Source: Kofleriaceae bacterium (GTDB taxonomy: Bacteria; Myxococcota_A; Polyangia; Haliangiales; Haliangiaceae). From it: 64,000 bases of DNA. Of this stretch, positions 1 through 64,000 are shown piece by piece. Both the position numbers and the translations under genes were made by a program. The notes under the pieces are model-generated. The model saw only the letters and a list, made by a program, of their open reading frames with translations. It was not told the DNA's origin and did not search any database. The stretch spans positions 1-64,000 of the forward strand of contig CBDCWZ010000010.1 in NCBI GenBank assembly GCA_965223575.1, written 5' to 3'. Each line of letters opens with the position of its first letter. Within the stretch, counting starts at the first letter, position 1.

Positions 1-35
1 AGTAGGCCTACTTCATGCATCGCGTACAGCGTCTT

Positions 36-73
36 ACGGGATTCGAACCCACGACCTCCAGCTTGGGAAGCAG
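36..73 (-). repeat. partial 3' fragment of tRNA-Gly (anticodon-stem 3' side, variable loop, T-arm); 34-nt direct repeat of tRNA-Gly at 11490-11564; att-like island boundary
   Basis: gggattcgaacccacgacctccagcttgggaagc is identical at 40-73 and 11502-11535. No matching 5' acceptor half lies upstream on the minus strand. Confidence 0.6.
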
Positions 74-327
74 CAACTGCATAGTTATAGTTGTCGAGAA
101 CAACTGCGATTTTTAACTATTACAAAATGATAGCTGTGACCTGCCGTGGCAGCAAAGGTCCCAAAGTGACGGACAAAGGGGGTGAAATAGGGGGTGAAAT
201 TTCTGTAGCGCAACGATACGACCAAATTCTTGCGCAATTGGCCCTCAGGAATCAAACTGAACGGGCGTTATGAACTGGGAACAAGTTAGACAAGAATAAT
301 CCAAACCAGTGGCTTCTGATTGAAGCA

Positions 328-531
328 GTGGCGGCGCATACAGACAATGGTACGCGCGTTGTTGAAGAGATTGTCGTCATCTCCTCATTTGATGACTCCA
401 AACAAGCGCTACAAGCGTACCTTGCTAGTCATAAACAAAATCCAACGCAAGAGCTTTATGTTGCTCACACGAGCAGAGAAGCTCTGGATATCAAAGAGCG
501 TAAGTGGGCTGGTGTCCGAACAGCCGCATGA
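328..531 (+). CDS. hypothetical small protein upstream of retropepsin-like pseudogene
   Basis: 67-aa ORF with plausible composition; no recognisable motif. Confidence 0.25.
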   Translation: MAAHTDNGTRVVEEIVVISSFDDSKQALQAYLASHKQNPTQELYVAHTSREALDIKERKWAGVRTAA

Positions 532-918
532 CACCAATAAAGCTCACTCTCCAAGGTGGTTTACCCTTCGTCTCTGCAACAATTGTCCATCGTGGGCAAC
601 AGATTCACGTTAAAAACGTTCTGGTCGACACCGGCTCTGGTGGAACGGTCTTTGCTGCTGATGACCTAGTAGAAATTGGCATTCTTCCTGAGCCCCGCGG
701 ATGAATTGCACCGTCTTTCCGGGATTGGTGGGACCGAGTACGTTTACAGCAAGACCATCGAAAACCTTGCCGTGGGTAGACTGTCCGTTGACAAATTTTG
801 CATCGAGATTGGAGCACTCGACTACGGGTTCGCTATTCAAGGCATTCTTGGCGTTGACTATCTGAGAGCTGTTGACGCTGTCATTGACCTAGAGCAGTTA
901 ACCCTGCATGCCAACTAG
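504..918 (+). pseudogene. retropepsin-like (clan AA) aspartic protease, frameshifted
   Basis: VLVDTGSGGTVFAADD (DTGS catalytic motif) in frame of 504-704; C-terminal ILGVDYL block continues in the 676-918 frame. Confidence 0.55.
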
Positions 919-930
919 GGGGTGTCCTCA

Positions 931-1284
931 TTAGATCCAGAGGATGGCGCAGGCCAGGAGAAGGAAACCGAGGTAACTTGTTGCCGTTTTTTCATAGCGT
1001 GTTGCGATCCGTCGCCAGCGCTTGATGGTGTGAAAGAAGCATTCCACAAGATAACGCTGCTTGTACATCTCCTTGTCATGCCGGCGTTTCCTCTTCCTTG
1101 ATTTGCCTGATGGAATTACCGGTTTCAGGCCGCGCTCTTTGAGTTCACTAATGATTCGGTCCGAATCGTACGCTCCATCTGCGAGAACAGCTTCACCGTG
1201 AACATAGTCGATCAGTTCCTCGGCCACGGTGGAATCGTGCTGCTGTCCTGGGGTAACAAGGATATGGATAGGTCGTGCTTTCAT
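931..1284 (-). CDS. IS5-family transposase OrfB (DDE catalytic part), expressed by -1 frameshift from OrfA
   Basis: ADGAYDSDRI...YKQRYLVECFFHTIKRWRRIATRYEK, DDE_Tnp_1 C-terminal signature. Confidence 0.8.
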   Translation of the reverse strand: MKARPIHILVTPGQQHDSTVAEELIDYVHGEAVLADGAYDSDRIISELKERGLKPVIPSGKSRKRKRRHDKEMYKQRYLVECFFHTIKRWRRIATRYEKTATSYLGFLLLACAILWI

Positions 1285-1331
1285 GTCGACCGCAACATGG
1301 ATCTTCGTGGAGAAACCGCCCCTTGAGCGAC

Positions 1332-1673
1332 CTATTTCGTTTTTTTTGGACCGCCCTTTCCACCCGAAGCATCCTGATGAGTGCGAACAACGGAACCATC
1401 TAGGATCGCACCGATCTCATCATCGTTCAGGCACAAGGCGCGAAATATGTCACGCCAACGGTCCTTGTTCGCCCAGCGCCAGAATCGATTGTACACAGTC
1501 TTCCACGGACCAAATCGCTCAGGAAGATCTCTCCACGGTGCACCCGTTTTTCCAATCCAGTGCACTGCGTTGATAAAACTTCGGTCTCCCCTTTTCGACG
1601 TTTGACCGTGTGGGGGCGGAAGGAGTCCCTCTATCTTGTTCCACTGTTCATCACTGAGTTCGTGGCGCCTCAT
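1332..1673 (-). CDS. IS5-family transposase OrfA (DUF4096-type N-terminal DNA-binding part)
   Basis: MRRHELSDEQWNKIEGLLPP...GAPWRDLPERFGPWKTVYNRFWRW, typical IS427-group OrfA. Confidence 0.8.
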   Translation of the reverse strand: MRRHELSDEQWNKIEGLLPPPHGQTSKRGDRSFINAVHWIGKTGAPWRDLPERFGPWKTVYNRFWRWANKDRWRDIFRALCLNDDEIGAILDGSVVRTHQDASGGKGGPKKTK

Positions 1674-1777
1674 ATAGTGATGTTGATCAATGATCAGTTC
1701 CCGGCGCCAGTTTTTGAACCAACGGCCGGCTAACCGATCGAAATGATCCAGTTTCTAATAGGGACATCCCCTAGTAC

Positions 1778-2257
1778 TTGTCTACCAGTCTACAAAGCGC
1801 GCATAGCCATACCAACGGACCAAAACGCATGATATCTGACCAGCTAGGTATAATTCGCAGGAAGTATTTTCCCACGAAAGTGTTGCAGTCCATCAGCCGA
1901 AATCGGGTAAGAGAAAATCCGGGCCAATTAGAAAACTATGTTCGGGCCCGTCACTTACTGTTATCAGGTGATCCGAACATCACGAGTATCGCCCAAGCTC
2001 AATGTGCAAAATGGTTAAAATGGATTCAATATTGCGATGGGAAAGGACTGATCAGCGAGGCAGCAGTCCCCCGGGGACGTTCTCAGCATCTGCCGACAGT
2101 CTGTCTACCTCGCTCTGAAGCAGTGAGCAGAAGTTTCAGTCTGGCGCGGTTAAAAGCCGTTCCCGCGCCCAGGTTGGACGCCGGTGTTGTACCGGTCATC
2201 CGAGCCCCGTCCCCATTCCTGCGTCACGACTCCCAGAAGCGGAGGGCGATGGGGTAA
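1778..2257 (+). CDS. hypothetical; N-terminal ~35 codons lie on a DNA segment repeated at 10300-10420
   Basis: similar DNA at 1845-1945 and 10310-10420 (…GIIRRKYFPTKVL…NPGQLEN versus …NIVRRKFFPAK…NPEQLED); may be a repeated non-coding element rather than a gene. Confidence 0.2.
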   Translation: MSTSLQSAHSHTNGPKRMISDQLGIIRRKYFPTKVLQSISRNRVRENPGQLENYVRARHLLLSGDPNITSIAQAQCAKWLKWIQYCDGKGLISEAAVPRGRSQHLPTVCLPRSEAVSRSFSLARLKAVPAPRLDAGVVPVIRAPSPFLRHDSQKRRAMG

Positions 2258-2732
2258 TCGACGGGTCGCCGCCTGTGAAGCGAACGCTGGCGCTGACAAC
2301 GGGGGCGCGGACTGGGACGAGGACGGGAACAACACTGACCACACGTACTACGACCCCAATGTACTTTGAGTTCGTGCAGCGTGGCGGCGACGCGCATTGG
2401 GTCTGACTATTTGCCGCGCACCAACAGTATTTGCTGTCGTCAAGAACTATTCTTTGCTATAATCGTTTTCACGAACGAGACGAACAATGACTCGCATGTT
2501 TGACATAGCCGCGACACAACCAGCGCCGAGAAAACATCTCGAGCGGCAGGGTACGTGCGCGCGCTTTAGCGATTCCGGGTTATCAGCCAGGCCAGTAGAA
2601 AGTTCGCGTATTTATCTCGCCGGCAACCTGATCTGGAATCCAGAAAGTGGGGCGGCTATGTCATGAAGCTAGTCAAATAGCACCGAGACACAGCCGTCCC
2701 AGGAAAACCTCGGACGGCTTTTTCGTGTTTCG

Positions 2733-2874
2733 GGGGGCACTCCACGGGTTGGTTGCCGCGGCTGTAAACCGCTTGCACGAGGGTTAACTAGGGTCCTTCG
2801 GACCCGTTGCCAGGGCCGAAAAATTCCATTGCATGGAATTTGTTCACCAACCTGGTCGAGTCCTTCTGCCCCCA
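2733..2874 (+). tRNA. tRNA-like, anticodon GTA (Tyr) with class-I (short) variable loop, interrupted in T-loop by 71-nt B-family element (2786-2856)
   Basis: acceptor gggggca/tgccccc; anticodon loop ctgtaaa; spliced T-arm gaggg-ttcgagt-ccttc is perfect; D-arm atypical. Confidence 0.45.
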
Positions 2875-2984
2875 CGACGGGAGACGTGCGCCCAGAAAAT
2901 GGCGCACACGAAAAACAATGACAGCGAAGCGAAAGGAAAAACGATGACGATGACAAAACGAAAACGGATGTGCGGACAACTTCT

Positions 2985-3126
2985 GCCTCCGTGACGCAAC
3001 GGTAGCGTAACCGACTTTTAATCGGAAAGTTGGGGGTTAACTAGGATGCTTCGCATCCGTTGACGCCACGGTATAAATCCAGCGAACTGGATTTATACCG
3101 TAAGGCGGACGATTCCCTCCGGGGCA
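2985..3126 (+). tRNA. tRNA-Lys(TTT) interrupted in T-loop by 71-nt A-family element (3039-3109)
   Basis: acceptor gcctccg, D-arm acgc-aacggta-gcgt, anticodon loop cttttaa; GGTT|[insert]|CGATTCC restores ggggg-ttcgatt-ccctc; 6/7 acceptor pairs. Confidence 0.55.
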
Positions 3127-3226
3127 CGACCGCGTTGCTGAAGATTTTGCAGAGCGTAGTGGACGCAGTCCACGGAGCTGCAAAAGTTCAGGCGCGTTAA
3201 CGGTCCTGTAGGGACCCAGTTAATCA
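3126..3226 (+). repeat. B-family structured spacer (forward orientation, variant hairpin), directly follows tRNA-Lys 3' end and precedes tRNA-Gln
   Basis: CGCGTTGCTGAAG…hairpins…GGTCCTGTAGGGACCCAGTTAATC; other forward copies at 3300-3371, ~3925-4030, 5343-5410, 5690-5788 begin right after tRNA discriminator bases and end in CCTAGTTAAC(C). Confidence 0.6.
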
Positions 3227-3227
3227 T

Positions 3228-3298
3228 TCGGAGATCGTCTAACGGTAGGACGACTGGCTCTGGACCAGTAAATCGGGGTTCGAATCCCTGTCTCCGAC
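3228..3298 (+). tRNA. tRNA-Gln(CTG)
   Basis: acceptor tcggaga/tctccga; anticodon loop ctctgga; T-arm cgggg-ttcgaat-ccctg; no encoded CCA. Confidence 0.7.
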
Positions 3299-3504
3299 CG
3301 CGTTGCTGAACAAATTCAACGAAGTGGAATTTTTCAGCCGCGATAACGGGTCCGAAGGACCCTAGTTAACCAGAACGAAACTGCGGTGTTCGCGACACGA
3401 GTGCCTTGAGTGGCCAGGGTGAACGACATCATCGGTGGATTCGCGATCTTTGACAACTGAATAGCGACGACGACAACGCGGGGCGTTTCCCGACGCCCCA
3501 TTTC

Positions 3505-3576
3505 CCACTTTGGCGTAGGTGGTCCGCGCGCCGGTCTGAAGAGCCGGAGGACCTGGTTCGATTCCAGGAGGGTGGG
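3505..3576 (+). tRNA. tRNA-like, possibly Phe(GAA); weak D-arm
   Basis: T-arm cctgg-ttcgatt-ccagg perfect; acceptor ccacttt/agggtgg with 2 GU; anticodon loop ctgaaga. Confidence 0.35.
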
Positions 3577-3749
3577 ACTTTTGCGGGTTCGTGGTGAAAC
3601 AGGATCATACCGGGTTCTTACCCCGTGAGTGAACTGCGCGCGGCCGAAGGCCGTGCTCGTTACCGCGGTTGAAAAATTCCAGTTTGTACTGGAATTTGTT
3701 CAACAACGCGGTGAGCGTGCAAATCGTTCCGGACCCACTACTCGCGTTT

Positions 3750-3893
3750 GCCCCTGGAAGCATCTGGGCGAGGCTAGCCGGCTGTCTACCGGCCGAGGAG
3801 GGTTAACTAGGATGCTCCGCATCCGTTGACGCCACTGTACAAATCCAGCGAACTGGATTTGTACAGTAAGGCGGACGATTCCCTTCAGGGGCG
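3750..3893 (+). tRNA. tRNA-Asp(GTC)-like interrupted in T-loop by 71-nt A-family element (3805-3875)
   Basis: acceptor gcccctg/caggggc perfect; anticodon stem gccgg/ccggc, loop ctgtcta (position 37 = T, unusual); spliced T-arm gaggg-ttcgatt-ccctt. Confidence 0.5.
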
Positions 3894-4042
3894 CTTTGGA
3901 AGCGCAAGCCAACTGGCGATGGCACCCGATTCGACCGGGTTGCTAAACTTTTGCGAAGCAGAGCGGATGTTCGTCCGCGGAGCTGCAACAAGTTTAGACG
4001 CGGTGACGGGTCCGAAGGACCCTAGTCAACTCGGGGCAGGTT

Positions 4043-4117
4043 AACTGCGCGCGCCTTCGGCGTGCTCGTTAACGCCGCTGTACAACTCCAGTTGCTGGAT
4101 TTGTACAGCAAGGCGGA
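4043..4117 (+). repeat. A-family variant element followed by an orphan tRNA 3' half (T-arm + acceptor 3')
   Basis: GGTT|AACTGCGCGCGCCTTCGGCGTGC…AAGGCGGA|CAACTCC restores gcagg-ttcaact-cctgt + cgcttcc; no 5' half upstream (occupied by a B-family copy). Confidence 0.45.
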
Positions 4118-4227
4118 CAACTCCTGTCGCTTCCGCCGATGGAAGGTAATCAGGCTGCGGAGCCTGGCCCGGCTGCTACCCGGTGCGCGCCAACAGCGTC
4201 TGGCTCGACTCCAGTGCCTTCCGCAAT

Positions 4228-4302
4228 GGCCCGGTCGTCTAATGGTCAGGACACGAGGCTTTCAATCTCGGAATCGGAGTTCGATTCTCCGTCGGGTCAC
4301 CA
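4228..4302 (+). tRNA. tRNA-Glu(TTC), CCA encoded
   Basis: close match to canonical bacterial tRNA-Glu (TCGTCTA..GGTCAGGACAC…CTTTCAA…); acceptor ggcccgg/tcgggtc; T-arm cggag-ttcgatt-ctccg. Confidence 0.8.
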
Positions 4303-4303
4303 C

Positions 4304-4375
4304 GGGCTGATAGTGATAGTGGGAACACGCTGCTTTCGCACGGCAGAAAGCCGGGTTCGAATCCCGGTCGGTCCA
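4304..4375 (+). tRNA. tRNA-Ala(CGC)-like
   Basis: acceptor gggctga/tcggtcc (GU pairs); anticodon loop ttcgcac; T-arm ccggg-ttcgaat-cccgg; begins 1 nt after preceding CCA. Confidence 0.5.
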
Positions 4376-4391
4376 CTTTAGCTCCTTCAAT

Positions 4392-4467
4392 GGGCACGCA
4401 TGTACCAAGGGGGCGAGCTGGCCTTGCAAGCCGGCTGTGGTCGGTTCGATTCCGACCGTGTCCACCA
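4392..4467 (+). tRNA. tRNA-Ala(TGC), CCA encoded
   Basis: acceptor gggcacg/cgtgtcc; anticodon stem ctggc/gccgg, loop cttgcaa; T-arm gtcgg-ttcgatt-ccgac; D-arm atypical. Confidence 0.55.
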
Positions 4468-4528
4468 TCCAATACCAGGTGTAAGTCAGCGGCAGACGGC
4501 ATCGTTTGGGACGATGCAGACGGAGGTT

Positions 4529-4599
4529 AACTAGGATGCTCCGCATCCGTTGACGCCACTGTACAAATCCAGCGAACTGGATTTGTACAGTAAGGCGGA
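4529..4599 (+). repeat. 71-nt A-family element inserted in T-loop of a tRNA-Pro(TGG)-like pseudo-tRNA (about 4470-4623)
   Basis: flanks GTT|…|CGATTCC restore ggagg-ttcgatt-cctcc followed by agggggc-a-CCA; anticodon loop tttggga; 5' acceptor does not pair, so pseudo-tRNA. Confidence 0.5.
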
Positions 4600-4634
4600 C
4601 GATTCCTCCAGGGGGCACCACACGCATCGATCTT

Positions 4635-4708
4635 CCGCCGGTAGTTCAACGGGAGAACTGTCGCCTGATAAGCGGCCAATGGTGGTTCGATTCCACCCTG
4701 GCGGACCA
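4635..4708 (+). tRNA. tRNA-Ile(GAT), CCA encoded
   Basis: acceptor ccgccgg/ctggcgg; D-arm gttc-aacggga-gaac; anticodon loop ctgataa; T-arm ggtgg-ttcgatt-ccacc. Confidence 0.8.
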
Positions 4709-4709
4709 T

Positions 4710-4784
4710 GGTGATCGTAGCTCAAAGGTAGAGCACTCGGCTGTGACCCGAGCGGTGGGAGTTCGATTCTCCTCGATCACCCCA
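4710..4784 (+). tRNA. tRNA-His(GTG) with encoded G-1, CCA encoded
   Basis: G-1 + gtgatcg/cgatcac, discriminator C; D-arm gctc-aaaggta-gagc; anticodon loop ctgtgac. Confidence 0.8.
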
Positions 4785-4796
4785 ACTTCCTTTTCA

Positions 4797-4870
4797 GCGG
4801 GCTTGGCGTAACAGCAGCGTATCAGGCTTCCAACCTGAGGGTACGGGTGCAATTCCCGTAGCCCGCACCA
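4797..4870 (+). tRNA. tRNA-Gly(TCC), CCA encoded
   Basis: acceptor gcgggct/agcccgc; anticodon stem tcagg/cctga, loop cttccaa; T-loop tgcaatt. Confidence 0.7.
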
Positions 4871-4872
4871 AC

Positions 4873-4943
4873 GCCTTCGTAGCACAGGGGCAGTGCACTG
4901 GTTTCGTACTCCAGGGACGTGGGTTCGATTCCCGCCGAAGGCT
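4873..4943 (+). tRNA. tRNA-Thr(CGT)
   Basis: acceptor gccttcg/cgaaggc; D-arm gcac-aggggca-gtgc; anticodon loop ttcgtac; T-arm gtggg-ttcgatt-cccgc. Confidence 0.7.
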
Positions 4944-4947
4944 CCGC

Positions 4948-5018
4948 TTCGGTGTCGTCCAACGGCAGGACAGCGGTCTTTGAAGCCGACGACCGGGGTT
5001 CGAATCCCTGCACCGGAA
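4948..5018 (+). tRNA. tRNA-Gln(TTG)
   Basis: acceptor ttcggtg/caccgga; D-arm like the Gln(CTG) copy; anticodon loop ctttgaa; T-arm cgggg-ttcgaat-ccctg. Confidence 0.6.
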
Positions 5019-5022
5019 CTGC

Positions 5023-5096
5023 GCCTCTCGTAGCCATCTGGGAAGGCACCTGCCTTGTAAGCAGGCTAGGCGGTTCGATTCCGACGAGGGGCTCCA
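5023..5096 (+). tRNA. tRNA-Thr(TGT), CCA encoded
   Basis: acceptor gcctctc/gaggggc; D-arm agcc-atctggga-aggc; anticodon stem cctgc/gcagg, loop cttgtaa. Confidence 0.7.
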
Positions 5097-5101
5097 TCTA
5101 T

Positions 5102-5173
5102 TCCTCCGTGGCTTAACGGTAGAGCACCCGGCTGTTAACCGGGGATGTGCAGGTTCGACTCCTGCCGGGGAGC
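5102..5173 (+). tRNA. tRNA-Asn(GTT)
   Basis: anticodon stem cccgg/ccggg, loop ctgttaa; T-arm gcagg-ttcgact-cctgc; acceptor tcctccg/cggggag with one mismatch. Confidence 0.6.
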
Positions 5174-5176
5174 TAT

Positions 5177-5329
5177 GTCGCTATCGTCCAGTTGGCGAGG
5201 ACGCCGGTCTCTCAAGCCGGAAACGGCGGGTTAACTAGGATGCTTCGCATCCGTTGACGCCGCTGAACAAATCCAGCGAACTGGATTTGTTCAGCAAGGC
5301 GGGCAAGTCCCCCTCCCCTAGCGACGCCA
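5177..5329 (+). tRNA. tRNA-Glu(CTC)-like interrupted by 71-nt A-family element (5233-5303); 3' T-arm degenerate; CCA encoded
   Basis: acceptor gtcgcta … tagcgac-g-cca; anticodon stem ccggt/gccgg, loop ctctcaa; T-stem ggcgg then GTT|insert|CAAGTCC plus a C-rich tail. Confidence 0.4.
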
Positions 5330-5543
5330 TGCGATCGTCGACCGCGTTGCTGAACAAATTCAACGAAGTGGAATTTTTCAGCCGCGGTAACGAGCACGCC
5401 GAAGGCGCGCGCAGTTAACAAGAGCTATTGAGGCCAAGGGGTTGACTAGGGTCCTTCGGACCCGTCACCGCGGCTGTAATCCTCCAGTAAACTGGATGAT
5501 TACAGCAACGCGGTCGATTCCCACCGTCGGCTCCAATCACTAT

Positions 5544-5615
5544 GCCTCCACCCAAGGATGGGACGCGGCGCTACGAACGCTGTCGATGAAGGTTCGAGTC
5601 CTTCTGGAGGTGCCA
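5544..5615 (+). tRNA. tRNA-Arg(ACG), CCA encoded; short D-arm
   Basis: acceptor gcctcca/tggaggt; anticodon stem cggcg/cgctg, loop ctacgaa; T-arm gaagg-ttcgagt-ccttc. Confidence 0.65.
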
Positions 5616-5617
5616 AT

Positions 5618-5687
5618 ACCACCGCACGTGGACTCGTGGCCTGGGGTTCCGAACCTTGGTGAAGCAGTTCGATTCTGCTCGGTGGAC
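5618..5687 (+). tRNA. tRNA-Arg(CCG)-like
   Basis: T-arm agcag-ttcgatt-ctgct; acceptor (a)ccaccg/cggtgga; anticodon loop ttccgaa with a GU-rich stem. Confidence 0.4.
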
Positions 5688-5793
5688 CGGGTTGCTGTAG
5701 TTATGCAAAGCGGAGCGGACGGAAGGTCCGCGAAGTTGCAGAACTACAGGCGCGATAACGGGTCGAGCGTAGCGAAACCCTAGTTAACTTCAT

Positions 5794-5860
5794 GGGCGAC
5801 GATCTGGGATCAGCTTGGGCTCCAAATCCGAGCAGCGGGGTTCAATTCCTCGGTCGCCTG
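5794..5860 (+). tRNA. degenerate tRNA-like (67 nt), anticodon unclear
   Basis: acceptor gggcgac/gtcgcct and T-arm cgggg-ttcaatt-cctcg, but no canonical anticodon arm. Confidence 0.25.
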
Positions 5861-5870
5861 CAACTCTTGC

Positions 5871-5943
5871 AGTCGCGTAGCCCAACGGAAGAGGCGGCAG
5901 GCTTAGAACCTGTGTGTTGGGGGTTCGAATCCTCCCGCGACTA
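5871..5943 (+). tRNA. tRNA-like, class-I structure with anticodon TAG (Leu codon CUA) - noncanonical
   Basis: acceptor agtcgcg/cgcgact; anticodon stem gcagg/cctgt, loop cttagaa; T-arm ggggg-ttcgaat-cctcc; 5-nt variable loop. Confidence 0.45.
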
Positions 5944-5946
5944 CTG

Positions 5947-6091
5947 CGGTACGTAGCCCAATCGGCAGAGGCATCCAGTTTAAGCCCGGACCAGTGAGGG
6001 TTAACTAGGATGCTTCGCATCCGTTGACGCCACTGTACAAATCCAGCGAACTGGATTTGTACAGTAAGGCGGACGACTCCCTCCGTACCGA
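5947..6091 (+). tRNA. tRNA-like (apparent anticodon TAA, class-I) interrupted in T-loop by 71-nt A-family element (6003-6073)
   Basis: acceptor cggtacg/cgtaccg perfect; spliced T-arm gaggg-ttcgact-ccctc perfect; anticodon stem has one mismatch. Confidence 0.45.
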
Positions 6092-6098
6092 CCTTCGA

Positions 6099-6243
6099 GC
6101 CAACGTAGCCCAACTGGCAGAGGCACCGGATTCAAATCGCGGACAGTATCGGTTAACTAGGATGCTCTGCATCCGTTAACGCCGCCGAACAAATCCAGCG
6201 AACTGGATTTGTTCAGCAAGGCGGACGACTCCGATCGTTGGCA
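6099..6243 (+). tRNA. tRNA-like (anticodon region ttcaaat, possibly CAA) interrupted in T-loop by 71-nt A-family element (6155-6225)
   Basis: acceptor gccaacg/cgttggc perfect; spliced T-arm atcgg-ttcgact-ccgat perfect; anticodon stem poorly paired. Confidence 0.4.
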
Positions 6244-6249
6244 CAAAAC

Positions 6250-6408
6250 GCGGACGTGGTGGAACGGGATACACGCAACGTTGAGAGCGTTGTGAGCCAC
6301 GTGCTCAATGCCGGTTAACTCGGGGCCTTTGGACCCGTTCTCGGGGCTGAAAAATTCCACGATGTGGAATTTGTTCACCAACCCGGTCGAATCCGGCCGT
6401 CCGCACCA
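6250..6408 (+). tRNA. tRNA-Leu(GAG), class II, interrupted in T-loop by 71-nt B-family element (6317-6387); CCA encoded
   Basis: acceptor gcggacg/cgtccgc perfect; anticodon stem caacg/cgttg, loop ttgagag; long variable arm gagc-cacgt-gctc; spliced T-arm gccgg-ttcgaat-ccggc perfect. Confidence 0.65.
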
Positions 6409-6441
6409 TCCAGAAACATCAACCCTCAACGAAAGGCAGCC

Positions 6442-6972
6442 ATGACGGCTCAAACACTGTTGTTGTCCGCGGGCTATGAGCCGATCAAGGTCGTCTCTTG
6501 GCAACGCGCGATAACCTTACTCACGCTCGGCAAGATCGAAGTTCTGGAAGAGTATGATCGCGAAGTTCGATCCCCGACCATTGCGTTTAAGATGCCTGCG
6601 GTCGTTCGACTTTTGCAGGTACTCAAGCGCAACAAGAAGGCAGTCAAGTTCTCGCGCATCAACATCTATGCGCGGGATAAGTACCGGTGCCAATACTGCT
6701 GTCGAAAGCTACCCATCGCCGAGTTGACCTACGACCACGTCGTTCCGCGCGCGAAGGGTGGCAAGACGATTTGGCAGAACATCGTGACCGCATGCGAAAC
6801 GTGCAACAGCCGCAAGGGGAACCGGACGCCGGAGCAAGCGCACATGGCGTTGCTCAACCGGCCAACACGGCCGACTTGGGTCCCGGTCATGACGCTTCGG
6901 GTAAACCGCAACACGGCGCCCGATGCCTGGAGAGACTATCTCTACTGGACCGGTGAACTGCAAAGCGGCTGA
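6442..6972 (+). CDS. HNH endonuclease (small McrA-like HNH nuclease) embedded in the tRNA array
   Basis: CQYCCRKLP…LTYDHVVPRAKGG…CETCNSRKGN (HNH His-metal finger); RBS GAAAGG before the ATG at 6442. Confidence 0.8.
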   Translation: MTAQTLLLSAGYEPIKVVSWQRAITLLTLGKIEVLEEYDREVRSPTIAFKMPAVVRLLQVLKRNKKAVKFSRINIYARDKYRCQYCCRKLPIAELTYDHVVPRAKGGKTIWQNIVTACETCNSRKGNRTPEQAHMALLNRPTRPTWVPVMTLRVNRNTAPDAWRDYLYWTGELQSG

Positions 6973-7029
6973 CCGCACACCGAATGCCACGGGCCACAGA
7001 TCGGATCCGCGAGCCCGCCGGCATTCACT

Positions 7030-7117
7030 GGAGAGACAAACCGATTGGCGACGGTGCTCGGCTTGAACCCGAGTGAGCGTAACTGCCTTAGGGGTTCGAC
7101 TCCCCTTCTCTCCGCCA
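7030..7117 (+). tRNA. tRNA-Ser(TGA), class II, CCA encoded
   Basis: acceptor ggagaga/tctctcc; anticodon stem ctcgg/ccgag, loop cttgaac; long variable arm; T-arm agggg-ttcgact-cccct. Confidence 0.8.
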
Positions 7118-7118
7118 T

Positions 7119-7203
7119 GGAAGGCATCCGAATGGTGAGGACCCCGGTTGGAAGCCGGGCGGGCGACAACGTTGCCTTGAGGGTTCGAGTCCCTCGCCTT
7201 CCG
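7119..7203 (+). tRNA. tRNA-Ser(GGA), class II
   Basis: acceptor ggaaggc/gccttcc; anticodon stem cccgg/ccggg, loop ttggaag; long variable arm; T-arm gaggg-ttcgagt-ccctc. Confidence 0.75.
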
Positions 7204-7207
7204 CTGC

Positions 7208-7276
7208 GCCTCGCGGGACGGATCCCAGCTGGGTCTTCTAAACCCGGCGCTCCAGGTTCAATTCCTGGGCGAGGTA
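7208..7276 (+). tRNA. tRNA-Arg(TCT)
   Basis: acceptor gcctcgc/gcgaggt; anticodon stem tgggt/acccg, loop cttctaa; T-arm ccagg-ttcaatt-cctgg; short D-arm. Confidence 0.55.
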
Positions 7277-7277
7277 C

Positions 7278-7345
7278 GGCTCCTCTGATGGACCAGTCCC
7301 GGCTCTTCTAAAGCTGGAGAGAGCGTTCGATTCGCTCAGGAGCCA
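7278..7345 (+). tRNA. tRNA-Arg(TCT), second copy
   Basis: acceptor ggctcct/aggagcc; anticodon stem cggct/agctg, loop cttctaa; T-arm gagcg-ttcgatt-cgctc. Confidence 0.55.
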
Positions 7346-7548
7346 CTTCGCGCCCCGAACACGCGAAGACTCCTACAGCTTCGCGCGTATTTCGCCACCT
7401 CAACCGTACTGGTCATTGATCCGGGTGGATGTCCGCCCATCGCACGCCGAACTTCGCAAGGTACTTGCGAACACGATCTGAATCGTTGGCGCTCGAGACT
7501 TGGGCGAAATCGATACGTTTCGAAATACGGCGAAATAAGGGGTCAGAC

Positions 7549-7582
7549 TGAAGTTATAACTTCAGTCTGACCCCACTTTTCC
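7549..7582. terminator. strong rho-independent terminator hairpin, probably bidirectional
   Basis: ggggtcagactgaagtt-ataa-cttcagtctgacccc followed by ACTTTT; T-rich on the complement as well. Confidence 0.7.
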
Positions 7583-7659
7583 CGTCAACCAATTCTCACG
7601 GCTTACTCCAGATTGTTGCCAGCATACGGTTCTCCCGCTATCTCTACTATAATCAATCA

Positions 7660-8850
7660 ATGCTCTGCGTGTTTTGCAATTCTCTGTTGCCTTCGAAGAA
7701 GCCCGAACATGTAGTGAGCGCCTTCCTCGGTGGAAGACGAAGCTCAAGGAATCTGCTCTGTGATCTCCACAATGAAACGTTCGGCGGCTCATTTGAACGC
7801 CACGCGGCCAAAGGACTAGCCTCTCTGGCGAACATGCTTGGTGTCAGGAGCGGTCGCCGGCGAGCACCGCCACAAATTCAGGGCATTAAGGGACCAGACA
7901 AGTCTGAGACTTACACGCTCTTGCCAGGAGCAAAGATCATTCAACCCAAAGCGAAGGTCGAGATCGACGAGTCGGAGAACGGGCAGGTTCGAATACGCAT
8001 CAGAGCTGATGCAACCAAAGGCCATCAGATCCATAAGATTCTGGAGAGTTTCGCAGCCAAGTACGGAACCACGCTAGACGAAACGATTTTAGCCCAAGCC
8101 AACGTTACACAGATTCAACTCCCATCGCCCATTGAACTTGATATCACCCTAGGGCCGGACCTGCTGCGTTCACTCTCAAAAATCTCGTTACTACTTCTCG
8201 CTACCAAGACCGGTACAGTCGCGGTTCGAGGCTCCGCCTTTGAGGATGTTCGCAGGTTCATCGAGATCGGCGGACCAAGCAGTGAGTTCATTCGGATGAA
8301 TTCGGCAGCAAAGCTACCAACCATAGTAGGTCTGCACGAACCAGCAGTAGCCGTGCATCGTTTTTTGGTGTACGCAACTCGCGAATTCGGCTGTTTTGCG
8401 ACAATCGAACTGTATGGATGTTTTCTATTCACAGGCCTTCTTTCCAAGGAGTGGAACTCTGAAAATATTAGCGTTGGCCACTCGGTCAACCCCATCACCG
8501 AGCAACACTTCGTAGCTTATAATTTCAGTTCATCACCAATTTCGATTGACCAATTTGCTACTATCAAAGGCGATCAGGTAGCCACCAATGGCCGGCTGGA
8601 CAATCTGTTGAGCTTCGCAATAAGGCGTATGCAACAGCAAGCTCTTGAAGAAATGGTCGCACGATGTATTAATGAAAGCATTGGTAAGAGCGAGGATGTC
8701 ATTACTGAGGAAATGATCGCCAAATTGACCATGTCCTTTGCCGAGCAGTTCGTTGCTACGCAGAAGGGATACGTTCTAGAGCGACAACTCACCATTGACG
8801 ACGTTATTCCTCGAACTCCGACAGGAGAGCCCGACGGCCCTGATGAGTGA
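7660..8850 (+). CDS. HNH_5-type nuclease domain protein (N-terminal HNH, uncharacterised C-terminal ~300 aa); defence-like standalone gene
   Basis: CVFCNSLLP…PEHVVSAFLGG…LCDLHNETFGG fits the C.YC…EH.IP.SLGG HNH_5 pattern. Confidence 0.6.
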   Translation: MLCVFCNSLLPSKKPEHVVSAFLGGRRSSRNLLCDLHNETFGGSFERHAAKGLASLANMLGVRSGRRRAPPQIQGIKGPDKSETYTLLPGAKIIQPKAKVEIDESENGQVRIRIRADATKGHQIHKILESFAAKYGTTLDETILAQANVTQIQLPSPIELDITLGPDLLRSLSKISLLLLATKTGTVAVRGSAFEDVRRFIEIGGPSSEFIRMNSAAKLPTIVGLHEPAVAVHRFLVYATREFGCFATIELYGCFLFTGLLSKEWNSENISVGHSVNPITEQHFVAYNFSSSPISIDQFATIKGDQVATNGRLDNLLSFAIRRMQQQALEEMVARCINESIGKSEDVITEEMIAKLTMSFAEQFVATQKGYVLERQLTIDDVIPRTPTGEPDGPDE

Positions 8851-9102
8851 TATGGGGATGGTCGCGGTAGGAATGGCCCTTAGCACTCAAGGGTTCGGGC
8901 CACCCCCCGCACAGATCCCGGCGTGCACTACCAATGCACCGGGCTCCTGCCTCGGGTCAAACGCACAAGCGCTCGTTTGGATAAGGATGTGTGATGCGGA
9001 CTGTGGGGATCCATTTGTCTGCCAACCGATACATTCGCTTCCAGGTCATCCTGGTTTTGTCGCTTCGCCGCCTCAGGCTACGATACCACAAGTGGAGGGA
9101 AT

Positions 9103-9188
9103 GGGGACGCGTTTCGACGGGAATGGGGACGCGTTTCGGAAGTTCGGAACTTCACAATTAGATTTCCGAACTTTCGAAACACGTCCCC
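9103..9188. repeat. ~65-bp imperfect palindromic repeat (1.3 copies); family also at 10171-10234 and 11298-11360
   Basis: GGGGACGCGTTTCGGAAGTTCGGAAC-ttcacaattag-ATTCCGAACTTTCGAAACACGTCCCC; flanked by short tandem motifs (acgggatgg ×3; ccattgtt ×3). Confidence 0.8.
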
Positions 9189-9251
9189 ATTGTTCTATAT
9201 GGTCTGCCAATATTGGATCCTGGTTTTCGTGGGGTGCGAGGGACTGGTGCC

Positions 9252-9746
9252 CTACGCAGCGAAATCTTCTTCAACTACCCAGCCTTTTTTAGCTGAACGG
9301 AACCCAAGCCTGAGTGGTATTGCTTCTTCTTCGATTTCTTGCAGTCGATCGATAGGATATTGCTGAATTGGGTCAAAGGTGGTTGCTGCGAGTCGAAGAA
9401 GTCTATCTGCAGTCGAGTTCATTTTTTGCGATCCCGACTCCCATCGCGAAACCGTCTCACGCTCGACGCCAAAGTGTCGGGCGAAGTCAGTCCCAGACCA
9501 ACCGAGTGATTTTCTGAGGAATCGGATTTCCTCCGGTGTGAGACGAGCTGATTTGGTACTAATGGCATAGACGATGACCCGATGAAGTTCCTCGACTTTG
9601 GGAATCCCAACAAACGATTCACCGCACGCACCACAACGCTTTACATTCACACCAATCAAGGTGACGCGAACTCCTTGGGCGTCGTACAGGTGATTTTCTC
9701 TCGCTGACTTGAGTTGCCCACCACAATGTATGCACTTCATGTCCAT
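9252..9746 (-). CDS. MqsA/YgiT-like antitoxin (N-terminal CxxC…CxxC zinc finger + C-terminal XRE-type HTH)
   Basis: MDMKCIHCGG…CGACGESF then …RFLRKSLGWSGTDFARHFGVERETVSRWESG. Confidence 0.7.
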   Translation of the reverse strand: MDMKCIHCGGQLKSARENHLYDAQGVRVTLIGVNVKRCGACGESFVGIPKVEELHRVIVYAISTKSARLTPEEIRFLRKSLGWSGTDFARHFGVERETVSRWESGSQKMNSTADRLLRLAATTFDPIQQYPIDRLQEIEEEAIPLRLGFRSAKKGWVVEEDFAA

Positions 9747-9755
9747 CTCCTTGAT

Positions 9756-10076
9756 TCAGCGGCCCATACGCCATGCTGTAACGGCCACAAGCTCCAGCTC
9801 ACTCCAGAAAGCAACCACAACAGTGATGCGCTGCGTTCGGACCTGATATCTCCAGGAACCATTTTCCCATTCGCCCTCGCCGACAACGCCGCCACGCATG
9901 ACGTTGCTACAATCAATTTCCGACAAGTTGTCGTTCGCCATTTCCTGCCGTGCATGCTTTGAGTAATAGACGGTTCCATTGGTGATGATTTCTCGGATGA
10001 GCCGTTTTGCGTCCGAACTACTGAGTGGCTCATCCATATGTGATCTTATATCACATATTGACTTATAGTCAAACAC
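9756..10076 (-). CDS. DUF4258-family (RelE/ParE-fold) toxin partner of the MqsA-like antitoxin
   Basis: …YYSKHARQEMANDNLSEIDC…; 106 aa; immediately upstream in the same operon, 9-nt intergenic. Confidence 0.55.
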   Translation of the reverse strand: MFDYKSICDIRSHMDEPLSSSDAKRLIREIITNGTVYYSKHARQEMANDNLSEIDCSNVMRGGVVGEGEWENGSWRYQVRTQRITVVVAFWSELELVAVTAWRMGR

Positions 10077-10170
10077 TGAATCGAATGCCCCCTACTGATT
10101 GAAATATCAACAATTTCGATCGATTGGGAACTAGGGGGAACGGGATGGGAACGGGATGGGGAAACGGGAT

Positions 10171-10234
10171 GGGGACGCGTTTCGGAAGTTCGGAACTTTG
10201 CAATTAGATTTCCGAACTTTCGAAACACGTCCCC
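10171..10234. repeat. palindromic repeat copy 2
   Basis: same sequence family as 9103-9188. Confidence 0.8.
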
Positions 10235-10724
10235 ATTGTTTCTTCCTCATTGTTTCTCTCTTTCTGAAAAAAGGGGGTGAAACGAATAGACGTTTGTACC
10301 GAGGACCTTAATACATTGATCTCTGAGCAACTAAATATTGTTCGAAGAAAGTTTTTTCCTGCAAAACGTATTGAGGAACATCAGCCGAGGGCGAGTAGAA
10401 ACGAATCCAGAACAGTTGGAAGACTCCTCAACGACCCATTCTTTCTTAGCTGCACGAAACCCAACCCCCCATAGGTATCGCTTCCTCTTCGATCTCTTGC
10501 CGGTCAGGATCTCACCCGTCCGCTGAATGTTCCAGAGTGGCCGGCTTGAAGAACCTGGAAAGGGCGGGTGACGTACCGGACGTTACAGGGATCTGGGGTA
10601 CAAGCATCCGGATATTTGGGTTCCTGGGCATGACGGTAGTATTCTTCACTATGAACCCAACGAGTAGACTGGAGCGAACGCCCTCTTCGCGATAGAATGT
10701 GTGGATTGACCTGGGTATTGCAGT

Positions 10725-11273
10725 TTGGGAACAAAGGGGGGCATTTCTATGGTTCGTAAAGTTCTCATTGGACTGGCAGGATTAGCTGGTGTACTTGCCA
10801 CAGTTGCCTGGTTTACAACTTCGTCTCCCAATCAAAACGAGCTGCGAATGATCAATATTAAGAACGCCAAAAATTATTTGGGAGTGTTAGTCGGCGGGCA
10901 GCCCAGCGATGAGGAGCTGAGGCATGCCGCAAAGTCCGGCTATCAGACGATTATTAACTTGCGTACGGCTTCTGAACCGGGGAGCGCTGAAGAAAAAGTA
11001 CTCGCGGAAAAGCTCGGCCTTGTTTACGTTTCGATCCCGACAGCAGGGGAGGCCGGATTGACTCGGGAAAATGCAACAGCTTTGCACGAGGCACTCAAGG
11101 CGGCATCAGGGCCAGTCATGCTTCATTGCGGTAGTGGAAACCGCGTCGGTGGTCTGATTGCTTTGCGCGCACACTATTTGTTAGGAATGCCCGCCAACAC
11201 TGCGCTAGAGGAAGGCAAGAAAGCGGGTCTCACAGGACTCGAACCCGCTGTGACACGCATCCTCGGCCTGTAA
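10725..11273 (+). CDS. membrane-anchored phosphatase-like protein (TIGR01244/DUF442 'beta-lactamase hydrolase-like' dual-specificity phosphatase fold)
   Basis: HCGSGNRVGG (CX5R P-loop); N-terminal hydrophobic segment; start may be the ATG at 10749. Confidence 0.6.
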   Translation: MGTKGGISMVRKVLIGLAGLAGVLATVAWFTTSSPNQNELRMINIKNAKNYLGVLVGGQPSDEELRHAAKSGYQTIINLRTASEPGSAEEKVLAEKLGLVYVSIPTAGEAGLTRENATALHEALKAASGPVMLHCGSGNRVGGLIALRAHYLLGMPANTALEEGKKAGLTGLEPAVTRILGL

Positions 11274-11297
11274 CGGAACGACCAACTCAGGGGGGAT

Positions 11298-11360
11298 GGG
11301 GACGCGTTTCGGAAGTTCGGAACTTCGCAATTAGATTTCCGAACTTTCGAAACACGTCCC
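11298..11360. repeat. palindromic repeat copy 3
   Basis: same family; directly downstream of the phosphatase gene stop. Confidence 0.8.
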
Positions 11361-11489
11361 CATTGTTCCATTGTTTTCCCATTGTTTTCTTCGGGCTCGA
11401 TTAGGGGCGAACATCCTCACCGGAGCTGAAATGGAAAACGCCCGACCAGGAATGGAAACCTAACCGGCCGTCTTCAAACTGCTTTCGCG

Positions 11490-11567
<78 letters not shown>

Positions 11568-11733
11568 TGCGTTGTAAGTTACTGCAATACTTAAAGTTGT
11601 CAAGAGGCAATCCGGCATCGTTTCATTCATAAGTGCCTAGTCCCCGGTTTGGTCTCCGGTTTTTGGCAACAAACATCGGCACAATTTGGCGAATCCGATG
11701 CTACTGCTTTTCATCAAGCCCAACATTTGAATA

Positions 11734-11916
11734 GTGCTCTTGCATCTCGACGGTGACATGACCGGTCAACGCCCGCCGAACGACGGGGTCAATCTTCGCC
11801 CTTCGAATCATATCCGAAAACACGCACACGCTACGCTAAAGGTTCGCCAACAGCTACCAGTCAGGTGGTCGGATTCGCCCCAGGGCTTCGTCGGTTGCGA
11901 GTTCAAGTTCGGCTAA
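11734..11916 (-). pseudogene. C-terminal fragment of a tyrosine recombinase/integrase gene
   Basis: DNA 11750-11830 matches the 3' end of the integrase fragment at 20900-21000 (gtgaccggtcaacgcccgccgaacga…). Confidence 0.5.
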
Positions 11917-11929
11917 CTCGGTTACGGCA

Positions 11930-12330
11930 CCACGACTGGTCGTCTGCCCGTTTGCTCAAGTGGACGATGGGCTCCTAGGTCCGCCCACCAGATTTCACCG
12001 CACTTCATCTAGCATCTTCTTCATCTAGCATCTTCTTCATCTAGCATCTTCTTCAGCCAGCATCTCGCACCACTCATCTATTCCTTGATCGGCAAGGGCA
12101 AGATCTTCTTCCTCGCCGGTATTAGCGAGCCTATTTAGGTCCCACCGCGCGGGGTCGGGATGACGGAGCACAATCACAGAGACATGCTCGCCTTGGCGAA
12201 GATCTAGACGTTGGCTGGGTTTGAGCACACCGTCACTGTATTCAGCTTCGATCGGCTTCACATTCAATAGATTAGCACGTTCGGCAACTATGGGCTATCG
12301 CCGTGATTTTAGCCCTAGAAAAAGCAACAA
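11930..12330. repeat. ~400-bp direct repeat, copy 1 (copy 2 at ~32450-32860); carries a DUF104-like antitoxin gene and the 5' end of mazF
   Basis: long near-identical stretches, e.g. tttgctcaagtggacgatggg…ccaccagatttc…cttcatctagcatcttcttca…. Confidence 0.75.
12037..12267 (-). CDS. DUF104-like (COG2880) putative antitoxin
   Basis: MNVKPIEAEYSDGVLKPSQRLDLRQGEHVSVIVL; second, frameshifted copy at ~32657-32780. Confidence 0.5.
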   Translation of the reverse strand: MNVKPIEAEYSDGVLKPSQRLDLRQGEHVSVIVLRHPDPARWDLNRLANTGEEEDLALADQGIDEWCEMLAEEDAR

Positions 12331-12676
12331 AAGCGAGAATTTCAAACAGATCGAGCGGTGTCTTCCCAAGAGGTTCCTTCGTCGGGATCCCGTTCGTACT
12401 CTGCTAGCCGTTCGTCCAATACTTCGCGGTGCGACCGGCTCGTAGAGCTTATCGATCTCGGTGGGACTCATCGCATGTCTCCGCGCAAGTTCGTTGCTCT
12501 CCTGCGCAAAGTTGTGACCTTTGAGCGTTGTCGCCGATCCTCGACGTGCTGGTTTAAACCCCACGAGTCACCGCATATGCACTATCACTTGGCCAGCCGC
12601 TCAACAGCTGCCCCCGAGGCCGCGGTTACTCCGAGTGCAGAAGGCCAGACACTCGGAAAGAATTGTCCTGCGCAGC

Positions 12677-15600
12677 TCATTGCCGTTCGTCCAGTTCGGC
12701 AAGCAGCTTGGCCAGCACTTTGCTGCGCTCTGGATCGCGCAGTAGTGTTTCACACGCTGCAAGTAGCTCTGCGCGGTTGCCCAAGTAGGCATCGGTTGTC
12801 TTCTCCAGGTACCGCGCTACGCGGAACAAGTCTGAGATCGGGACGGCACTTTTCCGTTTGCGGGAAGCCCGAACTGGCAACCAGCGTGGTCTCTGTGCGG
12901 GCTTGCCGGTCGGGGCAGGCGCCTTCCACGGACCAGGAGGCCTTGGGCCGACACGGAGGGGGCGACCCTCGCGGGTTGACGCCGCGTCCACAGGTAGCCA
13001 GCGCGAACCGTCGTTTGTTTCAACCAGCGCCATTGCCCACAGGTGATCCGGCTCGTCTACGAAACCGCGGTCAAACGTCCAACCCGTAGCGACAACAGCG
13101 GGAATGCCGGCGCGCCGGAGCAGTTCGCAAGCCAGTGCGTTGAGCTCATAACAGACGCCACGCCCCAGGGTGTCGGCGTCACTGCTTGCGTGCAGCGCCG
13201 CGACGTGTACATTGGAACGGCCGCGGCTTCGCTGCCGGAGCCAGGCTGCAACAGAAGGATCTTCGAGATAGGTGGGATCGTAAACGTAGCGCTCTCGAAT
13301 GAAGGAACGCACCGTTTCGGCCGCTGTGAGTACATCGGTCTCGTTGCGCGCGCTCGCCGCAATATCGTGCACTTCGTCCGGTAATTCCGCGTCCGCCACC
13401 GTGGGTTCCAGAAGTGCTCTGGGCGCACGACGCGGTCGGTCGCCGTTTTCCATGTTGGGCGGTTCAAAGAGCTCAACCTCGACAGTCACGACGGCGTCCT
13501 CTTTGTTAAGCCAAACAGAAAGCCCAGCGGCGTCAACCAGATGATCGAGACCATTCCCCATACCGTCGGCCTGTAGGAGAGACACTTGACCAAATAGGGG
13601 CACGGGTATCACCGCCTCTCCACCAGGCAACTTACCCCGCAAACGGACTCGACCCACAGAATCGGTGCCACGAAACCACGATCCATCGCCCACGAAACGC
13701 TGCCAGCTCTGACTCCAGGAGCTAAAGCCCGCGTAGAGGACTTGTGGCGCGTACTGGTATGGAAGTGGCAGCGACGCGGGCGAGTGGGCGAGACCGAAAG
13801 TTCCCGCCCGCTGGCGGTCAGCAAGCCAGCCTGTTCCGTCGGCTAGTTGTTCCTCGAGATTGCTCCGCGATCGAAACCAGCGGCGATCGCGCTTGGGGTC
13901 ACGACGCGCTGGGGGCGGACGTCTTTGCGACCTCGACCCAGACGGACCGCCAGCTGGCGGCGGAGCAAAAGAGCTTGGCTCGGACTTCGTGGAGTCCCGG
14001 CGGTCTGGCCGCGGCTTGGTCTCCTCATCTTGTTTGTCGTTTCCACGCAGCCATTGCCGCATGCGTGTCAAGAACCCTGGGCCCTCTTCCCCTTTGGGTG
14101 GGCTGGGCTCGCTCGGCTTCGGCTTGGCGGACTCTTCTGGCTCTGCGCCATGCTGGAACGTCTCCTGGATTGTGGGGCCGGTTGCGTTCTCCACAACGCT
14201 TGGGGGGCGACTGGTTTCTCTCGCTCCAATGCTGCTTACTACGCCGTAATGAGCTAGGTAGCTGGCCCAGGCAGAATGTTGCGCACCGTCAGCGAGTACA
14301 ATTTCGAACTCGCCTACGCCTTCATCCCCTGCGAATCTAATCCGCGCCGCTGCTTCTGGTAGCAGGCATACGTACAATTCCTCGTGCCTGTGGCATGCTA
14401 CAGCAAGTTGAGGAGGCTTGTGGCCACCACTGTCTACCAGAAGATCGAGGCACCGCGGCAGACGTTCGGCCCAAAGTTTCCCTTCGGCCTTGGCGACGCC
14501 ATCGGCCCAGTCCACGGTTGCACACAATTCTGAAATAAAGGAGACCACGTCGCGCTTTCCGGGCCGGCGTGCGATGCGCAAGGCCGACGCGAGGCGCCCG
14601 AGCTGTGCTCCCCGTGACCAATCGCCTCGTTGGTCTCCGAACCGGTAGCGGGCACCTTCGATGACAACCTCCCCGGGTCGCCGGAGCACGCCCAGGTCGT
14701 CAACGAGCATTGGAACATGACTGAGCGCATCGCGTAACTTGGTGCCGTCGATGCTGCCGGATGTGAGACCGGCATTGAGCCATGCCAGTACCTCGCTGCT
14801 CGCAGGCGGCTGAGCGGCGATGGTGGCCAGCACGTCCTCGAGGTCCGCGCTGGCACTATCTCGGGTGCCGATCCATTCATGTGCGTTGGGCACCCGATGA
14901 ACGACTTCAGGATGCACGAGACGATCTTCGCGTTCCCCGATGAGATCAGTGAGGTTATCCGAGGGCCAGTACAGTGCCTCGGGACGATGGGGTGTGCCAT
15001 TCTGATCGACGAGCCACGTGCGGTCACGAAGGGCCAGGGCATTTCGCAACTCCGGAATGCGGTGACCCAACCCCGCTACGTAACACGCAAGAGCGACTTT
15101 GGCGTCCGGGCCCGGTTTCAGCGCATTGCCGTCGAGAAATGAGCGTAAAGCATCTTCGCTGAGTTCTGCATCGGCTCCCGCGGCGACAAGCAGCGCTACC
15201 GTTTCGGCGGCCTCGTAGCGGCGAGACACCCGCTGGGGCATCGGGTCGGCGAAGCGCGCAATCAGATCACCATCGTGCGGCGTAGACGCCAATAGGGTTC
15301 TGGGCCGCTTAAACTCGCCGCTGGCACTTTCGACTCGGAGACGTTTTCGCAGCTGCAAGCGGCGCACACGATCACCGAACCCCTCTTGGTCGGGCCGCAG
15401 CGCCCGCGCGAGATGAGCAATGATCGACGCGAGCCTGTCGCCATCACGAGCGTCAATCGCCGCATCGGCGGCATCTAGCAGCTTGTCGCTCAGGGGGCGT
15501 AGCTGTTTGGTTGCGGGTCGATAGGCTGCGCGTAGCCATGTGACAAGCCGACTGGGCAGCTCGTCGGCGGGATTCCAATCGATGCCCAGGTCGGGCAGCT

Positions 15601-17248
15601 CGCGATCAAACAGCAACTCTGTTGGCGCGCGCTGGGCCCCCTGCCCTGAACGGACAAACGCGATCTTTCCCAGTAAGCCACGACTCTGCTCATCGTCAGC
15701 AAATGCATCGCACCGCGCCTCGAGCCACTGATAGAAAGCACGGCGGATTTCGCCGTCGGCAAAAACGGTGCTGGCGTGGCCGGGAGTATCGACCAGCGCG
15801 GCGAGAACCTGCCGCGGATTGGCTTTGCCGACCGCATCCGCGTCGGCGGCATGGACGATCGCCGACCATCGCGGATGTCCGATCCTTTTGGCGAATGGAA
15901 GCTCGGCGCAGAATACAAGCTCATGTTCATCGCCGAGGAGCAGATCGCCCGGCACGAGTTCACCGACGAGATTGACTCCAACCGGCAGAGTTTCAAGAGT
16001 TGGACAGGACTCCGCAGCTCGGCCACGAACGAAGGCGACGGCAACCGCTGCTGCTCGCTCCGGTGTCGCCAGGAGCTCGGCCTGTTCGGCTACCGGGGTT
16101 CCCACCTTGGCGATGCGTGATAGTGCTCGCTCAAACGCAGTCAGAGGATTCGAGAAAGTGAGCCACGGCTCGAGTTGCTCAGCCTGCACGTCAGCTTCCG
16201 CCAAGAGCAAGCTCGCTTCGTCGTCATCGAGCGAACTTGACCACAACACGAAAGTATCGTCCTCAACCCAGCGAGTGATGTCCCGGCGGCGAAGGACTTT
16301 TGAGGCGGGCAACAGACCTTGTCGTGTCGGCCAGATCGGTAGTGCGTGCAACGCATCGACGTGCTCTTCCGCCAATCCCGGTAGTTGGTCGCGACTGTTG
16401 ATGAGGGCTTGGCGCAACGCCCATGGATCTGCATCGGGCGCTAGGCCGCCCCCCGCCACCTTGAGTAGATCCACAAAGCTCGCCGGCGGGCGACCAGCCG
16501 CTGCAAGAAAGACTTCCAGTCGGCGAGCCTCTGTCTCGGAAAGCAATGGTAATGCGGTGCCAGCAAACGCTTCGCGCAACTCCGCCGGCACGTGATGCGC
16601 AGAGTTAGCGGCCGGTGCGTCCCAACTGGCCAGTGGCCTGAATACACTGTCGTCACATTGAAAGATCGCAGCGTCGCACACACGGGCCAGGCGTACGCCG
16701 GGAAGATGGCGGCCCGCAGCCGCGAGCAAGTCCGCGATCGCGGACCGTACGTCAATATCCGCGACCGGTAGTGTAGACGTGGCATCACGGTTCTTGGCAG
16801 CGGGCTGCGTCGTCGCAGCGACGAGATCGTCCAAGGCAGTACCGAAGTTCGGGATAACGACCAAATGATCGAGAGCAAGAGCGCGCGCCAGATGCTGAGG
16901 ACTGCCAGGCTCAGTTCCTTCGGTAATGGTGGGCCGATAAGGCCAGCGCTCGTAGAGCGCAGCTACGGCGGGCTCTGTACTGGAATGGCGAAGCTGATGG
17001 ATCGGATAACGACTGCCATCCTCGCTCCGCCAGATCGGCGCAGCCGCCAGTGCCGCGATGGTTGTGGGACTGAGCGCCTCGCGGTGCGTTGCGAGATAAG
17101 CAAAGGCGGCATCTTGGAAGCGAACGTCTTCCTCGCCACCCAAAAGGGCGTTTGCCACTGAGTCGGCATCGACGATCTTGACACCAAGTTTTGCGACGTA
17201 TGGTAGTTCGGCAATGTCGCGGCGGACCCACGCACGCTGGGGCCACAA
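12677..17248 (-). CDS. C-terminal ~1,500 aa of a giant protein: Ala/Leu-rich helical region, Pro/Arg-rich low-complexity linker, C-terminal transglutaminase-like Cys protease domain; probably one gene with 16963-19992 via a frameshift near 17230-17260
   Basis: C-terminus GVCYELNALACELLRRAGIPAVVATGW…DHLWAMAL…D (Cys-His-Asp TGase core); N-terminus of this frame (…DIAELPYVAKLGVKIVDADS) is protein-like and continues where the upstream frame degenerates. Confidence 0.6.
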   Translation of the reverse strand: MWPQRAWVRRDIAELPYVAKLGVKIVDADSVANALLGGEEDVRFQDAAFAYLATHREALSPTTIAALAAAPIWRSEDGSRYPIHQLRHSSTEPAVAALYERWPYRPTITEGTEPGSPQHLARALALDHLVVIPNFGTALDDLVAATTQPAAKNRDATSTLPVADIDVRSAIADLLAAAGRHLPGVRLARVCDAAIFQCDDSVFRPLASWDAPAANSAHHVPAELREAFAGTALPLLSETEARRLEVFLAAAGRPPASFVDLLKVAGGGLAPDADPWALRQALINSRDQLPGLAEEHVDALHALPIWPTRQGLLPASKVLRRRDITRWVEDDTFVLWSSSLDDDEASLLLAEADVQAEQLEPWLTFSNPLTAFERALSRIAKVGTPVAEQAELLATPERAAAVAVAFVRGRAAESCPTLETLPVGVNLVGELVPGDLLLGDEHELVFCAELPFAKRIGHPRWSAIVHAADADAVGKANPRQVLAALVDTPGHASTVFADGEIRRAFYQWLEARCDAFADDEQSRGLLGKIAFVRSGQGAQRAPTELLFDRELPDLGIDWNPADELPSRLVTWLRAAYRPATKQLRPLSDKLLDAADAAIDARDGDRLASIIAHLARALRPDQEGFGDRVRRLQLRKRLRVESASGEFKRPRTLLASTPHDGDLIARFADPMPQRVSRRYEAAETVALLVAAGADAELSEDALRSFLDGNALKPGPDAKVALACYVAGLGHRIPELRNALALRDRTWLVDQNGTPHRPEALYWPSDNLTDLIGEREDRLVHPEVVHRVPNAHEWIGTRDSASADLEDVLATIAAQPPASSEVLAWLNAGLTSGSIDGTKLRDALSHVPMLVDDLGVLRRPGEVVIEGARYRFGDQRGDWSRGAQLGRLASALRIARRPGKRDVVSFISELCATVDWADGVAKAEGKLWAERLPRCLDLLVDSGGHKPPQLAVACHRHEELYVCLLPEAAARIRFAGDEGVGEFEIVLADGAQHSAWASYLAHYGVVSSIGARETSRPPSVVENATGPTIQETFQHGAEPEESAKPKPSEPSPPKGEEGPGFLTRMRQWLRGNDKQDEETKPRPDRRDSTKSEPSSFAPPPAGGPSGSRSQRRPPPARRDPKRDRRWFRSRSNLEEQLADGTGWLADRQRAGTFGLAHSPASLPLPYQYAPQVLYAGFSSWSQSWQRFVGDGSWFRGTDSVGRVRLRGKLPGGEAVIPVPLFGQVSLLQADGMGNGLDHLVDAAGLSVWLNKEDAVVTVEVELFEPPNMENGDRPRRAPRALLEPTVADAELPDEVHDIAASARNETDVLTAAETVRSFIRERYVYDPTYLEDPSVAAWLRQRSRGRSNVHVAALHASSDADTLGRGVCYELNALACELLRRAGIPAVVATGWTFDRGFVDEPDHLWAMALVETNDGSRWLPVDAASTREGRPLRVGPRPPGPWKAPAPTGKPAQRPRWLPVRASRKRKSAVPISDLFRVARYLEKTTDAYLGNRAELLAACETLLRDPERSKVLAKLLAELDERQ

Positions 17249-19992
17249 CGACTCGATTTCTTTATCGGCGGCAATCTCAGCAGCCCTTCGCCCCGCAACG
17301 GGCAGAGCTTGGCTGTCGCGGTCGGAAAAATGTCCGCGGCCGCGACCCGCTCAAACAGGGCTGCACTGATCTCACTCGCTTGCTCGTCGATGGCTCCATG
17401 AAGTAGGGCCACTTGCTCATGGGCGAAAGCGAGCTCGCCCCGCTCGAGGAGTGCAAGCGCTGCACGTAAATCCAGCAAAGGCGTACCGAGATCCGACAGC
17501 CCCGGACCCCACCGGTCTTCGATCTCCCGGCTCACCAGTGGAGGCCGCGTTTCAGCGTCGCGTACAAGATCTGCCAACGCGCCTTCGCCAGTCAGAAACG
17601 CGAGACCAACGCGGGCCCAATCGGCGCGGTCTGTGGGCACGAGAACCGCCTGATCGATACCAGACCGTTGGCCCAGAGGGGCAGCCAAGACGAGTTCCAT
17701 GATCGGATCGAGACCAGCAGCTTCGACCGCGGCGAGCGCCGCTTTCGGATCGGCAAGTCGCGAAATGAGATCCGCCACGGTTGCGCGTGGAACGCCAAGT
17801 CGCCTGACGAATGGTCGACACTCGGACGTGTCGAGTTCAGGCGCAAGCATTGGGCACAAGGGGCGCAGAGCGCTGGCGAGCACGCCACTTCCACGCAGAA
17901 GCTCGGTGGGGGAGCGTGCGCGGCCGGCGTGATCGGGTAAGCAGGGAAGTAACCGTAGGGGGGCGAGGTCGATGTCGGTAGCGCCGAGAGCGACAGCAAG
18001 CTCTGGAAGGTGCTCACGCCAGGGCGCCGAAAAGGCCGCACCAGATACTTGCGCTTCTGCTTCTCGGGCGAGCAACGCAACAACGCTGGACCAAGCGAGA
18101 TCCCGTGCACCCAGTTCTTTCGCGACTTGTTGATGGCGCGCACTGAGTACGTCAACAAGTCGCCTTTCATCCGCGATAACCAGCCCAGCAAGCGCACGCA
18201 CCACACCAGTATCGGCGCAGAGCAGAGCCTCCAACGGCGCGAGCCATCCGCCCCCAGCTGCGGGCAAGAACGCCACGGGCGCAACCTTGGCGGCGATTGA
18301 CTCATAAGCCGGATCTCCAAGCTCCGAGGGTAAGGAGAGGAGGTCGAGCAGTGAACTCGAACCTTGTTGCTCCTGATTGGTGAGCGTGGAAATGAGCTCG
18401 GCGAAGAGCTCGCCCGCTTGGTCGATTGCCCAGCGGTTCCACGGAGATGAAAGGTCCAGTCTCTCTCGATCTACGGGCAGGTCGAAGTGCGCGTGTAACA
18501 GCATTCGCAGGCCCGAGCGTTCGTTGGTAGGAAGGTAGCTGTACACGGTGGGCCGATCGCCCAAAGGCTCCGGCGTACCATCACCGGCCAACGCAATTGC
18601 GACCAACACAGGTGTGGCCGTTGTGCGGCTGGCATCGCGGGGGCCCTCGTAGCGGCATTCTCGTGAGCCAAGAAAGTAGGAGCGAGCGGCGTTGTTGTCG
18701 CGCAGGGTCACGTACTGATCATCCGCACCATGGCGAACGACGGAGCGTCTGCGACTGCCGTACCGTACATGAATCTCTCGCAACGAGTTTAGAGTTAGGA
18801 GCACTTCCGCTGGCAAATCTGCCATTCGTCCGAATAGGCGTTCTCCAGAGCGAGTCTCGTCAGTTGGGTCGCGTAGAGGCAGAATCAGCAACGTACGGTC
18901 CGGTGCGAGACCCGAGCGAGCTTTGAGCGGACGGGGAATCGAGACATCCGCAATCTCGAAGGCGTAGGCGCCAGAGTAGACCTGGGGACGCTCGCAAATC
19001 TCGTAGACCGACTTGAATCCGACACCGAAGAAACCGATTTGGTCTTTGCTCTTCGTCGTCTGGCCAATGGAAAGGAGACCGACAACGTCGCGAGCGTCAA
19101 AGGGGGCGCCGTCGTGCTCGACCTCGACGCGATCCTCTTCGAGACGCAGGTGCCACACACGAGCGCCCGCGTCGTCGGCGTTTTGTAGAAGCTCGATGAG
19201 AAAGTGCCCGGGGTCGGTATAGATCTGACGTGAGAGAAGCTGCTCTGCGTTGGCCTGGCTCAAAGACTTGGGTTGCGCCTCTAGTGTGTCTAGCAGTTCT
19301 GCCGCGAAACTAGCCAGTCGCGCGTTCCACGCTTCACTCACGTCCGCGTTCGCGGCTATTGCTGCCAGCTCGACAGTGTTTGCGCCGGGTATGCGCATAA
19401 GCTCGCGATCGCCAATTCTGTCTAGGGCCCCGGTACCCAGTGCTTCGCGACAGATGTTCAAGGCCCCGTCCACCATAGAACTGCGTGCCGATGGCGCGAC
19501 GTTCTTGAGCCACCGATCGATGACGGCAAAGGCCGTGATGCGCGTGGCCGGCAGTTCTGCAGCACACCGCACGAGAGCTTCAGCGAATTCAATCACAGCC
19601 GGCGCCCCCTCGAGCGCGCGCAAAACCCTCCGAAGGCCAGTGTCGGGTAGTGCTGTAACCACGCTCGCGATTGAGTCCGCTGAGCCGACGAGCTCGCCGC
19701 TAACCGCGAGATTCGCCAGCATCCGTGCCAGGGGTTCGTGATCGCGAAAGGAGGCAAGTTCAGTGACCAGATCGGGTCCACGCCCCTGGCGAAGAGCTTC
19801 GTCAATGGCGACAATCTGCTCGGGAAACGGCAACCGCCGTAGTGCTGATGGCTCGCTGGTCAACTGGGCCAATCTACCAGCATGATCAGAGTAAGGCCAT
19901 ACCGGCAGCCACAGGCGTATTGTCACCCAAAGGGGCCGCTCGAAAGACGCGATCCGCGGCGTATTCGTCGGGCGATCACCATGCTGTTCCAT
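16963..19992 (-). CDS. N-terminal part of the giant protein: sacsin/Hsp90-like GHKL ATPase domain; last ~100 codons of this frame look non-coding, so the true reading frame probably shifts into 12677-17248
   Basis: SRQIYTDPGHFLIELLQNADDAGA (GHKL N-box as in the sacsin SRR/Hsp90-like ATPase), then GLLSIGQTTK, GFFGVGFKSVYEI; true start codon unclear (ORF start overlaps terminase fragments). Confidence 0.6.
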   Translation of the reverse strand: MEQHGDRPTNTPRIASFERPLWVTIRLWLPVWPYSDHAGRLAQLTSEPSALRRLPFPEQIVAIDEALRQGRGPDLVTELASFRDHEPLARMLANLAVSGELVGSADSIASVVTALPDTGLRRVLRALEGAPAVIEFAEALVRCAAELPATRITAFAVIDRWLKNVAPSARSSMVDGALNICREALGTGALDRIGDRELMRIPGANTVELAAIAANADVSEAWNARLASFAAELLDTLEAQPKSLSQANAEQLLSRQIYTDPGHFLIELLQNADDAGARVWHLRLEEDRVEVEHDGAPFDARDVVGLLSIGQTTKSKDQIGFFGVGFKSVYEICERPQVYSGAYAFEIADVSIPRPLKARSGLAPDRTLLILPLRDPTDETRSGERLFGRMADLPAEVLLTLNSLREIHVRYGSRRRSVVRHGADDQYVTLRDNNAARSYFLGSRECRYEGPRDASRTTATPVLVAIALAGDGTPEPLGDRPTVYSYLPTNERSGLRMLLHAHFDLPVDRERLDLSSPWNRWAIDQAGELFAELISTLTNQEQQGSSSLLDLLSLPSELGDPAYESIAAKVAPVAFLPAAGGGWLAPLEALLCADTGVVRALAGLVIADERRLVDVLSARHQQVAKELGARDLAWSSVVALLAREAEAQVSGAAFSAPWREHLPELAVALGATDIDLAPLRLLPCLPDHAGRARSPTELLRGSGVLASALRPLCPMLAPELDTSECRPFVRRLGVPRATVADLISRLADPKAALAAVEAAGLDPIMELVLAAPLGQRSGIDQAVLVPTDRADWARVGLAFLTGEGALADLVRDAETRPPLVSREIEDRWGPGLSDLGTPLLDLRAALALLERGELAFAHEQVALLHGAIDEQASEISAALFERVAAADIFPTATAKLCPLRGEGLLRLPPIKKSSRCGPSVRGSAATLPNYHTSQNLVSRSSMPTQWQTPFWVARKTFASKMPPLLISQRTARRSVPQPSRHWRLRRSGGARMAVVIRSISFAIPVQSPP

Positions 19993-20473
19993 GCATGGGC
20001 GAGTGCATCGACCTGGTCGTCGTAGCGATCACGAACGCCGGGGAAGGCGTTGAGTTCGGCGAGGAAGTCGGGTAGCCAAGGCGCTGCAGTCGGGACATAG
20101 ACGCGCCCGTCGTTCCACCGAGCGGGTCATTGCCCTCGGCCAGCGCGGGCAGGTTGATGACCTCCCAGGAGCCCGTCTGTTCGAGGCGACCGATGAGGTC
20201 GTCTTGATGCCACCGGGTCTGGATGACGATCACGGAGGCGCCTTAGAGCCTGGTGAACACGACTTCGTTGAACCATTGCCAAACGGTCTCGCGACGCAAG
20301 GCGCTGTCAGCTTCCTCGCGGTTCTTGAGCGCGTCGTCCACGACCATCAAGCCCGACACACCCTGCCCTGTGAGTCCGCCACCGGCGCCACCCGCAAGGA
20401 GGCCACCGCTATGGAGGGTTCGCCACTCGGAGAGATTGTGAGAGTCACTGGCCAACTCGACACCAGCATCCAA
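19976..20473 (-). pseudogene. phage terminase large-subunit gene fragments (frameshifted)
   Basis: IVIQTRWHQDDLIGRL (terminase ATPase WH[E/Q]DDL motif) and ETVWQWFNEVVFTRL in adjacent frames. Confidence 0.5.
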
Positions 20474-20513
20474 AGCCAGCCGGCGAGCAATACGTGACTT
20501 CGACTTGGCGAGG

Positions 20514-20870
20514 TCATCGTTGTAGATTGCCGGCTACATAGAGTTGCGAGGAATCGTCAGTCGACCTCCGGTACCGCCGTTTGCGAAAGGCATAGAGGCC
20601 CATTTCTCGCATGATTCGAGCGACGCGGTGACGACCAGCAATGCAGCCTCGCTCTCGCAGCGCGTGAGTCATACGCGGGCTCCCATAGCTGTGGCGGGTT
20701 TCTTCGAAGATTTCCTCGATGTGCTCGCGCAGGTCTGCGTTTTGCTCGTCTCGGTTACACGGGCCTCGCGTGAGCCATGCGTAGTACCCGCTCCGTGAAA
20801 CTTCAAGAGCGTCGCATAACGCACGGATGCCGTATTTTGCCTTCTGCGCGTGAACGAATGCATATCTCAC
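20514..20870 (-). pseudogene. IS3-family transposase OrfB N-terminal fragment
   Basis: YGSPRMTHALRERG…RHRVARIMREMGL (HTH_21 region of IS3 InsF-like); integrase core absent. Confidence 0.6.
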
Positions 20871-21412
20871 TCGTTTTCGCTCGCACAGAAGGCCGCGAAC
20901 TTTTTTAGAATTTCACGCTCTGTCTCAAGTTTTGCCACCCGCTTGTGTGTCCCCTGTTCTACGGTGACGTGACCGGTCAACGCCCGCCGAACGACTGGAT
21001 CAATTTTCGCTCGGCGAATTATATCGGAAAACGTGTAGCTTAATCCATTGGGCGTAAATCGCTTGGCAGGATGCTTGGCGTCCTCAGGGTGCCCACGCTT
21101 GATGGGAACATCCAACCCGTCTGAATACCAGCGGATTGTTGTTTTGATCATTGCACGTCGATGTTCACGGAGAATATCAGCAACTTCCGACTCCACTGGA
21201 TACTCTTTGGGGGCTCTTTTTTTGTTTGTAACTTTTCCAATTCTACCACGCACTTGTTTGCGTCTAATGTGCAACACACTATGCTCATCATCCCAGTCCT
21301 CCCAGCGCAGAGCACTCGCGTGACAAAATCTCAACCCGGTATAGGCAAGCACCACCACCAAGGCAAAATGTTGCGGAAACCGATCTCGCATCGCCACAAG
21401 AAACTGCATCAA
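20867..21412 (-). pseudogene. tyrosine recombinase (phage integrase) C-terminal catalytic fragment
   Basis: LAYTGLRFCHASALRWEDW…HIRRKQVRG…LTGHV…; 181 aa, lacks N-terminal SAM-like domain. Confidence 0.65.
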
Positions 21413-21960
21413 CTCATCGGCTGTCAGAGTGTTCGGTTCTTTGTTCTTGTTAGAGTGTTCGGTTCTTTGTCAACTTGGTTAGTGTCGGGTACAACAACAC
21501 CGACCGTCGGATCTCCTTCAAGTCGAAATTTCTTGACTGCATCCTTTGTCATCGTCCGAGTCCCCTGGTTTATTCAGGAAGCTTATCAAAATGAAATGCG
21601 CCAGGGCGAATGCGGTAACTGGCAGAATAACTTTCGAGTTGCAAGGTACTAAGAGTCGTCAGAGATTTTCTGATGGTTGTTGCGAAGCTAGTTGGCCAGG
21701 GGCAGATTTCTGGATTGCCGATCAATATGATGCCAGACGTGCAGTGTCGTGCATCCGTAGTTTACTGACAATGCTTTGTTGGCACCTGATTCACTCAAAC
21801 TACGGATTTTTGTGAAGTAGAATTGGCCATTTTTGAGGGTAACGGGTTAGTTTGGAAGTATACTATACGGATAGACCATAGAATGAGATCCATGAAATGA
21901 ATGTTTGTTTTAGGAATGACATAGTAAGATTTGCGGTTCTTGGATGGCTAGTTATGGGAT

Positions 21961-22662
21961 GTGGAGGAGGTGGGGACGGATGAGGTTGGTGACTGTGGCG
22001 AAATCAAATGCCATGAGCCGTTCGTCTGTTTGGAATGCCAAGATGCATCTGAGTGCATCGAGGAAAACTTAGGGGAGTCAAGTTGCATGAGTCCTTCGAG
22101 TAAGCGACCCGACTGTCAGGGCACTCCCGATGGACAGCTGGTACCTTTCCAAATCGTAGGAAATCGACCCCTACATTGGCCTCTTGAAGCCGGTTGTATC
22201 GCTACTTCATACCACTCTAATATCGCAGATCGGGTTGATGCCATTACTGCCGCTCTTCAAGCTTGGGAGGATATATCGTGTAGTCAAATTTGTTTTGAGG
22301 ATTTGGTTCAGAGGGACGATGCCCCGGATGTTCCTTCAGCCGAAAGACGAATTCACTTTTATGTTGGCGACATTTCAGTAGGAGATGTTCCTGCTCTTAC
22401 CGAGCTTAAGCACGAAACAAAGCCTAACACTGGATGGATTCTCAATGCGCATGTGATTATTCGCTCCAAAGACGATCCGAAGTACGAGCCTATTAGTGAT
22501 TTGCTGTTTCTCACATATGTTGGTTTTGCGATTGGGTTGGAAACTACCTTTGAGACAGAAGACAGTATCATGTCTGTCCTTCGTTCGTCTGAAACCATTA
22601 CTACAAATGACGAGACAGCAGTCTGTACGCTTTATGGAACCCCCTCTTACTGTGGGGATTAG
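21961..22662 (+). CDS. Cys-rich hypothetical protein in an AT-rich patch (21.4-22.9 kb)
   Basis: 233-aa ORF, 14 Cys; local GC well below window average suggests foreign origin. Confidence 0.35.
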   Translation: MEEVGTDEVGDCGEIKCHEPFVCLECQDASECIEENLGESSCMSPSSKRPDCQGTPDGQLVPFQIVGNRPLHWPLEAGCIATSYHSNIADRVDAITAALQAWEDISCSQICFEDLVQRDDAPDVPSAERRIHFYVGDISVGDVPALTELKHETKPNTGWILNAHVIIRSKDDPKYEPISDLLFLTYVGFAIGLETTFETEDSIMSVLRSSETITTNDETAVCTLYGTPSYCGD

Positions 22663-22951
22663 AAAAAGGTCTTCCACTTCTTCTTCGTTACTTTGGCCCC
22701 ATTGACTATCATGCCCGGAGCTTCACCCACGTGTATAGTCATGTTCCTCGTTTTTGGGCGGACCTTACCTGCGTGCGTAATGTTACGAGTTGGACGATGT
22801 TAGAAACGGGGCCACAGCTCCAGCGTCTACCCTCGCGGGACTCCATGCGTAGGGAGGCTAGTCGAGCAAGCATAATTTTTCACCCATTACCAGATTGAGA
22901 TTGCGAGATTTGAAATGCCAAAGCGACTGATGTTTCAAGACCATCATCCTC

Positions 22952-25900
22952 GTGACCGGTCGGCGGCGAATCGGCAAAACTACTTTGATTCAGAAGGCCC
23001 TCGGGTCTGAACGGAAACACGGGGTTTTTTACATCCAAATTCCCGACTCAGGTCCTGCTGGTGTTCTGTCTGGAATTGCAGACGCTATGGATACTTTTGC
23101 GATTAATGAGGACGCCTTTCCTCGGCCAACGAATCTATCGCAGCTCGCCAGCATAGTGGGCCAACTGGCGCGCGCGGGCTATATTGTAGCGCTCGATGAG
23201 TTTCAGTATTTCAATCGTGCGAGACTGAAGGACTTCTGCTCACTGCTTCAGAGCGAGGTCGACAGACTATCGTCAGATGCCGAGAAGTATGCGCCCAATG
23301 CGCCCCATGTAGCATGAATCATCTGGCGGCAGTATTGTCGCTACATGGAACCATGCGGTTCAACAAACTCGATCGGTTTATTCCTGATCGACAATCTTCT
23401 CAGCGAGCCATTGAGCAGGGGTAGCGGTTCTCAGCTGGTTGGCGGAGATGCCGGCGGCGATTCTGTGAAAGATGTCTCTGAGATACTCGTAGGGGTTGGC
23501 GCCGACAAGGGTGCAGTTGAGCACAGCAGTCATGATGGTGGCGTAGCGTTGTCCTGCTTCGCGAGAGCCGACGAAGAGTGCATTTTTGCGAACCAGCGTA
23601 ACGATCCGGAGCGCACGCTCGACATGGGCATTGGAGATCGGCACCGAACCGAACTGCAAAAACAGGCCCAGGGCTTCGCGCTGCCGAGTCCAGTAGGTAA
23701 GCGCTTTGGCCAAGGGGGTACGAGATTTCCTCTGTTGGGCAAACTTGGCAACATAAGCATCGATGTCCGCAATCATGGCAACAGAATGTTGTTGACGAAG
23801 CGCGAGGCGTTGTTCGTCAGTCATCTGGTTGTCCTGGGCGTAACGCTCCACCTGATACAGTCTTGCCATCAAATCGATGACTGGTGCAGCTCGTTTGTCA
23901 CCACTGTCGAGCGCATGAACAAATTTTCTACGCGAATGGTCCATACAGCCAGCCTGCCGTGGTGGGGCCAATCCTCGATAGAGTTTTTTGATTCCCGCAT
24001 ATCCATCATGTTGCGTGTTGCCCTGAAATTCGGCGAGAAGTTTACAAGGGTAAATCCCTTTCCAGTCCGGCGAAAATTCACAATACGCGGTCCGCCCGCG
24101 ATCGCCCAAATAGATCCAAAATCGCCCACGCTGAATGTTTTTGGGATGGGCAGGATTTTGCATTGGCATGGGGGTATCGTCAAAGCTGATCAGTGCGCTC
24201 TTGAGTAGGTCTGTCTTGGCGCCTGGGTTAAAAACGGATAACAGCTCGGCCCCTTGCGCATACCACTGTCCCAATGTTTTGTCAGATAGCTCGATCCCGC
24301 GTCGCAGCAATGCGGTGCTTTGACGATACAGAGGCATCGCGTCGCAGACTTTGCTCGTCATGATTTGCGCCATCAGGCTGGGGGTTACCACGGAGCCTGG
24401 GATCAGTTTGGGCGTTAAATTCCCGCTGACAATGCCGTCTTTGCAGTCACGACACGCGTATTTATGAGCGCGTTCTTCGCGGACGAAGGCATGTTGCTGG
24501 TTCAAATTCTAGGTGCACTGTTTTGTCGAAACCAATGTGGTCCTTTTCGCGATTGCAGCCATTACAGTGGCGTTCCGAATCAGGGGGATGTTTGTCGTCG
24601 ATCACTCGCTCGAGATTGTCTAAATTTGTGGTCCGCTTCTTACGCTTTTTTCTCTTGTGAGCAGGAGTCTTCGATCGTTTCCTTTGGTAAGTCCGAAGGC
24701 CCCCTCGGCCACCATGTATTCTAGGAGCGCGAGTGACAACTGAGCCGGGGAGATTTTTTCTGAGCTCGGACGATATTTCGACGCAATCTGCCTCCGCATA
24801 CCATCGATTTCTTGTTTCATGCGCTCAATGATCGGCATGGCTTCGGCAAGAACTTCTTGGCCGGCTTCACGCTCCTTGTCCGTTGCCAGATTGGCAGTGA
24901 CCGAAACAAGAAATTCGTGAATCGATGCCGTATCGATAGAGCCTTCCCACGTCCCCACACCTCCTTGTATCACGCGTGTCCGACATTCTCACCTTTACGA
25001 AACTCTTGATTGCGATTGTTTTTCCGCGAAGAAGTTTCGCCAAATCCTCTGCTTTGATCTCGATCGTGTTCCTGATCTTGTTTGGGAATCGGAAATGTCC
25101 CAGACTCAAGTCGCTTCGCCAAAATGCAATATCCCTGCTGATCAAAAAACAAAATCTTGAGCAGATGACGCCGACGATTGGCAAATACGTATAGATGGCC
25201 GGTTTCTGGATCTGCGTCCAGCGCTTCACGAACAACCTTCGCAAGACCATCAAACTGTTTCCTCATGTCAACAGGATTCACTGCCACAAAAACGCGGACC
25301 TTCGTCGGTAGCGTTAACATGAGCCATCCAGAGAGTTTGCCCACTCGCAGACATTCTCGCCGATCCGACTTGGAACAAAACAATAAACGCCTGCCGTTTT
25401 TGAGAACGAGCTCGTAGCGGGGTTCTCCGCTCAAAGCAATCTCGTCACGAACCTTTACTTCAACAAATTCTGTCTGGCCAGATTGTTTTTCACGCCTCTG
25501 CCAACTCCATAACGCAGACGCCGAGATCCCATGATGTTTGCCAAATTCTACCGCAGACCGATTGCTCTTCTGCCATGCGCGGAGAATCTTTCGCTGCTCT
25601 GCACGACTTCTTTGAATCCGTTTTTGCATTCCATGCGGTTTAACTCGACAGGCTGCTGCGCGAAACATGGGGCTCACGGGGCGCATACGCCGAGAACGTC
25701 TCTGGGGGGACTGCTCGTTCTGGGATCCATTCACACCGAGATGTCCACGCTTCTAGAAGATCGGAGCGCTCCGTTATTCAATCGCACCACCGACGAAATC
25801 GCGCTATCTCACCTGGACGTTGGTTCCCTAATCAAATTGCTGGACGCGCATACTGATTCGACGCCAGAGCGACTGTTATTTCTTTGGAATATGTTCGAGG

Positions 25901-26743
25901 GAGTGCCGAAGTTTTATCGCGACTGTTACGAACAAGGAGTAATAGATGAGGATCGCAACAAACTGCTAAAGCGGGTTTTCTTTCAGAGTTCGTCTCCACT
26001 CAGAACCGAAGCCGATAACTGGTTCTTGAAAGAAATCCACGGACGCTATGATGTGGTGCTCAAATTCATCCGCGCGAAATGGTGGTTGCAGCCATGGAGA
26101 ACTCGTAACCCACGTTCGTAACGTTAGTGGCGAAGAAAGTGAACAGGTTGGCGGCTATCTGAAGGGGTTGATAGAGAAGTATGGACTAATCGAGAAGAAG
26201 CTACCCATCTTTGCAAAACCAAAAGCACGCAAGGGTCGATATTACATTTCCGATAACTTCCTGCGCGCATGGCTGGCGGCTATTGCAAATCAGGTGGCTG
26301 CACTCAATTTCGTTCCGGCGGACAAACTCATTGCAACAACAAATGATCGCCTTGCGGAAGTTGAAGGATTCGCTTTGGAGAAACTGGTTGGGCAGATCTA
26401 CGAGGAATGTAGCCGCAAAGGAGTGGGCGATTTCCTTTTGTCCGACCGAGTTCAAGGTTTTTGGGATCGCAATGACACGGAAATCGATCTCGTGGCTCTC
26501 AATGAAACAGAGCGTCGGATCAGATTTGGCAATTGTAAGCGATCAGCCACAAGACTCGTTGCTGATTTCACAAAATTCGACGGCCATGTCGCACGATTTC
26601 TTAAAGCTCACAAAAAGTACCAAGATTGGACTGTAGAAAAAGCGGCTATCGCACCGACTATCCCGCCGGGAATCCGAGAAGTCATTCTGTCTCACCAGTA
26701 CCTTGCTCAGGATCTAAATGATTTAACTCGTCCGTTACGGTAG
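22952..26743 (+). pseudogene. ATPase_2 (PF01637)/DUF234-family AAA+ ATPase gene disrupted by an IS66 insertion and frameshift (pieces 22952-23317, 25740-26121, 26048-26743)
   Basis: N-terminal TGRRRIGKTTL (Walker A); C-terminal …YYISDNFLRAWL…EIDLVAL (DUF234); paralog of the intact 48059-49549 gene. Confidence 0.65.
23330..25760 (-). mobile_element. IS66-family insertion sequence (tnpA-tnpB fused ORF + frameshifted tnpC)
   Basis: 24970-25734: IS66 Orf1 HTH (RAEQRKILRAWQKS…) fused to Orf2 (VFVAVNPVDMRKQFDGLA…HLYVFANRRRHLLKIL); 23378-24973: TnpC (…ISNAHVERALR…) split into two frames. Confidence 0.85.
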
Positions 26744-26999
26744 ATTCCTATCGCCATCGGTTTTAGCGAACTTGTTTAGAACCCAGTGACACCAAGAGAA
26801 CTTCACCCCCTTTTTCCGTCACTTTTGGACCATTGCTGTCACACAGGGTCTCGTTGCAACTTAGCGAAGTATTTGACCCCTGATGTGAAATTAGAAAGCT
26901 AACGTCGTCTGCTTTCAACGTAGATCGGCACCTGCGCCTCCTTTCTTGCTTGGGCGCTCCAGGGTCACGAGCTCGATGCGATCGAACAGGTGGCGCAGT

Positions 27000-28024
27000 T
27001 CATCGGCTTCCTCTCGAATAATCGCAAAACGCTTGGGTGCACCCAAATCCTCCGCTCCCAGCTCCGAGCAGCGGAAGCGCCACCGTCCGTGCTCCCAACC
27101 AGTGTGCCAGGCGAAGGGATGACTGCGCCGCTTGTCTGATCGATTGCTCCGACGCTCGCCACGCCAGATCAATCGCGTCGGCGTGGATCACCCACTTCGC
27201 CGCAAGCTGGCCGGCGTTTGTTTCCATGGCGTTGCCCAGCGGCAGTGGGCCTGCTCTGCCGGCGGCCGCAATGACTGCCCGCCCGCCCGCACTGCGGATC
27301 GCCCGCGCCACTCCCTGGGGTATGACAAGCCACGGAGGGATGAGATTTCGATTCCACGCGTTCACGATGGCATCGACTTCGCGAGCGGCGATATCTCCCT
27401 CAACCTCGATGATCTCGGCCCGGGTGGCGCTCACCGCCTCCTGAACGGCGAGTCGATCTGCCAGCCAGACGAGGGAATCGCGATGCTGAACTGTGCCCGC
27501 CCACTTCTCAGGGAGGGCTAGGACTCCGATTTGGGCGCCGATGCACGCCGCTACTGTGGCACCAATGCTGTCGGTATCTCCGCCTGCGCGGAACACTGCA
27601 TTCATCGCAGCCTGAATATCCGTGCCGTGATCGAGGAGAGTGTGAACCACGGCCGACATGCAACCGCAATGGTAAGCTGTGTATCGTCGGATACATCTCC
27701 GGGACGGCGCAAGAAACGAATTAGGCCCCGCCGCATTCGTACTGCACCAGGATAACGAAGTCGAGTCATCCAACGCGGTAGGCTCTCCGCTGGCAGGTTG
27801 AGCGCATCACCGACACCCAGGCCAACCAAGCAACCACGGCATCGATCGATGCGCTCACTCACCTCGCGAGAATCGGTTGGTTCAAGCTCCGGGTAGGCGT
27901 GTCGAGCCCAGCGAATTCGGCACGCCGCCACGAAAGCTCTCCAAACAAGATACCCGGCGCTGACGATCCACAGCGCCGTGAAGGCGAAGCGCACCAAGTC
28001 CACCGTCATTGTGCTCCCTCCCAA
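27000..28024 (-). pseudogene. ADP-ribosylglycohydrolase (ARH/DraG-like) fused to a C-terminal Macro domain; single frameshift near 27700
   Basis: 28024-27602: LVGLGVGDALNLPAE and GDVSDDTQLT (ARH N-terminal motifs); 27773-27000: GGDTDSIGATVAACIGA (ARH C-terminal), then AIVNAWNRNL…AAKWVIHA (Macro). Confidence 0.6.
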
Positions 28025-28204
28025 CGCCTGATGCCCAGGCGCTCGCTCGTTTTCCGATCCGATATCGGAAATACGCTCGGTCGCCCGGACTTTGGCCAGT
28101 GATCATGCAGCTCTACATACTTTTCCGTGCGGAGGTTCATTTGGATCTTGCCTTTGTGTACTTGGTACATTAAGCTATGTGTATAGAGTACACAATAAGA
28201 AACC

Positions 28205-28894
28205 ATGACTGTTACCTACAAATATCCGCGCCCCGCTGTCGCGGTCGATTGTGTGGTCTTTGGTGTCGATGATGAGGACCTAAAGGTACTCCTGATTCAA
28301 CGAGATCTGAAACCATTTGAGGGCTCGTGGGCGCTGCCCGGCGGCTTCGTTCACATGGACGAAGGCCTCCCCGATGCTGCTCGTCGCGAACTCAAAGAGG
28401 AGACGGGCCTCGGGCGTGTGTTCCTGGAGCAGCTCTTCACCTTCGGCGCCGTCGACAGAGATCCGCGAGGCCGCGTCGTGTCGGTCGCCTACTACGCGCT
28501 GGTGCGGCTTATGGATCATAAGGTTCAGGCCGCCACGGATGCCCGCGACGCGAAATGGTTCCCCGTCTGGGACACGCCATCACTGGCGTTCGACCACGAG
28601 CGGATCCTGCAAACAGCTCTCGACAGGCTCAAGGGCAAGGTGCGTTATCAGCCCATCGGCTTCGAGCTCCTGCCCAAAAAATTCACCTTGAGTCAACTCC
28701 AAGGCCTCTACGAAACCATCCTGGAGCGCGAGCTCGATCGGCGGAACTTCCGCAAGAAAATCCTGTCCATGGACATTTTGGAGGAGCTCGATGAGGTTCA
28801 GGAAGGCGTCGCCCACCGTGCGGCTCGCCTCTATCGCTTCAACGAGCGCAAATACAAGAAGCTCGTCAAAGCGGGCTTCGACTTTCAAATTTGA
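28205..28894 (+). CDS. Nudix hydrolase with C-terminal winged-helix domain (NrtR-like ADP-ribose-responsive regulator/ADPR pyrophosphatase)
   Basis: [26 protein letters not shown] (Nudix box) plus ~90-aa C-terminal extension typical of NrtR. Confidence 0.7.
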
Positions 28895-28903
28895 GGAATC
28901 AAC

Positions 28904-29401
28904 ATGTCGCAGATTTTATACAAGACAGGTGACGCAACTCAGCCCACGACCACCGGTTGCAACATTATCGCCCACATCTGCAACGACCTTGGTGGCTGGG
29001 GGAAGGGGTTTGTCGTAGCAATTTCTCGGCGTTGGCCTGGGCCAGAGAAGGAGTATCGACGGTGGCATGCAGAGAAGTCGCCTGCGTTCGAGCTTGGGGC
29101 GATGCAACTCGTAGCGGTCAGCTCCACACTTGCCGTGGCGAATATGATCGCGCAGCGAGGAATCCGTAGCACATCGGATGGTCCTGCCATTCGGTACGCG
29201 GCCCTTCGAACATGCCTCGAGACGCTAACAGATCACGCACAGCGTCTCCGTGCCAACGTGCACATGCCCCGCATCGGGTGTGGTCTTGCTGGAGGAAAGT
29301 GGGAGCAGATCGAACCGATCATCAAAGATACGCTAATCGCTGGGGACGTCTCGGTGCATGTCTATGACTTCGCACCATCCGGTCCCGCGAGAAAGGAGTA
29401 G
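28904..29401 (+). CDS. Macro-domain protein (ADP-ribose/O-acetyl-ADP-ribose binding or hydrolase)
   Basis: [19 protein letters not shown] … [13 protein letters not shown]. Confidence 0.7.
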
Positions 29402-29404
29402 ACA

Positions 29405-30430
29405 ATGGCAGAGATCAGAGACTTCGGGATTGTTCGGCACCTTCGGGCGGATCCGACTTCGCACATCATCAAGTACAAGAAGGGCCAAGTGCATCGAGCG
29501 GGTCGTGGTGGCGCCCTGTGGTTCTTGCCGATGTCTACGGCCCTGGCGGAAGTGCCGGTCGATGATCGCGAACTGTCGTTCCTGTTCCATGGTCGGTCTT
29601 CGGACTTCCAGGACGTCACGACCCAGGGTGTCATCACCTACCGGATCGCAGCGCCTGAGACAACGGCCGACCGGATTGACTTCAGCATCGACCTCCGCTC
29701 GGGGGTTCACCGGAAACAACCGCTAGAGAAGCTGGCGCTGTTTCTCAATGAGCTGGCCCAACAGTTTGCCTGGGCCTACGTGGTGCGAACTCCGGTTCGC
29801 GAGCTGCTCGTAAGCGGCCAGGAAAAAGTTCGCCAGGACATCATGGCCGGCTTTGCGCAAGAAAATGGGCTGGCGGACCTGGGCATCGAGATCGTCTCGA
29901 TCCGCGTGTCATCCATCAAGCCAACCGCCGACCTGGAGAAGGCCTTGGAGACCAAGACGCGGGAAAAGATCCAGCAAGAGGCCGACGAGGCGATGTTCGA
30001 GCGCCGCGCCCTGGCTGTGGAGAAGGAGCGTGCCATTGCCGAGAACGAGCTACAAAACCAGATCGAACTCGCGACTCGAGAAGAGCAGCTCATCGCCCAG
30101 CAGGGACAAAACGAGAAGCGACGCATCGAAGAGGGGGCCGAGGCCAAGAAGATCGCGGCGCAGGCGGAGGCGGAGCGAACAGAGATCCAGTCTCGCGCCA
30201 AAGCTGGAGGGATCCGGTTCGTGGAGAGCGCAAGAGTTGCGGGCGAGCGCGAGCGCATGGAGATCTACCGGGACTTGCCACCCGCCGTAACCATGGGGCT
30301 CGCGGCCCGCGAGCTTGCCGGCAAGCTCCACAAGATCGAGCATCTCAACCTGTCGCCGGATCTGCTCGGACCGTCGCTGCTGAACCTCATGAACCTCGGC
30401 GCCAAGAAGCTAGATCCGGCAGACGGGTAG
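29405..30430 (+). CDS. SPFH/band-7 (stomatin/prohibitin-like) domain protein with coiled-coil C-terminus
   Basis: …[43 protein letters not shown]…. Confidence 0.7.
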
Positions 30431-30437
30431 CCAAAGG

Positions 30438-31337
30438 ATGAAGGGAAACAAGGCGCCCAGGGTCGTGGTAGTGACGCGGCCAACTCAATACGACGAGTTG
30501 ATCGCTCGCCACGCGACTCGGCAGCAGGCGGAGTTCTTCCTCAAAGGCCGGGGACAATCGCTGGAGTCCGTGGACCGTGCCCACCAGCTCTGGCTCTCTG
30601 CTGTCGAAGCCATTTCGCAGGCGATACCTGTGTCGTGGCGGAGGTCTGCGGTTTCCCGCCTTGACCTCAATCGGTTCGTCTTCGAGCCCAGCGACCTTGT
30701 TGTCGCTGTCGGCCAGGACGGCCTTGTGGCTAACGTCGCTAAGTATCTCAGCGGACAGCGGGTCGTCGGCATCAATCCAGATCCTGAGACCTACGATGGC
30801 ATCCTGGTTCCGCACCAGCCCAGTGCCCTCAAGCGGCTGTTTAGGTCGGTGAAGGATGAGCGATGCGAGATCGAGGCGCGGTGCATGGTCTCTGTGACCG
30901 TCGATGACGGCCAGAAGCTCCTTGCGCTCAATGAGCTCTTTCTCGGGCATCGCACTCACCAGTCGGCGCGATACCGAATTGGCTGGGCAGGAACCGAGGA
31001 AGTACAATCATCCTCGGGGCTCATTGTCACAACCGGGACCGGCGCCACAGGCTGGGCTCGGTCCATTTGTCTGCGGCGCATCGATCCACCACGGTTGCCA
31101 ACACCGACAGAAGCGAGTCTCGCCTTCTTTGTGCGTGAAAGTTTCCCAAGCGTTGGCACAGGGATCGCAATCCAAGACGGACTGATCCCGCAACCCGAGC
31201 AACTGAACGTCGTCTCGCAGATGAACGACGGCGGAGTCATCTTCGGCGACGGGATCGAGAACGACCGAATTGACTTTCACTGGGGCATGACGGCCAACAT
31301 TCAGGTGGCGGATGTACGCCTACAACTCGTGCGCTAG
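30438..31337 (+). CDS. NAD kinase-like (ATP-NAD/diacylglycerol kinase fold) protein
   Basis: LVVAVGQDGLVANVAKYL…VVGINPDP (GGDG-type motif, degenerate), later TTGTGATGWARS; starts 8 nt after the SPFH stop. Confidence 0.55.
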   Translation: MKGNKAPRVVVVTRPTQYDELIARHATRQQAEFFLKGRGQSLESVDRAHQLWLSAVEAISQAIPVSWRRSAVSRLDLNRFVFEPSDLVVAVGQDGLVANVAKYLSGQRVVGINPDPETYDGILVPHQPSALKRLFRSVKDERCEIEARCMVSVTVDDGQKLLALNELFLGHRTHQSARYRIGWAGTEEVQSSSGLIVTTGTGATGWARSICLRRIDPPRLPTPTEASLAFFVRESFPSVGTGIAIQDGLIPQPEQLNVVSQMNDGGVIFGDGIENDRIDFHWGMTANIQVADVRLQLVR

Positions 31338-32283
31338 GAGAACCATGCTGCTGCAGCCAATATCAACCCAACTATCAAAGGCTCGCCGGATTTTGCTTGC
31401 GGGCTGTGGCGGCGGATACGATGTGATGGGAGCGGTTCCACTGTTGGTGGATCTTCTAGCGGCCGGGCACGATGTCGCGCTGGCCAACCACTCATTCTCC
31501 AATCTGGCGGATCTGCCGCGCGTACTCCAGGACGCCGAAGTTGATTGTCTGTATGAGGTGCCACCGTCAGCCGCCACGTCGGACAGGTATTGCCCGGAAG
31601 CTTGGCTTGCGCGATGGTGTGCGGAGAGACTTGGGAGGGAGGTCCAGTCGTGGGCCTTCGCCAAGAAAGGCTCGCGACCATTGCACGCTGCCTACCAACG
31701 GCTTATCTTCGAGCATGACTTCGATGCCATCGTTCTCATTGATGGAGGCATTGATGCAATTTTGCGCGGCAATGAGTCCTCTCTTGGGACACCCGCAGAG
31801 GATCTCGCTTCTCTCGCGGCGGTTTCACGACTCGATGTGCCCATCAAACTCATCGGGTGCGTTGGGTTTGGCGGCGAGATGCGCGATGGGATCTGCCACG
31901 ACCAAGTGTTCGACCGCATCGCCGAACTTACGGCACTCGGCGCGAACCTAGGCAGTGCCACGCTCCTCGCACAGACCTTGGCGGGACAGCGCTACCTCGA
32001 GGCGGTGGATTACGTGTTCGCCAACCAACAGGGCCAGCGCACCAGCCACATTCACAAGGTTGTGAGTGCTGCCGTCCGTGGCGAATCGGGCAGTCGCGGC
32101 GAGCATGTCTGGCTCTCGCCACTCCTCAATCAGTTTTGGTTCTTCGACCTCATGGGCGTCACCGGCAGTCATCTGTTCCTAGAGCATCTCTGGGACACGC
32201 AGGAGAGCTGGGACGTCTCGGCTCGTATCGAAGGACTCCGCAAAGGCGTGGACATCTTGCCTCGATCGAGGATTCCGATCTGA
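31312..32283 (+). CDS. DUF1152-family protein
   Basis: ILLAGCGGGYDVMGAVPL… N-terminal signature; overlaps the previous gene end (operon). Confidence 0.5.
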   Translation: MYAYNSCARRTMLLQPISTQLSKARRILLAGCGGGYDVMGAVPLLVDLLAAGHDVALANHSFSNLADLPRVLQDAEVDCLYEVPPSAATSDRYCPEAWLARWCAERLGREVQSWAFAKKGSRPLHAAYQRLIFEHDFDAIVLIDGGIDAILRGNESSLGTPAEDLASLAAVSRLDVPIKLIGCVGFGGEMRDGICHDQVFDRIAELTALGANLGSATLLAQTLAGQRYLEAVDYVFANQQGQRTSHIHKVVSAAVRGESGSRGEHVWLSPLLNQFWFFDLMGVTGSHLFLEHLWDTQESWDVSARIEGLRKGVDILPRSRIPI

Positions 32284-32298
32284 TGAATCAGCACCATC

Positions 32299-32562
32299 CT
32301 AGATCCCTAGCGCTACGCATTGGAGCGCGGATTTGAAACGCCAATGCGACGAGGTTTCAAGACCATCATCTTCGTGGCCGTCAATCACGGCGATTCCGGC
32401 TAGATGGGCACGATCGAGATTCGTCGTAAGCGGCACGACTAGAACCGATTGTAGTGCTCGGATGAGGGCATCACTCTGCCATACCACCACTGGGCGTCTG
32501 CCTGTTTGCTCAAGTGGACGATGGGCACCGAGATCAGCCCACCAGATTTCGCCGCGCTTCAT
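32299..32562 (-). CDS. mazF: MazF/PemK-family endoribonuclease toxin
   Basis: MKRGEIWWADLGAHRPLEQTGRRPVVVWQSD…; a truncated copy of its first ~28 codons lies at 11936-12020. Confidence 0.75.
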   Translation of the reverse strand: MKRGEIWWADLGAHRPLEQTGRRPVVVWQSDALIRALQSVLVVPLTTNLDRAHLAGIAVIDGHEDDGLETSSHWRFKSALQCVALGI

Positions 32563-33315
32563 CTAGCATCTTCTTCAGCCAGCATCTCGCACCACTCATC
32601 TATTCCTTGATCAGCAAGGACCATATCCTCTTCCTCACCAATCTTGGCGAGACGATTTAAGTCGCGGGATCGGGACGGCGAAGCACGATCGAAGAGACAC
32701 GCTCTCCATGGCTAAGATCTAGACGTTTGCCGGGCTTGAGCACACCGTCACGGTATTCAGCTTCAATTGGCTTCACAGTCAATAGGTTACCATGTTCCCA
32801 AACTGCGGGCCATCGCCGTGATTTGGCCCTAGAAAAAGCAACAAAAACGAGAGGTTCAAACCGTCTCCGAAAGCGGCGCAGAGCGTGATTTTTCCGGGCT
32901 AGTCCTCGATTGGGCATAGACGGGGAATTCCAACAAACGATTCGCCACACACACTACAACGCTTTACGTTCACACCAATCAAGGTAACGCGAACGCCCTG
33001 GGCATCGTACAGATAGTTTTCTCTTGCAGACTTCAACTGCCCGTCACAATGTATGCACTTCATGTCCATCTCCCCAAACTAGCGATGCGTCCGCCATACT
33101 GTGACGATGACAAGCTCGAACTCACTCCAGAAGCAACCACAACGGTGGGCAACACGCCGAATAATAATGCGTGTCATTGCTCAGACGCGTGGTCTGCCGG
33201 TAGCTCTTCCTGAAAATCTTCCCAAGAAGTTCCTTCGTCGGGATCTCGTTCGTACTCTGCTAGCCGTTCGTCTAATACTTTGCGGTGCCAGTTGGGAACT
33301 TCAACTTGCTCTGAT

Positions 33316-33546
33316 TTATGGCCGAAATCCTGCAATTTTTCTCAGTGGACAGGGTGCTCGCCGACGCGCCCGCTTCGCGATGAGGCCCAAGCATTTCCGG
33401 CAAGTCACGGCTCGAAGATCGTCGGTTGCAATACCCTCGACCTCAGCTCGATGGGCAGCCTCGAGATCCCTGGGATTACACAACACCATGTCTTCTGCGT
33501 TGAGAGCATGTAGATCGCACGTTGTTCTCCTGTCGGCCATGTTCAT
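33316..33546 (-). CDS. small hypothetical protein translationally coupled to rtcB (ATGA overlap)
   Basis: 76-aa ORF starting 4 nt before the rtcB stop. Confidence 0.35.
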   Translation of the reverse strand: MNMADRRTTCDLHALNAEDMVLCNPRDLEAAHRAEVEGIATDDLRAVTCRKCLGLIAKRARRRAPCPLRKIAGFRP

Positions 33547-34691
33547 GTCCCCTTGTAGACCAGCACTGGTTCCAAACGCCGGACGATGCGTGTAAGCGTT
33601 TTCTGTGCCCGCATTACTTTGTTGATGTTCTTATAGGCCCCGGGAGCCTCGTCTCGCAGACGGCCCGCGATGCGGTGATCGAACCAGATGCCAGTCATCT
33701 GCTCGACCAGTTTATTAATGCTGATTGCTCTTCGAGCCTCGGTTCGGCTGAGGCAGCGACCAGCACCATGAGAGCTTGAACACAAAGACTCGACATCGCC
33801 CCGGCCCTCAACGTGAAAGCTGGCACTACCCATTGATCCGGGGATAATCCCCGGTTCTCGTAAACGGGCTGAGATAGCCCCTTTGCGGTGAACCCACAGC
33901 AGTCGATCTTGGTGTTTCTCCTGTCTAACGAAGTTGTGATGACAGTCAAAGTACGACTCCCACCGTGCAACGCTGCCGGTGACGTCTTCCAACCTGCGTG
34001 CGACGACCTCGGCCATGCGCCGTCGACTCAGCCGCGCATAATCAAGAGCCCACTTGAGATCGTGCAAATAGGCTTGCCCAAGCGACGAATTCGCAGGCAT
34101 CGAGCGTAGACCTCCGTCGGCACCACCATGATGTTCACGGATACCCTGGCCGATCCCACGGGATCCGCTGTGCACCATCAACCACAGCGCGTTCTCGGCA
34201 TCGCGTTGAAATTCGATGAAGTGATTTCCGCGCCCCAGTGTTGCGAACTGCGTCCTAGCGATTTTGGTTTTCTTCTTTTCCAGAGACGACACCGACAGTT
34301 TTCGACTGGCTAGCTCGTCGGGAAGCCTTGCGTTGACTGATCTGTGACTCGACGTAGGCACTTGATTCGCCAGCATCGTGAGCACGCGAGCCGCCATAAT
34401 TCGGTCGTTTAGAAGGTTCGCGTCAGTATCAAATCGCAGCGCCGACATCCCACAACCAATATCGCCTCCCACGGCATCGGGAAAGAGATGGCTGTGCGTT
34501 GCGACGACGGTACCAACGCACACCGCTTTGGCAAGATGTACATCGGGCATCACTGCGACCACAGCGACGTCCTGCAACTCCGCGATCCTATCCAGCGCCC
34601 TGCGAACGTCCGCTGGTAGCGCGTCATGGGTCCACGTTCGGACAGGCATGCGGCTACTCATTGCCAACCTCCTGTTCCCAATTCCCGTCAC
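33543..34691 (-). CDS. rtcB: RNA 3'-phosphate/2',3'-cyclic phosphate ligase RtcB
   Basis: DVHLAKAVCVGTVVATH…GGDIGCGM…NHFIEFQ…MVHSGSRGIGQ…CHHNFV…SSSHGAGR. Confidence 0.9.
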   Translation of the reverse strand: MTGIGNRRLAMSSRMPVRTWTHDALPADVRRALDRIAELQDVAVVAVMPDVHLAKAVCVGTVVATHSHLFPDAVGGDIGCGMSALRFDTDANLLNDRIMAARVLTMLANQVPTSSHRSVNARLPDELASRKLSVSSLEKKKTKIARTQFATLGRGNHFIEFQRDAENALWLMVHSGSRGIGQGIREHHGGADGGLRSMPANSSLGQAYLHDLKWALDYARLSRRRMAEVVARRLEDVTGSVARWESYFDCHHNFVRQEKHQDRLLWVHRKGAISARLREPGIIPGSMGSASFHVEGRGDVESLCSSSHGAGRCLSRTEARRAISINKLVEQMTGIWFDHRIAGRLRDEAPGAYKNINKVMRAQKTLTRIVRRLEPVLVYKGT

Positions 34692-35118
34692 TCATCGCCT
34701 TCGCTGGAACAACCGTGAAGCGCAGCATCGGGACGCGCTTACGGTTGATGGCCTTGGCAACTTCGCTGCGAAAATAGCCGGCTGCTCGATCCAATATCTG
34801 ATGCATCCCCTCATAGTCATAGTCTCCTTCTGATGTGACCAGCACCCGCAACTGTGCAGCACCTCCCTGTGGTTCCACGGAGGCGACGTAGACACCCCTA
34901 AGAAATGGATTGGCGGAGCACGCGAGAGCGATCGCAATGGCCTCTTCTACCTGCCTGCAGAGCTGGATTGTTTTGGTATCTACCCTGTGAGGGTCAGAAA
35001 ATACGGATTCTTCTTCGTTACTTGAGCCAACAAGGCCCTCATACGCGCAATCATTTCTGCGCCGTTTCTTGCGTGAAGTCATGCTTCTCCCATTGCGTGG
35101 CAGGCAGACGCCAGCCAC
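34654..35118 (-). CDS. RbfA-family (ribosome-binding factor A-like) protein with Arg-rich N-terminal extension, first gene of the rtcB operon
   Basis: …RVDTKTIQLCRQVEEAIAIAL…LRGVYVASVEPQGGAAQLRVLV…GYFRSEVAKAINRKRVPMLRF follows the RbfA KH-like pattern. Confidence 0.5.
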   Translation of the reverse strand: MAGVCLPRNGRSMTSRKKRRRNDCAYEGLVGSSNEEESVFSDPHRVDTKTIQLCRQVEEAIAIALACSANPFLRGVYVASVEPQGGAAQLRVLVTSEGDYDYEGMHQILDRAAGYFRSEVAKAINRKRVPMLRFTVVPAKAMSDGNWEQEVGNE

Positions 35119-36114
35119 ACGTCATCAATCAGACGTTTTCAAACGGGTCTCAAATCCGGCGTCAACCCTCTCAGGGACACCGTGAGAGCTAGAAGACGCG
35201 GGAAGTAAAACCCACGAACGAAAGCATGTTGGCAAGATCGGACATGATGGCCTCCTGTGGTTCTTTTAAGATACCGGCACATCGCCGATTTGGCAAGCAG
35301 ATTCTACTAGTGCGATCAGATCTCGACTGGTCTCGGCAAACAGATGTACCCGTGGCCGGGTCCGATAAGAGCGTTAGCGAGCCGGCAGGCGAAAACCGTA
35401 GCGGTAACCCTGGTCAGAATAGCGTAAGGATTCGACCTGGAATCGAGCTGGAAAGTCAGTTTCCAGCCGTTTTAGAAACTCGGTCAGGCGAGGCCCGTTG
35501 CGGTCAGCGAGGCGGCGATTGTCACCGGGGGGCAATAAACGATTTGGAAATGTCAAAATCACCTTTTTTTAGTCCTAGTTGGGTTAAGTGGAGCTAAAAC
35601 TGGTAGCGTTGATTGAGTTTTTGAGGATGAACAAGTCAAGAACTACATTGAGATCGAGCGTATTCCGTACATACTTGTTAGTCTTATCGCTTGCATGGAT
35701 CTCGTGTGGGCGAGTTGGCTTTGATGCTACGGCAATAGACGATCGTAGCAACCGCGATGCCGGAGACACGAATATTCAAGTCACGGATGGCCTGGTTGCC
35801 CGCTACTTGGTTGCGGGAACGGGACTCACCGACGAATTTGGCGATGGCCCTACCGGAACAAATCCTAGAGCAGGCATCCTTAGGACGACGCACCCATAAG
35901 TTACGAGAAACTTCTTGCGTTTTGCGTCGATTTCGCTAACCTAATTGAATCTCCATTGTCGGGGAGCCAAAGAACATGATTGCTTCGTACTTCATTTAAT
36001 CCCTCCTGCCAAAGCGAACTGTCCAGTTTGATTTAGGCGTCGGCATCACGAGCACAACGTGCTCATTGTTGGTGGCGACATGAGGTTCAGCGGATTCATC
36101 GTTGCAACGCGCGC

Positions 36115-37551
36115 ATGTTTGATCGCAGGTGCGCAAACGCCGAGATGTGTCTGCTGGCGCAGGAGAAGGATAAGCAGATGAAGTTTAAGTCAAAACCGAT
36201 AGAAGAGCATCTCGAAGTACCGCTTCCCGACGATGGTCGTTGGGAGGAAATCGTCGCCCATTGGGCACGACGAGACGGCTCCAGGGCCACAACAAACAAC
36301 GAAAACAATTTGTGCTACGTCGTTGCCGTCGCGCTGCGAGATGAGCTTGAACCACGCGGAAGTCTCGCCGAGCTCATGAGTCTTGTGCGCACCCAGGGTG
36401 ATGCCATCGTAGGTCATGAGACCCACCGCGTAAGCAAGCCCAATCCTCGCTTGCTTGTCGGTGTCGGGACCGCCAAGGATATCGGCCAAAGGGCTACCGA
36501 ATGTGGCGCAGATATGCTCGTGATTGACGCCGAGCTCAGTCCCTCACAAACGCGCAACCTCGAAGACGCGACCGGATTTGCAGTCTGTGATCGTGAGGCG
36601 GTCATCCTCAATGTATTCCAGCGCCATGCAAAAACGCAGAAAGCTCGGATTCAGGTTGAGATTGCACATCTCGAATATCTCCGACCGAGGATCCGTGGCA
36701 TCGGATTGGTGATGGACCAACAAGCAGGTGGAATGGTGAACAGCCGAGGGTCAGGCGAGACCGCCTCCGAGCTCCTGGCCCGGCGGCTCGACGGCCGATT
36801 GGCCGTGCTGCGTAAGGCATTCAGCAAGCTGGCTAAATCTGGAACCGTTCAACGCCAAAAGCGCACGACGTGCAAACGAATCGTCTTGGTCGGGTACACA
36901 AACGCTGGAAAGACCTCACTGATGAACACCATGACCTGTGCTGGGCTGTCCGCAGCCGACCGACCGTTCGAAACATTGGACACTACCTCGCGCTGCTTAA
37001 CGCGGCACGGTGGAGATGTCCTCGTCAGCGACACGGTTGGTTTCATCCGCAATTTGCCTGATCGTCTATTCGCCAGCTTCGAATCGACCCTGTCTGAGAC
37101 ACTAGAGGCATCGCTACTCGCGCTGGTTGTCGATGCTTCTGATCCAGAACGCGAGTTGCATTTGCGAACCAGTGAAGAGCTCCTGGCCCGACTCGGTGCC
37201 GATAAAATCCCTCGGCTGTATGTGTTTAATAAGATCGACCGTCTCAACCTTCAACCTTATCAGGACAGCTTAGATAACCTGAGTCGAGGTCACGAGCACA
37301 TTGCCGTTTGCAGCCACGAGGCTGGAGATGTCGCACGACTCAAGGAGACGCTGTTGCGGCTGGCCCGGCAAGAGCAACAAGTCTGTCGCGTATTCCTCTC
37401 GTACGCATCGACAAAGGCGATTGCCACCGTCTATGCCAAGTGCCGTGTGATCTCGGTAAAGTCAACACAGGACGGGCTTCAGTTCACGATCGCCGGAGAA
37501 CCACACGTCGTTGCCAAGATTCGGTCAGCGAGCGAGGAGATACAACAATGA
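36115..37551 (+). CDS. hflX: GTPase HflX
   Basis: …IVLVGYTNAGKTSLMN…DTVGFIRNLP…NKID…; N-terminal HflX domain; true start possibly M at 36178. Confidence 0.9.
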   Translation: MFDRRCANAEMCLLAQEKDKQMKFKSKPIEEHLEVPLPDDGRWEEIVAHWARRDGSRATTNNENNLCYVVAVALRDELEPRGSLAELMSLVRTQGDAIVGHETHRVSKPNPRLLVGVGTAKDIGQRATECGADMLVIDAELSPSQTRNLEDATGFAVCDREAVILNVFQRHAKTQKARIQVEIAHLEYLRPRIRGIGLVMDQQAGGMVNSRGSGETASELLARRLDGRLAVLRKAFSKLAKSGTVQRQKRTTCKRIVLVGYTNAGKTSLMNTMTCAGLSAADRPFETLDTTSRCLTRHGGDVLVSDTVGFIRNLPDRLFASFESTLSETLEASLLALVVDASDPERELHLRTSEELLARLGADKIPRLYVFNKIDRLNLQPYQDSLDNLSRGHEHIAVCSHEAGDVARLKETLLRLARQEQQVCRVFLSYASTKAIATVYAKCRVISVKSTQDGLQFTIAGEPHVVAKIRSASEEIQQ

Positions 37552-39161
37552 AAGTCACAAACCGAAAAGACTCCGGGCAATTGCTACTGCAAGCCAGACG
37601 ACTGGACATCCATGCGCCCGGTGGAAGACCTCTGTTTCGCGACTTGAACATCAACCTGGAGAGAGAACGTGTTGCTCTAATCGGTCGAAACGGCGCGGGC
37701 AAGTCGTCGCTCCTCGAAGTTCTTTCCAAACAAGCGAATCCACGTGCCGGTGAGGTTGTCGTGAATGTCGATTCCGTTCTCGTTGGGCAGCACCTAGATC
37801 CGGTGTGGATCTCAGAGATGGTGCGTAGCCGTTGGGGCGGATGCACTGAAGTTTGGGCGGATGAAGTATCCGGTGAACTTGCAGAAGCAGGCCTACCACT
37901 ATTGCCTCCGCTGTCCGAGATTCCGCGTTGGAGCCGAGGAGAGATGAGAAAGGTCTGCCTTGTGACGGCCAAGACTGCTAGGCCCGAGTTGCTGTTTCTG
38001 GACGAGCCCTCACAAGATCTGGATGACGCTGGTCTCAACTGGCTGACAACGTGGCTGGCCGATTTTCGCAGCGGCCTGATGCTCGTTTCTCATGACAGAA
38101 GACTTCTGCGATACTTTTCCCACTTCTTCATCGTGGCCGAGTCGGGCTGCGATTACTTTCGCGGGTCCCTGGCCAATCTTGAGCGAGAACTGGTGCGGCG
38201 AAGTACGGATGAGCAAGCGCGCTATGTCCGCAACCTCAACGTTCTTATGGAGCGCGAACAACACAATGAGAGAGTGAACAGTCGACGTCGCCGCAAAAAG
38301 AATCTTGGCCGCATCCATGAGATTCGGCGTGCTCCGTCGCGAGCGAAACTCAACGAAAACCGCGGCTACGCCCAAGAGAGTCAAGGCAAGCGCAGTCGCA
38401 TACGCAAACAGCGAATCGGAGCGGTACGAACCTGGGCCAAGGCAACGCGGCGGGCGCTCGCGGTGACGCTACCGTTACAGGCCGTGATGCCACGCTTACC
38501 GGATAGTGATAGCCGTGACAATATCGTACTTGAGGGAGTGAGTGCGACGGTAGGTGGGCGCAGGCTGTTTGCGGCACTCGACTTGCGCATTCGGCGCCAT
38601 CGAGTTGCGGTGATGGGAGCCAATGGGGTCGGGAAAACAACCTTGCTAAGGATGATGTTGGGACACACCGCTCCGAATGCTGGAGCAGTCAAGCTCCGCT
38701 CGCAACAGATCGGCTCGATCGCCCAGGGAGCGACAGACTGGATGTTGGAGGAGAGTCTGTTGTCGTGTCTGCTGAAATGCGGACAAGAGAATTCTCCAGA
38801 GACCCTGGCTCAACTCCTTGTTGGCCACAGGTTTCCGCTTGCCCTCGCCGAACGCTCACTTCGTTCTCTAAGTCCGGGCGAGCGACTTCGCGCAGCGCTG
38901 ATATGTTTGTTCCAACGTTTCCCACCGATCGAGCTCCTCGTGCTAGACGAACCAACCTACAGTCTTGATTTTAGTGGAGCCGTCGCACTGCGTGCGGTTC
39001 TCAGCGAATGGCGGGGGGGTCTGGTCGTTGCCACCCACGATTACGACTTCGTAGCGTCTATTGGGATCGAAAAACGAATCTGGTTCGACGGAAATGGGAG
39101 CCACGAGATTTCTACTTTGACTGCGGCGGAATCGTGTCCCAACCTCGCCGACCACGCATAA
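37548..39161 (+). CDS. ABC-F family ATPase (tandem ABC domains, no TMD; EttA/Uup/ARE-like translation factor)
   Basis: GRNGAGKSSL…LFLDEPSQDLD and GANGVGKTTLL…LSPGERLR…LVLDEPTYSLD; start overlaps the hflX stop (ATGA). Confidence 0.85.
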   Translation: MKVTNRKDSGQLLLQARRLDIHAPGGRPLFRDLNINLERERVALIGRNGAGKSSLLEVLSKQANPRAGEVVVNVDSVLVGQHLDPVWISEMVRSRWGGCTEVWADEVSGELAEAGLPLLPPLSEIPRWSRGEMRKVCLVTAKTARPELLFLDEPSQDLDDAGLNWLTTWLADFRSGLMLVSHDRRLLRYFSHFFIVAESGCDYFRGSLANLERELVRRSTDEQARYVRNLNVLMEREQHNERVNSRRRRKKNLGRIHEIRRAPSRAKLNENRGYAQESQGKRSRIRKQRIGAVRTWAKATRRALAVTLPLQAVMPRLPDSDSRDNIVLEGVSATVGGRRLFAALDLRIRRHRVAVMGANGVGKTTLLRMMLGHTAPNAGAVKLRSQQIGSIAQGATDWMLEESLLSCLLKCGQENSPETLAQLLVGHRFPLALAERSLRSLSPGERLRAALICLFQRFPPIELLVLDEPTYSLDFSGAVALRAVLSEWRGGLVVATHDYDFVASIGIEKRIWFDGNGSHEISTLTAAESCPNLADHA

Positions 39162-39172
39162 AACTGCACCCG

Positions 39173-39556
39173 TTACTTTTCTCTGTTGAGCGCAAGCGCC
39201 TGCTTCAAATAGTATTTGATGGCGGCTTTGTTCATCTTTTTGAGAGGTACGACTCTCATTACTTTTCCGTTTCCGGTCAGCAACCCGTATTTGTCCTCCA
39301 TCCGTGCGCCTTTCAAAAAACCGATATCAATTCCATACTTCATCGTCCGCATGTGACAAATTCCAGCTTCTGAATCGGAGTAGGTCGTGATTCTGTCTTT
39401 TTTGATTTCGACGATTCCTTTAGTCCCAAGCAGCAATTTTCGTGCTTCGAGGAACAGTTCCTTGTGTTCTGATTTTATATCCTTGTTGAATTGCATGTTT
39501 TCCTCAATGGAACGTGAACTGAAAACTTTCATGAAAGTACAGCCAACTGAAAACAC
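39173..39556 (-). CDS. DUF1801 (YdhG-like) domain protein
   Basis: 127 aa, …KYGIDIGFLKGARMED…. Confidence 0.4.
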   Translation of the reverse strand: MFSVGCTFMKVFSSRSIEENMQFNKDIKSEHKELFLEARKLLLGTKGIVEIKKDRITTYSDSEAGICHMRTMKYGIDIGFLKGARMEDKYGLLTGNGKVMRVVPLKKMNKAAIKYYLKQALALNREK

Positions 39557-39566
39557 TAGAGCTTAT

Positions 39567-40373
39567 CTAAAACTCTATCGGCAAAAGTACCTCCGTCTGC
39601 AGCTTCTCGGGGGGGACGTCCGCCGGGTCGTTTAGATAAATCTCTCGCATTGAATCGCGTTGGACGTGGCCTCGTTCTTGTGCCCATGCAAATAGTGCGT
39701 GATAGGCGACCCCCAGCTGATCGTAGCTACCGCTATGGGTAAGCCACGCCACTGGTCCTCCAGTGATCGTATCAATGTCTGCTTTTTCGAGTTTAGGAAA
39801 GGGAGCTCGAACCCCAACACATGCGTGGACAATGACTTTCCCATCGGGCCGTGGATCCTCGTTAATACACATCACCGGAAGCTCAAAGCTTCGGCTGGCC
39901 TTCTCCAACTCAGCAAGCACATCGTAGATCAGAGCACCTGACTCGTCGACCATTCGATCAAATGATGTAATGCAACTTCGCTTTGCAACTGTGTAGTCGG
40001 GCTCGGTTCGAATTGCTGCGCTGTACGGGGCAAGGTTACCTGCCTCAGCCAGTTTCTCAATCGATCGCAGGGCATGCTTCTTTTTGCTTAGCTCACGCGC
40101 AACACGCTGCTGTTCTTCTTGCAACAGTTGACGGAGCGTATCTCCTTGGGCATGAATCATGGCGCGAACGGAACTGACCGGCACGTCCAAGGAGCGAAGC
40201 ATGCCGATCATCACCGCAGTCCGGGCCTGCTCTCTGGAATAGTAGCGGTAGCCGGTTTGCGGATCGACATGAGCTGGCTCGAGCAATCCCTCCTTAGCGT
40301 AGTGGCGCAAAGCTTTGATGCTCAATCGACAGGATTTCGAAAACTTTCCTATAGGCATCAAGGATTTCGCCAT
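39567..40373 (-). CDS. MerR-family transcriptional regulator with GyrI-like effector-binding domain (BmrR/Mta-type multidrug sensor)
   Basis: MPIGKFSKSCRLSIKALRHYAKEGLLEP…TGYRYYS (MerR HTH) plus ~150-aa C-terminal GyrI-like region. Confidence 0.75.
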   Translation of the reverse strand: MAKSLMPIGKFSKSCRLSIKALRHYAKEGLLEPAHVDPQTGYRYYSREQARTAVMIGMLRSLDVPVSSVRAMIHAQGDTLRQLLQEEQQRVARELSKKKHALRSIEKLAEAGNLAPYSAAIRTEPDYTVAKRSCITSFDRMVDESGALIYDVLAELEKASRSFELPVMCINEDPRPDGKVIVHACVGVRAPFPKLEKADIDTITGGPVAWLTHSGSYDQLGVAYHALFAWAQERGHVQRDSMREIYLNDPADVPPEKLQTEVLLPIEF

Positions 40374-40381
40374 TTTTTCTC

Positions 40382-40855
40382 CTAGCCCTCAAGATGATAC
40401 TTGCGAGCAAACTCTGGTGAGGGTGGGATCATCTTAACAACATCAACCAATAATCCATTGGGGTCAACTGTCATAAAGTGTCGCTGACCCCACTCTTCGT
40501 CGCGAAGCGGGCAAACAATTTTGTATCCGACCTCTTGTGCCTTTTGATACACCGAGTCCACATCATCTAGCTCAATAGTAATCACCACGCCCTGCGGAGA
40601 ATCCTGGAACTCCACCGGCACACTGGAATGACGTCTCTGAACAAACGCAATCTGAAGATTTTCATCCGTGGGGGACCGTAGTTGAATGTACCAGTCGATC
40701 TCAAACACGAGTTCAAAATTCAGGAGCGACGTATAAAATTCTTTAGACTCTATTAGATGGTCTGAACAAATATCGGGAAACAGACTTTTCATCGCTAACT
40801 CCTTGGGTTGATGGAAGTGTTTCCATGGTCGAGTCTCCCCTAAGAGGAGAGTCAA
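40382..40855 (-). CDS. VOC/glyoxalase-bleomycin resistance family protein
   Basis: …SLFPDICSDHLIESKEFYTSLLNFELVFEIDWYIQL…; start more likely the M at ~40792. Confidence 0.6.
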   Translation of the reverse strand: MTLLLGETRPWKHFHQPKELAMKSLFPDICSDHLIESKEFYTSLLNFELVFEIDWYIQLRSPTDENLQIAFVQRRHSSVPVEFQDSPQGVVITIELDDVDSVYQKAQEVGYKIVCPLRDEEWGQRHFMTVDPNGLLVDVVKMIPPSPEFARKYHLEG

Positions 40856-42606
40856 GGCTAGGAACTGTCCCAGAATGCGAATTTTCGCGAACGGTGTGGC
40901 ACATCGGCAGGGAACAGGGCCCCACGGCCCCGGGTAGGGTTCAAGTCAGCTTTTGCAAAGTGGTACGAAATGATAACTTCGGCCATACTGCATGGGTGAT
41001 AGGGCCTGGAGATCACAAACACATTTTGCTTTCGAAGCATGCAGAGGCAAAAGCAGCACTTGTTTGCCTCACTCATCCCTGGTCCATCGCAGCGGTGATG
41101 ATTCTCGCATTGAATGATCATGTCTTTAAAGGATTTTGGCCGGGCTGGACGACTGGAAAGTTGAGCGACTTTGCGGGTTTGTTTTTCTTTCCATTTATCG
41201 TGATTACTTTGGCGGGAATTTTCTTTTCCGCTCGGCACCGGTCCCCCCTACGGGTAGGCCGAGTGGCATTTTGCATTGTCGCTGTCTGGTTTGCTGGCGC
41301 AAAGGCGATCCCGTTTATTCATATGGCGACGACCGGCGCTGTTTCGACATTTTTGGGGCCAGTGCAAATTGTCCGTGATCCGACCGATATCATTGCGCTC
41401 CTCTCACTATGGCCTGCATGGCGACTGTACAAAGAGGTTGTTGTTCGCCCTACCGGGCGAAGTCTCAACTCTCTTCGCTTCCTCGTCGTAGGGGCAACCG
41501 TCCTTGTGACTGGCGCCACCCAGCCGCCACCACCACCACCTGCGATTGGGGCCCTTATCACCCACGATCAAAAGCTGTTCGCACCAACCACCAGGGAGCT
41601 CTACTCCACTACTGACGGAGAGAACTGGAGTTCGCAAGGATCCGTGATCGAGTTAGACGGAAAAATTGGCTACGCACAAAATGTACTACCTGAGGAAGTT
41701 GAGAAGGCACATATAAAACGCAAGCAACTGATTGTTCCTGGCCAACCTCCACGTACATACAAACTCGATGGACGCAAAATCCTCCAAGAAAAGGACGGGC
41801 GGTGGGAAGCAGTTTGGGAAGTGTCCATTTCGCGCCAGGAGTATATGCGTGTGGCCGGGGCACACGATTGGGAGTTGGTCGACATCGCCGTGGTGCCACA
41901 AAAACCGGATACGGTCGTGGTCGCGGCACTGACCCAGGGAATCATCATCGGCAGCCCCGACGGCACTTGGAGTTGGGATGGGTCAATGGTTGGTGGCCGT
42001 CCACCGCGGGCTGGTATTGCAGAGCTCGGCGCGCTTATATTGCCAGGCCAGCTCTTGTTCGCGATATCTGCCGCTTTTTTGGCGTGGATCCTTGGCAGCC
42101 TGTTTATTTGGATGCAGCCCAATCCATCTACGATTGCGAAAGCCACATCGCTTCTACCCAAACGCGGACTCCGCGCCAGACTCTGGCACCGTTGGGTACG
42201 CCTGTGTGATCGACTGAGAAACTTACAAGTTGATATTGGACTATTCTTCTTGGCCTTAACCTCACTTATCGTTCCGGGCTTAGTGTTTGCTGGCTTTTCC
42301 CAACCATTTCAGTTGGTCAGTTCATATAGTGCGGTTCCCCTCGAACTGTTTGCAGGTGTCGTGTTTGTAGCCCTATTGCTGTCCTATCTGGTTGCCAATC
42401 ATGGCTGGAAGCGATTTTCTCGTCTCTCCTCGGCTCGGAGTAATATTCGCAAGGGGCGCAGCGAAGCTCTCATGGCCGGCGCGACTGCACTCGCGGCCAT
42501 GTGCCTTTGGGATCTAGGGGTGATTGGCTTCCTTCGCAGCGCCTTTTCACTGGCGTGTTTTGGCATTTTCGCGGCGGTGGTATTGCGACTCACGAGTGAC
42601 ACGTAG
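40825..42606 (+). CDS. polytopic membrane protein of unknown function (start uncertain, probably ~41095)
   Basis: many hydrophobic segments (…FAGLFFFPFIVITLAGIFF…, …LGALILPGQLLFAISAAFLAWILGSLFIW…). Confidence 0.5.
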   Translation: MVESPLRGESRLGTVPECEFSRTVWHIGREQGPTAPGRVQVSFCKVVRNDNFGHTAWVIGPGDHKHILLSKHAEAKAALVCLTHPWSIAAVMILALNDHVFKGFWPGWTTGKLSDFAGLFFFPFIVITLAGIFFSARHRSPLRVGRVAFCIVAVWFAGAKAIPFIHMATTGAVSTFLGPVQIVRDPTDIIALLSLWPAWRLYKEVVVRPTGRSLNSLRFLVVGATVLVTGATQPPPPPPAIGALITHDQKLFAPTTRELYSTTDGENWSSQGSVIELDGKIGYAQNVLPEEVEKAHIKRKQLIVPGQPPRTYKLDGRKILQEKDGRWEAVWEVSISRQEYMRVAGAHDWELVDIAVVPQKPDTVVVAALTQGIIIGSPDGTWSWDGSMVGGRPPRAGIAELGALILPGQLLFAISAAFLAWILGSLFIWMQPNPSTIAKATSLLPKRGLRARLWHRWVRLCDRLRNLQVDIGLFFLALTSLIVPGLVFAGFSQPFQLVSSYSAVPLELFAGVVFVALLLSYLVANHGWKRFSRLSSARSNIRKGRSEALMAGATALAAMCLWDLGVIGFLRSAFSLACFGIFAAVVLRLTSDT

Positions 42607-42635
42607 CTTCCTCGCGCCGCGGGCCCGTGCATGTC

Positions 42636-43967
42636 CTATCTTAGGACAATGTTGTTGGGGTCGGTGTCCTCAATCGAGGTCGTGACATTGGGCCCGGTTG
42701 AGAAGATCAACTCCGCCCCACCAATGGCGCCCTCTCCATTGCCCGAATAAAACAAGAATACTTTGCCATCGTTGTCGACAAACACCGCTGGGTCCCGAAG
42801 TTGATTCGCCCCGACGGCATCGCTTCCTTGCGAGGCCTCAAGTGGGTACTCCGATCCTTCCCAAGGGTGCTCTGGCTTTAGAATTACCTTTTGCCCGACT
42901 GGCTTCCAGTTTTCTGGAACAAGGCGCTGATTTCCGTCGAGGCCGCTGAGGCTAAAGCGAGTGAGATAAATCTGCTCGGGTTTGTCACCCTTTGACGTCC
43001 AAAACACAAAGAGACTGTCTGGATCGTCACATGCGGTGAGTACCGCAAAGTGTCTGGGGTCGCGTGGGTCGCGATGCTTTGCGTACATCTTTCCGATCGG
43101 AGAGGCGATGCTGCGCCACGGTAGTTTGCGATCGGGTTTCTCTGGATCTTTCTTCCAAGCGTCATTGTCGGTAGGTCCGGCGCCGAGGATCGGAACCTGA
43201 TACATGCGACCTGTGTTGGTAAAGCCAAACATTTGGCCATCGACTGTGAACGCCCGCGAATATGCATCGCCCAGTGCACCCGCTTGAGTCGTAAAATTGA
43301 GACCCGTCTTTGAGGTCGCGACAAACGTGACCTGCCCCCCCTGGTTTTTAAACTCACGACCATCCTCCCGAAAGGCGGGTTTCCCATGAAAGTACATCAC
43401 GATGCGCTTGTTTGTGTTATCCACAAAAACGTCGGGAGAAGCGATATGATCTCTTGCTTTCCAATCTGGTCCCACTTGGAGCTCACCATCGTTGCCGAGC
43501 GCCAATACGCCTTTGCCGTCATTATAAAGTTTCCAGGGCCCCTCGAGCGAAGATGCCCATGCAAGGCGAATGTAACTGCCTTTGTGGTGGGCAAAATACA
43601 TAAAGTACACGGCCTCCGGTGCGGGCTTGGTCGCAAAATCTGGGATTCGAATTACGCTCGGGCCGTTAATGTTTCCTCCATCGGACGGATTGCTAAACAT
43701 GCCCCAAGTGATAAGTGGCGCAGAATTGTTAATCCGAACCGCATCAAACGTTCCATCTTTGGTTCCAGGAACACAGGTTTTTCCCGCCGGTTTTGGTCCC
43801 CGCTCTGGGACCTCACCGACCGGGGAGCCTTCCTCGGTTACTGTATCGTCGTCGCCATTGGCACCCGTATCATCGGTATCGGTATTGGCATCACACCCCG
43901 ATAGGGTTCCTATGACAAGCAGAACTGTAGCGGTCAAAAATAGGCGATTAATGAATTTCACATACAA
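42636..43967 (-). CDS. secreted lipoprotein, 5-bladed beta-propeller glycoside hydrolase-like (GH43/GH32-type)
   Basis: signal peptide + lipobox LSGC; repeated blade motifs incl. RDPAVFVDNDGKVFLFYSG. Confidence 0.5.
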   Translation of the reverse strand: MYVKFINRLFLTATVLLVIGTLSGCDANTDTDDTGANGDDDTVTEEGSPVGEVPERGPKPAGKTCVPGTKDGTFDAVRINNSAPLITWGMFSNPSDGGNINGPSVIRIPDFATKPAPEAVYFMYFAHHKGSYIRLAWASSLEGPWKLYNDGKGVLALGNDGELQVGPDWKARDHIASPDVFVDNTNKRIVMYFHGKPAFREDGREFKNQGGQVTFVATSKTGLNFTTQAGALGDAYSRAFTVDGQMFGFTNTGRMYQVPILGAGPTDNDAWKKDPEKPDRKLPWRSIASPIGKMYAKHRDPRDPRHFAVLTACDDPDSLFVFWTSKGDKPEQIYLTRFSLSGLDGNQRLVPENWKPVGQKVILKPEHPWEGSEYPLEASQGSDAVGANQLRDPAVFVDNDGKVFLFYSGNGEGAIGGAELIFSTGPNVTTSIEDTDPNNIVLR

Positions 43968-44311
43968 TCAAACTGCAAAGAGCATTCCAGCGCGCACCTC
44001 TATCCGAAGTAGACCGTCCAGTGACTGTAGACAACGCATTTTACCGGACTTTTTGGCGAGCCATGTTCTTAGGTGTATTGATATCGCTGCAGCGGCTCGT
44101 CCTATGTATGGGAGGTGTATTCCGCAAGTTGTGTACCACCCTCCCAGGCTTGAGTATCGCGCAAACAAACAACGCCTCCCAAGAAGGGGGTGTCGCTGCA
44201 TCTATCAGAAAAAACTGTACTGTGGACAACTAATCACGCAACTTCGGTAGTTCAGTGTATTAAAACAGTTCGCATCGTAATCAAGGCTGCACTGTTTTCT
44301 TCACAAGATGA

Positions 44312-45463
44312 ATGCGCCCACAAACCCCAACGTCCATATGCAATCGACCAGGCCGTCGAGAGATAAGAAGAAGCTTAATGTTTGTGAAAACAAAGATAAC
44401 CGTATTGGGACTGTCCGTTTGCGCCGTTTTCCTCGGAGGCTGCGGCCCAAAGTATTCAAAACTCAAAACCAAGTCTGCCAAGGAGATCAAACTCGATTTG
44501 GCTGCAGGTGGACTGTGGTATTGCGCCAGGCATTTGCCACCGCAGCTGCGTGTGCAAGTCCGGTACGAAAACGGTGAGGTCGTCAAAACCTGGCAGCGGA
44601 ACCAGCCACGACGCGGGACATTAAAATTCAAAAACTTTCAGTGGCGGACCAACTTTGGCGAGGTCGACATCAGCCGCGGCGTATTACGGCTTCCTGCCGA
44701 TCATCTCGCTTGGATGAACAAGCCAGCCAAGGTCGCAGTCAAAATCCCGGGTCGCGATGACTTGCAAACCGAGGCACTACTTCGCCCACGCTATGATTGT
44801 GGTGGAACTGTTTACGTTCAGGGTGATGACGGTTCGCACGGTTCGAGGGGCACCGATGGTGGAGCGGGTGCCGACGGTCCTGACGTCGATGTTGCGCTCG
44901 CGTATGTCGCAAACAACGACAAGCGGCTCATTGTCGTGCGAGTCCGTTCCAGCAACCTTTCTGAGCCGCGAACCTTTTTGACAAGCGCCACTCCCAAAAA
45001 CTTCTTTTACGTCGATGCAAGCGGCGGAGACGGTGGTATCGGCGGTATGGGACAGGCAGGATACAACGGCAAAGACGGCAAAAGCGGCGTTCGTGGCCGC
45101 TGCAATGGGCAAGACGGATACGAAGGCGGTCCTGGTGGCAACGGCAGCAACGGTGGCAATGGCGGCAATATTGTAGTGCGCTACGACGCAGCACACCCTG
45201 AGTTGCCAACGCTCGTGCGCTTTGTCGCCAACGGTGGCAAGCCAGGACAAGCTGGGACTGGTGGAAACGGCGGAAGCGGTGGCTATGGCGGCAAAGGATG
45301 TCGCAATGGTCTCAACGGCCGTAAAGGGCGACGTGGCCCCGATGGAGTCGACGGACAACCGGGCTACGGCGGACAACCGGGCAGTATTCGCGAAGTCCCG
45401 ACGCCCGTTGGACAACTATTTCCCGAGGAGATCAAACGCGGGGTGATCATCGTTCGCAATTAG
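44312..45463 (+). CDS. lipoprotein with Gly-rich (collagen-like GxGxxG) C-terminal half; start probably the M of MFVKTKI… (~44378)
   Basis: LGLSVCAVFLGGCG lipobox; …GGDGGIGGMGQAGYNGKDGKSG…. Confidence 0.45.
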   Translation: MRPQTPTSICNRPGRREIRRSLMFVKTKITVLGLSVCAVFLGGCGPKYSKLKTKSAKEIKLDLAAGGLWYCARHLPPQLRVQVRYENGEVVKTWQRNQPRRGTLKFKNFQWRTNFGEVDISRGVLRLPADHLAWMNKPAKVAVKIPGRDDLQTEALLRPRYDCGGTVYVQGDDGSHGSRGTDGGAGADGPDVDVALAYVANNDKRLIVVRVRSSNLSEPRTFLTSATPKNFFYVDASGGDGGIGGMGQAGYNGKDGKSGVRGRCNGQDGYEGGPGGNGSNGGNGGNIVVRYDAAHPELPTLVRFVANGGKPGQAGTGGNGGSGGYGGKGCRNGLNGRKGRRGPDGVDGQPGYGGQPGSIREVPTPVGQLFPEEIKRGVIIVRN

Positions 45464-45503
45464 ATAGTGAGGAGTATCGCCAACTCTCGCCGGCGATCTT
45501 GCA

Positions 45504-46130
45504 TCAATGCGCACGGCGGCGGCGAGTGGCGAGCATGCGTTTGACCATGACATCAAGCACCGACTCGAGTGCAGTTTGTACCGATGGGCTCTCGAGGATG
45601 CCCAATGCGCGAGCGATGGCTTCGAGGGTTGCCACTCGGTCGGGCTTGATATTTTTCCGCAGCCGGTAGTTTGACACCGGCCCCGGGGGCAAAGTGACGT
45701 GAATCGACTGTGACAGCTCGGGAACCCGGCGGACCGACCGCTTGGCTTGGCCCCAATTTCCGTCGGGAACAACGAGGGTCACGGGCCGATCGGACGCGAT
45801 GATGTCGCGACTGAGGGGAATGCTTTTCTCAGATGGATACAGGACAAAGCGTTGGGGATTCCCATGGAGCAGCGAGGAAGCATCCAGCGGCCGATCTTTC
45901 GCCCCACGAATCAGCAGCTGCGAGTTGGTCAGGCAACGCAGGGCGAGCCGTCCAGTGTTGCTCGATCGGCGGTATTCGTTGTAGTGCATAATGACTGCGA
46001 CTCGAGTCTTGAGCGCGAGCTTGGGCATCAGCGGGCACATACAGGTCGCTGGGCCCAACCGGCAGCCGATGCACCAGAGCCCGGAAACGTCACGCTCTGC
46101 GCTCGCTCTCACCAGGGTCCTTGTTCCCAT
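45504..46130 (-). CDS. DTW-domain tRNA-uridine aminocarboxypropyltransferase (TapT/TuaA-like)
   Basis: …LVVPDGNWGQAKR… (DTW motif), Cys cluster near N-terminus. Confidence 0.7.
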   Translation of the reverse strand: MGTRTLVRASAERDVSGLWCIGCRLGPATCMCPLMPKLALKTRVAVIMHYNEYRRSSNTGRLALRCLTNSQLLIRGAKDRPLDASSLLHGNPQRFVLYPSEKSIPLSRDIIASDRPVTLVVPDGNWGQAKRSVRRVPELSQSIHVTLPPGPVSNYRLRKNIKPDRVATLEAIARALGILESPSVQTALESVLDVMVKRMLATRRRRAH

Positions 46131-46276
46131 ACGGTCATTCTGCCCTGTTCATAACTTTATTTGCCGGCGATTGACAGAGCAAACCCGGGCGAGTAATTAG
46201 GGGGTGTCCCGACTATGAATGTACCACCAGATAATCCCCTGAAACAGCAGGGGGCGTTGCTCGTTGGTCACCGCCT

Positions 46277-47209
46277 ATGAGCGTCCCTTTTTCGATTCTG
46301 ACAGGATATCTCGGAGCTGGGAAGACAACAGTGCTGAATCGCGTGCTGGCCAACGCTCAGGGGCGGCGCATCGCGGTGCTGGTCAACGAGCTGGGCCGAG
46401 TCGCGATCGACAGCAAATTAATCCTGTCGCGGGGAAGCGACGTCCTAGAACTCGCCGGTGGATGCATCTGCTGTTCGCTCGATCTCAAAAACGATTTGTG
46501 GGACGGCATCGTCGATGTTGTCAAACGCTCAAAGCCAGACCATGTCGTGCTCGAGACAACCGGGATTGCCGAGCCGCAAGCGATTGTCGATGGGCTCGGG
46601 AGATTGCCGGCCGAACATCAGGGAGTGGTTGATCTCGCTGGCGTCATTGCCGTTGTCGATGGGGTTGTCGGCAAGGCAACATTGCAGGACCGAGAAGAGG
46701 CATCGGAGCAAGTCATCACCGCAGATCGCGTGCTGTTTTCAAAGCTGGATATTGCGGGTCCAGAGCTAGTTTCAGCTATTCACAGTAGCGTATCGGCTCT
46801 AAACAACGATGCCGAGCGCGCTGCGTTTCCGCACACGCCTGACGGTGACCGCGCATTGGTCCCTTGGCTGCTCAATCATCGGCGACAAGCAAAAAAAGCG
46901 GCGAGGTCTCATCACCATTCGCACCAAGTTTCGGCAGCTGTATTTTGCGAACAAACGCCACTGCATTCGGTTCCGCTCATGAAATTATTTGAAGAGCTCG
47001 CACCGACACTGTTGCGCGTGAAGGGCTGGGTCCATATTGCCAATGAACAGCGGCGCGCATATCTCGAACTTGCAGGAGACACACTGTCGCTGCGATATGA
47101 CAAACCGTGGGGAGAAACGCGGCCAGAAACCGAGTTGGTCGTCATCGGCGACAACCTCGATGAGGCAGCGTTACGCCGCCGGCTATGGGCCTGCCGAACC
47201 TCGACCTAA
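46277..47209 (+). CDS. CobW/COG0523-family GTPase (zinc metallochaperone-like)
   Basis: LTGYLGAGKTT (P-loop), …AGGCICCSL (CxCC metal motif). Confidence 0.8.
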   Translation: MSVPFSILTGYLGAGKTTVLNRVLANAQGRRIAVLVNELGRVAIDSKLILSRGSDVLELAGGCICCSLDLKNDLWDGIVDVVKRSKPDHVVLETTGIAEPQAIVDGLGRLPAEHQGVVDLAGVIAVVDGVVGKATLQDREEASEQVITADRVLFSKLDIAGPELVSAIHSSVSALNNDAERAAFPHTPDGDRALVPWLLNHRRQAKKAARSHHHSHQVSAAVFCEQTPLHSVPLMKLFEELAPTLLRVKGWVHIANEQRRAYLELAGDTLSLRYDKPWGETRPETELVVIGDNLDEAALRRRLWACRTST

Positions 47210-47241
47210 CCCCAGAGACCACTTGACATAATGGCATAATT

Positions 47242-47261
47242 ATTTGATTTCTTTATCAAAT
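47242..47261. promoter_or_regulatory. ArsR/SmtB-type operator-like palindrome in the AT-rich intergenic region
   Basis: ATTTGAT-ttcttt-ATCAAAT ~45 bp upstream of the ArsR-family gene start. Confidence 0.45.
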
Positions 47262-47304
47262 ATTAATAATTTGCATAAATGTGCAACTATGCTAATGTGT
47301 ATTT

Positions 47305-47796
47305 ATGTTGCTCGAAACACTACTTCGTCCCGACTTCTTCAAAGCACTGGCAGACCCCAATCGGATCAAACTCCTGTGCAAGCTATGCCAGTGCAAAGCT
47401 GGATGTTGTGTGCAAGAAGCCGCTGACTGCTGCGATGTCGACCTATCGGTCGTATCTCGGCACCTGGCACAACTGTGCGACGCAGGACTGCTCTGTAAAC
47501 AAAAACGCGGAAAACAAGTCCACTATAAAATCGACTGCACAGCCATCGTGAAAACCTTGCGCGAGATTGCCACAGAAATTGAGAACTGTTGTTCCCCACA
47601 AGGCGCCGATGGTGGCTGCTGCGGGGAAACGCCAAACCACCCCAACCAAAGGAGAAGACCAATGAGTTGTGCACCCAAACGCGACTGCTGCTGCAATTGT
47701 TCGTGCTGTAACTGCTGCTCGTGCTGCTGCTGCACCGATAGCGGCAAAGAAAGCCCAAAAAACGATAGCGGCTGTTGCGAACCCAAGCAGGACTAA
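47305..47796 (+). CDS. ArsR/SmtB-family metalloregulator with Cys-rich metallothionein-like C-terminal tail
   Basis: …LADPNRIKLLCKL…DLSVVSRHL (HTH) and C-terminal CCCNCSCCNCCSCCCC. Confidence 0.75.
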   Translation: MLLETLLRPDFFKALADPNRIKLLCKLCQCKAGCCVQEAADCCDVDLSVVSRHLAQLCDAGLLCKQKRGKQVHYKIDCTAIVKTLREIATEIENCCSPQGADGGCCGETPNHPNQRRRPMSCAPKRDCCCNCSCCNCCSCCCCTDSGKESPKNDSGCCEPKQD

Positions 47797-48058
47797 CTCC
47801 TGACAAACTCGGGACACTCGAGTGTCTCGCACCCGGTGTCCCGAGGTTTGTCCGTCGCCCAATTACGCCCGTTATTTGTCCGTCCGGTCGAACCCCCGCG
47901 TCAGGGGCGATTCCCATAACCCCAACCGATCTCCCTCCGAGGTCCTCAGTCACGTATTTCTATAACGTTCCTGGGGACTTCTCGCCCACGCCTCGCCCGG
48001 TACGCGCCTCGCGAGCCAAGCTCGGTCCGGCGTTTTGATAGACCAGTTGAGATGAGCT

Positions 48059-49549
48059 CTAATCCGCAGTCGCTTTCAGGATATTTTCGAGCGTCAAAAC
48101 CCTGTCAAAGTAGGGGAAGTCCTGTAACTGTTCATGATACTCGTTGGCGGTGATAAGCACTTTCTGCACGCGGTAACGCTGTGGGATATCAAACGCCTCG
48201 AGTTTACGATTAAAGGTTTCACCTACGTTGGCGCTGAGTTTTTTGTCTACATATTTTACTTCACATATGGTGTACGTTTTGTCTGCACGGTGAAAAATGA
48301 GATCGAGTTGATATCCGGGATCTCCAGCCTGTGTGCTTCTGTTGAAGAAGGGTCCGACTTGGTAATCCACATCTTCGAATCCTAGCGCTCGTGCAATAAC
48401 AAGGGAATTTGCTCTACACCAGCGCTCAAAAGCATAGCCATACGCCTGGGACAAGCGATGCAATGGCAACGCGGCTGTTGGTTTGCGTTTGTATTTTCCC
48501 TCCTGTATCGATCGTCGCTGTGGTTTTACGAAACGATAATACGAATTGAGATAAGCATCGCTAATTTCATACCGGCTGAGTTTACTATCCTCTGACTTAT
48601 TTATAGGCGTATAACGGTTCACAAAACCACATTGCTCAAGGTCTTCCAGAAAGGTAGTAGTCGTTCCCCCTGAAGATAAGCGGAGATGTTTTAAAATTTG
48701 GCTGCGCGTAGCGAATTTTCTCTTGCTGAGAAATTCCACTGTCTTTCTGTAATTTGGGTTTTTGGCAAGGACAGAGAGAAATATTTTGTCGACCTCAGTC
48801 GAGAAGTATCCATTGGGCACAAATGTATTCTTGCAAAAACCAAGATAGACCGAAGATTCTCTCTCCAATCGCTTTAGATAGGCTGGAATGCCGCCAACCA
48901 GCAGCGCCGCGTTAAAAGCTTCATGTGCAGAGTTGTTGCCAAGAAACTCCTGTATTGTGCGAATTCCAAATGGCTTCAATGCAATTTCATGCATCGATCG
49001 GCCATATAATGCGCGGGAAAGAACCACCTTTTCAACCATAAAAGAAGGCGATGACCCACATAGAATCAACAGCAATTGCGGATTCCGGCGCAGTAGGTCA
49101 TCCCATACTGGCTTCAGTCCGGAGAGCAGCCGGCTATCGTAGCTCGCCATCCATTGGAGTTCTTCGAGAAAGATCGTCCATGCCCCCTTTGCGGTTGCCT
49201 GTGCAAGTAACTCGAATACATGCCGCCAGCTTTTTGGGGTAATTTCCGAGTACAAGGGATTTTCAGTATATTGTCCAAGCTTCCGCAGAAACTCGTGCTG
49301 TTGAACGGTCTCGTTTTGTTCTTCCAGTCCTTCGAACTTGATCAATCGTCGCTTGCGAAAGGTCTGCTCGATAAGCTCGGTTTTCCCAATTCGTCTGCGA
49401 CCGTGAACCACAATAATTGCGGACTCAGGCTCGCTTGCGATCTCCTTAAGACGCTCAACTTCGTACCTTCGCCCAATAAATCTATTATTGGCTGGGATAT
49501 TAGGGAGATTCACAGCCAATAGTGTTACACTTTGTACACTATTGGACAA
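48059..49549 (-). CDS. ATPase_2 (PF01637)/DUF234-family AAA+ ATPase, intact paralog, in an AT-rich patch
   Basis: …VVHGRRRIGKTEL… (Walker A), …LFLEELQ (Walker B), C-terminal DUF234 block. Confidence 0.75.
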   Translation of the reverse strand: MSNSVQSVTLLAVNLPNIPANNRFIGRRYEVERLKEIASEPESAIIVVHGRRRIGKTELIEQTFRKRRLIKFEGLEEQNETVQQHEFLRKLGQYTENPLYSEITPKSWRHVFELLAQATAKGAWTIFLEELQWMASYDSRLLSGLKPVWDDLLRRNPQLLLILCGSSPSFMVEKVVLSRALYGRSMHEIALKPFGIRTIQEFLGNNSAHEAFNAALLVGGIPAYLKRLERESSVYLGFCKNTFVPNGYFSTEVDKIFLSVLAKNPNYRKTVEFLSKRKFATRSQILKHLRLSSGGTTTTFLEDLEQCGFVNRYTPINKSEDSKLSRYEISDAYLNSYYRFVKPQRRSIQEGKYKRKPTAALPLHRLSQAYGYAFERWCRANSLVIARALGFEDVDYQVGPFFNRSTQAGDPGYQLDLIFHRADKTYTICEVKYVDKKLSANVGETFNRKLEAFDIPQRYRVQKVLITANEYHEQLQDFPYFDRVLTLENILKATAD

Positions 49550-49648
49550 CTGCGATTGTAGTAATTAAGCCAAATCGTAGCTATTTGTGTCATAGTTGGC
49601 TCACTGGCTGCTACGATGTTAGCCAATATGCCGAGACAGACAAAAAAG

Positions 49649-50794
49649 CTATTCCTCAAAACAATACACAGGCAGTGATTGGTTGCACAATCCGTTAGAG
49701 CTTGTCTCCCACGAGGTTGACCAATTTGCTACGTTTCCTACTGCTGCTTCGTCGAGACCTGATGATTTCCAGTCGAAGCAATTTGAGACAGAGTTCCCTG
49801 TCCAGACAACCTCTCTACCCGATGCGCGATAGAGCGAGCCATCCGCATGCAAGGCCAGCGGTGTATCTAAGGGGTTGCGTCCGAGGTCACTCGCTTGCTC
49901 GACGAGCCGGACGCCATCTGCCCGTACCCAAGCTGGCTTGGTTGTATCAAAGCGACCCTGGCCAGGTTGCTGTGATGTCGTAAGCATTGCCCGAAACGAG
50001 CGCGATGGCCACAAGGGCTTGCCCTCGGTGTTGCAGATCGAATCGGCACCATCGAGGCCTTCGCCGCCCGTCATTTTGCCTTTGCTTATAAAGGCGATTC
50101 GAAAACCATCTGTGCTGGAGTGCGGGACCTCTCGATCGAGATCGATACCCAAGCAATACAGGGAAGCCGACCCTTCACAGGAGAGTGTCAACGCCTCGGT
50201 ATATCGGCTGTGAATCGTCGCACCAATGCCAATGGTGCTCATCCCGGTATTACTTGTATAGCCAGAGCAATTGCTGAGCGTCGCCATACCAGACGGAAAC
50301 GTCCCGGTGTGCACGACAAACTTCTTTACATCGCCAAATTCATCTACGTTGAGCGGATAACGAGGCCCATGCGCAATAAAGTCAGAAATGGTATCAGCGA
50401 CCGGTTTGCCATCGACCCGATGCCACCCTCGCGCACCGTCAAAACGATCTTTTGCGGCTTCGGTGGCGCTCGATAACCACGCGCGGTAGGTCCCGGCGAG
50501 GCCGGCAGTATTGGCGCGCTCTTGGCATTTTGCATCGGCGCCAAGAAGACCACCAAGATCCCCTTTATATCTTGTTGATGTAACAAACACCCTGTTGGCA
50601 CAGGGGCCACAATCTAGGGTGTCCCCACCGCTGATGATCGAGCCGCAACGGCCAGCGCAACGTGCCACGGTGTCATCATCGTCCTTTTGTTGGGGGCCCG
50701 CATCGGGTTTGATATCTAGCTCTTCAGGACCGTCGTCGCCACACGCGAGCATCAATGCAAAAACAACCGACAAACTCGCAACGAAGGCCCTCAT
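49649..50794 (-). CDS. secreted lipoprotein with two DUF1554-like repeats
   Basis: signal peptide + LACG lipobox; duplicated …YRAWLSS…A..RF….W.R.DG…; Cys-rich. Confidence 0.5.
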   Translation of the reverse strand: MRAFVASLSVVFALMLACGDDGPEELDIKPDAGPQQKDDDDTVARCAGRCGSIISGGDTLDCGPCANRVFVTSTRYKGDLGGLLGADAKCQERANTAGLAGTYRAWLSSATEAAKDRFDGARGWHRVDGKPVADTISDFIAHGPRYPLNVDEFGDVKKFVVHTGTFPSGMATLSNCSGYTSNTGMSTIGIGATIHSRYTEALTLSCEGSASLYCLGIDLDREVPHSSTDGFRIAFISKGKMTGGEGLDGADSICNTEGKPLWPSRSFRAMLTTSQQPGQGRFDTTKPAWVRADGVRLVEQASDLGRNPLDTPLALHADGSLYRASGREVVWTGNSVSNCFDWKSSGLDEAAVGNVANWSTSWETSSNGLCNQSLPVYCFEE

Positions 50795-50812
50795 AGCAAC
50801 AACAGCCGTTGT

Positions 50813-52284
50813 CTAGCGGCCGCCGAAGTGCTGGTGGATCCCACGTGATGGTAGCCACGCGGTCGATCCCGTGCGCAGGGCAATATCGATCTCGCGCGCT
50901 GCTTCGCGGCCTTCGGAGATGGCCCAAACGATCAAGCTTTGGCCCCGATTCGCGTCTCCTGCGCAGTAGACGCCCTCCACATTTGTGGCAAAGCAATCGT
51001 CGGTCTTGACGTTTCCACGTGGATCGAGCTCGACCCCAATCTGGTCGACGAGACGACAGGTATCTGGCCCGGTAAATCCCATCGCCAAAATGAGCATATC
51101 AACGGGAATCGTAAACTCGCTTCCCGGTTGCTCCTCAAACAATAAGCCGCCGCCTTCTTTTGGTTTGATCTTGATCCGGACGGCGTGCAGCGTTGTCAGT
51201 TTACCATTTTCGCCAGTGAGTTTTTTGGTGAGCACAGCAAAGTCGCGATCGCCCCCCTCCGCTTGGCTTGATGAGGTACGGAAAATCAGCGGCCACTGCG
51301 GCCACGGATTCGATCCGGCCCGCGCCTCCGGGGGTGCGGGCATCAGCTCGATCTGGTCAACCTTGGCAGCTTTTTGACGCAGGGATGTGCCAACGCAATC
51401 TGACCCTGTATCGCCGCCGCCAAGGATGATGACGCGCTTGCCCGCAGCGTCAAGCTCTGGTGCATGAGCCGGATCTCCGGCGTTGATTTTGTTTTGTCGC
51501 GTCAAAAAGTCCATAGCAAAATGGACACCGTCTAGATCTCGCCCTGGGACCTGTAGATCCCGTGCCCGCCTCGCTCCGGTGGCGATGAGAAGCGCATCAT
51601 AGGCTTGATGCAACTCGGACCAGGTCGGATCCGTGCCAACATCTGCGTTGGTGACAAATTCGATACCCTCTGCTCGCATGACGTCAAGGCGACGATCGAG
51701 CACCCACTTTTCCATCTTAAAGTCGGGAATCCCGTAGCGTAAAAGGCCCCCGATGCGGTCTGCAGCCTCGTAGACCTTTACGTGATGACCAACCGAGTTG
51801 AGTTGCGCGGCGGCAGCAAGACCAGCGGGGCCACTGCCAACAATCGCAACGCGTTTGCCGGTGCGCGCAGATGGGGGACGTGGCTCCACCCATCCTTCTT
51901 TGAAGGCCCGCTCGATGATCTCTTGCTCGATCTGCTCGATGGTTACCGGATCAGTATTAATGGCAAGCACGCAGGCACCCTCACATGGTGCCGGGCAAAG
52001 GCGTCCGGTAAACTCGGGAAAGTTATTCGTCGATTCGAGGCGATGGTGAGCCTCTTGCCATCGATCTTGATAGACAAGGTCGTTCCAGTCCGGAATTTGG
52101 TTGCCTAGCGGGCAACCTTGTTGGCAAAATGGAATCCCGCAGTCCATACAGCGACCGCCTTGTTCGCGCGCTTGCTCTACTGTTTGCAGCTCGTAGACTT
52201 CTTGCCAATCCTCGAGGCGGCCCTTTGGGTCGCGCGGTTTGGGCATTTTGCGTTGCCACTCCAAAAACCCTGTTACTTTGCCCA

Positions 52285-52285
<1 letters not shown>
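50813..52285 (-). CDS. gltD: glutamate synthase (NADPH) small subunit
   Basis: …CMDCGIPFCQ…CP…; RVAIVGSGPAGLAAA (FAD/NAD fold), full-length 490 aa. Confidence 0.95.
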
Positions 52286-56895
<4,610 letters not shown>

Positions 56896-56949
56896 CGCCG
56901 GCCATCATACGGATCGCGACGCACCGCAGCAACCCCTTTTATGGGGGAC

Positions 56950-57143
56950 CTCACGGGGACACGTGGGGGGACACGTTCCTCACATGGGGGACACGTTCCT
57001 ATCACATGGGGGGACACGTTCCTAGGTGATAAGCATTTAGAATCGTAGGGTTTTTTGCACCACTCGTTGAATCTATGAGTTCAACGAGTGGTGCAAAAAA
57101 CCCTACGATTCTAAATGCTTATCACCTAGGAACGTGTCCCCCC
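56950..57143. repeat. tandem 15-18-nt repeats (gggggacacgttcct…) followed by a ~136-bp near-perfect palindrome
   Basis: arms 57008-57072 and 57080-57143 are reverse complements around tctatga. Confidence 0.85.
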
Positions 57144-57164
57144 ATGTGTACCAATAGATGAAAA

Positions 57165-60100
57165 CTACTTCAACTGGGCGATTCGCTGCAGGACATCGCG
57201 GAATTCGCGATCTTGGTTTGTGACCAAGGTATAAAAGCGTTTTGCGTCGGTGGGCTTGTTCATCGCCTCATAGGTAAGGCCAAGCTCATAGTAGAAGCCG
57301 ATCTTTTCAAGGTCACTGATTTCTGGGACCGACAAGGCTTGCTCAAAGTAGTCGATTGCCTCGTCTGTGTTCCCCTGATCGCGATGGCACAGGCCAAGCA
57401 TCAACCGCGACTGGATTCGCCGGCCCGAAACATTGAGCACCTTCTCAAAGGCCTGCATCGCCTCGCCGTGTAGACCCATCTCTCGATAGGCCAGGCCTAA
57501 GTCGTAGTGCGAATCGGCATCTTCATCATCGATGGGTTCTTCCAGCATCACTTGTGGTGCGCGACTGGGCACCGGTGCAGATTCCACCCCCTGCTCGGTT
57601 GCACCAGCGTCCGCGCTGTGCTCTTTGCGAAGCGCATCGAGCTTGGCAACTAGGCTCGGGTGATCTGGATAGGTCTTGAGTAGCTCTTCAAGCGTTTCGA
57701 CCGCTTCTTCAAAAAGCCCTTGCGAAGCGTAAAACTCAACCTCATCCAGTTCGTCTTCAAACACAGAGTCGTCAACAAATGACGAGTCTTTCACCGATGA
57801 AGAGCTGTTCGCGAAATTGGCTTCGGGCTCCAGGGCCAGCTGTGGTTGGGGATCGGGGGCAACCGCTTCCGGTTCCAAATCCGCGAGCTCCGGCTCTAGC
57901 TCCGGCTGTACCACAGTCTCGGGAACAAACTCCGGTCCCCGAGCGGCGAACGCAATCCCTGGAGCGACAAACTCGGGTTCGGCAGTGGCCTCAGGTGTCG
58001 GCGCAAACTCAGGACCTGGTATTGAGTCTCGAACCGGGGATCCGTTATCAATCAAATCCAGCGGGGGAAACTCCGTCTCCACCGGCTCATCCGGCGCCGG
58101 TGCGGCAGTAGGTGCAGCTGTAAACGCATCGATCAGCGGGGAGCTCGAACCGAACGAAGACTCTAGCGTCCACTCACTTTGTGCTCGCTGTGGTCCAGAG
58201 GGCTCCTGTTTGGGCCAAACCGCCGCAGTCAACTCCTCATCGCCCGGCAAATCAAAACCAGAATCGAGTCGATTGGTTCCGATCGGCCCGACGCCAAGTT
58301 CTTGGGCGACTTGATCTAATTTTTGAGAATGGTGCAAAGGATCTCCAGCAACGAGTGCTGTATCCGTCAAAGGCTCATCAGTAAGGAGCGGCTCACCGAC
58401 CAGCAACGGATCATCGGCGACCAGTGGATCTCGGGCGAGATGGCCAAAGGTCTCCTCTTCTATGTCGCTTGTCGGATTGGGCGGAAAATTCGTCGGCTCG
58501 AGATCGACGTCAAATCCTGTAAGCCCCGCCCCGGAAACTCCGGTAACGGACTCGATATCATCGATCTGCTCCGGCATGATCTCTTGAGTGGGGCGCCGAG
58601 GATAGTCGCCAGACCCTACCTGGCTGATCTCTCCCGTAAAATCACCCGGTGACAGGAGCTCGGCCGACAACTCATCCAGATCGAATTCTTCTAAGGCCTC
58701 TACGTCCACATCAAGATGCTGCGCGTTGTCAAAAGGCATTGAGCGGGAGGCAGAGGAATCACTGATATTCCAACTTGGATCGGAAGGAAGATCTTCAGAC
58801 TCATCCACAATCACAACGCCCCCATCAGAACCTTGAGTCCCCGCAGTGTGTCCGGGAATATGCAAATCATGTTGCTCTGCAAGCAAGAACGCCGGTTGGT
58901 AGGTACCGTTGAGAGCGAGAAGATCTTTGAGCCACGCCTCCGCCTGTCCAGGATCGATGGGCGCCAATTGTCTTGCCAGATGCATGAGCTCGCGAACCGC
59001 ATCGTCCCGACGTCCCTGGGACAAATAGACATCCTTGAGTTGCTCGCGTGCCTCGATATTGTCAGGGTCCAGCGCAAACACACCTTGGAGATGATCCGCG
59101 GCCTTTTGGTGGAGTCCATACTTCACATACACGTCGGTTTCCGCGAGAATTTTGACGATCTCTTGCTCGTGGAGCTCGCCGGCCAAAGTGCCCTCGTTAT
59201 CTGCGAAGGTGACATCCTCGTCCAACGAGATATCCGCGGCAAGGGTCTCCGATTTCGGATTCGATCCAAGCTGCGTCGATGGCTGTCTGGCCGGCCGGAT
59301 ACTCTTTGCTTTCGGCGCAACCGGGACTCTCACCGACGTTGCGGTTGCCTCTCCTGGATGATCATCAGGACGATCTAGCGGGACGGCGCCCGTCGCATTA
59401 GAGGGCGATTTCCCGTAGGACCCCAGCGTTATCGCGCGCGGAGGCCTTTGGGGCGGACCAACGCGAGATCCAACCGACACCCTCGCACTCGGTGCCTTCC
59501 CTGGATTGCTCGCGCTGGGATTGATATAGGCCAAGGAATCGGCGTCTTCGGGAGAATAGCGAAGAATGTCCTCGTGGACCTCTTTGGCTCGCTGTTTTTG
59601 GCCATCTTCGTCATAAATTCGTGCCAGCTCTTTGAGCACCGAGACTGTTTTTGCCTTCTGGTCTAGCTCCTGAAACGCCTGGGCCAAAAGTGCGAGCGTC
59701 TCGACATCGCGCGAATCTGCTTTGAAACAGACTTGCAATTTTTGTAGGGCACGTCGCGGATCTTGTTTGTCCAAATATATCGTCGCAAGCTCTCGACTCA
59801 GCGCAAGGTCGTCGGGTTTTGTGCCAAAGCAACCTCTCTGCCACTTTAATAAAATCCTCTGGCCGATCTTTCGAACGCAAAAAGTCGCAGGCGTATGCAA
59901 ACTCTTTGGTCGCCTCTTCTTTCATGTCTTCTTTTGAATATAACTCTGCGAGTTTGATCCGAGTCGCGATATTGTCTGGGTCCAAATCAACCAGTTGCCT
60001 AATGGTCGCCAACGCTTCGTGGGTTTTACCCTCCTGGTGAAAGTGAGCGGCCACCGCTTCGAAGTGCTGCATCGCGTCAGAAAGCAGTCCGAGCTGCCGA

Positions 60101-60408
60101 TACAGCTCCGCTAACTTTAGATTGACCTCTACCATTCGAGCATCAAGCTTTAAGATCTGCTTGTAGACAGCGACAGCCTTCAGGTAGAAGCCCTGCTCGC
60201 TATAAAACTTGGCCACCTTTAGGTAAGTCTCGCTTGCCTCGCGTTTCGACCCCTTCTTTGCATAGAGATCTCCAATCTTGAGCCAAACGCGAACATCATT
60301 TGAATCTTGACCAACAATGCGGAGATATTCCTTGATCGCGCGGTCGGTCTGCCCTTTGTCCACATACTTACGGGCGACTTCCATGACTTTGCTTTTGTTA
60401 AAGGCCAC
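57165..60408 (-). CDS. large TPR-repeat protein with acidic low-complexity middle; apparent frameshift near 59600-59900 joins ORFs 57165-59900 and 59611-60408
   Basis: TPR motifs at both ends; the two ORFs overlap by ~290 nt in different frames. Confidence 0.55.
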
Positions 60409-60782
60409 CGCTTGTGCCTCCCCGCAAAATCATCAACGATTCAGATCGTCTACCCATCCCCGCTTTCCGCGACACCCGTCGGTTGCATCCATTGGCAGCT
60501 GGCCGACGCTTGTCCCGCAGGATATACGGAACTTTTTGTCGTGGCTCGGCATGCGAATTCATCTGCTTACCGATCATCCTGGCGATCGCTCCTGCGCAAC
60601 TCGTTATGATTTCCGCGAGGAAGCACTCGTTATTCCTCAAGAACACCGCCGAAATACACGTTCATCGCCGCGTTGCACGGATTGATGGTGCTGGATCCAG
60701 GCCACAATCTTCAGCTTACGGGGGCGGTAGAGACCCGGTCAAGCTAGCAATTCTAAGAAAACCAGAAAATTTCCGGGGAGTT

Positions 60783-62141
60783 CTACGACGACTCGCTAAG
60801 CATGCGACCGACAAAGCCAGTATCAAAGTCACCGCTTTGAAAGGCCCGATTGCTAACGAGTTTTTTGTGAAACGGAATACTCGTACGAACCCCCTCAATA
60901 ACGAACTCGTCCAGACATCTCCGTACACGTCGCATCGCCGCCTCCCTTGTATCATCATGGACGATGAGCTTTGCCAGAAGTGAATCGTAGTTTGGGGGAA
61001 CCACATATCCCTCGTAAATGTGGGTGTCGACGCGGACCCCCTGGGCCGCACGGGAATATTGAGACCCGTGATCTTGCCGAGGCCAAGGGGACAAAGGTGC
61101 TCGGGGTCCCTCGGCGTTTGATTCGAAGCTCTACTCTCGAAGTGACCGCGCGCAGATCGCGGCTGCCGAAACGACATCTTGTCGCCCCGCTGCGATGAGG
61201 ATTTTGCTCGCGGACCAAATCGAGCCCGGTAACCATCTCGGTAACTGGTGGTGCTCGACTCTGCAGGCGCGTATTCATTTCCATGAAATAAAAGCCTGCC
61301 ATCCTGATCGAGTAAAAACTCGTACCGTTCCCAGATTGACGTAGCCGATGCTGCGCGCCGCCGATACAGCCGCCTGGGTCAGTTTGGTGCGTATAGAATC
61401 TTCAAGCGCTATAGATGGTGCCTCTTCGGCGACCTTCTGGTGGCGGCGCTGAATCGAAGCACTCACGCTCGAGCTCGATATGAACACAATTGCCGTGGGT
61501 TATCGGCGACAATCTGGATCTCAATTATGGCGGGGCCCGCTCGCACCAATAGCGCTCCATGTACATATCCGGGTTGCCAAAACGCAGCGGTTGCCTCAGC
61601 GCGTGCCGTTCGTCCAATCCTGAACCAGACGGTCGGGCTCTTGTACGATCTTCATGCCCCGACCACCACCGCCAGCGGCCGCCTTCAAAATGACCGGAAA
61701 CCCGATCTCATTTGCCGCCTGGGATAATGCGCTCTCACTCTCGATCACGCCCGAGCCAGGCAGGACGGGAACGTTGGCATCGTCCATCGCCGCACGAGCG
61801 CGGATCTTGTCGCCCATGAGACGCATCGCTTCGGGCGAGGGGCCAATCCACTGGATGTCGCATTTTTGGCAAACCTCGGCAAACTCGGCGCTCTCCGAGA
61901 GGAATCCATATCCGGGATGGATCGCGTCGGCGCGGGTAATTTCGGCGGCGCTAATAATCGAGGGAATATTGAGATAGCTCTGACTGGCAGCAGCGGCGCC
62001 AATGCACACGGCTTCGTCGGCAAACTTCACGTGGAGCGCGTTGGCATCAATTTCAGAATAGACGGCGACCGACTGAATGCCAAGCTCGCTCGCGAGCGCG
62101 CGGATAATCCGGAGCGCAATTTCTCCCCGGTTGCGCGACAA
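60783..62141 (-). pseudogene. accC: acetyl-CoA carboxylase biotin carboxylase subunit with ≥3 frameshifts (possibly sequence errors)
   Basis: N-terminal [11 protein letters not shown]…; middle GEFYFMEMNTRLQ; C-terminal …GYVVPPNYDSLLAKLIVH… in four different frames. Confidence 0.75.
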
Positions 62142-62165
62142 GGACTTTTCGAAACACAGCGATTC

Positions 62166-62911
62166 CTAACTCGGGACGATCCGAAACAGCGGCTGTCCGT
62201 ATTCTACAGGTTTGGCGTCTTCAACCAATACCGCCCGTTGATGACGCCCGAGACATCCGCCTCGATTTCGTTCATGAGTTTCATCGCCTCGACGATGCAC
62301 AACATGTCGCCTTTTTGCACAGTCTGGCCGACGTCGACATAGGGATCTGCATCTGGAGTCGGGACGACGATAAAACGTGCCCACAAACGGACAGGTCACA
62401 AGATGGTGCTCTTCTTCGTCGGGAGCTAGCGGTCCGCTACCTGAGGCGCAGATACAGGCGCCGGCGTGGTTGCTTTCGACCGCAGCCGGGGGGGCGACCC
62501 CTGGTGCTACCAAATTTGTCGGGGCTGCCCATGACGACCTGGCCTGATGCGGCCGCGCCACGCCGAAGTGGTCACCGTAGCCTCGGCATTCTCGACGATG
62601 AGCTCACTCAGCCCACGCCGCTCGGCAATCGCCGCGAGCTCACGAACCATGGTGACAATCCCAGCACGCCTCGGCTCGGATCTTGGCAACAACTGCCGCG
62701 GACTGTCCCCGAAACGAGCCGACTCTTCGCAGGTTGAGGACTCCCGTTCTTTTTTGGGAATCGCCGCTTTCTTGACCGTCTTTGCTCTGGGTGCGGGCCG
62801 AGAGCTTTGGCCGCGCGGGGCTTGGACACTTTTGCCTTGCCTGTCGTTCTTGGTCGACGCCTTGCTTGCCTTACTCGCTTTGGTCTTCGTAGAACTCTTC
62901 TGCTTAGCCAC
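62166..62911 (-). pseudogene. accB: biotin carboxyl carrier protein, frameshifted
   Basis: N-terminal Lys/Ala-rich + …LAAIAERRGLSELIVE…; C-terminal [18 protein letters not shown] (biotinyl-Lys motif) in another frame. Confidence 0.7.
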
Positions 62912-62971
62912 TCGTTCTCCTAAAGTAGGTTCTCCAAAATCAGGGGCGCCTCCCCCAAATATCAGGAGAGC

Positions 62972-63371
62972 TTATTGCGCGAGGCTTCCACATGGGCAAG
63001 TACTGCGTCTAGCCCGAGATAGTAGCTTTGTGCTCTGAAACCCCGTGATTTGCCCTACGCACCGGGAGGCTGTCAATGACGATATGGCGAAACTCCTCAC
63101 GCGCATATGAACATTTGACAAGTGGACCTCGACAGTCGGCAAACCGACCGCTTCAATCGCATCGCGAATTGCTACGCTCGTATGCGTATACGCGGCCGGA
63201 TTGATAAACAATGGCGTCATGACGCAGTGCGGCGTCCTGAATATGAGTGACGATCTCCCCCTCGACATTGCTCTGCACCGCCGTGACCTCCGCCCCCCGC
63301 AACGCTGCACGTTTGGTCAGCTCGGCGTTGATGTCATCCAGGGTCGTCGTGCCTGTAAATCGATGGCGCAC
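62972..63371 (-). pseudogene. aroQ: type II 3-dehydroquinate dehydratase, frameshifted
   Basis: …[15 protein letters not shown]… and …[15 protein letters not shown]…[11 protein letters not shown]… in two frames. Confidence 0.65.
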
Positions 63372-63448
63372 GCGTCCCCAGCAGATTCAAATTGGGGCCG
63401 TGCACAACAAAGACGCGCACAGGAGTCTTCAACCTGCCGGGAGTCGTT

Positions 63449-63988
63449 TCAGCCGGTGCTTCTGACTGTTTCTCGGACATCGTTCCCTTTCTTCTCGCGA
63501 ACTACGAGGCGGGAAACTATAGTTTCGTCGACGAGTTTAGGAGTAGCCATCCGCATCAGAAATCGGCACTTGCCCAGATTCCCCTGCTGGCTCAGCAAGA
63601 TCGCGAAAAAGTACTCATCGCTCAGCATCCGCATCACCAGCGTCAGCTTCTCGGCATTGAGGGCCACCTCACCCAGCGACCCCACCTCCAAAATGTCCGG
63701 CCGCTTTTTTGACCTGCCCCAAAATGAACGAGAAACTCCATACCAATCGTATTGGGATCGATATTCTGGCCTTCGCGGATATAGGTCTCGACGGCAATGC
63801 CATCCAACCCCATAATCAACCCGCCGAAGCCCCCTCGACATTATCAACGACCTTTTTGAGTACCTGTGCAAACACGATAGAGTCCTTACAATCTTATAAC
63901 ACAGGTCAAACCTTGGTGACAAATTTAGCAGCTGAACATGCCTGGTTTCGCAAAAACGATTCCTGCCCGGATCAGCGTGAAACCGCAC
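63449..63988 (-). CDS. uncharacterised ORF at window edge (may be a frameshifted housekeeping gene)
   Basis: long ORF but no motif recognised; the region shows many frameshifts. Confidence 0.15.
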   Translation of the reverse strand: MRFHADPGRNRFCETRHVQLLNLSPRFDLCYKIVRTLSCLHRYSKRSLIMSRGLRRVDYGVGWHCRRDLYPRRPEYRSQYDWYGVSRSFWGRSKKRPDILEVGSLGEVALNAEKLTLVMRMLSDEYFFAILLSQQGNLGKCRFLMRMATPKLVDETIVSRLVVREKKGNDVRETVRSTG

Positions 63989-64000
63989 TCGGCCAGGTCC

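Follow-up and report, generated by a model that had tools for sequence, protein, structure and literature searches.

The tRNA array and its insertions

The window, by which we mean the whole 64-kb stretch of Kofleriaceae DNA analysed here, carries at positions 2733–7346 a long tRNA gene array (ARAGORN and Rfam) comprising some 30 tRNA genes or gene remnants, each of them on the plus strand; after in silico excision of the elements described below, the array yields 32 tRNA calls, a few of which are spurious overlaps. The gene order agrees with that of three other arrays, L126, L127 and L002. An HNH endonuclease gene (6442–6972, plus strand; Pfam HNH_5 and HNH) is embedded in the array, and its homologues, with 65–96% identity, are found in comparable arrays with and without the elements; we regard this gene as a marker of the array type and, with respect to the elements, as a candidate partner only. 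The locus is a horizontally acquired or transferred long tRNA array (L-array), and it shares with the L-arrays described in the passages of PMC8421152 drawn on here the clustering of dozens of supernumerary tRNA genes, the embedded HNH gene, the proximity of rtcB and a patchy spread across phyla. Those passages mention insertions, duplications, deletions and pseudogenes, and no element that interrupts the T-loop.

The array contains 16 copies of a non-coding element of 71–100 nt, 11 in the sense of the tRNAs (plus strand) and five reversed. The first-pass annotation had drawn attention to two inserts of exactly 71 nt between the GGTT and CGA of a T-loop, and both are confirmed: removal of the insert at 2786–2856 (52 bits) and of that at 6317–6387 (47 bits) allows ARAGORN to call tRNA-Tyr(GTA) and tRNA-Leu(GAG), respectively. 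The joined flanks of the former are identical at 64 of 64 nt, across GGTT|CGA, to the uninterrupted tRNA-Tyr of L127, and the latter is missing from L126, where tRNA-Leu(GAG) is uninterrupted. Further 71-nt copies, of the "A" type, occupy the T-loops of tRNA-Lys(TTT) (3039–3109; 97 bits; empty site in L127), tRNA-Asp(GTC) (3805–3875), a tRNA-Glu(CTC)-like gene (5233–5303, at GGTT|CAAGTCC), tRNA-Leu(TAA) (6003–6073; 99 bits) and tRNA-Leu(CAA) (6155–6225), and another A-type copy of the same length (4529–4599) joins a 5' segment of tRNA-Pro(TGG) to a 3' segment of tRNA-Val(TAC). A 71-nt copy of a GAC...GTC type (5444–5514; 89 bits) lies in a 3' tRNA fragment, again within the T-loop. Two forward variants add to the set recognized previously, both of them missing from L126: an 81-nt copy with a long first hairpin (3632–3712; true register 3631–3711) at the border of the variable loop and T-stem of tRNA-Lys(CTT), for which the empty site in L126 reads GAGT|TGAGCG, and a 75-nt copy (4043–4117) that interrupts the T-loop in a remnant of tRNA-Ser(CGA).

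At least five reverse-orientation copies had been reported, and five were found, all on the minus strand. They had been placed directly after the discriminator base, and their positions are as follows: a 93-nt copy with a long second hairpin (3129–3221) lies 1 nt beyond the tRNA-Lys(TTT) discriminator base, with the empty site GGGGCACG|AATCAT in L127; a 71-nt copy (3297–3367; 66 bits) lies within the 3' end of tRNA-Gln(CTG); a 100-nt copy (5686–5785) abuts the 3' strand of the acceptor stem in a tRNA-Arg(CCG)-like gene; a 76-nt copy (5341–5416) follows the CCA of the Glu(CTC)-like tRNA at a distance of 11 nt; and a 94-nt copy (3934–4027) occupies the anticodon loop, at TTCG|AAC, of the same tRNA-Ser(CGA) remnant that holds the 75-nt forward variant. 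With positions so varied, the reversed copies do not uniformly replace an encoded CCA as had been proposed; the one in tRNA-Gln splits ...TCTCCG|AACCA, and its excision restores A-CCA, giving a 74-nt tRNA-Gln with a CCA end. The 94-nt copy is missing from both L126 and L127, in which tRNA-Ser(CGA) is intact. The window version of this gene, hit twice and also devoid of its 16-nt variable arm, looks like a gene in decay.

All 16 copies fall inside the array and none elsewhere in the 64 kb. A covariance model recovered each of them in the window at E ≤ 1e-6 and detected no independent copy in the rest of the window, the other matches being opposite-strand echoes of the same hairpins. The 9-mer TTAACTAGG, with one mismatch allowed, occurs 14 times where 4.3 occurrences are expected, and 13 of the 14 are within the array. 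Potential target sites are plentiful outside it (16 GGTTCGA and 178 GTTCG in the window), and none is filled by an element. In agreement with the first-pass annotation, the copies are not random repeats.

Architecture and folding of the element

The inserts had initially been divided into two families, A and B, that shared an 11-nt terminus. Neither point holds: A, B and the variants have a common two-hairpin architecture, with hairpin modules reassorted among sub-types, and the apparent 11-nt terminus consists of 4 nt of target and 7 nt of element (RACTNGG), GGTT and CGA being flanking target sequence. A, B, the variants and their reverse complements form one family of non-coding elements of 69–100 nt, probably mobile DNA. 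The element amounts to its two hairpins and hardly anything more. The first hairpin (HP1) starts from nucleotide 1 and consists of R-A-C, a bulge of 1–2 nt, a stem of 6–11 bp, a triloop and a closing G-T-Y; in the second (HP2), a short closing stem precedes a long hairpin, and some copies have a nested extra hairpin there.

A search for compensatory changes had been suggested with the original observation. In the covariation alignment, paired cells make up 92.7% and both partners have changed in 21 of 28 pairs; the score for covariation, 0.412, compares with 0.115 in shuffled alignments (0 of 500 reach 0.412) and at most 0.085 with slid partners. Nucleotide 1 and the closing Y form an A-U pair in 27 copies and a G-C pair in seven, with zero exceptions. 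The model-fitted alignment has 4 G-U pairs among about 846 element pairs, and the predicted minimum-energy folds have 21 among 1095, a share of 0.5–2% as against 8.9% (219/2465) in tRNAs of the same arrays (p of about 1e-17 to 1e-24). The near-absence of G-U pairs favours DNA-level folding over a selected RNA structure, and the strong, almost purely Watson-Crick covariation of the stems points the same way. The reverse complement folds equally well as, or better than, the sense strand, and the DNA-fold z-scores of the hairpins range from -2.8 to -8.6. No RNA, ribozyme or intron family in Rfam matches the element.

Insertion polymorphism and the target site

In the related array L127 the same tRNA genes are uninterrupted, and the joined window flanks match them exactly, which identifies the inserts as precise insertions without target duplication. 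The target, (G)GTT|CG(A), coincides with the tRNA T-loop, and the element sits after GTT, that is, between T55 and C56 for insertions on the sense strand. Among 43 distinct sites, T at -2 is invariant (43), G at -3 is found in 41 and T at -1 in 38; on the right side C (+1), G (+2) and A (+3) are present in 39, 34 and 33 sites, respectively. No target-site duplication was seen at any of these sites. Every one of approximately 29 T-loop insertions is in the sense orientation, and all 11 antisense insertions are at CG|AAC-like sites outside T-loops. This split is what an asymmetric DNA target predicts: since the motif reads CG|AAC on the opposite strand, reversed copies are found at tRNA 3' ends, in an anticodon loop and in D-loops. 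At some insertion sites, located in spacers, in an anticodon stem or on non-tRNA contigs, no more than about 5 nt agree with the T-loop.

L126 is approximately 98–99% identical to the window over aligned array positions, and the two nevertheless differ by at least ten element gains or losses. The window also lacks 894 nt that in L126 separate two identical copies (at 7041 and 7935). The left flank of the window copy that joins tRNA-Pro to tRNA-Val is that of the former and its right flank that of the latter, which shows that the deletion arose between the two identical copies. Near-identical copies recombine, giving deletions and chimeric tRNAs. Elements were present in two of eight arrays sampled through the HNH gene, the other six having many intact GGTTCGA sites, and also in a Myxococcales metagenome-assembled genome and a viral contig. 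On the basis of the precise empty sites, the presence or absence of copies in near-identical arrays and the conserved target motif, there is good support for a site-specific recombination (transposition) process that acts on the tRNA array.

Mobile elements, introns or homing

We favour, with a probability of roughly 60%, the explanation that the inserts are a site-specific mobile element, similar to MITEs and PATEs, that parasitises a dispensable L-array. Such an element would insert precisely after the GTT of (G)GTT|CG(A), leaving no target duplication, and would probably move as folded single-stranded DNA with an enzyme supplied in trans. An interrupted tRNA gene would presumably be non-functional until the element is excised, a disruption that could be tolerated because the tRNA genes of the array are supernumerary. 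No description of an element inserting precisely into tRNA T-loop sequence was found in the literature searched.

The closest mechanistic analogue would seem to be the "peel and paste" of the IS200/IS605 type. PATEs, which derive from IS200/IS605 elements and are moved by Y1 HUH transposases, likewise have neither terminal inverted repeats nor target duplication, a hairpin at either end, seamless empty sites, a short conserved flank (GTT in the present case) with insertion directly on its 3' side, and bulged hairpin bases that could mark strand identity. However, the window element is far smaller than known PATEs, its target includes right-side bases (CGA) as well, the "guide" pairing at its right end is of the ordinary Watson-Crick kind and does not occur in the Myxococcales sub-type, a cognate TnpA was not found for it, and, with the left hairpin starting from nucleotide 1, there is no room for an IS608-type left guide sequence. 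Classical bacterial MITEs and palindromic repeats (such as Correia, RUP, Nezha and the Rickettsia palindromic elements) are comparable in being small, non-coding, multi-copy, strongly folding and mobilised in trans, and can sit within genes, those of Rickettsia inside coding and RNA genes; the window element differs from them in the lack of terminal inverted repeats and target-site duplication, in a strict target that coincides with a universal tRNA motif and in its confinement to tRNA arrays. Integron attC sites are also recombination substrates that fold as single-stranded DNA with extrahelical bases, and they have an AAC...GTT core similar to the HP1 foot (GGTT AAC ... GTT GAC), but the element cores agree only in part with RYYYAAC/GTTRRRY, the junction does not fall at G|TT within the internal GTT, and neither an integrase nor a cassette structure accompanies the element. 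Double-hairpin elements of chytrid and other fungal mitochondrial DNA are mobile, tens of nucleotides long, built of two hairpins and located in structural RNA genes and spacers; they differ in being organellar, unrelated in sequence and without a defined T-loop target.

Besides the lack of room for a left guide sequence, the following observations stand against the favoured explanation. Firstly, a mobilising enzyme was not found in searches of window positions 934–51098 and of the gene lists of related contigs: Pfam scans of the former (E ≤ 1e-4) detected neither an HUH/Y1 transposase nor a recombinase of the tyrosine or serine type, the only transposase-type matches being IS4/5, IS66 and IS3-like fragments, and the latter offered just two candidates, the HNH gene and a large serine recombinase, both of which also adjoin the element-free array L127. 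Secondly, resident copies and interrupted exons are well conserved, where neutral drift would be expected of a simple parasite. When the window is compared with L126, resident copies differ at 4 of about 910 nt (0.4%), and exons of interrupted tRNAs (9/609, 1.5%) are conserved like intact tRNAs (17/1278, 1.3%), whereas spacers (24–30/681, 3–4%) and the HNH gene (5.6%) diverge more. Thirdly, almost all interrupted genes give clean cloverleaves upon in silico excision, and Tyr, Lys, Asp and Pro are represented in the window array only by interrupted genes.

The latter two observations would be expected if the inserts were mobile T-loop introns, with the same DNA mobility and, in addition, removal from the pre-tRNA by cleavage at a three-way junction formed with the T-stem and rejoining of the exons by RtcB, leaving the genes functional. 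Interrupted genes of the Myxococcales and viral arrays also regain intact cloverleaves (6/6, 2/2 and 3/3), and in four Myxococcales copies and the 81-nt window copy, in which a left-flank G replaces T55, the right-end T of the element restores a canonical T-loop. RtcB is encoded in the window (33543–34691), and an RtcR-RtcB-RtcA operon directly follows the L126 array. Known introns of tRNA genes (group I in bacteria, bulge-helix-bulge in Archaea and eukaryotes) similarly occupy fixed positions with the exons intact, bulge-helix-bulge introns being found at non-canonical T-loop positions in Archaea and red algae; for the archaeal ones mobility has likewise been proposed, and RtcB rejoins their exons. 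We nevertheless consider introns unlikely. An orientation-specific RNA mechanism cannot account for reversed copies in anticodon and D-loops; the doubly hit tRNA-Ser(CGA) shows decay; the Watson-Crick-only stems are DNA-like, unlike the selected RNA structures of the same arrays, and fold no better in the sense strand; and the 71-nt element, with no Rfam match, has neither a group I catalytic core nor a bulge-helix-bulge motif. The host is a bacterium, and bacteria are not known to have a tRNA-splicing endonuclease. As for RtcB, its gene is linked to L-arrays in the published account, as far as the passages cited here extend, including arrays without these elements (PMC8421152).

Less probable still is homing driven by the HNH protein, which would cut intact GGTT|CGA T-loop DNA, to which interrupted sites are immune, the insert then being spread by repair templated by an interrupted paralogue, in the manner of an intron without an endonuclease gene. 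The HNH gene is embedded in all arrays examined and is described, in the part of the L-array literature used here, as a conserved homing-type endonuclease (PMC8421152), and the target is short, partly palindromic (TTCGAA) and common to many tRNA genes. Nevertheless, 29 GGTTCGA sites in the window remain uncut, the six element-free arrays carry both the HNH gene and many such sites, and insertions with only some 5 nt in common with T-loops offer no flanking homology for templated repair.

The first-pass annotation had invoked a dedicated recombination or processing system; its second half, in which host-selected hairpins would direct RNase cleavage or termination between tRNAs, is very improbable and already largely refuted by the orthologous array L127, which works without the elements. 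Although the hairpins are stable and some copies do lie between tRNAs, most are within tRNA genes, both orientations occur, Rfam offers no ribozyme or RNA family, G-U pairs are nearly absent, and presence differs between near-identical arrays.

Two-hairpin elements in a long tRNA gene array

The tRNA gene locus at 2733–7346 (+) is an L-array riddled with a T-loop-targeting mobile element built of two hairpins. In the paper that describes them (PMC8421152), L-arrays are long, horizontally spread sets of supernumerary tRNA genes, silent as a rule, with a conserved HNH gene and often an adjoining rtcB, the gene for an RNA ligase. The locus fits that description, with about 30 tRNA genes within 4.6 kb and an HNH gene (6442–6972) embedded among them. 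The surrounding DNA is bacterial chromosome with a G+C content of ~55%, on which GltB, HflX and ABC-transporter genes were found, and an RtcB gene lies at 33543–34691 (-), ~26 kb from the array. Relatives of the array are known from a Myxococcales MAG, a Haliangium genome and a viral contig, a patchy spread across phyla. As it stands, the array yields 16 tRNA genes to ARAGORN and 13 to Rfam; across the window the ARAGORN count rises from 17 to ~30 once the elements are removed.

Nine T-arms are interrupted by inserts of exactly 71 nt each, placed after GGTT and before CGA (or CAA), and in silico excision of the 71-nt inserts restores tRNA-Tyr(GTA), Lys(TTT), Asp(GTC), Leu(TAA), Leu(CAA) and Leu(GAG). 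Two longer forward variants (Fv1 and Fv2) and five copies in reverse orientation (R1–R5) bring the total to 16, all within 2786–6387. A hand-set covariance model seeded with eight copies retrieved 16/16 window copies at E <= 1e-6 and no independent copy outside the array in the 64 kb, the remaining matches being opposite-strand echoes of the same hairpins. The motif TTAACTAGG has 14 matches in the window, 13 of them inside the array, against 4.3 expected. The repeats noticed in the first-pass annotation are thus real and far above chance. Copies of the family are non-coding and 69–100 nt in size, and they number 16 in the window and 21 in the near-identical array L126. Outside the window array, 16 GGTTCGA and 178 GTTCG sites stand unused, yet 16 of 16 copies are in the array.

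In every copy, nearly the full length folds into two hairpins. The first (HP1) starts at nucleotide 1 and comprises R-A-C, a bulge of 1–2 nt (mostly TA), a stem of 6–11 bp, a triloop and a terminal G-T-Y; the second (HP2) has a closing stem of 4–5 bp (CGCC/GGCG, CCAGG/CCTGG or CCGCG/CGCGG), then an internal loop of AA or CAA, and beyond it a long hairpin, within which the 89–100-nt variants nest an additional one. Alignment with MAFFT followed by RNAalifold recovered this structure in part only, since the bulges shift the register, and the hand-set covariance model was used instead. In the resulting alignment of 34 distinct copies, whose fitting to the model favours pairing, paired cells amount to 92.7% and both-sided changes occur in 21 of 28 pairs. 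The covariation score is 0.412, compared with 0.115 in shuffles (0/500 reach 0.412) and at most 0.085 with slid partners; these slid-partner controls and independent single-sequence folds agree with the model-fitted pairing. Nucleotide 1 and the closing pyrimidine form an A-U pair in 27 copies and a G-C pair in seven, with no exceptions. Covariation in the stems is strong. The division of the inserts into two families, "A" and "B", in the first-pass annotation does not hold: the stem sequences differ, but hairpin types mix in several combinations, and the two are sub-types of one family. GGTT and CGA are parts of the target and lie outside the element.

Target site, mobility and rearrangement

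The target was compiled from 43 distinct sites in the window, L126, the Myxococcales MAG (L002, L003), the related array L128, the viral contig L132 and metagenome contigs. Its consensus is (G)GTT|CG(A), with G at -3 in 41/43 sites, T at -2 in 43/43, T at -1 in 38/43, C at +1 in 39/43, G at +2 in 34/43 and A at +3 in 33/43, which corresponds to G53-T54-T55|C56-R57-A58 of tRNA. Because this motif is the T-loop sequence, the ~29 independent T-loop insertions are all in tRNA sense, and the orientation bias is accounted for by the asymmetric target rather than being evidence of function at the RNA level. Reversed copies lie where the motif runs on the opposite strand. They were thought to stand in place of an encoded CCA, which is only loosely right: at the end of tRNA-Gln (...CCG|AACCA) removal of R2 gives back A-CCA, and the other reversed sites are in anticodon loops (TTCG|AAC in tRNA-Ser(CGA), and also tRNA-Arg(TCG) of the viral contig), D-loops and spacers. 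Five copies (Fv1 and four from Myxococcales) sit one nucleotide out of register at either end (GGT|G-AAC...CCG|TCGA), as is proven for Fv1 by the empty site GAGT|TGAGCG in L126.

Related arrays were obtained through the many close homologues of the array HNH gene. One of them, L127 (HNH gene 86% identical), agrees with the window in the order of its tRNA genes and is devoid of elements; the flanks of the window inserts, when joined, match its uninterrupted genes, in the case of tRNA-Tyr over 64/64 nt across GGTT|CGA, and the empty site of the reversed copy R1 is found there as well. L126 is closer (HNH gene 96% identical, array ~98–99% identical at aligned positions), and the two arrays show at least 10 presence/absence differences. 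Fv1, R3, Fv2 and the 71-nt copy F9 occur only in the window, and at least six copies occur only in L126, including those in the T-loops of tRNA-Thr(CGT), Arg(CCG) and Ala(CGC), three genes that the window carries uninterrupted. A filled site is its empty counterpart plus exactly one element, without target duplication.

The elements are also associated with rearrangement. A stretch of 894 nt that lies between two identical copies in L126 is missing from the window, a deletion that left a chimeric tRNA at 4470–4620. The chimera joins the 5' part of tRNA-Pro(TGG) to the 3' part of tRNA-Val(TAC), and the tRNAs retained within the 894 nt of L126 are Pro(GGG), Gly(GCC, interrupted), Met, Ile(TAT) and Pro(CGG). 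At 3897–4135 the window contains a remnant of tRNA-Ser(CGA), intact in both L126 and L127; its anticodon loop is occupied by a reversed copy and its T-loop by a forward one, and the 16-nt variable arm is lost. At L126 10625–10823, a reversed and a forward copy stand back to back in a place taken in the window by the 3' part of tRNA-Ser(TGA) together with the 5' part of tRNA-Ser(GGA), the forward one with the same left flank as the R4-type copy, which suggests element-mediated rearrangement. A half copy with HP2 only (L002 1630–1702 (-), 19.5 bits), within a tRNA-like stretch, possibly represents an element that has decayed or been truncated.

Possible transfer as DNA or excision from RNA

We consider it somewhat more probable than not, at roughly 0.6, that this is a non-autonomous, site-specific element that inserts without target duplication and moves as folded single-stranded DNA by means of an enzyme acting in trans. 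The folded single strand would be the transferred form, the mobilising enzyme would be provided from elsewhere, and the nearest analogue of such movement would be the "peel and paste" of IS200/IS605. The array would constitute a safe landing place because its tRNA genes are redundant, the same target being presumably lethal in housekeeping tRNA genes. L-arrays are induced by translational stress, for instance by chloramphenicol. The array HNH enzyme is a candidate for the mobilising activity, although element-free arrays carry it equally; Pfam searches of window positions 934–51098 revealed no Y1 (HUH) transposase, and none is listed among the genes of related contigs. Of the dedicated recombination or processing system that the first-pass annotation proposed to act on the array, the recombination part stands in spirit and the processing part is unsupported.

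Three observations speak for a role of the hairpins at the level of DNA. G-U pairs are scarce, at 4/~846 in the model-fitted alignment and 21/1095 in predicted minimum-energy folds, against 219/2465 (8.9%) in tRNAs from the same arrays (p ~1e-17 or lower for the difference). The reverse complement is no worse at folding than the sense strand and has the greater stability in 25 of 39 copies, distinctly so in the Myxococcales sub-type. Finally, Rfam searches, both at gathering thresholds and with the cut-off relaxed to E <= 1, returned no RNA family, intron or ribozyme for the elements.

Among known DNA elements, classical MITEs, which are deletion derivatives of DDE transposons, are likewise small, non-coding, multi-copy and polymorphic between strains, but the present element lacks both their target-site duplication, as judged from filled and empty sites, and their terminal inverted repeats: the left end (RACTAGG...) and the right end (...AACGCGGT or ...AAGGCGGA) are not inverted copies, and each forms a hairpin of its own. 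With PATEs, non-autonomous elements derived from IS200/IS605, it shares the absence of inverted terminal repeats and of duplication, a hairpin with bulged bases at each end, seamless empty sites and insertion 3' of a conserved short flank, which is a tetra- or pentanucleotide in IS200/IS605 and here has G, T and T in 41, 43 and 38 of 43 sites. IS200/IS605 guide sequences lie 5' of each hairpin and pair with the cleavage sites. As HP1 starts at nucleotide 1, there is no space for such a guide on the left; the candidate at the right end, the closing stem, covaries but is lacking in the Myxococcales sub-type. Membership of the IS200/IS605 family is not established.

Alternatively, although we regard this as unlikely, the inserts could represent a new class of bacterial tRNA introns, that is, mobile T-loop cassettes of two hairpins that a putative endonuclease would excise from the pre-tRNA at the three-way junction, the tRNA halves then being joined by the array-linked RtcB. 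The interrupted genes are indeed unexpectedly conserved. Between the window and L126, resident copies differ at 4/~910 nt and exons of interrupted tRNAs at 9/609, compared with 17/1278 in intact tRNAs, 24–30/681 in spacers and 30/531 in the HNH gene; nearly all interrupted genes give a clean cloverleaf after in silico removal of the element. A test for faster decay of interrupted tRNAs relative to L127 gave 20/298 versus 57/1129 differences, which speaks neither for nor against such decay. RtcB is also nearby, and in L126 RtcR, a 721-aa ORF without a Pfam match, RtcB and RtcA immediately follow the array (L126 11051–17538). The low divergence of copies and interrupted exons could result from gene conversion between element copies, from mosaic ancestry or from real constraint, which keeps this minority interpretation alive. 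In the first half of the HNH gene, the differences from L126 are gathered at third codon positions in 6457–6657, with 22 in 200 nt and eight in the next 315 nt, a clustering that hints at a mosaic locus formed by recombination. Excision from pre-tRNA is difficult to reconcile with antisense copies in anticodon loops and D-loops, with stems that are Watson-Crick-only and with one doubly hit tRNA that is already decaying.

Several known RNA and DNA systems were rejected. Group I tRNA introns have a catalytic core of >=200 nt and occupy the anticodon loop, whereas these inserts measure 71–100 nt, are mostly in the T-loop and have no Rfam intron match at E <= 1. In archaeal-type bulge-helix-bulge introns two 3-nt bulges flank a 4-bp helix at the exon-intron borders; here a continuous hairpin has its foot at the 5' border, and the last HP2 pair is followed after 0–2 nt by the 3' border. 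Such introns go with a splicing endonuclease (EndA) in the genome, and among the ORFs scanned in the 64-kb window no EndA-like domain appeared. Within 2600–7500, the hammerhead, twister, pistol, hatchet, hairpin and HDV ribozyme models had no match at E <= 1. Integron attC sites (RYYYAAC/GTTRRRY) are approached only by the partial core fits GGTTAAC and GTTGACG, the junction follows the TT of the flank rather than falling within an internal GTT as in the G|TT crossover, and Pfam scans found no integrase. Junction geometry or missing features also led to the rejection of IS91, which inserts after GTTC, of transposons duplicating TTAA or TA, of the att sites of large serine recombinases, which share a central dinucleotide, of IS110 bridge-RNA elements and of hammerhead-like three-way junctions.

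A T-loop-targeting element was not described in the literature searched, nor in the excerpts available of the L-array paper (PMC8421152). This would be the first small mobile element known to us to have the universal tRNA T-loop sequence as its target, and it offers a compact system for sequence-specific DNA insertion without target duplication. The elements account for the failure of annotation pipelines to detect at least one third of the genes in some tRNA arrays and show a route by which such arrays are eroded and rearranged. Should the inserts instead prove to be introns, they would imply protein-dependent tRNA splicing in Bacteria and supply a physiological substrate for bacterial RtcB; the conserved interrupted genes and the neighbouring RtcB offer a concrete way into the question of whether bacteria splice tRNAs.

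Distribution and genomic surroundings

Eight arrays were sampled through the HNH gene, and elements are present in two (L126 and L128) and absent from six (L127, L129/130, L131, L133/134, L135 and L136). A motif scan of genomes gave five loci, two of them genuine and both in one Myxococcales MAG; a viral scan with GGTTAACTAGG-N11-CCGTT and a scan for the nested-hairpin motif gave no match. At least five of the matches listed in the metagenome scan are genuine (L011, L032, L055, L109, L121), the rest being mostly chance. Since three of these (L032, L109 and L121), of a long sub-type ending in ...ACAGCCATGTT, are on contigs without a tRNA gene, the family is not strictly bound to tRNA genes; the GGTT left flank of these three copies is imposed by the search pattern. 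The L121 copy occupies the loop of a GGGAGGG/CCCTCCC hairpin. A generic search for other structured inserts in split T-arms, which was noisy, recovered only the present family.

At the window edge, before the array, a tRNA-like T-arm fragment (GGGTTCGAATCCC, minus strand) at 1–70 (-) could indicate the boundary of an integrated island; it is followed by the frameshifted remains of an IS4/5-family transposase (DUF4096 and DDE_Tnp_1) at 934–1754 (-). Further insertion sequence remnants are an IS3-like HTH_21 fragment at 20517–20912 (-) and IS66 TnpC with IS66 Orf2 at 23378–25734 (-). Just 3' of the array, a second ORF of 396 aa (7660–8850 (+)) has a weak N-terminal match to HNH_5 (E = 1.4e-4), and between the array and tRNA-Gly(CCC) at 11490–11564, an MqsA-like antitoxin gene adjoins one for a DUF4258 protein (9252–10076 (-)), probably as a toxin-antitoxin pair. 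A cluster at 27000–30430 encodes Macro/ADP-ribosylglycohydrolase, NrtR-Nudix, Macro and Band_7 proteins, and Band_7 genes also adjoin the arrays in L002, L133, L134 and L136. A protein of the DTW-domain family, which includes tRNA acp3U transferases, is encoded at 45507–46148 (-). Genes are embedded in homologous arrays as well, one for a Ro60/TROVE protein in that of Haliangium (L131 1202–2794) and extra EF-Tu genes in two others (L129 7579–8760 and L135 133–1314).

Follow-up and report, generated by a model that had tools for sequence, protein, structure and literature searches.

The window, i.e., the 64,000-nucleotide stretch of DNA analyzed here, carries a mobile long tRNA array (L-array, or tRNA array unit) in the genome of an uncultured member of the Myxococcota. 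Such arrays are known from cyanobacteria, mycobacteria and phages (PMC8421152, PMC5966550, PMC12803027). The first-pass annotation had placed it at 2733–7345, which located it correctly; the whole unit is slightly wider (2433–7494, + strand; blastn of the window against related loci), and its counterpart at 4992–11132 of the near-identical array L001 has unrelated flanks. All tRNA genes are in one orientation. Upstream of them lies an extended -10-like box, TGcTATAAT (2455–2463, + strand), retained in the L001 and L300 arrays. Its sequence suggests a promoter, and since the sigma-70 scan needs a -35 element, the box has no score. The module is headed by a 59-aa ORF (2487–2666, + strand) that is conserved in L001, L002 and L300 (tblastn) and has no match in Pfam, NCBIfam or PHROG. 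Between this ORF and the first tRNA gene there is a terminator- or attenuator-like hairpin, GCCGTCC...GGACGGC followed by TTTTT (2693–2723, + strand), also kept in L001 and L300. At the other end is a remnant of the last 26 codons of rtcR (7416–7493, - strand), 96% identical to the L001 RtcR (tblastn); it marks the place where the array, in this lineage, used to border an RNA-repair operon, rtcR-rtcBA.

On the + strand between 3228 and 7277, ARAGORN detected 16 tRNA genes, all backed by the Rfam tRNA model: Gln(CTG) (3228–3299), Phe(GAA) (3504–3578), Glu(TTC) (4228–4302), Ala(CGC) (4304–4376), Ala(TGC) (4394–4467), Ile(GAT) (4635–4708), His(GTG) (4711–4784), Gly(TCC) (4797–4870), Thr(CGT) (4873–4945), Gln(TTG) (4948–5019), Thr(TGT) (5023–5096), Asn(GTT) (5102–5173), Leu(TAG) (5871–5944; 74 nt, without a long variable arm), Ser(TGA) (7030–7117), Ser(GGA) (7119–7204) and Arg(TCT) (7203–7277). 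Deleting the forward inserts described below in silico added Tyr(GTA), Lys(TTT), Asp(GTC), Leu(TAA), Leu(CAA) and Leu(GAG), giving 22 confident tRNAs in the window; a relaxed threshold (-ps85) further recovered Lys(CTT), Ser(GCT) and Trp(CCA), and Rfam gave additional weak tRNA-like matches at 2985–3038, 3585–3737, 4141–4222 and 5793–5860. The predictors thus found many bona fide tRNAs, in line with the at least 20 tRNA or tRNA-like genes claimed earlier. The dense spacing was likewise borne out by gaps of 1 nt (Glu/Ala), 2 nt (Ile/His, Gly/Thr and Thr/Gln), 3 nt (Gln/Thr) and 5 nt (Thr/Asn). A terminal CCA is encoded by 8 of the 22 genes, so the previous estimate of about half was somewhat high. 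Isoacceptors are duplicated for Gln, Thr, Ala and Ser (two each) and Leu (four); the Gln, Thr and Ser pairs had been reported before, along with a second Arg(TCT), which in the window is only a tRNA-like unit judged from sequence (7278–7345, + strand; its L001 orthologue is called Arg-CCT).

About ten tRNA genes are interrupted by a non-coding element of two hairpins (71–100 nt), mostly at one exact T-loop position, and all 16 copies in the window lie inside the array (2786–6387). Forward copies of 71 nt split the T-loops of six + strand genes that ARAGORN calls after excision: the class-I-like Tyr(GTA) (2733–2875; insert 2786–2856, subfamily B), with an intact orthologue in L002; Lys(TTT) (2984–3127; insert 3039–3109, subfamily A); Asp(GTC) (3750–3894; insert 3805–3875, subfamily A); Leu(TAA) (5947–6093; insert 6003–6073, subfamily A), contiguous in L002; Leu(CAA) (6099–6244; insert 6155–6225, subfamily A); and the class II Leu(GAG) (6250–6408; insert 6317–6387, subfamily B), whose insert is found in the window only and which is intact in L001.

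Beside the at least 22 recognizable genes stand roughly nine degenerate units, all on the + strand. A Lys(CTT)-like unit (3585–3738; Rfam 30.2 bits, ARAGORN -ps85) holds a forward 81-nt insert at the border of variable region and T-stem (3632–3712; site empty in L001). A Ser(CGA) remnant (3897–4140), the counterpart of which is intact in L001 (6370–6456), has lost its variable arm and carries two window-only inserts, a reverse one of 94 nt in the anticodon loop (3934–4027; TTCG^AAC, or GTT^CGAA on the other strand) and a forward one of 75 nt in the T-loop (4043–4117; GGTT^CAA). A chimeric unit (4477–4620) joins the 5' part of Pro(TGG), a forward 71-nt subfamily A insert (4529–4599) and the 3' part of a different tRNA, and a Glu(CTC)-like unit with an irregular T-arm (5177–5330; no ARAGORN call after excision) is split by another forward 71-nt subfamily A copy (5233–5303). 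The others are a class II Ser(GCT)-like unit with an atypical T-loop (4141–4224; Rfam tRNA-Sec model, 30.8 bits; ARAGORN -ps85), an Arg(ACG)-like tRNA (5546–5619) seen by inspection only, without an ARAGORN call, an Arg(CCG)-like tRNA (5623–5690, by inspection) with a reverse 100-nt insert at its 3' end (5686–5785), a Trp(CCA)-like tRNA (5792–5866; Rfam and ARAGORN -ps85) whose L002 orthologue is called Trp, and the second Arg(TCT)-like unit. Of the remaining copies, a reverse 93-nt insert occupies the spacer 2 nt past Lys(TTT) and 6 nt ahead of Gln(CTG) (3129–3221), a reverse 71-nt insert lies within the 3' acceptor end of Gln(CTG) and has displaced its original A-CCA end (3297–3367), a reverse one of 76 nt lies at 5341–5416, and a forward 71-nt GAC...GTC variant is followed by a tRNA 3' fragment (5444–5514). 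The degenerate tRNAs and orphan halves described in the first pass are present, but as exons left where a recurring insert has split tRNA genes. What sets the locus apart, and what the first pass overlooked, is this splitting of many units by a site-specific insertion element.

The element is built from two hairpins: P1, which RAC/GUY closes, and the long P2/P3, which has an invariant AA bulge and forms an almost perfect duplex of 19–20 bp in either orientation. Its folding is supported by strong covariation, with double changes at 18 of 24 pairs and 92.8% paired as compared with 25–41% in slid controls. The helices contain 627 Watson-Crick, 3 G-U and 6 A-C pairs and show no strand asymmetry; geometry near the junctions is invariant and length changes are distal. 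Insertion is seamless, with neither target duplication nor terminal inverted repeats, at 5'-(G)GTT^CRA-3'; the position hit most often lies between T55 and C56 in the sense-strand T-loop. Across 32 distinct sites the consensus is G-3 (n = 30), T-2 (n = 32), T-1 (n = 31), C+1 (n = 31), R+2 (n = 30) and A+3 (n = 27). Reverse copies occur because the motif is also present on the other strand of some anticodon and D-loops and tRNA 3' ends; 12 of the ~41 copies known across loci are antisense to the array. GGTTCRA sites are occupied at 10 of 26 positions inside the array versus 0 of 25 outside (hypergeometric p ~4e-4). A covariance model matched the window (n = 16), L001 (20–21 copies), L300 (n = 3) and L023, a separate MAG from a different study (n = 2), and nothing in the other loci, ~2.7 Mb in total.

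Within the array there is also a gene for a 176-aa HNH endonuclease (6442–6972, + strand), recognized earlier and here matched to the HNH_5 (E = 3.6e-17) and HNH (6e-15) profiles. It is under purifying selection (pN 0.017, pS 0.18 versus L001). Homologues lie inside arrays of 10–40 tRNAs in ~30 of 80 Kofleriaceae/Haliangiales MAG loci and 15 of 17 IMG/VR loci, between two tRNA-Leu genes in Myxococcus phage Mx1, and just upstream of the experimentally studied L-array on the delta plasmid of Anabaena PCC 7120 (40% identity; PMC8421152); mycobacterial array units likewise contain a conserved HNH gene (PMC5966550, PMC12803027). The 5.06-kb module is collinear with the L001, L002 and L300 arrays, whereas the DNA outside is unrelated in each (blastn), and the flanks in the window include IS66 genes, an integrase fragment, an MqsA-like gene and candidate defense genes. 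Unrelated flanks, HNH-array linkage across taxa and neighboring mobile elements uphold the earlier view of a horizontally acquired island rather than a core operon.

Comparison of the related arrays revealed recent mobility of the element at the DNA level. The window and L001 share 12 occupied sites, with 4 occupied only in the window and 8–9 only in L001, among them the T-loops of Thr(CGT) and Arg(CCG) (insert at L001 9148–9218) and two sites in Ala(CGC); L002 is a related array without any insert, and empty and filled sites in the three correspond to the base. The copies have also served as recombination substrates, by which array segments were deleted, inverted or fused into chimeras. The insert at 4529–4599 combines L001 copies 7041 and 7935 through recombination, and at this chimeric unit the window lacks ~0.9 kb that L001 has (Pro-GGG, Met, Ile-TAT, Pro-CGG); the 27 nt between the inserts at 5341–5416 and 5444–5514 appear inverted in L300.

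Given these patterns, we consider it probable that the two-hairpin elements that have colonized this mobile array are selfish and non-autonomous, and most interrupted genes are probably inactivated. The elements would be mobile DNA served in trans by an enzyme that they do not encode. The first-choice mechanism would be a single-strand, hairpin-dependent cut- or copy-and-paste reaction like that of HUH/Y1 transposases, as the elements are too small for a double-stranded circle, have strict Watson-Crick hairpins and insert seamlessly in either orientation; endonuclease-driven homing with gene conversion would be second. Persistence solely in the array may reflect the redundancy of its tRNAs. 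Decay relative to intact L002 orthologues is seen in Tyr (U8C), Leu(CAA) and Leu(TAA) (anticodon-stem mismatches) and Lys (damaged acceptor stem). Counting against this account, no transposase, recombinase or reverse transcriptase could be linked to the element, the two hairpins are unlike each other, and IS200/IS605-type targeting would not predict the conserved 3' flank (C+1, R+2, A+3).

Less likely, though a serious contender, is that the elements are true introns that spread as DNA and are removed from pre-tRNA, e.g., by a structure-specific endoribonuclease and RtcB ligation. Six of the 10 T-loop-interrupted genes fold as canonical tRNAs after excision, with TTCRAnY T-loops intact. The strongly reduced L300 array retains the Tyr gene; gene and element together are 98.6% conserved there, against a difference of 16–19% in the flanks, and a C-to-T change in the Tyr acceptor stem yields a G-U pair. 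The six foldable genes and the retained Tyr gene also count against the favored view. Between the window and L001, only 5 of 908 nt differ in copies at orthologous sites, fewer substitutions than in adjacent spacers when stratified for mosaic divergence (CMH p = 5e-4), and interrupted exons diverge similarly to intact tRNAs (p = 0.98), which keeps the intron-like reading viable and argues against inert insertions in dead genes. The invariant junction-proximal geometry, the physical linkage of the lineage to rtcR-rtcB-rtcA and the co-regulation of L-array and rtcB in Anabaena (PMC8421152) point the same way. However, the antisense copies, some in anticodon or D-loops, are conserved too, the strictly Watson-Crick helices are unlike a typical functional RNA, and neither a BHB motif (by inspection) nor a match to a ribozyme was found. 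Rtc operons also adjoin insert-free arrays (L005), several interrupted genes are damaged as noted above, recent gene conversion in a divergence mosaic could mimic constraint, and a survey of tRNA introns in bacteria, published in 2026, reported none in T-loops (PMC13011429).

It is rather unlikely that the elements spread by homing or collaborative homing, with the array's own HNH enzyme cutting empty GGTT^CGA sites, the element being copied in during repair, and its presence shielding the site from another cut. The elements occur solely in HNH-bearing arrays, the HNH gene is strongly constrained, recognition of both flanks suits an endonuclease site, mosaic low-divergence tracts near elements resemble co-conversion, and SegB of T4, a free-standing endonuclease, reportedly cuts preferentially inside tRNA genes (PMC8421152). 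Yet in over 40 arrays with an HNH gene, including L002 with its 86%-identical HNH, the T-loops are intact and the element is absent; a generic T-loop cutter would attack its own array and host tRNA genes, and non-allelic spread would need a mere ~4–7 nt of homology.

Much the same doubt, and more of it, attaches to a parallel with 23S rRNA intervening sequences, in which RNase III or a similar enzyme would cut P2/P3 without religation, so that T-loop copies would leave two-piece tRNAs and copies between tRNAs discrete hairpin RNAs. The near-perfect duplex would allow processing independent of orientation, reverse copies lie only a few nt from tRNA ends and both orientations are conserved between arrays; a nick at 55/56 would nevertheless wreck the T-loop/D-loop elbow, and the conserved P1 hairpin, AA bulge and site specificity are left without explanation. 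Artefacts of assembling or sequencing a repeat-rich region are scarcely credible: the related contigs are low-coverage assemblies (names ending _2x to _7x) and single-G homopolymer indels resemble read errors, but the same sites and copy-specific variants recur in three to four independent contigs and the separate MAG L023, junctions are base-exact against empty sites and hairpins are preserved by compensatory changes.

A mobile tRNA cluster with a built-in HNH gene is thus of a known kind, and the 71–100 nt hairpin element is previously undescribed. If, instead of the selfish elements we favor, these inserts are introns, they would amount to a bacterial tRNA intron in the T-loop that depends on protein, and the interrupted genes would still give functional tRNAs.

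ARAGORN predicted 16 tRNA genes in the 64-kb window at 3228-7277, all on the plus strand, and a single further tRNA gene elsewhere (Gly-CCC, minus strand, 11490-11564). The Rfam tRNA model agreed with these predictions and added only weaker tRNA-like matches at 2985-3038, 3585-3737, 4141-4222, and 5793-5860. The tight spacing (gaps of 1-5 nt) and the duplicate isoacceptors described in the first-pass annotation were confirmed; genes with and without an encoded CCA are indeed mixed, though the proposed share of about half was somewhat high (8 of 22 confident tRNAs).

The units that had been taken for pseudo-tRNAs and orphan halves do exist, but they are tRNA genes split by a repeated insert. 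Sequence reading combined with a repeat finder defined a non-coding unit that starts at GGTT^AACTAGG and ends at GGCGGA^CGATTCC or GCGGT^CGA. Within the window this element is confined to the array, with 11 forward copies (nine of 71 nt, one of 75 nt, and one of 81 nt) and five reverse copies (71-100 nt). Ten of the forward copies lie between GGTT and CRAnYCC, i.e., in the T-loop between T55 and C56, and the 81-nt copy (3632-3712) is located at the border of the variable region and the T-stem. When the forward copies were deleted in silico, ARAGORN detected six extra tRNAs (Tyr-GTA, Lys-TTT, Asp-GTC, Leu-TAA, Leu-CAA, and Leu-GAG), all with normal cloverleafs and TTCRAnY T-loops, so that a predictor recovers 22 confident tRNAs covering 15 amino acids, not merely a few. 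Lower thresholds and inspection revealed additional units (Lys-CTT, Ser-GCT, Trp-CCA, Arg-ACG, Arg-CCG, and a second Arg-TCT) and broken ones (Ser-CGA, Pro-TGG, and Glu-CTC). Because the inserts split genes, standard finders miss one third of the tRNA genes here, and similar arrays elsewhere may therefore be under-annotated.

Bacterial Tyr and Leu tRNAs are expected to have a long variable arm. The tRNA-Tyr (2733-2875) and three of the four tRNA-Leu (5871-5944, 5947-6093, and 6099-6244) of the array lack it, and are 72-76 nt long and class-I-like. Short Tyr or Leu tRNAs were also detected in comparison loci (L002, 4886-4957; L304, 5908-5981 and 6809-6883; L303, 4326-4862).

The small HNH gene noted within the array by the first-pass annotation was verified: the ORF at 6442-6972 encodes an HNH endonuclease (HNH_5, E = 3.6e-17) that matches phrog_16726 over its full length and has a catalytic domain resembling those of IscB and Cas9. 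The protein has more than 1,900 homologues and is under purifying selection (pN 0.017 and pS 0.18 against L001, a locus with a near-identical array). Homologues were found in tRNA arrays in ~30 of 80 Kofleriaceae/Haliangiales loci and 15 of 17 IMG/VR loci; one that is 40% identical adjoins the Anabaena array, and another in the Myxococcus phage Mx1 is flanked by two 74-nt Leu tRNAs. Separately, ~60% of the homologues from Kofleriaceae MAGs (~50 of 80; L013-L082) lie outside tRNA arrays, and some MAGs have both array and non-array copies, e.g., DATLIC01 (L029 and L036) and DATJXL01 (L046 and L047).

By the definition in PMC4758250, an L-array has no fewer than 20 tRNA genes, packed at 2 or more per kb; here, 22 confident tRNAs in 4.6 kb give ~4.8 per kb. 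A further hallmark of the class is silence followed by induction under translational stress. All genes are on the plus strand with gaps of 1-17 nt where the insert is absent, close enough for co-transcription. The flanks are unrelated among the window, L001, L002 (a related array without the element), and L300 (a reduced array), and only some related MAGs have arrays, in line with horizontal transfer. The array thus shares with L-arrays the number, co-orientation, and density of tRNA genes, redundant isoacceptors, a patchy horizontal distribution, short class-I-like Leu tRNAs (as in the Anabaena array and phage Mx1), a conserved all8564-type HNH gene in or next to the array, and a link to rtcB (PMC8421152). 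It differs in its Myxococcota host and in the site-specific insertion element found throughout. In the literature searched, no connection between the Myxococcota lineage and tRNA arrays was found, and the tRNA-array papers covered make no mention of such an element. An array with an HNH gene and an Rtc link is a known class, extended here to Myxococcota.

To follow the element among related arrays, we used the contigs encoding the closest HNH relatives. L001 (HNH 96% identical) has a collinear array with 93-99% identity to the window by block once inserts are removed; it shares 12 insert sites with the window, which has four sites of its own (3632, 3934, 4043, and 6317), and has eight or nine sites not occupied in the window, including Thr-CGT and Ala-CGC, both intact in the window. 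In L002 (HNH 86% identical), the same array is free of the element, and its 22 tRNAs are uninterrupted. BLAST alignments between the window and L002 end exactly at the insert edges (for example, 6002/6074 in the window corresponds to 9869/9870 in L002), and filled and empty sites differ by exactly one element, with neither duplication nor loss. Two 80-nt copies in L023, a MAG from a different study (HNH 68% identical), likewise sit at GGTT^CGA in T-loops.

The 32 distinct sites, oriented by the element, define the target (G)GTT^CRA, with G-3 conserved in 30, T-2 in 32, T-1 in 31, C+1 in 31, G/A+2 in 30, and A+3 in 27. Reverse copies have the motif on the opposite strand, which indicates that orientation is set by the motif strand and not by transcription; they occupy the anticodon loops of Ser-CGA (TTCG^AAC) and Ser-TGA, the D-loop of Ala-CGC in L001, the 3' acceptor ends of Gln-CTG and an Arg-CCG-like unit, and one spacer. 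Across the window, 10 of 26 GGTTCRA motifs within the array are occupied versus none of 25 beyond it (p ~4e-4).

Alignment of the 16 copies in the window revealed 17 invariant columns, and RNAalifold predicted a 6-bp hairpin (P1) and a long hairpin (P2/P3) with an AA bulge, with compensatory changes in 11 of 21 pairs. P1 is extended by three covarying pairs, RAC...GUY (AAC/GUU versus GAC/GUC), and P2/P3 has 19-20 bp, so the two hairpins are dissimilar. Among 30 distinct element sequences, double-sided changes were detected in 18 of 24 pairs; 92.8% of cells pair, against 25-41% with a slid partner column, and no shuffle attained the observed values, a large margin in an alignment that was fitted to the model and thus favours the structure. 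Taken together, the filled and empty sites and the compensatory changes demonstrate a site-specific, seamless, and recent insertion in both orientations, with the hairpins maintained. The helices contain 627 Watson-Crick, 3 G-U, and 6 A-C pairs, and nothing marks either strand as the folding strand; being almost purely Watson-Crick, the element is closer in appearance to a palindrome in DNA than to a typical functional RNA. Copies of subfamily A are 0-11 of 71 nt apart, and those of subfamily B, together with copy 5444, are 17-32 nt from subfamily A, a divergence that fits several waves of spread, of which A would be the latest.

A covariance model built from ten copies matched all 16 copies in the window, 20-21 in L001, three in L300, and two in L023. 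It matched nothing in the 78 remaining genome loci, nor in 97 IMG/VR loci, most of them random controls (~1 Mb in total), nor in 80 metagenome loci retrieved via the HNH protein. A strict 71-nt IUPAC pattern had no matches in 185,579 species genomes or in IMG/VR, so either the element is rare or the pattern is over-strict. In IMG/VR, the 3'-end 15-mer CAGCAACGCGGTCGA gave chance matches only (these loci served as a negative control for the covariance model, with no matches), and a gapped pattern gave two matches, both unstructured and by chance. Rfam (E ≤ 1, window 1-13000) showed no ribozyme, intron, or known sRNA over the element, only spurious miRNA-hairpin matches. Self-BLAST of all array loci detected no other mini-element families.

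Comparison of the arrays shows that the copies also serve as sites of rearrangement. The left flank of the copy at 4529-4599 corresponds to that of L001 copy 7041 and its right flank to that of L001 copy 7935; recombination of two copies has removed ~0.9 kb (Pro-GGG, Met, Ile-TAT, and Pro-CGG), leaving a chimeric Pro/other unit. Between the inverted copies 5341-5416 and 5444-5514 lies a stretch of 27 nt that is apparently inverted in L300, whose remaining array consists of the leader, an interrupted Tyr, HNH, Ser remnants, and Arg. Divergence between the window and L001 is a mosaic: ~18% in 2438-2652, ~0.6% in 2653-4190 with its long spacers counted in, and ~12% in the 5' half of HNH. This pattern indicates that arrays in the population have exchanged sequence by recombination or gene conversion.

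Whether the interrupted genes function is a question on which the evidence points both ways. Antisense copies, copies in anticodon loops and the D-loop, and chimeras argue against function. Relative to the intact orthologues in L002, several changes look damaging, i.e., U8C in Tyr (common to the window, L001, and L300), extra mismatches in the anticodon stems of Leu-CAA and Leu-TAA, and changes in the acceptor stem of Lys-TTT; single-G indels in these low-coverage contigs may be read errors. In favour of function, differences between the window and L001 amount to 5 of 908 nt in elements at shared sites (0 of 340 in reverse copies), 6 of 449 in interrupted exons, 19 of 1180 in intact tRNAs, and 47 of 665 in spacers, with 18% at HNH synonymous sites. 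An unstratified comparison of these rates suggested very strong constraint, but was inflated by the mosaic divergence, and a test stratified by tract, which we used instead, gave weaker support. With tract boundaries chosen post hoc, after the data had been seen, the CMH test still showed elements to be less changed than spacers (p = 5e-4), interrupted exons were borderline (p = 0.05), and interrupted and intact tRNAs were indistinguishable (p = 0.98). Likewise, L300 and the window differ at one of ~71 nt in the Tyr exons and one of ~71 nt in its element, with flanks differing by 16-19%. The low divergence across four contigs reflects either selection on exons and elements or recent gene conversion or homing among arrays; if selection keeps both, the insert would be handled at the RNA level.

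The module, which spans 2433-7494, opens with a conserved TGcTATAAT box; a 59-aa ORF and a hairpin with a T5 run behind it come next (2455-2723). These features lie ahead of the first tRNA not only in the window but also in L001, L002, and L300, and they may form a leader or attenuator controlling the array. The conserved ORF had no family match. At the 3' end are the last 26 codons of rtcR (7416-7493, minus strand; 96% identical to L001 RtcR). Ties between this array lineage and the Rtc system of RNA repair recur: the L001 array adjoins a full operon of rtcR, a RING-domain SCO0854-family gene, rtcB, and rtcA (11051-17538), and Rtc genes or fragments were also found next to the arrays of L005 (2028-3446) and L300 (369-611). 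The window has a separate RtcB gene 27 kb from the array (33543-34691, minus strand). Under translational stress, Anabaena co-regulates its L-array with rtcB and with all8564, the HNH gene next to the array (PMC8421152).

A perfect 16-bp inverted repeat lies ~45 nt past the module end (7539-7574; GGGGTCAGACTGAAGT TATA ACTTCAGTCTGACCCC) and may be a bidirectional terminator or the scar of the rearrangement that truncated rtcR. Just beyond it, a 396-aa ORF (7660-8850, plus strand) shows an HNH_5-like Cys/His motif near its N-terminus, a weak match that does not reach the Pfam threshold (E = 1.4e-4); no other family was matched, and none of the related loci has this ORF. A large serine recombinase adjoins the array in L001 (1762-3873, minus strand) and is absent from the window; a 71% identical one lies inside the L002 array, between Tyr and Lys (4967-7084, minus strand), and this recombinase is a candidate mover of the whole array unit. 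The flanking genes (12677-19992 (-), 48059-49549 (-), 9252-9746 (-), and 20867-25734) include IS66 TnpB and transposase genes, an integrase fragment, an MqsA/RmrA-like HTH protein, TmtA-like giant ORFs with transglutaminase and sacsin domains, and a PDC-S27 homologue, so that the DNA around the array resembles an accessory or defence island. Also encoded in the window (27000-29401 and 45504-46130) are a Macro/ADP-ribosylglycohydrolase, an NrtR-type NUDIX regulator, a second Macro protein, and a DTW-domain (tRNA acp3U-type) protein, which could be linked to RNA or tRNA modification and repair. The host is a divergent Myxococcota; its HflX has best non-self matches of 64% identity, the named ones being from Nannocystaceae, Polyangiaceae, and Myxococcota. 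The GC content is ~55%.

The element encodes nothing, and a trans-acting enzyme is therefore presumably required for its movement. A double-stranded circle of only 71 bp is physically implausible, which favours hairpin recognition and an intermediate of single-stranded DNA (or RNA); we infer that the element may move in this way, similar to HUH/Y1 systems (IS200/IS605 and REPIN). PATEs, which derive from IS200/IS605, and REP/REPIN elements are moved by HUH Y1 transposases. Like them, the element is non-coding, falls within their ~70-150 nt, has hairpin ends and no terminal inverted repeats, and inserts precisely 3' of a short motif without target duplication, plausibly via single-stranded intermediates. 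However, one Y1 transposase would act on similar subterminal hairpins, whereas P1 and P2/P3 are unlike; insertion in those systems is expected 3' of a fixed tetra- or pentanucleotide irrespective of the other flank, and here the 5' GTT is near-invariant but the 3' CRA is conserved too; and the insertions are in tRNA loops, not in intergenic DNA. Among the window ORFs scanned, no Y1 (HUH) transposase was detected.

Alternatively, the array HNH could drive homing of the element, which would explain both the two-sided recognition and the mosaic tracts, but many arrays with HNH, including L002, have intact T-loops.

It is also conceivable, though we regard it as rather unlikely, that the element represents a new class of bacterial tRNA intron at position 55/56 of the T-loop, which would spread at the DNA level, be excised from a polycistronic pre-tRNA by a protein endonuclease, and be sealed by the neighbouring RtcB. 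Non-canonical archaeal introns are said to have spread among the tRNA genes of Thermoproteales, reportedly termed 'tRNA intron transposition' by Fujishima et al. in 2010. In both cases, short related sequences occur in many tRNA genes of one genome, including the T-arm, but the archaeal introns have a bulge-helix-bulge motif cut by the EndA splicing endonuclease, whereas the element is bacterial, has antisense copies, and has no known EndA. An intron of the bulge-helix-bulge type that proteins splice in Archaea and Eukarya was rejected, as the predicted, covariation-supported P1 and P2/P3 leave no 3-4-3 bulge-helix-bulge at the junctions. Among ~45 window ORFs scanned against Pfam, RtcB was present and no EndA was seen.

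Group I introns, too, are mobile and interrupt tRNA-like genes at set points within conserved loops, and likewise hide their host genes from standard tRNA finders. They are, however, ribozymes of at least ~200 nt (usually >200 nt) that require a P3-P9 core, lie in the tRNA anticodon loop, and are always in sense orientation, whereas the element is 71-100 nt, sits at T-loop 55/56 in both orientations, and has no Intron_gpI or ribozyme match at E ≤ 1; this origin was rejected. According to a 2026 survey of introns in bacterial tRNAs (PMC13011429), group I introns occur in the anticodon loop, group II introns are rare, and T-loop group I introns are confined to tmRNA, with none in a tRNA T-loop.

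In its small size, structure, and tolerance within genes, the element resembles the selfish Rickettsia palindromic elements (mentioned in PMC1458961), which mostly lie in protein genes, where they keep the reading frame, and lack a defined target such as GTT^CRA. An integron cassette or attC site, with crossover at G^TT of a GTTRRRY core and TT left 3' of the inserted unit, was rejected on the right junction of the element, GCGGT^CGA or GGCGGA^CGA, and the junction sequences likewise rejected a hammerhead-type three-way junction, a serine/tyrosine recombinase core overlap, and a 2-nt staggered TT^CGAA cut with duplication. Selfish palindromes within functional genes are familiar from Rickettsia; for an element specific to the T-loop, no counterpart was found in the literature searched.

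The element described here is small and structured, and it targets, to the exact base, the stretch of tRNA genes that is conserved best. Should it prove purely selfish, it would be a clean natural case of mobile DNA that persists solely where gene copies are redundant and erodes those copies through recombination. Splicing, if demonstrated, would make it categorically new; otherwise, it is kin to small structured selfish insertions or intron-like elements. If it is excised from RNA, this would be the first enzyme-dependent tRNA splicing in Bacteria and would provide a long-sought substrate of RtcB. Were the intron reading true, Bacteria would have a splicing pathway comparable to those of Archaea and Eukarya, and the RtcB encoded beside L-arrays would have a role in splicing.

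Follow-up and report, generated by a model that had tools for sequence, protein, structure and literature searches.

Several tRNA genes in the 64-kb stretch of DNA analysed here (the window) are interrupted in the T-loop by inserts of 71 nt, which raises the question of what these inserts are and how they came to occupy such a position. The host is a Myxococcota bacterium, and the inserts are copies of a previously undescribed 71-base mobile element, recently copied into the T-loop of many tRNA genes as it spread through a horizontally acquired array. They are probably miniature non-autonomous DNA elements, mobilised in trans by a single-strand process like that of IS200/IS605. The initial annotation of this locus had likened them either to tRNA introns or to miniature mobile elements that target the T-loop, an interpretation that is partly supported overall.

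Sixteen copies of one element family occupy a tRNA array

A covariance-model search, one of the checks that the initial annotation had proposed, placed 16 copies of one structured element family in the window, 11 in sense orientation and five reversed, all between 2786 and 6387 within the tRNA array (Table 1), with no further copy elsewhere in the 64 kb. The six inserts claimed originally are real and correspond to six near-identical A-type copies, but the family is larger, and B-type copies in the Tyr and Leu(GAG) genes had gone unlisted. The motif GGTTAACTAGG, allowing up to 2 mismatches, occurred 23 times against 6.6 expected, and a stricter 27-nt pattern occurred 10 times against 0 expected. 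The constant insertion position holds for ten copies, which lie precisely at the T55/C56 boundary of tRNA T-loops, but not for S3, the sole sense copy to lie outside the T-loop, just 5' of the T-stem. Copies in the window are 69-100 nt long, the majority being 71 nt. The A and B subfamilies differ in sequence and are identical in their exact 71-nt length, which would also fit a constraint at the RNA level and in that respect speaks against the mobile-DNA reading.

Table 1. Element copies (S, sense; R, reversed) and other features of the window; a slash within a sequence marks the insertion point.
Feature	Type and length	Coordinates	Strand	Location and remarks
tRNA array	~33 tRNA/tRNA-like genes	2733-7277	+	Identified with ARAGORN and Rfam; houses every copy in the window
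S1	B-type, 71 nt	2786-2856	+	T-loop (55/56) of tRNA-Tyr(GTA), gene 2733-2875; empty in L024
S2	A-type, 71 nt	3039-3109	+	T-loop of tRNA-Lys(TTT), gene 2984-3127; empty in L024
R1	Long variant, 93 nt	3129-3221	-	Immediately past tRNA-Lys(TTT) 3' end
R2	71 nt	3297-3367	-	tRNA-Gln(CTG) 3' end; minus strand GGTT/CGGAGA
S3	C-type, 81 nt	3632-3712	+	Lys(CTT)-like gene 3585-3737; flanks GAGTG/../GAGCG
S4	A-type, 71 nt	3805-3875	+	T-loop of tRNA-Asp(GTC), gene 3750-3894; empty in L024
R3	94 nt	3934-4027	-	Anticodon loop (TTCG/AAC) of Ser(CGA) gene remnant 3899-4140
S5	C-type, 75 nt	4043-4117	+	T-loop of the Ser(CGA) remnant that also carries R3
S6	A-type, 71 nt	4529-4599	+	Junction of hybrid gene, Pro-TGG 5' half and another tRNA's 3' half
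S7	A-type, 71 nt	5233-5303	+	T-loop of Glu(CTC)-like gene 5176-5329
R4	C-type, 76 nt	5341-5416	-	Minus strand TGTT/CGACGA
S8	B-type, 71 nt	5444-5514	+	T-arm-like fragment without complete tRNA body
R5	Long variant, 100 nt	5686-5785	-	Immediately past Arg(CCG)-like tRNA 3' end
S9	A-type, 71 nt	6003-6073	+	T-loop of tRNA-Leu(TAA), gene 5947-6093; empty in L024
S10	A-type, 71 nt	6155-6225	+	T-loop of tRNA-Leu(CAA), gene 6099-6244; empty in L024
S11	B-type, 71 nt	6317-6387	+	T-loop of tRNA-Leu(GAG), gene 6250-6408; empty in L023, one flank SNP
HNH endonuclease gene	176 aa	6442-6972	+	Embedded in tRNA array
RtcB RNA ligase gene		33543-34691	-	27 kb from array; bears on the intron hypothesis only

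In silico excision restores tRNAs, and interrupted genes carry further damage

A tRNA interrupted at the tip of its elbow is most likely inactive unless the insert leaves the RNA, and the insertions hide the interrupted genes from standard tools. Inserts were deleted in silico and ARAGORN was re-run on the array, a tRNA prediction check suggested at the outset, whereupon the number of calls rose from 16 to 22 with all 16 copies removed. Excision of A-type copies gave tRNA-Lys(TTT), Asp(GTC), Leu(TAA) and Leu(CAA), and excision of the diverged B-type copies gave Tyr(GTA) and Leu(GAG). Exact removal regained a canonical tRNA in 6 of 10 T-loop cases, and the interrupted isoacceptors (Tyr, Lys-TTT, Asp and three Leu) have no intact counterpart within the array. 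Both observations favour a mobile tRNA intron, which would spread as DNA while interrupted genes still gave working tRNAs: a protein endonuclease or unrecognised ribozyme would cut at U55/N and N/C56, and RtcB would join the halves. This reading agrees with DNA mobility and departs from the preferred one only in the fate of the RNA. We consider it unlikely, and the element nonetheless raises the possibility that it may be a new kind of bacterial tRNA intron.

Lesions that several interrupted genes carry in addition to their inserts (variable-arm loss, acceptor-stem changes and one hybrid gene) count against RNA excision. The Ser(CGA) remnant has lost its 16-nt variable arm beyond its two insertions, and the gene first described as Pro-like does carry an A-type copy but is a recombinant of two tRNA genes, the Pro-TGG gene having become a hybrid across two element copies through a ~900-bp deletion. 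Element copies recombine together, deleting the genes in between. The statement that excision restores perfect T-arms stands for 3 of the 6 A-type copies, the flanking T-stems of Lys and Asp having one G.U pair each and that of Glu-CTC one mismatch; the T-stem of this last gene, correctly listed as bearing an insert, contains 5 additional nt on its 3' side.

Each copy folds as a closed dumbbell

Each copy folds into a closed dumbbell of two abutting bulged hairpins, its first and last nucleotides adjacent, and this fold is backed by covariation. The first hairpin, P1, consists of 3 bp, a UA bulge, 6 bp and a 3-nt loop (UYC) with a C-G closing pair; it had been read as a hairpin with a UUCG loop, but no cUUCGg tetraloop is present. 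The second, P2, has a base of 4-6 bp, an AA bulge, ~15 bp and a loop. Dumbbell pairing held in 86% of pairing cells, compared with 25-41% when partners were slid, compensatory changes occurred in 14 of 30 pairs, and 0 of 500 shuffles matched the observed values. As ssDNA, either strand forms a strong fold (z about -8.7 and -8.8), and the copies have no terminal inverted repeats. The fold sets U55 beside C56 at a helix junction, as would suit an intron, but the stems show no excess of G.U over A.C, inspection of the junction sequences found no bulge-helix-bulge motif, no Rfam family matched the element, and no known ribozyme or intron model did so even at E<=5. The splicing endonuclease is also not known from bacteria.

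The conserved secondary structure is also compatible with a functional T-loop extension, kept in the RNA and given a new role, for example as a Y-RNA-like ligand of Ro60/Rsr or a decoy against tRNA-targeting toxins. Ro60/Rsr genes do lie inside related arrays, and the junction sequence is UUGACUAG, which matches the Ro-binding helix of animal Y RNAs in its 3' strand. However, GAC pairs with GUC within the element, unlike in the Y RNA helix, and the Rfam YrlA model matched no copy at E<=5, its sole match in the array being weak (4680-4734, E=1.2) and away from the element copies. Presence also differs among near-identical arrays, and copies lie in either orientation and partly outside tRNA genes, leaving such a role very improbable.

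Filled and empty sites point to recent mobility

Closely related tRNA arrays from one metagenome, L023 and L024 among them, were used for comparison. About 21 copies were found in L023, and the homologous arrays L024 and L027 contained none. Filled and empty orthologues had exact junctions with identical or nearly identical flanks, and the proposed mapping of junctions across genomes revealed no target-site duplication. Tyr, Lys(TTT), Asp, Ser(CGA), Leu(TAA) and Leu(CAA) genes are intact in L024, the Ser(CGA) gene being uninterrupted in L023 also; Leu(GAG) is interrupted in the window and intact in L023, and the opposite holds for tRNA-Thr(CGT), the Arg(CCG)-like gene and Ala(CGC), which are interrupted only in L023, their window orthologues being intact. 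Because these pairs are exact and a homologous array is free of copies, the comparison strongly supports a recently active mobile DNA element, and the mobile or recent origin proposed initially is upheld by orthologous tRNA genes of near-identical arrays that bear a copy in one genome but not in the other.

The crowding of near-identical copies into 4 kb could suggest local duplication, gene conversion or an assembly artefact, with no independent mobility. We rejected this as having practically no likelihood, since the copies occupy many different tRNA genes whose flanks are unrelated although the motif is the same each time, further members of the family are present in four other genomes or MAGs, in a phage contig and in several metagenomes, and the filled and empty junctions are exact. 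Annotated phages and plasmids gave no match to the element and no description of it was found in the literature, which, with the Rfam searches, is consistent with the original remark that nothing comparable was known. The true phage L001 retains four interrupted tRNAs, and at least three unrelated two-hairpin sequence families occupy the same T-loop position; both findings favour an intron.

The recognised target is a short DNA motif

Insertion is exact and in a single orientation relative to the target, with GTT directly 5' of the copy and C(G) after it; A-type copies sit between GGTT and CGAxxCC, except that CAAGTCC follows the copy at 5233. The sequence GGTT/CGA is encoded at T54-T55/C56 by almost every bacterial tRNA gene, so that in a tRNA array each gene presents one good target. 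The inserts had been called T-loop-targeting, which describes where ten of them lie but not what is recognised. Inside the array, GTT/CG was occupied about equally in T-arms (8 of 25) and elsewhere (3 of 8), and reversed copies are located where the opposite strand reads GTT/CG. Anticodon loops carry such copies in tRNA-Arg(TCG) of phage contig L001 and in Ser(CGA) of the window; the minus strand there is GGTT/CGAAGCC or AGTT/CGAATC, and by sequence these loops resemble T-loops when read on the other strand. Family members in L020-L022 lie downstream of GGTT in non-tRNA DNA. Because of this near-equal occupancy and the reversed and non-tRNA copies, the target is taken to be the short DNA motif GTT/CG(A), on either strand, rather than the tRNA fold.

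That occupancy tracks a DNA motif and not tRNA context weighs against an intron, as do the reversed copies persisting within tRNA bodies, which a sense-specific RNA process could not remove, and the absence of invasion of tRNA genes outside the array. None of 177 GTTCG sites beyond the array was occupied, so the motif alone is insufficient as an explanation. The left flank is GTG/ in place of GTT/ at S3 and at four L002/L014 copies, which counts against the mobile-DNA reading.

Neighbouring genes

The HNH endonuclease gene is kept in all homologous arrays and, in the window as well as in L001 and L002, immediately follows an interrupted Leu tRNA gene. This would fit homing, in which the HNH enzyme cuts empty GGTT/CGA sites, a filled gene serves as the template from which repair copies the insert, and the new copy then shields the site from further cutting, as in collaborative homing; the precise, duplication-free insertions also resemble homing products. 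Homing is nevertheless improbable: different tRNA genes have only ~4-7 nt of flank in common, too short for templated repair, an enzyme cutting GGTTCGA would hit all tRNA genes of the cell, and reversed and non-tRNA insertions are not predicted. As the HNH gene is equally present in the element-free arrays L024 and L027, it counts as context and not as a demonstrated part of the element. Genes that would favour an intron are the RtcB gene of the window, a complete rtcR-X-rtcB-rtcA operon adjoining the array in L023, the closest relative, and Ro60/Rsr and RlaP RNA-repair genes within related arrays. Neither the window nor the ~115 kb of related sequence examined encodes a HUH/Y1 transposase or any other candidate enzyme, which counts against the mobile-DNA reading.

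Proposed mobilisation and comparison with known systems

In the mobile-DNA reading, a structure-specific enzyme would act in trans and move the element as single-stranded DNA, probably by IS200/IS605-like 'peel and paste'. Both ends would be cut and joined into a circle, the donor resealed, and the circle re-inserted 3' of a short target, with the dumbbell juxtaposing the two cleavage points. Copies may survive in the array alone because insertion is tolerated there, and heavy transcription together with hairpins exposing single strands could be a further cause. In IS608 a guide tetranucleotide lies between the cleavage site and the hairpin, whereas the left hairpin of the 71-nt element starts at the very junction, leaving no space for one, and its left hairpin bears no resemblance to the right one; both points count against this mode. 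Other differences are the lack of a TnpA in the window or related sequence examined, and a target, GTT/C(G), and tRNA T-loop niche that are unreported for that family. We know of no PATE as small as this 69-100 nt element.

Integron attC sites and REP/RAYT systems are likewise folded ssDNA substrates recognised by structure, in which extrahelical bases set the strand and cleavage position while stem sequences drift. The junction, however, does not fit the attC G/TTRRRY crossover, the expected TT after the element being absent, and unlike REP the element has no GTAG head and is not an extragenic palindrome; neither an integrase nor a RAYT is nearby.

Archaeal tRNA introns can be short inserts of closely similar sequence in many different tRNA genes, with 53/54, 56/57 and 59/60 among their T-arm positions; their spread is inferred at the DNA level, and their exact removal regains the tRNA (PMC4090602). 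Large-scale intron transposition is described there for Thermoproteales (Fujishima et al. 2010, via PMC4090602), and this precedent favours the intron reading. Archaeal introns have a bulge-helix-bulge and are cut by the EndA splicing endonuclease; the 71-nt element, in a bacterial host, showed no such motif on inspection of its junctions and also occurs reversed and outside tRNA genes. Group I introns of the tmRNA T-loop, with four known subsites (PMC11915505), and of the tRNA anticodon loop are similarly mobile, bacterial and placed in the most conserved loop of a tRNA-like gene. Such introns are self-splicing ribozymes with a conserved catalytic core, those of tmRNA genes averaging about 290-410 nt (PMC11915505), whereas the element is 71 nt long without a match to intron models. 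IStrons, which combine an IS605-type transposon with a group I intron, are DNA transposons that enter a short specific motif with no duplication and whose damage to the host gene can be reversed at the RNA level (bioRxiv 10.1101/2023.11.20.567912). They are of kilobase size with a ribozyme and protein genes, and the 71-nt element has neither ribozyme nor gene.

IS200/IS605 elements are characterised by the absence of inverted repeats and of duplication, by a left end placed 3' of a specific target of 4-5 nt, and by single-strand intermediates. Like these elements and their non-autonomous derivatives, the PATEs, which are moved by the HUH/Y1 transposase TnpA, the 71-nt element lacks terminal inverted repeats and target duplication; like IS200/IS605, it has asymmetric ends, each with an imperfect hairpin bearing extrahelical bases, and its left end always lies 3' of a short specific target in fixed orientation; and like PATEs, it exists as small non-autonomous copies that would be mobilised in trans.

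The interrupted tRNA genes and their inserts

The region 2700-7300 was found to be a plus-strand tRNA array, with 16 intact tRNAs called by ARAGORN and tRNAs as its sole Rfam matches. As the initial annotation had claimed, inserts at GGTT/CGA-type junctions (the slash marks the insertion point here and below) occupy T-loops of this array: ten such copies were located, nine of exactly 71 nt and one of 75 nt, and a 27-nt degenerate pattern for the left end of the element gave 10 matches against 0 expected. Deleting single inserts led ARAGORN to call Tyr(GTA), Lys(TTT), Asp(GTC), Leu(TAA), Leu(CAA) and Leu(GAG), and deleting all copies raised the calls in the array from 16 to 22, with most of the leftover segments appearing as atypical tRNA-like genes under relaxed thresholds. 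Exact removal gave a canonical, ARAGORN-callable tRNA for six of the ten T-loop copies, while the other four carried further lesions. Split-T-arm finder artefacts spanning two adjacent tRNAs were removed by eye. A covariance model built from the family recovered exactly 16 copies in the window, all in the array and none elsewhere in the 64 kb, and the family was also found in other genomes. The A-type inserts first described were only part of the inventory: five reversed copies and one sense copy outside a T-loop had been missed, as had subfamilies B and C, which are diverged.

Positions of element copies and neighbouring features (L001, phage contig; L002, L014 and L016, Myxococcota MAGs; L023 and L024, homologous arrays from one metagenome, with and without the element; L027, homologous array without it)
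Feature	Sequence	Position	Strand
Inserts between GGTT and C(G/A)AxxCC (n = 10)	window	starts 2786, 3039, 3805, 4043, 4529, 5233, 5444, 6003, 6155, 6317	+
Reversed copies (n = 5)	window	3129-3221, 3297-3367, 3934-4027, 5341-5416, 5686-5785	-
Sense copy outside T-loop	window	3632-3712	+
Head-to-head pairs	window	3934-4117, 5341-5514	
Head-to-head pairs	L023	7691-7852, 8625-8823, 4691-4869	
Head-to-head pair	L025	6155-6351	
GTG-flanked copies	L002	7410, 7268, 6381	
GTG-flanked copy	L014	1746	
GTG-flanked copy	window	3632	
tRNA-Met T-loop with P1-only derivative	L016	2265-2334	
T-loop inserts unlike the element	L001	3040-3115, ~4095-4160	
Class-I-length Leu-anticodon tRNAs	window	5871-5944, 5947-6093, 6099-6244	
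Class-I-length Leu-anticodon tRNAs	L024	7737-7969	
Class-I-length Leu-anticodon tRNAs	L016	1853-2088	
RNA-repair/quality-control locus	L023	9051-15538	
RNA-repair/quality-control locus	L001	4507-6075	
RNA-repair/quality-control loci	L014	1897-3474, 3769-5470	
RNA-repair/quality-control locus	L027	1202-2794	
RNA-repair/quality-control locus (RtcB)	window	33543-34691	
Large serine recombinase gene	L024	2967-5084	
Large serine recombinase gene	L023	1-1873	
IS5-family transposase	window	931-1673	-
IS66 TnpB-like ORF	window	24970-25734	-
396-aa protein	window	7660-8850	+
MqsA-like antitoxin and DUF4258 protein	window	9252-10076	-
T-arm-like hairpin	window	~11230-11260	-
tRNA-Gly(CCC)	window	11490-11564	-
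Partial tRNA 3' end	window	~30-60	-

A long variable arm is expected of tRNA-Leu. Those bearing the Leu anticodons TAG, TAA and CAA are of class-I length (74-77 nt after excision) with no such arm, and these short forms recur across several arrays; Leu(GAG) is a normal class II tRNA.

The element folds as a closed dumbbell

The fold comprises two hairpins, P1 (element positions e1-e23) and P2 (e24-e71). P1 is built of 3 bp (RAC/GUY), an invariant UA bulge, 6 bp and a loop of 3 nt, which rules out the cUUCGg tetraloop and corrects the earlier reading of a UUCG loop. P2 has a base of 4-6 bp, an invariant AA bulge on its 3' strand, about 15 bp and a 4-nt loop, and in longer variants it holds an additional inner hairpin. 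P2 follows P1 without a linker, which brings both ends of the element next to each other. Across 17 diverse copies, 86% of cells were paired compared with 25-41% when partners were slid, and compensatory changes were seen in 14 of 30 pairs, values reached in none of 500 shuffles; RNAalifold agreed with this analysis. Base 1 of the element covaries with the base after hairpin 1 (AAC...GUU versus GAC...GUC). Since either strand folds strongly as ssDNA, and the stems show no excess of G.U over A.C (wobble count: G.T 18, A.C 33), the structure is not assignable to RNA over DNA. Thermodynamic folds of whole interrupted pre-tRNAs always contained P2 and did not reliably keep the cloverleaf.

Filled and empty sites in orthologous tRNA genes

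Related contigs were found through the HNH protein embedded in the array, yielding three contigs from one metagenome assembly. In L023 the HNH protein is 96% identical to that of the window and the array holds about 21 element copies, and in L024 it is 86% identical and the homologous array holds none. A base-by-base comparison showed that L023 carries inserts in Thr(CGT), the Arg(CCG)-like gene and Ala(CGC), all three of which are intact in the window, and that the opposite holds for Leu(GAG), which has an insert in the window but not in L023. In L024, none of Tyr, Lys(TTT), Asp, Ser(CGA), Leu(TAA) and Leu(CAA) is interrupted. The junctions are exact, as in GGGTT(71 nt)CGATTCC versus GGGTT/CGATTCC, with flanks identical or nearly so and nothing duplicated. 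These pairs bear out the recent or mobile origin that had been suspected, and we conclude that the element is a mobile DNA element. The family was also present in two other Myxococcota MAGs (L002/L014 and L016), on a chromosome contig (L026), on the portal-gene phage contig L001 and on several metagenome contigs.

In L024, tRNA-Tyr and tRNA-Lys of the array are separated by a large serine recombinase gene, and such a gene is also found at the edge of the array in L023; the array therefore appears to lie in, or adjoin, an integrative element. Attachment-site remnants may be represented by a T-arm-like GGGTTCGAGTCC hairpin near tRNA-Gly(CCC) and by a partial tRNA 3' end at the edge of the window; neither contains the element.

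The target is a DNA motif

The left flank read NGTT in about 35 of 40 sites (GGTT most commonly, also AGTT and TGTT), with GATT once and GTG in five. Element orientation always matched the motif-bearing strand, and in reversed copies it is the minus strand that reads GTT/CG at the insertion site. Such copies are seen, for example, in the anticodon loop of the L001 Arg(TCG) gene and in that of the window's Ser(CGA), both opposite-strand look-alikes of T-loops, and the copies at loci L020-L022 lie outside tRNA genes, also after GGTT. T-loop junctions are used, as had been proposed, but the reversed and non-tRNA copies show that the target is a DNA motif, not a tRNA. In the cleaned array, GTT/CG was occupied at 8/25 sites in T-arms and 3/8 elsewhere, and GTTCH at 2/9 and 1/14, respectively. 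Outside the array, 0/177 GTTCG sites and 0/16 GGTTCGA sites (chromosomal tRNA-Gly included) were occupied; the confinement of surviving copies to the array could reflect selection, local hopping or single-strand exposure.

In the GTG-flanked copies the final T of the element is paired within P2, and exact excision would leave the T-loop with a G at position 55, unless this subfamily inserts at 54/55. Of about eight reversed copies, five to six precede a sense copy by 13-34 nt, and these head-to-head pairs could be chance in a dense array, opposite-strand hopping or a composite unit.

Element copies damage the array

Copies recombine with each other in the window array. The window 'Pro-TGG' gene is made of the 5' half of the L023 Pro(TGG) and, from a gene about 900 bp downstream, a 3' half, the two being joined inside the repeat; the four tRNA genes between them were lost. 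Ser(CGA) in the window has lost its variable arm besides carrying two inserts, the acceptor stem of Lys(TTT) is altered, and Leu(CAA) in L023 has a second, reversed insert. As copies already cause deletions and hybrid tRNA genes, the window allows the breakdown of a tRNA array acquired by horizontal transfer to be traced. The T-loop of a tRNA-Met in L016 holds a short derivative with P1 only (about 26 nt), which is probably an internal deletion or footprint.

Possible excision from RNA

The inserts might also be the first bacterial tRNA introns other than self-splicing ribozymes, a mobile dumbbell that a nuclease dedicated to the task, or a small ribozyme of a new type, would remove from RNA at U55/C56, with RtcB resealing the tRNA; we regard this joint reading as improbable, and RNA-level excision of the element in itself as rather unlikely. 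The fold geometry places U55 and C56 together and the interrupted isoacceptors are the non-redundant ones, but interrupted genes are decaying, reversed copies sit inside tRNA bodies, tRNAs outside the array are free of invasion and occupancy tracks the motif. An RtcB gene is present in the window and in L023, where a full rtc operon adjoins the array, and Ro60 and RlaP genes lie within related arrays, though no EndA-like gene was seen. Unrelated two-hairpin inserts at the same T-loop position in L001 also fit an intron. A bulge-helix-bulge was not found at the junctions: AACUA, the first intron bases, cannot pair with CGAUU of the 3' exon to form the central 4-bp helix, and on inspection both junctions lie at helix ends, not in 3-nt bulges. 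No known ribozyme or intron model matched, with Intron_gpI giving no match at the gathering threshold or E<=5, hammerhead, twister, pistol, hatchet, HDV-like and other ribozyme models giving 0 matches across 2700-6450 at E<=5, and no Rfam ribozyme, intron or Y RNA family matching the element at gathering or permissive thresholds. At 69-100 nt the element also differs from group I introns, which have a conserved catalytic core (P3-P9) and typically measure at least 200 nt; the bacterial T-loop insertions known so far, group I introns of tmRNA genes, have a mean size of about 290-410 nt (PMC11915505). T-arm introns are ordinary in archaea (PMC4090602), whereas the host here is a Myxococcota bacterium; the proteins closest to the window's HflX are from Enhygromyxa, Nannocystaceae and Polyangiaceae.

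The two L001 inserts, also at 55/56, share no sequence similarity with the element, and T-loop inserts may be a wider phenomenon with several families. GACT-type copy junctions (e.g. window 5440-5451) read UUGACUAG, the same sequence as the 3' strand of the helix that binds Ro60 in animal Y RNAs, a likeness that is curious given the Ro60 genes in related arrays. A Y RNA or Ro60 ligand was rejected, since the pairing partners differ and no model matches.

Genes around the arrays

Homologous tRNA arrays are accompanied by RNA-repair and RNA quality-control genes, comprising rtcR, a 721-aa unknown protein, rtcB and rtcA in L023, and Ro60/Rsr (TROVE + vWA) and two RlaP nucleotidyltransferases in related arrays. 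Just upstream of the window array is an IS5-family transposase in two ORFs (DUF4096 + DDE_Tnp_1), with an IS66 TnpB-like ORF farther off; nothing ties either to the element. Downstream, a 396-aa protein matches HNH_5 weakly at its N terminus and has no counterpart in related arrays, and a gene pair encodes an MqsA-like antitoxin and a DUF4258 protein.

Novelty and implications

The element had no blastn match in annotated phages and plasmids and no description in Rfam or the searched literature, in keeping with the first impression that it had no described bacterial counterpart. It is classed as a small, hairpin-bearing, non-autonomous element without target duplication, whose architecture, target and niche are new. 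In this array alone, 6-10 tRNA genes escaped standard tools, and counts of interrupted tRNA genes in Myxococcota genomes and their phages are therefore likely too low. Exact, duplication-free and orientation-specific insertion of a very small element at a 5-7 nt motif, together with its unusual closed-dumbbell fold, implies an enzyme that reads DNA shape, of mechanistic and possibly biotechnological interest. The array also offers a live bacterial case of DNA-level spread of short inserts through tRNA genes, the route by which archaeal introns are inferred to have been gained. Were the RNA also processed, the element would represent a bacterial intron of a new kind, and a 'transposon-to-intron' route would be directly testable; bacterial rtc 'RNA repair' would gain a splicing role, and tRNA introns would be shown to arise from DNA transposons.

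Comparison with known mobile elements

Terminal inverted repeats are absent, the left end (AACTAGG...) not being the reverse complement of the right (...AAGGCGGA or ...CGCGGT). With neither these nor a target-site duplication, a classical (DDE-derived) MITE was rejected, as were an integron attC crossover (G/TTRRRY), for which the expected TT after the element is missing at the junction, and an IS91-type GTTC/ target, as insertion follows GTT, not GTTC. The HNH protein was discounted as the enzyme of the element because it is present in element-free arrays too. The UA bulge of P1 and the AA bulge of P2 make imperfect hairpins of both ends, as backed by covariation.

Precision, orientation, lack of duplication and of inverted repeats, end hairpins and a conserved 5' flank are hallmarks of IS200/IS605 single-strand transposition (PMC5027513). 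From the same features in the element, including its bulged end hairpins, we infer by analogy that a trans-acting enzyme related to IS200/IS605 transposases mobilises it, with the dumbbell bringing the two putative cleavage points together. Against such a mechanism, no Y1/HUH TnpA was seen in the 64-kb window or the related loci examined, and a few flanks are GTG, not GTT. In IS608 the left and right hairpins are similar, and a guide sequence 5' of each hairpin foot reads the cleavage site. The element differs from IS200/IS605-type non-autonomous elements (PATEs) in that P1 and P2 are unlike in sequence and length, and P1 abuts the junction, starting at nucleotide 1 and leaving no space for a guide before the hairpin. 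It resembles PATEs in lacking terminal inverted repeats, in inserting precisely without target-site duplication, in having its left end 3' of a specific tetra- or pentanucleotide in a single orientation, and in bearing imperfect subterminal hairpins at both ends.

Follow-up and report, generated by a model that had tools for sequence, protein, structure and literature searches.

Diverged toxin-antitoxin relics around a composite 20.4-kb interval near a tRNA-Gly(CCC) gene: probable remains of serial acquisition

Introduction

Two direct repeats carrying toxin-antitoxin (TA) gene fragments bracket about 20.4 kb of a 64,000-nucleotide stretch of Kofleriaceae DNA (the window). Did the bracketed DNA enter as one piece, or was it assembled in several steps? 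A sequence-only reading of the window took it for a 20-kb insert that had entered by recombination at the TA locus, and alternatively proposed that the insertion had duplicated the TA module. The explanation that we favour, with modest confidence, is the serial acquisition of related elements of the tRNA-Gly(CCC) type followed by erosion, the two repeats being diverged paralogous or xenologous relics of an addiction block.

Results

The repeat and its genes

The direct repeat aligns positions 11929–12347 (419 bp) with 32483–32861 (379 bp), and 326 of 379 positions are identical (86%, gapped alignment), far above the chance level. Self-BLASTN recovers it as a main part (12035–12347 against 32557–32861, 83.4%, E 2e-76) and a second part (11929–12033 against 32483–32587, 89.5%, E 2e-31), and a separate repeat search of the window yields the same pieces. 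Direct repeats of about 400 bp had been described earlier; they are real and of that length, but the copies differ at 14% of positions and align with gaps, through three indels of 32, 7 and 1 bp. Identity varies between 83 and 94% along the repeat without a clear breakpoint. A further 72-bp piece (12361–12432 and 33217–33288, 94%) is part of the same block, separated from the main repeat by 13 bp in copy 1 and by 355 bp in copy 2. The genes of the block, all on the minus strand, are an Unstab_antitox remnant, an AF2212/DUF104 antitoxin and mazF. Copy 1 contains the following features.

12342–12471, minus: remnant of an Unstab_antitox-family (PF09720) gene, copy 1 (Pfam PF09720, E 5e-7; TIGR02574)
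12037–12267, minus: AF2212-like/DUF104 antitoxin, copy 1, an intact 76-codon ORF (Pfam PF01954, E 3e-8)
12003–12065: 16-bp tandem repeat of about 3.9 copies at the overlap of antitoxin stop and mazF start (TRF period 16, 95% matches)
11854–12008, minus: mazF copy 1, a pseudogene (tblastn of four homologues finds residues 1–23 and 96–114 only)

The copy 1 antitoxin had been read as intact, and its AF2212-like frame of 76 residues bears this out. It starts with TTG, and the database gene call begins two codons downstream. As a small protein that matches the profile and lies directly upstream of a toxin gene, it belongs with PF01954. It is collinear with the 76-aa antitoxin upstream of the MazF homologue P0002 (locus L083), at 47% identity with one 1-residue gap. 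A word-based search of 5.8 billion proteins returned its own entry alone, and a consensus scan found no sigma-70-like promoter.

Both neighbours of this antitoxin have lost internal sequence. In mazF, codons 1–27 (12008 to 11928) are followed by 5 nt and then by the last ~22 codons and the stop, out of frame (11922 to 11854); this C-terminal tail reads TELAELELATDEALGRIRPPDW up to the stop. An internal deletion of about 66 codons is supported also by the homologue alignment and by BLASTN to loci L081 and L082. The first ~28 codons of mazF had been described as joined to an integrase fragment. Codons 1–27 are indeed kept, but the gene's own C-terminal tail intervenes, and the integrase scrap begins 33 nt past the mazF stop. 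In the Unstab_antitox remnant, which contains the copy 1 part of the 72-bp piece, the C-terminal 30 codons (12431 to 12342) lie in another frame than a putative start, MSPTEIDKLYEPV (12471 to 12433), whose assignment as the N-terminus is our own reading. The start abuts the C-terminus out of frame, which indicates an internal deletion. Both edges of the repeat are breakpoints of deletions within copy 1 genes, one removing mazF codons 28 to ~93 and the other the middle of the Unstab_antitox gene, and we read them as scars of these deletions rather than as joints of recombination.

Copy 2 is damaged in other places.

33174–33290, minus: Unstab_antitox-family remnant, copy 2, C-terminal ~38 codons, preceded by an in-frame stop (PF09720, E 1e-9)
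32923–33147, minus: fragment of a DUF4258/MqsA-like TA pair, 82% identical to the intact pair at 9252–10076 (self-BLASTN)
32559–32782, minus: AF2212-like antitoxin, copy 2, with a frameshifting 7-bp deletion after ...RRPDPA (restored sequence, PF01954 E 1e-7)
32288–32562, minus: mazF copy 2, a pseudogene with a 1-nt deletion near codon 71 (~32350) and homology to residue ~87 (32303)

The frameshift noted earlier in this antitoxin is confirmed by the alignment indel and the translations, and traced to the 7-bp deletion. The mazF gene beside it had been called intact, which is incorrect: besides the 1-nt deletion, the 3′ end is missing. The remaining sequence is 75–84% identical to homologues of 115–117 aa. 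Its Pfam PF02452 match has E 5e-12 as called and E 1e-14 with the lost base restored, when the PemK match grows from profile positions 1–67 to 1–80. Homology stops at residue ~87, while MazF homologues (n=103) are 112–120 aa long; about 29 codons are lacking and the gene ends against the stop of a DUF1152 gene (32281–32283). The 32-bp indel of the repeat reflects the 16-bp tandem repeat, of which copy 2 has a single unit (32560–32575) against about 3.9 in copy 1. Copy 2 retains a canonical ATGA overlap of antitoxin and mazF, and the overlap in copy 1 is broken by the 16-bp expansion. Copy 1 lacks the DUF4258/MqsA-like fragment, which comprises the 3′ end of the toxin and antitoxin codons 1–49; the intact pair at 9252–10076 has Pfam and TIGR03830 matches. 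No integrase lies beside copy 2.

A composite interval with a third mazF relic

The DNA between the repeats holds the following features.

12677–19992, minus: giant TmtA (Tiamat)-like GHKL/sacsin ATPase gene with a C-terminal transglutaminase domain (PADLOC TmtA, E 9e-49; Pfam SACS, Transglut_core)
19976–20233, minus: scrap of a terminase large subunit gene (PHROG 38, E 1e-9)
20514–20870, minus: scrap of IS3 OrfB, HTH_21 domain (Pfam HTH_21, E 8e-20)
20906–21460, minus: integrase pseudogene int2 (tblastn 42–53% over ~200 aa; PHROG integrase; translation; GC about 47%)
22907–22957, minus: mazF fragment, third copy, residues ~62–78, GHEDDGLETSVALAFQI (weak tblastn match; homologue alignment)
22952–26743, plus: PDC-S27-type ATPase (DUF234) gene, interrupted by IS66 (PADLOC PDC-S27, E 1e-39 and 1e-85)
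23287–25688, within the PDC-S27 gene: IS66 (Pfam IS66; 24-nt terminal inverted repeats; 8-bp target duplication GCCGAGAA)
27000–32283, both strands: NAD/ADP-ribose cluster (Pfam, NCBIfam)

The profile matches agree in essence with the cargo previously listed: a GHKL/transglutaminase gene, terminase, IS3, integrase, an IS66-split ATPase and ADP-ribose genes. The giant gene occupies two overlapping frames, split near 17.3 kb, with a GC of 61–63%, and is collinear with one 2485-aa ORF in Paraliomyxa. The NAD/ADP-ribose cluster consists of macro and ADP-ribosylglycohydrolase genes on the minus strand, followed on the plus strand by NrtR, macro, Band7, an NAD-kinase-like gene and DUF1152. Within it, 28139–31335 is 77–82% identical in nucleotides to loci L088–L090, and NrtR shares a 90% protein cluster with Haliangium ochraceum. 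The PDC-S27 gene has an uninterrupted paralogous fragment at 2080–2155. Other modules also occur as diverged pairs across the region, namely DUF4258/MqsA (82%) and PDC-S27 (87%).

The third mazF fragment is 87.5% identical to copy 2 (self-BLASTN, 22903–22958 with 32327–32380). It spans ~17–30 residues and abuts the PDC-S27 gene, which is truncated at its N-terminus. All of mazF copies 1, 2 and 3 are remnants of PF02452 family members, none having the full-length domain of ~110–117 aa. The window accordingly holds no working TA module of this block: no toxin copy is intact, and only the copy 1 antitoxin frame is open.

The interval is not one coherent element. GC falls into three regimes, 61–63% (13–21 kb), 47–54% (21–27 kb) and 56–62% (27–32 kb), and the interval has its own integrase pseudogene, mazF scrap, terminase and IS3 scraps, and an IS66 with its own duplication. 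Such strong GC differences, together with the number of genes abruptly cut short within 750 bp of copy 1, could suggest that the repeats or junctions are chimeric joins of the assembly. We consider this very improbable. Assemblers neither collapse nor mis-join repeat copies that are 14% diverged with indels, the IS66 shows a clean target duplication, and the truncated genes retain remnants consistent in reading frame.

Divergence between the copies

Differences between the copies are mostly synonymous, with dN/dS of 0.03–0.36 and dS of 0.2–0.9 in estimates from 18–49 codons each. The N-terminus of mazF has 8 synonymous differences to 1 non-synonymous (dN/dS 0.03, dS 0.65); dN/dS is 0.36 and 0.14 for the antitoxin, 0.08 for the Unstab piece, 0.06 for the MqsA-like piece and 0.22 for the integrase piece. 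This bias indicates an old divergence under constraint, the copies having separated as working genes. A duplication generated by insertion leaves identical or nearly identical flanks; here the flanks share 86% identity, differ by three indels and have a dS of 0.3–0.65. The proposal that the insertion duplicated the TA module is therefore refuted.

Over mazF codons 1–27, the copies are 89.5% identical to each other and 76–83% identical to the homologous loci fetched (BLASTN). The pairs of TA (86%), integrase (87%) and third mazF (87.5%) sequences show similar divergence, as would follow if a TA-integrase segment had been copied two or three times within the chromosome long ago, remained functional for long and then decayed. 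The return of the copy 1 antitoxin's own entry alone in the word-based search also fits such a segmental duplication. Nevertheless, the cargo flanking the copies is completely different, direct repeats 20 kb apart are prone to recombinational loss, and separate arrival is easy for a MazF family that crosses phyla at 75–84% amino-acid identity. We regard this history as distinctly unlikely.

No better placed is a single homologous crossover of the Campbell type, between the TA block of a circular element and one in the chromosome, which would yield hybrid direct repeats subject to later deletions. The direct orientation of the copies and the homology over three consecutive genes (Unstab, antitoxin, mazF) are as such a crossover would leave them, and a xenologous origin fits the synonymous-biased divergence. 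However, sequences at 86% identity with indels are a poor substrate for RecA-dependent recombination, and a mosaic switch of identity is not visible along the repeat, which stays at 83–94% throughout. The third mazF scrap and the second integrase inside the interval are left unexplained, and as many later deletions are needed as under serial acquisition.

Integrase remnants and tRNA-Gly(CCC)

To the left of copy 1 lie two further features.

11701–11823 (scrap from ~11820), minus: tyrosine-integrase remnant int1′, the last ~39–40 codons including the GH...Y catalytic end
11490–11564, minus: tRNA-Gly(CCC) gene (ARAGORN; Rfam 70.9 bits)

Against nine homologous integrases (tblastn), int1′ has 62–72% identity with seven and 46% and 60% with the other two. 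Its nucleotide identity with int2 is 87% over 11747–11821. The N-terminal part of int2 is frameshifted and its catalytic domain extends to ...GHVTVE, after which it appears to be fused to an IS3 OrfA-like tail, a tail assigned by our own reading. In both integrase-bearing sets the integrase lies downstream of mazF, all on the minus strand. The integrase homologues found in other genomes come without this TA block, and the linkage of TA genes and integrase is seen only in the window.

In loci L084, L085 and L086 (the last two near-identical to each other), integrase homologues with 53–59% identity lie 39–159 nt from the 3′ end of tRNA-Gly(CCC); around the homologue in locus L087 there is no tRNA. 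tRNA-Gly(CCC) is thus the target type of the int1′/int2 family in other genomes. In the window, the 34-mer from anticodon loop to T-loop of this tRNA has an exact copy at 38–71, 11.4 kb away, which bounds a left block of 11.4 kb. Between 11.6 and 36.1 kb neither tRNA-Gly nor an att remnant was found, and none marks the right end of the interval. Relative to the tRNA, int1′ is found on the 5′ side and runs in the same direction, unlike the integrases of L084–L086, which are convergent with it; serial acquisition here has to invoke one rearrangement or more. In an accretion array the integrase adjoins the 3′ end of the tRNA and converges with it, an arrangement from which int1′ departs. The TA cassettes to the left of the tRNA were also compared with an integron cassette array, which is characterised by attC sites with paired R″ and R′ boxes and by an IntI integrase. 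This reading was rejected: the palindromes of 75–80 nt have no complementary AAC/GTT pair (by eye), and the window has only two integrase remnants, which both resemble integrases associated with tRNA-Gly.

Entry of the interval as a single 20-kb insert is poorly supported, since the repeat edges are copy 1 deletions, mazF and integrase relics lie inside, the interval is composite, and its right end has no att site or tRNA. From the earlier proposal it stands that direct repeats of TA fragments bracket ~20.4 kb. For comparison with an empty site, the genome and metagenome collections searched contain no close relative; the nearest share only 61–64% HflX identity.

Could one mazF have been split?

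A more specific form of single entry starts from the orphan mazF tail at 11854–11927. If it were the 3′ end of copy 2 mazF, a mosaic segment of 20,356 bp (11928–32283) would have inserted into one resident gene. The resident locus would have comprised Unstab-2, antitoxin-2, a full mazF, int1′ and tRNA-Gly, and the segment would have brought the eroded copy 1 block at one end. The two pieces are nearly complementary, copy 2 being detectable over residues 1 to ~87 and the tail from ~94–96. Joining 32284 to 11927 gives, by arithmetic, 353 nt in frame, the expected length minus the known 1-nt deletion, and inactivation of mazF would be favoured after the frameshift in antitoxin-2. However, the 24 bridging bases encode LGWC-stop-FTV, which is unlike mazF: matched to the profile of 103 homologues over positions 88–95, where R89, I90, R91, L93 and T94 are nearly invariant, it does worse than the average random sequence (65% of random 24-mers reach its score or exceed it). 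Similarly, the 19 nt after residue 87 show no significant match to three homologous genes (87, 1505 and 1524 of 2000 shuffles reach the score). A split of this kind also requires an end of the insert to lie at codon 27 of another, co-oriented mazF copy, a coincidence estimated at 1–2%. Neither joint has a microhomology, an IS end or an att site, and the segment, itself a mosaic, contains integrase and mazF relics of its own. The split of one gene is unlikely, if slightly less so than the duplication or the Campbell-type crossover.

Discussion

We infer the order and mechanism of acquisition as follows. The ancestral addiction block would have consisted, on the minus strand, of an Unstab_antitox-family gene, an AF2212/DUF104-type antitoxin and a MazF endoribonuclease toxin, with the gene of a small tyrosine integrase close downstream. 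Such blocks are represented at least three times, always in one orientation, in a variable region of ~36 kb between tRNA-Gly(CCC) and hflX: copy 1 with int1′ (11.7–12.5 kb), the mazF scrap with int2 (20.9–23.0 kb) and copy 2 (32.3–33.3 kb). Related integrative elements, stabilised by their TA blocks, would have reached the tRNA-Gly hotspot or its vicinity repeatedly, with different defence cargo, such as the Tiamat-like giant gene, PDC-S27 or the NrtR/macro cluster. Deletions, frameshifts and IS3 and IS66 insertions may later have worn down integrases, att sites and toxins, so that the 20.4 kb would be the accumulated remains of several events. Serial acquisition leaves to chance the near-complementarity of copy 2 mazF (1 to ~87) and the orphan tail (~94–116), a chance that we put at roughly 10%. 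Further points against it are the lack of tRNA-Gly or att remnants at 11.6–36.1 kb, the side and direction of int1′, the missing integrase beside copy 2, and a TA-integrase linkage confined to the window. On this reading the locus is an ordinary integration hotspot, not one insert bracketed by its own duplication.

Comparison with known systems

As in MazEF/PemIK type II systems, a toxin of the PemK/MazF fold (PF02452) has an upstream 76-aa AF2212-like partner, and the toxin start overlaps the stop of the antitoxin, as ATGA in copy 2 and as GTGA in the homologue at L083. Makarova et al. 2009 (PMC2701414) place DUF104/COG2880 in the AbrB superfamily, whose antitoxins serve MazEF, Kis-Kid and PemIK, and describe DUF104 chiefly alongside PIN toxins and chiefly in thermophiles. 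Unlike those cases, the DUF104 gene here pairs with MazF in a Myxococcota-like genome, and no toxin copy is intact.

The locus also resembles defence islands in mobile-element hotspots, where Tiamat-like TmtA, PDC-S27, macro/NrtR/NAD genes and TA modules occur with IS and prophage scraps; in contrast to them, several defence genes are disrupted here (the frameshifted giant gene and the IS66 in PDC-S27).

At a tRNA gene, integrative elements can accrete in tandem together with derivatives that have decayed, as is known from ICE/IME/CIME arrays (Pavlovic et al. 2004, reviewed in PMC5704250), and TA modules stabilise composite islands (e.g. PMC8978831, PMC2654960). Our locus differs from such arrays in that the internal att repeats that define them were not found right of the tRNA, and in that the surviving integrase scrap is misplaced relative to its homologues, both in the side of the tRNA on which it lies and in its orientation. 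It agrees with them in having related tyrosine integrase remnants near one tRNA gene, heterogeneous cargo, addiction modules adjoining integrases, and the deletion of integration genes.

Extent of the direct repeat

Direct repeats of about 400 bp, bearing toxin-antitoxin (TA) genes and flanking a 20-kb insert, had been proposed from a sequence-only reading. Comparison of the window with itself shows that the repeat is real and as long as was said. It is found as two matches, 12035–12347 with 32557–32861 (83.4%, E 2e-76) and 11929–12033 with 32483–32587 (89.5%, E 2e-31). In a single gapped alignment of 11929–12347 with 32483–32861, 326 of 379 aligned bases (86%) are identical, with gaps at three places (32, 7 and 1 bp). 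The repeats are therefore no shorter than they appeared by eye, but they are clearly diverged. They also belong to a larger set of paired fragments, which includes 12361–12432 with 33217–33288 (94%) and 9600–9825 with 32923–33147 (82%). In both copies, the 94% piece encodes the C-terminal end of an Unstab_antitox protein (PF09720/TIGR02574). Both edges of the repeat as first described are deletion breakpoints in copy 1 genes, one at mazF codon 27/28 and the other in the middle of the Unstab gene. The earlier observation is partly confirmed and its interpretation partly supported. Mis-assembly as the origin of the arrangement is regarded as highly improbable.

The 32-bp indel is an expanded 16-bp unit, with about 3.9 copies in copy 1 (12003–12065) and one in copy 2 (32560–32575). 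The expansion sits exactly at the overlap of the antitoxin stop and the mazF start of copy 1, and uncouples the two reading frames.

Remains of mazF and its antitoxin

In both copies the genes lie on the minus strand. The features around copy 1 are as follows.

12267 to 12037, minus strand: AF2212-like/DUF104 antitoxin, intact 76-codon ORF, Pfam E 3e-8
12008 to 11928, minus strand: mazF, N-terminal part, residues 1–27
11922 to 11854, minus strand: mazF tail, TELAELELATDEALGRIRPPDW*, out of frame, 5 nt after residues 1–27
11820 to 11701, minus strand: int1', tyrosine-integrase remnant, last ~39 codons, beginning 33 nt after the mazF stop
11564 to 11490, minus strand: tRNA-Gly(CCC), next after int1'

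No intact mazF is present in the window. MazF homologues have 115–117 aa and a C-terminal end reading ...SELRELELATDEALGRVEPEL. The mazF of copy 1 had been seen as an N-terminal stub joined to an integrase fragment. The stub stands; the junction does not, since the gene's own tail comes next and the integrase scrap lies beyond the mazF stop. The gene thus has an internal deletion of ~66 codons and is not fused to integrase. The mazF of copy 2, a database protein of 87 aa (P0001), had been taken as intact. It has lost one nucleotide near codon 71, and its homology ends at residue ~87 (32303), 19 nt before the convergent stop codon of a DUF1152 gene. With one base put back, the Pfam match covers profile positions 1–80 instead of 1–67. 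A third mazF scrap (22907–22957) reads GHEDDGLETSVALAFQI; it shares ...TSVALAFQ... with all homologues, whereas copy 2 reads ...TSSHWRFK. This scrap was also considered as the missing middle of copy 1, and rejected because its position is wrong relative to the direction of the gene.

In the strongest alternative to the favored reading, 11928–32283 would have been inserted cleanly, as a single event, into one mazF. Near-complementary mazF pieces of correct joined length and frame would be expected, and indeed copy 2 mazF (residues 1 to ~87) and the orphan tail (~94–116) nearly complement each other, and joining 32284 to 11927 would restore both length and frame. However, the 24 bridging bases read LGWC*FTV. 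Scored with a profile built on 103 homologues, where R89, I90, R91, L93 and T94 hardly vary, they fall below the mean for random sequence, and the DNA alignment to three homologous genes is not significant. Such an event would also require one end of the insert to fall, by chance, within a further mazF copy of the same orientation. With bridging bases so unlike mazF, clean insertion is not supported and is considered unlikely. A bolder version holds that this block (20,356 bp) was directed into a resident mazF by the diverged copy of the same TA block that it carried, that TA modules would then act as portable homology patches capturing whole defence-island segments, and that the surviving copy 1 antitoxin would be kept as an orphan, an "anti-addiction" factor that counters arriving elements with MazF. 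This is a long shot.

The antitoxin was correctly read as intact in copy 1 and frameshifted in copy 2, where 7 bp are lost. A metagenome contig (L083) carries a 76-aa AF2212-like gene directly upstream of its MazF homologue and overlapping the toxin start. Since this collinear partner has the same length and aligns to the copy 1 protein at 47% identity with one 1-residue gap, the copy 1 antitoxin is full length. A search for homologues of the copy 1 antitoxin returned the window's own protein as sole match. In copy 2, 225 bp from a DUF4258/MqsA-like pair lie between the Unstab piece and the antitoxin; the pair is intact at 9252–10076. Scans for promoters and terminators near both copies were negative.

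Age of the copies

In each of the six segments compared, the copies differ mainly at synonymous sites.

Divergence between the copies (samples are small, 18–49 codons each; the direction is the same in all)
mazF N-terminus: dN/dS 0.03, dS 0.65 (8 synonymous, 1 non-synonymous)
Antitoxin, N-terminal part: dN/dS 0.36, dS 0.33
Antitoxin, C-terminal part: dN/dS 0.14, dS 0.53
Unstab piece: dN/dS 0.08, dS 0.23
MqsA-like piece: dN/dS 0.06, dS 0.73
Integrase piece: dN/dS 0.22, dS 0.89

The copies diverged for a long time while still functional, and only afterwards were they disrupted. A duplication of the TA module by the insertion event, as had been offered, is ruled out by such long, mainly synonymous divergence. 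An old segmental duplication within the genome, another rival explanation, is judged quite unlikely.

Composition of the interval

The ~20.4 kb between the copies is composite, and its GC content passes from 61–63% to 47–54% and then to 56–62%.

12677–19992: TmtA (Tiamat)-like GHKL/sacsin ATPase with transglutaminase C-terminus, PADLOC E 9e-49
23287–25688: IS66 (site 23279–25696), 24-nt inverted repeats and perfect 8-bp target duplication GCCGAGAA, splitting a PDC-S27/DUF234 ATPase
28139–31335: core of an NrtR/macro/Band7/NAD-kinase-like/DUF1152 cluster
Further parts: terminase scrap, IS3 scrap, int2 (integrase pseudogene), unassigned 233-aa ORF, third mazF scrap

The Tiamat-like giant gene lies in two frames split near 17.3 kb, through a frameshift or a sequencing error; its Paraliomyxa miuraensis homologue (L002 13945–21402) is a single 2485-aa ORF. 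That homologue lies 1 kb downstream of hflX and an ABC-F gene, so that a family member is found near hflX in both genomes, on opposite sides. At 2080–2155, an inverted, 87% paralogous PDC-S27 fragment runs uninterrupted across the IS66 insertion point, an internal "empty site".

The cluster core shares 77–82% nucleotide identity with the loci L088–L090, in which the NrtR protein matches a Haliangium ochraceum entry exactly; the NrtR of the window falls in the same 90% cluster. In the core order NrtR-X-Band7-NAD-kinase-like, X is DUF4291 in those loci versus a macro domain in the window. Downstream, they have SIR2_2 and a 556-aa protein versus DUF1152 here. These differences amount to an exchange of modules within an NAD/ADP-ribose conflict system.

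Synteny of the right-hand chromosome (hflX, the ABC-F gene, gltBD and others) with Nannocystales/Polyangia relatives begins only at hflX, and is not conserved upstream of it. By HflX, no close relatives were found, the best reaching 64% in the genome collection and 61% in the metagenome collection. The whole interval had no megablast match among plasmids and phages, nor the copy 2 region a BLASTN match among plasmids, and tblastx of the whole window gave noise only.

Integrases and tRNA-Gly(CCC)

Only two integrase remnants occur in the window, int1' and int2 (20906–21460). The latter is a pseudogene with a frameshift; over the part shared with int1' the two are 87% identical, and the 3' end of int2 merges into an IS3 scrap. 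Since the third mazF scrap and int2 share a strand, with the scrap 1.5 kb upstream, the order "mazF then integrase" is present twice, and copy 2 is a third TA copy without integrase. In L084 and in the near-identical pair L085/L086, integrase homologues (53–59% identity, 250–290 aa) are convergent with a tRNA-Gly(CCC) gene, with 39–159 nt between the integrase end and the tRNA 3' end; one further homologue locus had no tRNA. In the window, a 34-bp exact repeat (38–71 = 11503–11536), the anticodon-loop-to-T-loop segment of tRNA-Gly(CCC), delimits an 11.4-kb block 3' to the tRNA. The homologues' position and this repeat together mark a tRNA-Gly integration hotspot. Two observations qualify this: unlike its homologues, int1' is found 5' of the tRNA and runs in the same direction, and no tRNA-Gly/att remnants were found in 11.6–36.1 kb. 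There were no att repeats in the flanks obtained for L084–L086 either, and integrase-based scans of metagenome and viral contigs gave no match. Campbell-type integration via TA homology is held to be quite unlikely.

The 38–11564 block, inversion of which would restore the homologues' integrase/tRNA order, looks like an integrated island with a tRNA array. It holds 16 tightly packed tRNA genes (3228–7277), two HNH-endonuclease ORFs, a transposase scrap and TA genes, with no integrase. Between the tRNA genes, a 94–130-nt repeat occurs in nine copies (2782–6406), starting GGTTAACTAGG and forming two hairpins (z -6.9); in one copy, 2985–3038 is a borderline tRNA match in Rfam. A perfect 36-nt palindrome (7539–7574) lies just downstream of the array. 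Three near-identical palindromes of 75–80 nt (9119–9198, 10165–10244, 11292–11371; DNA hairpins of -26 to -28 kcal/mol) flank the intact DUF4258/MqsA-like pair and a phosphatase ORF in a cassette-like manner. By eye they have no R-box pair, and were rejected as integron attC sites. A 146-nt near-perfect hairpin (-89 kcal/mol) at 57003–57148, between gltB and a TPR gene, shares with them the terminal motif ATGGGGAC[GA]CGTT; they may therefore form one MITE family.

Discussion

The explanation that we favor, somewhat above even chance, is the repeated arrival of related tRNA-Gly-type integrative elements. Each would have carried a copy of this TA (addiction) block adjoining its integrase and its own distinct defence cargo, and all would then have eroded. 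The repeats would be relics of separate copies, and the interval the material accumulated between them. Our confidence goes no higher because att scars are missing and the orientation of int1' to the tRNA is unexplained.

The main value of the analysis is a correction: an apparent insert flanked by its own duplication gives way to layered remains, left by mobile elements that passed repeatedly beside a tRNA-Gly gene. The case illustrates that addiction modules can last as scars mimicking insertion-generated repeats, and synonymous-biased divergence serves to discriminate old paralogues from repeats generated by an event. The region also records, in a Myxococcota-like genome, the pairing of MazF with an antitoxin of the DUF104 type, as well as a defence island that contains Tiamat-like, PDC-S27 and NrtR/macro genes. 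None of these findings changes current understanding. Accretion and decay of integrative elements is a known pattern (PMC5704250), as is the stabilization of such islands by TA modules (PMC8978831, PMC2654960), and the feature is an ordinary graveyard of mobile elements and defence islands with decayed TA paralogues.
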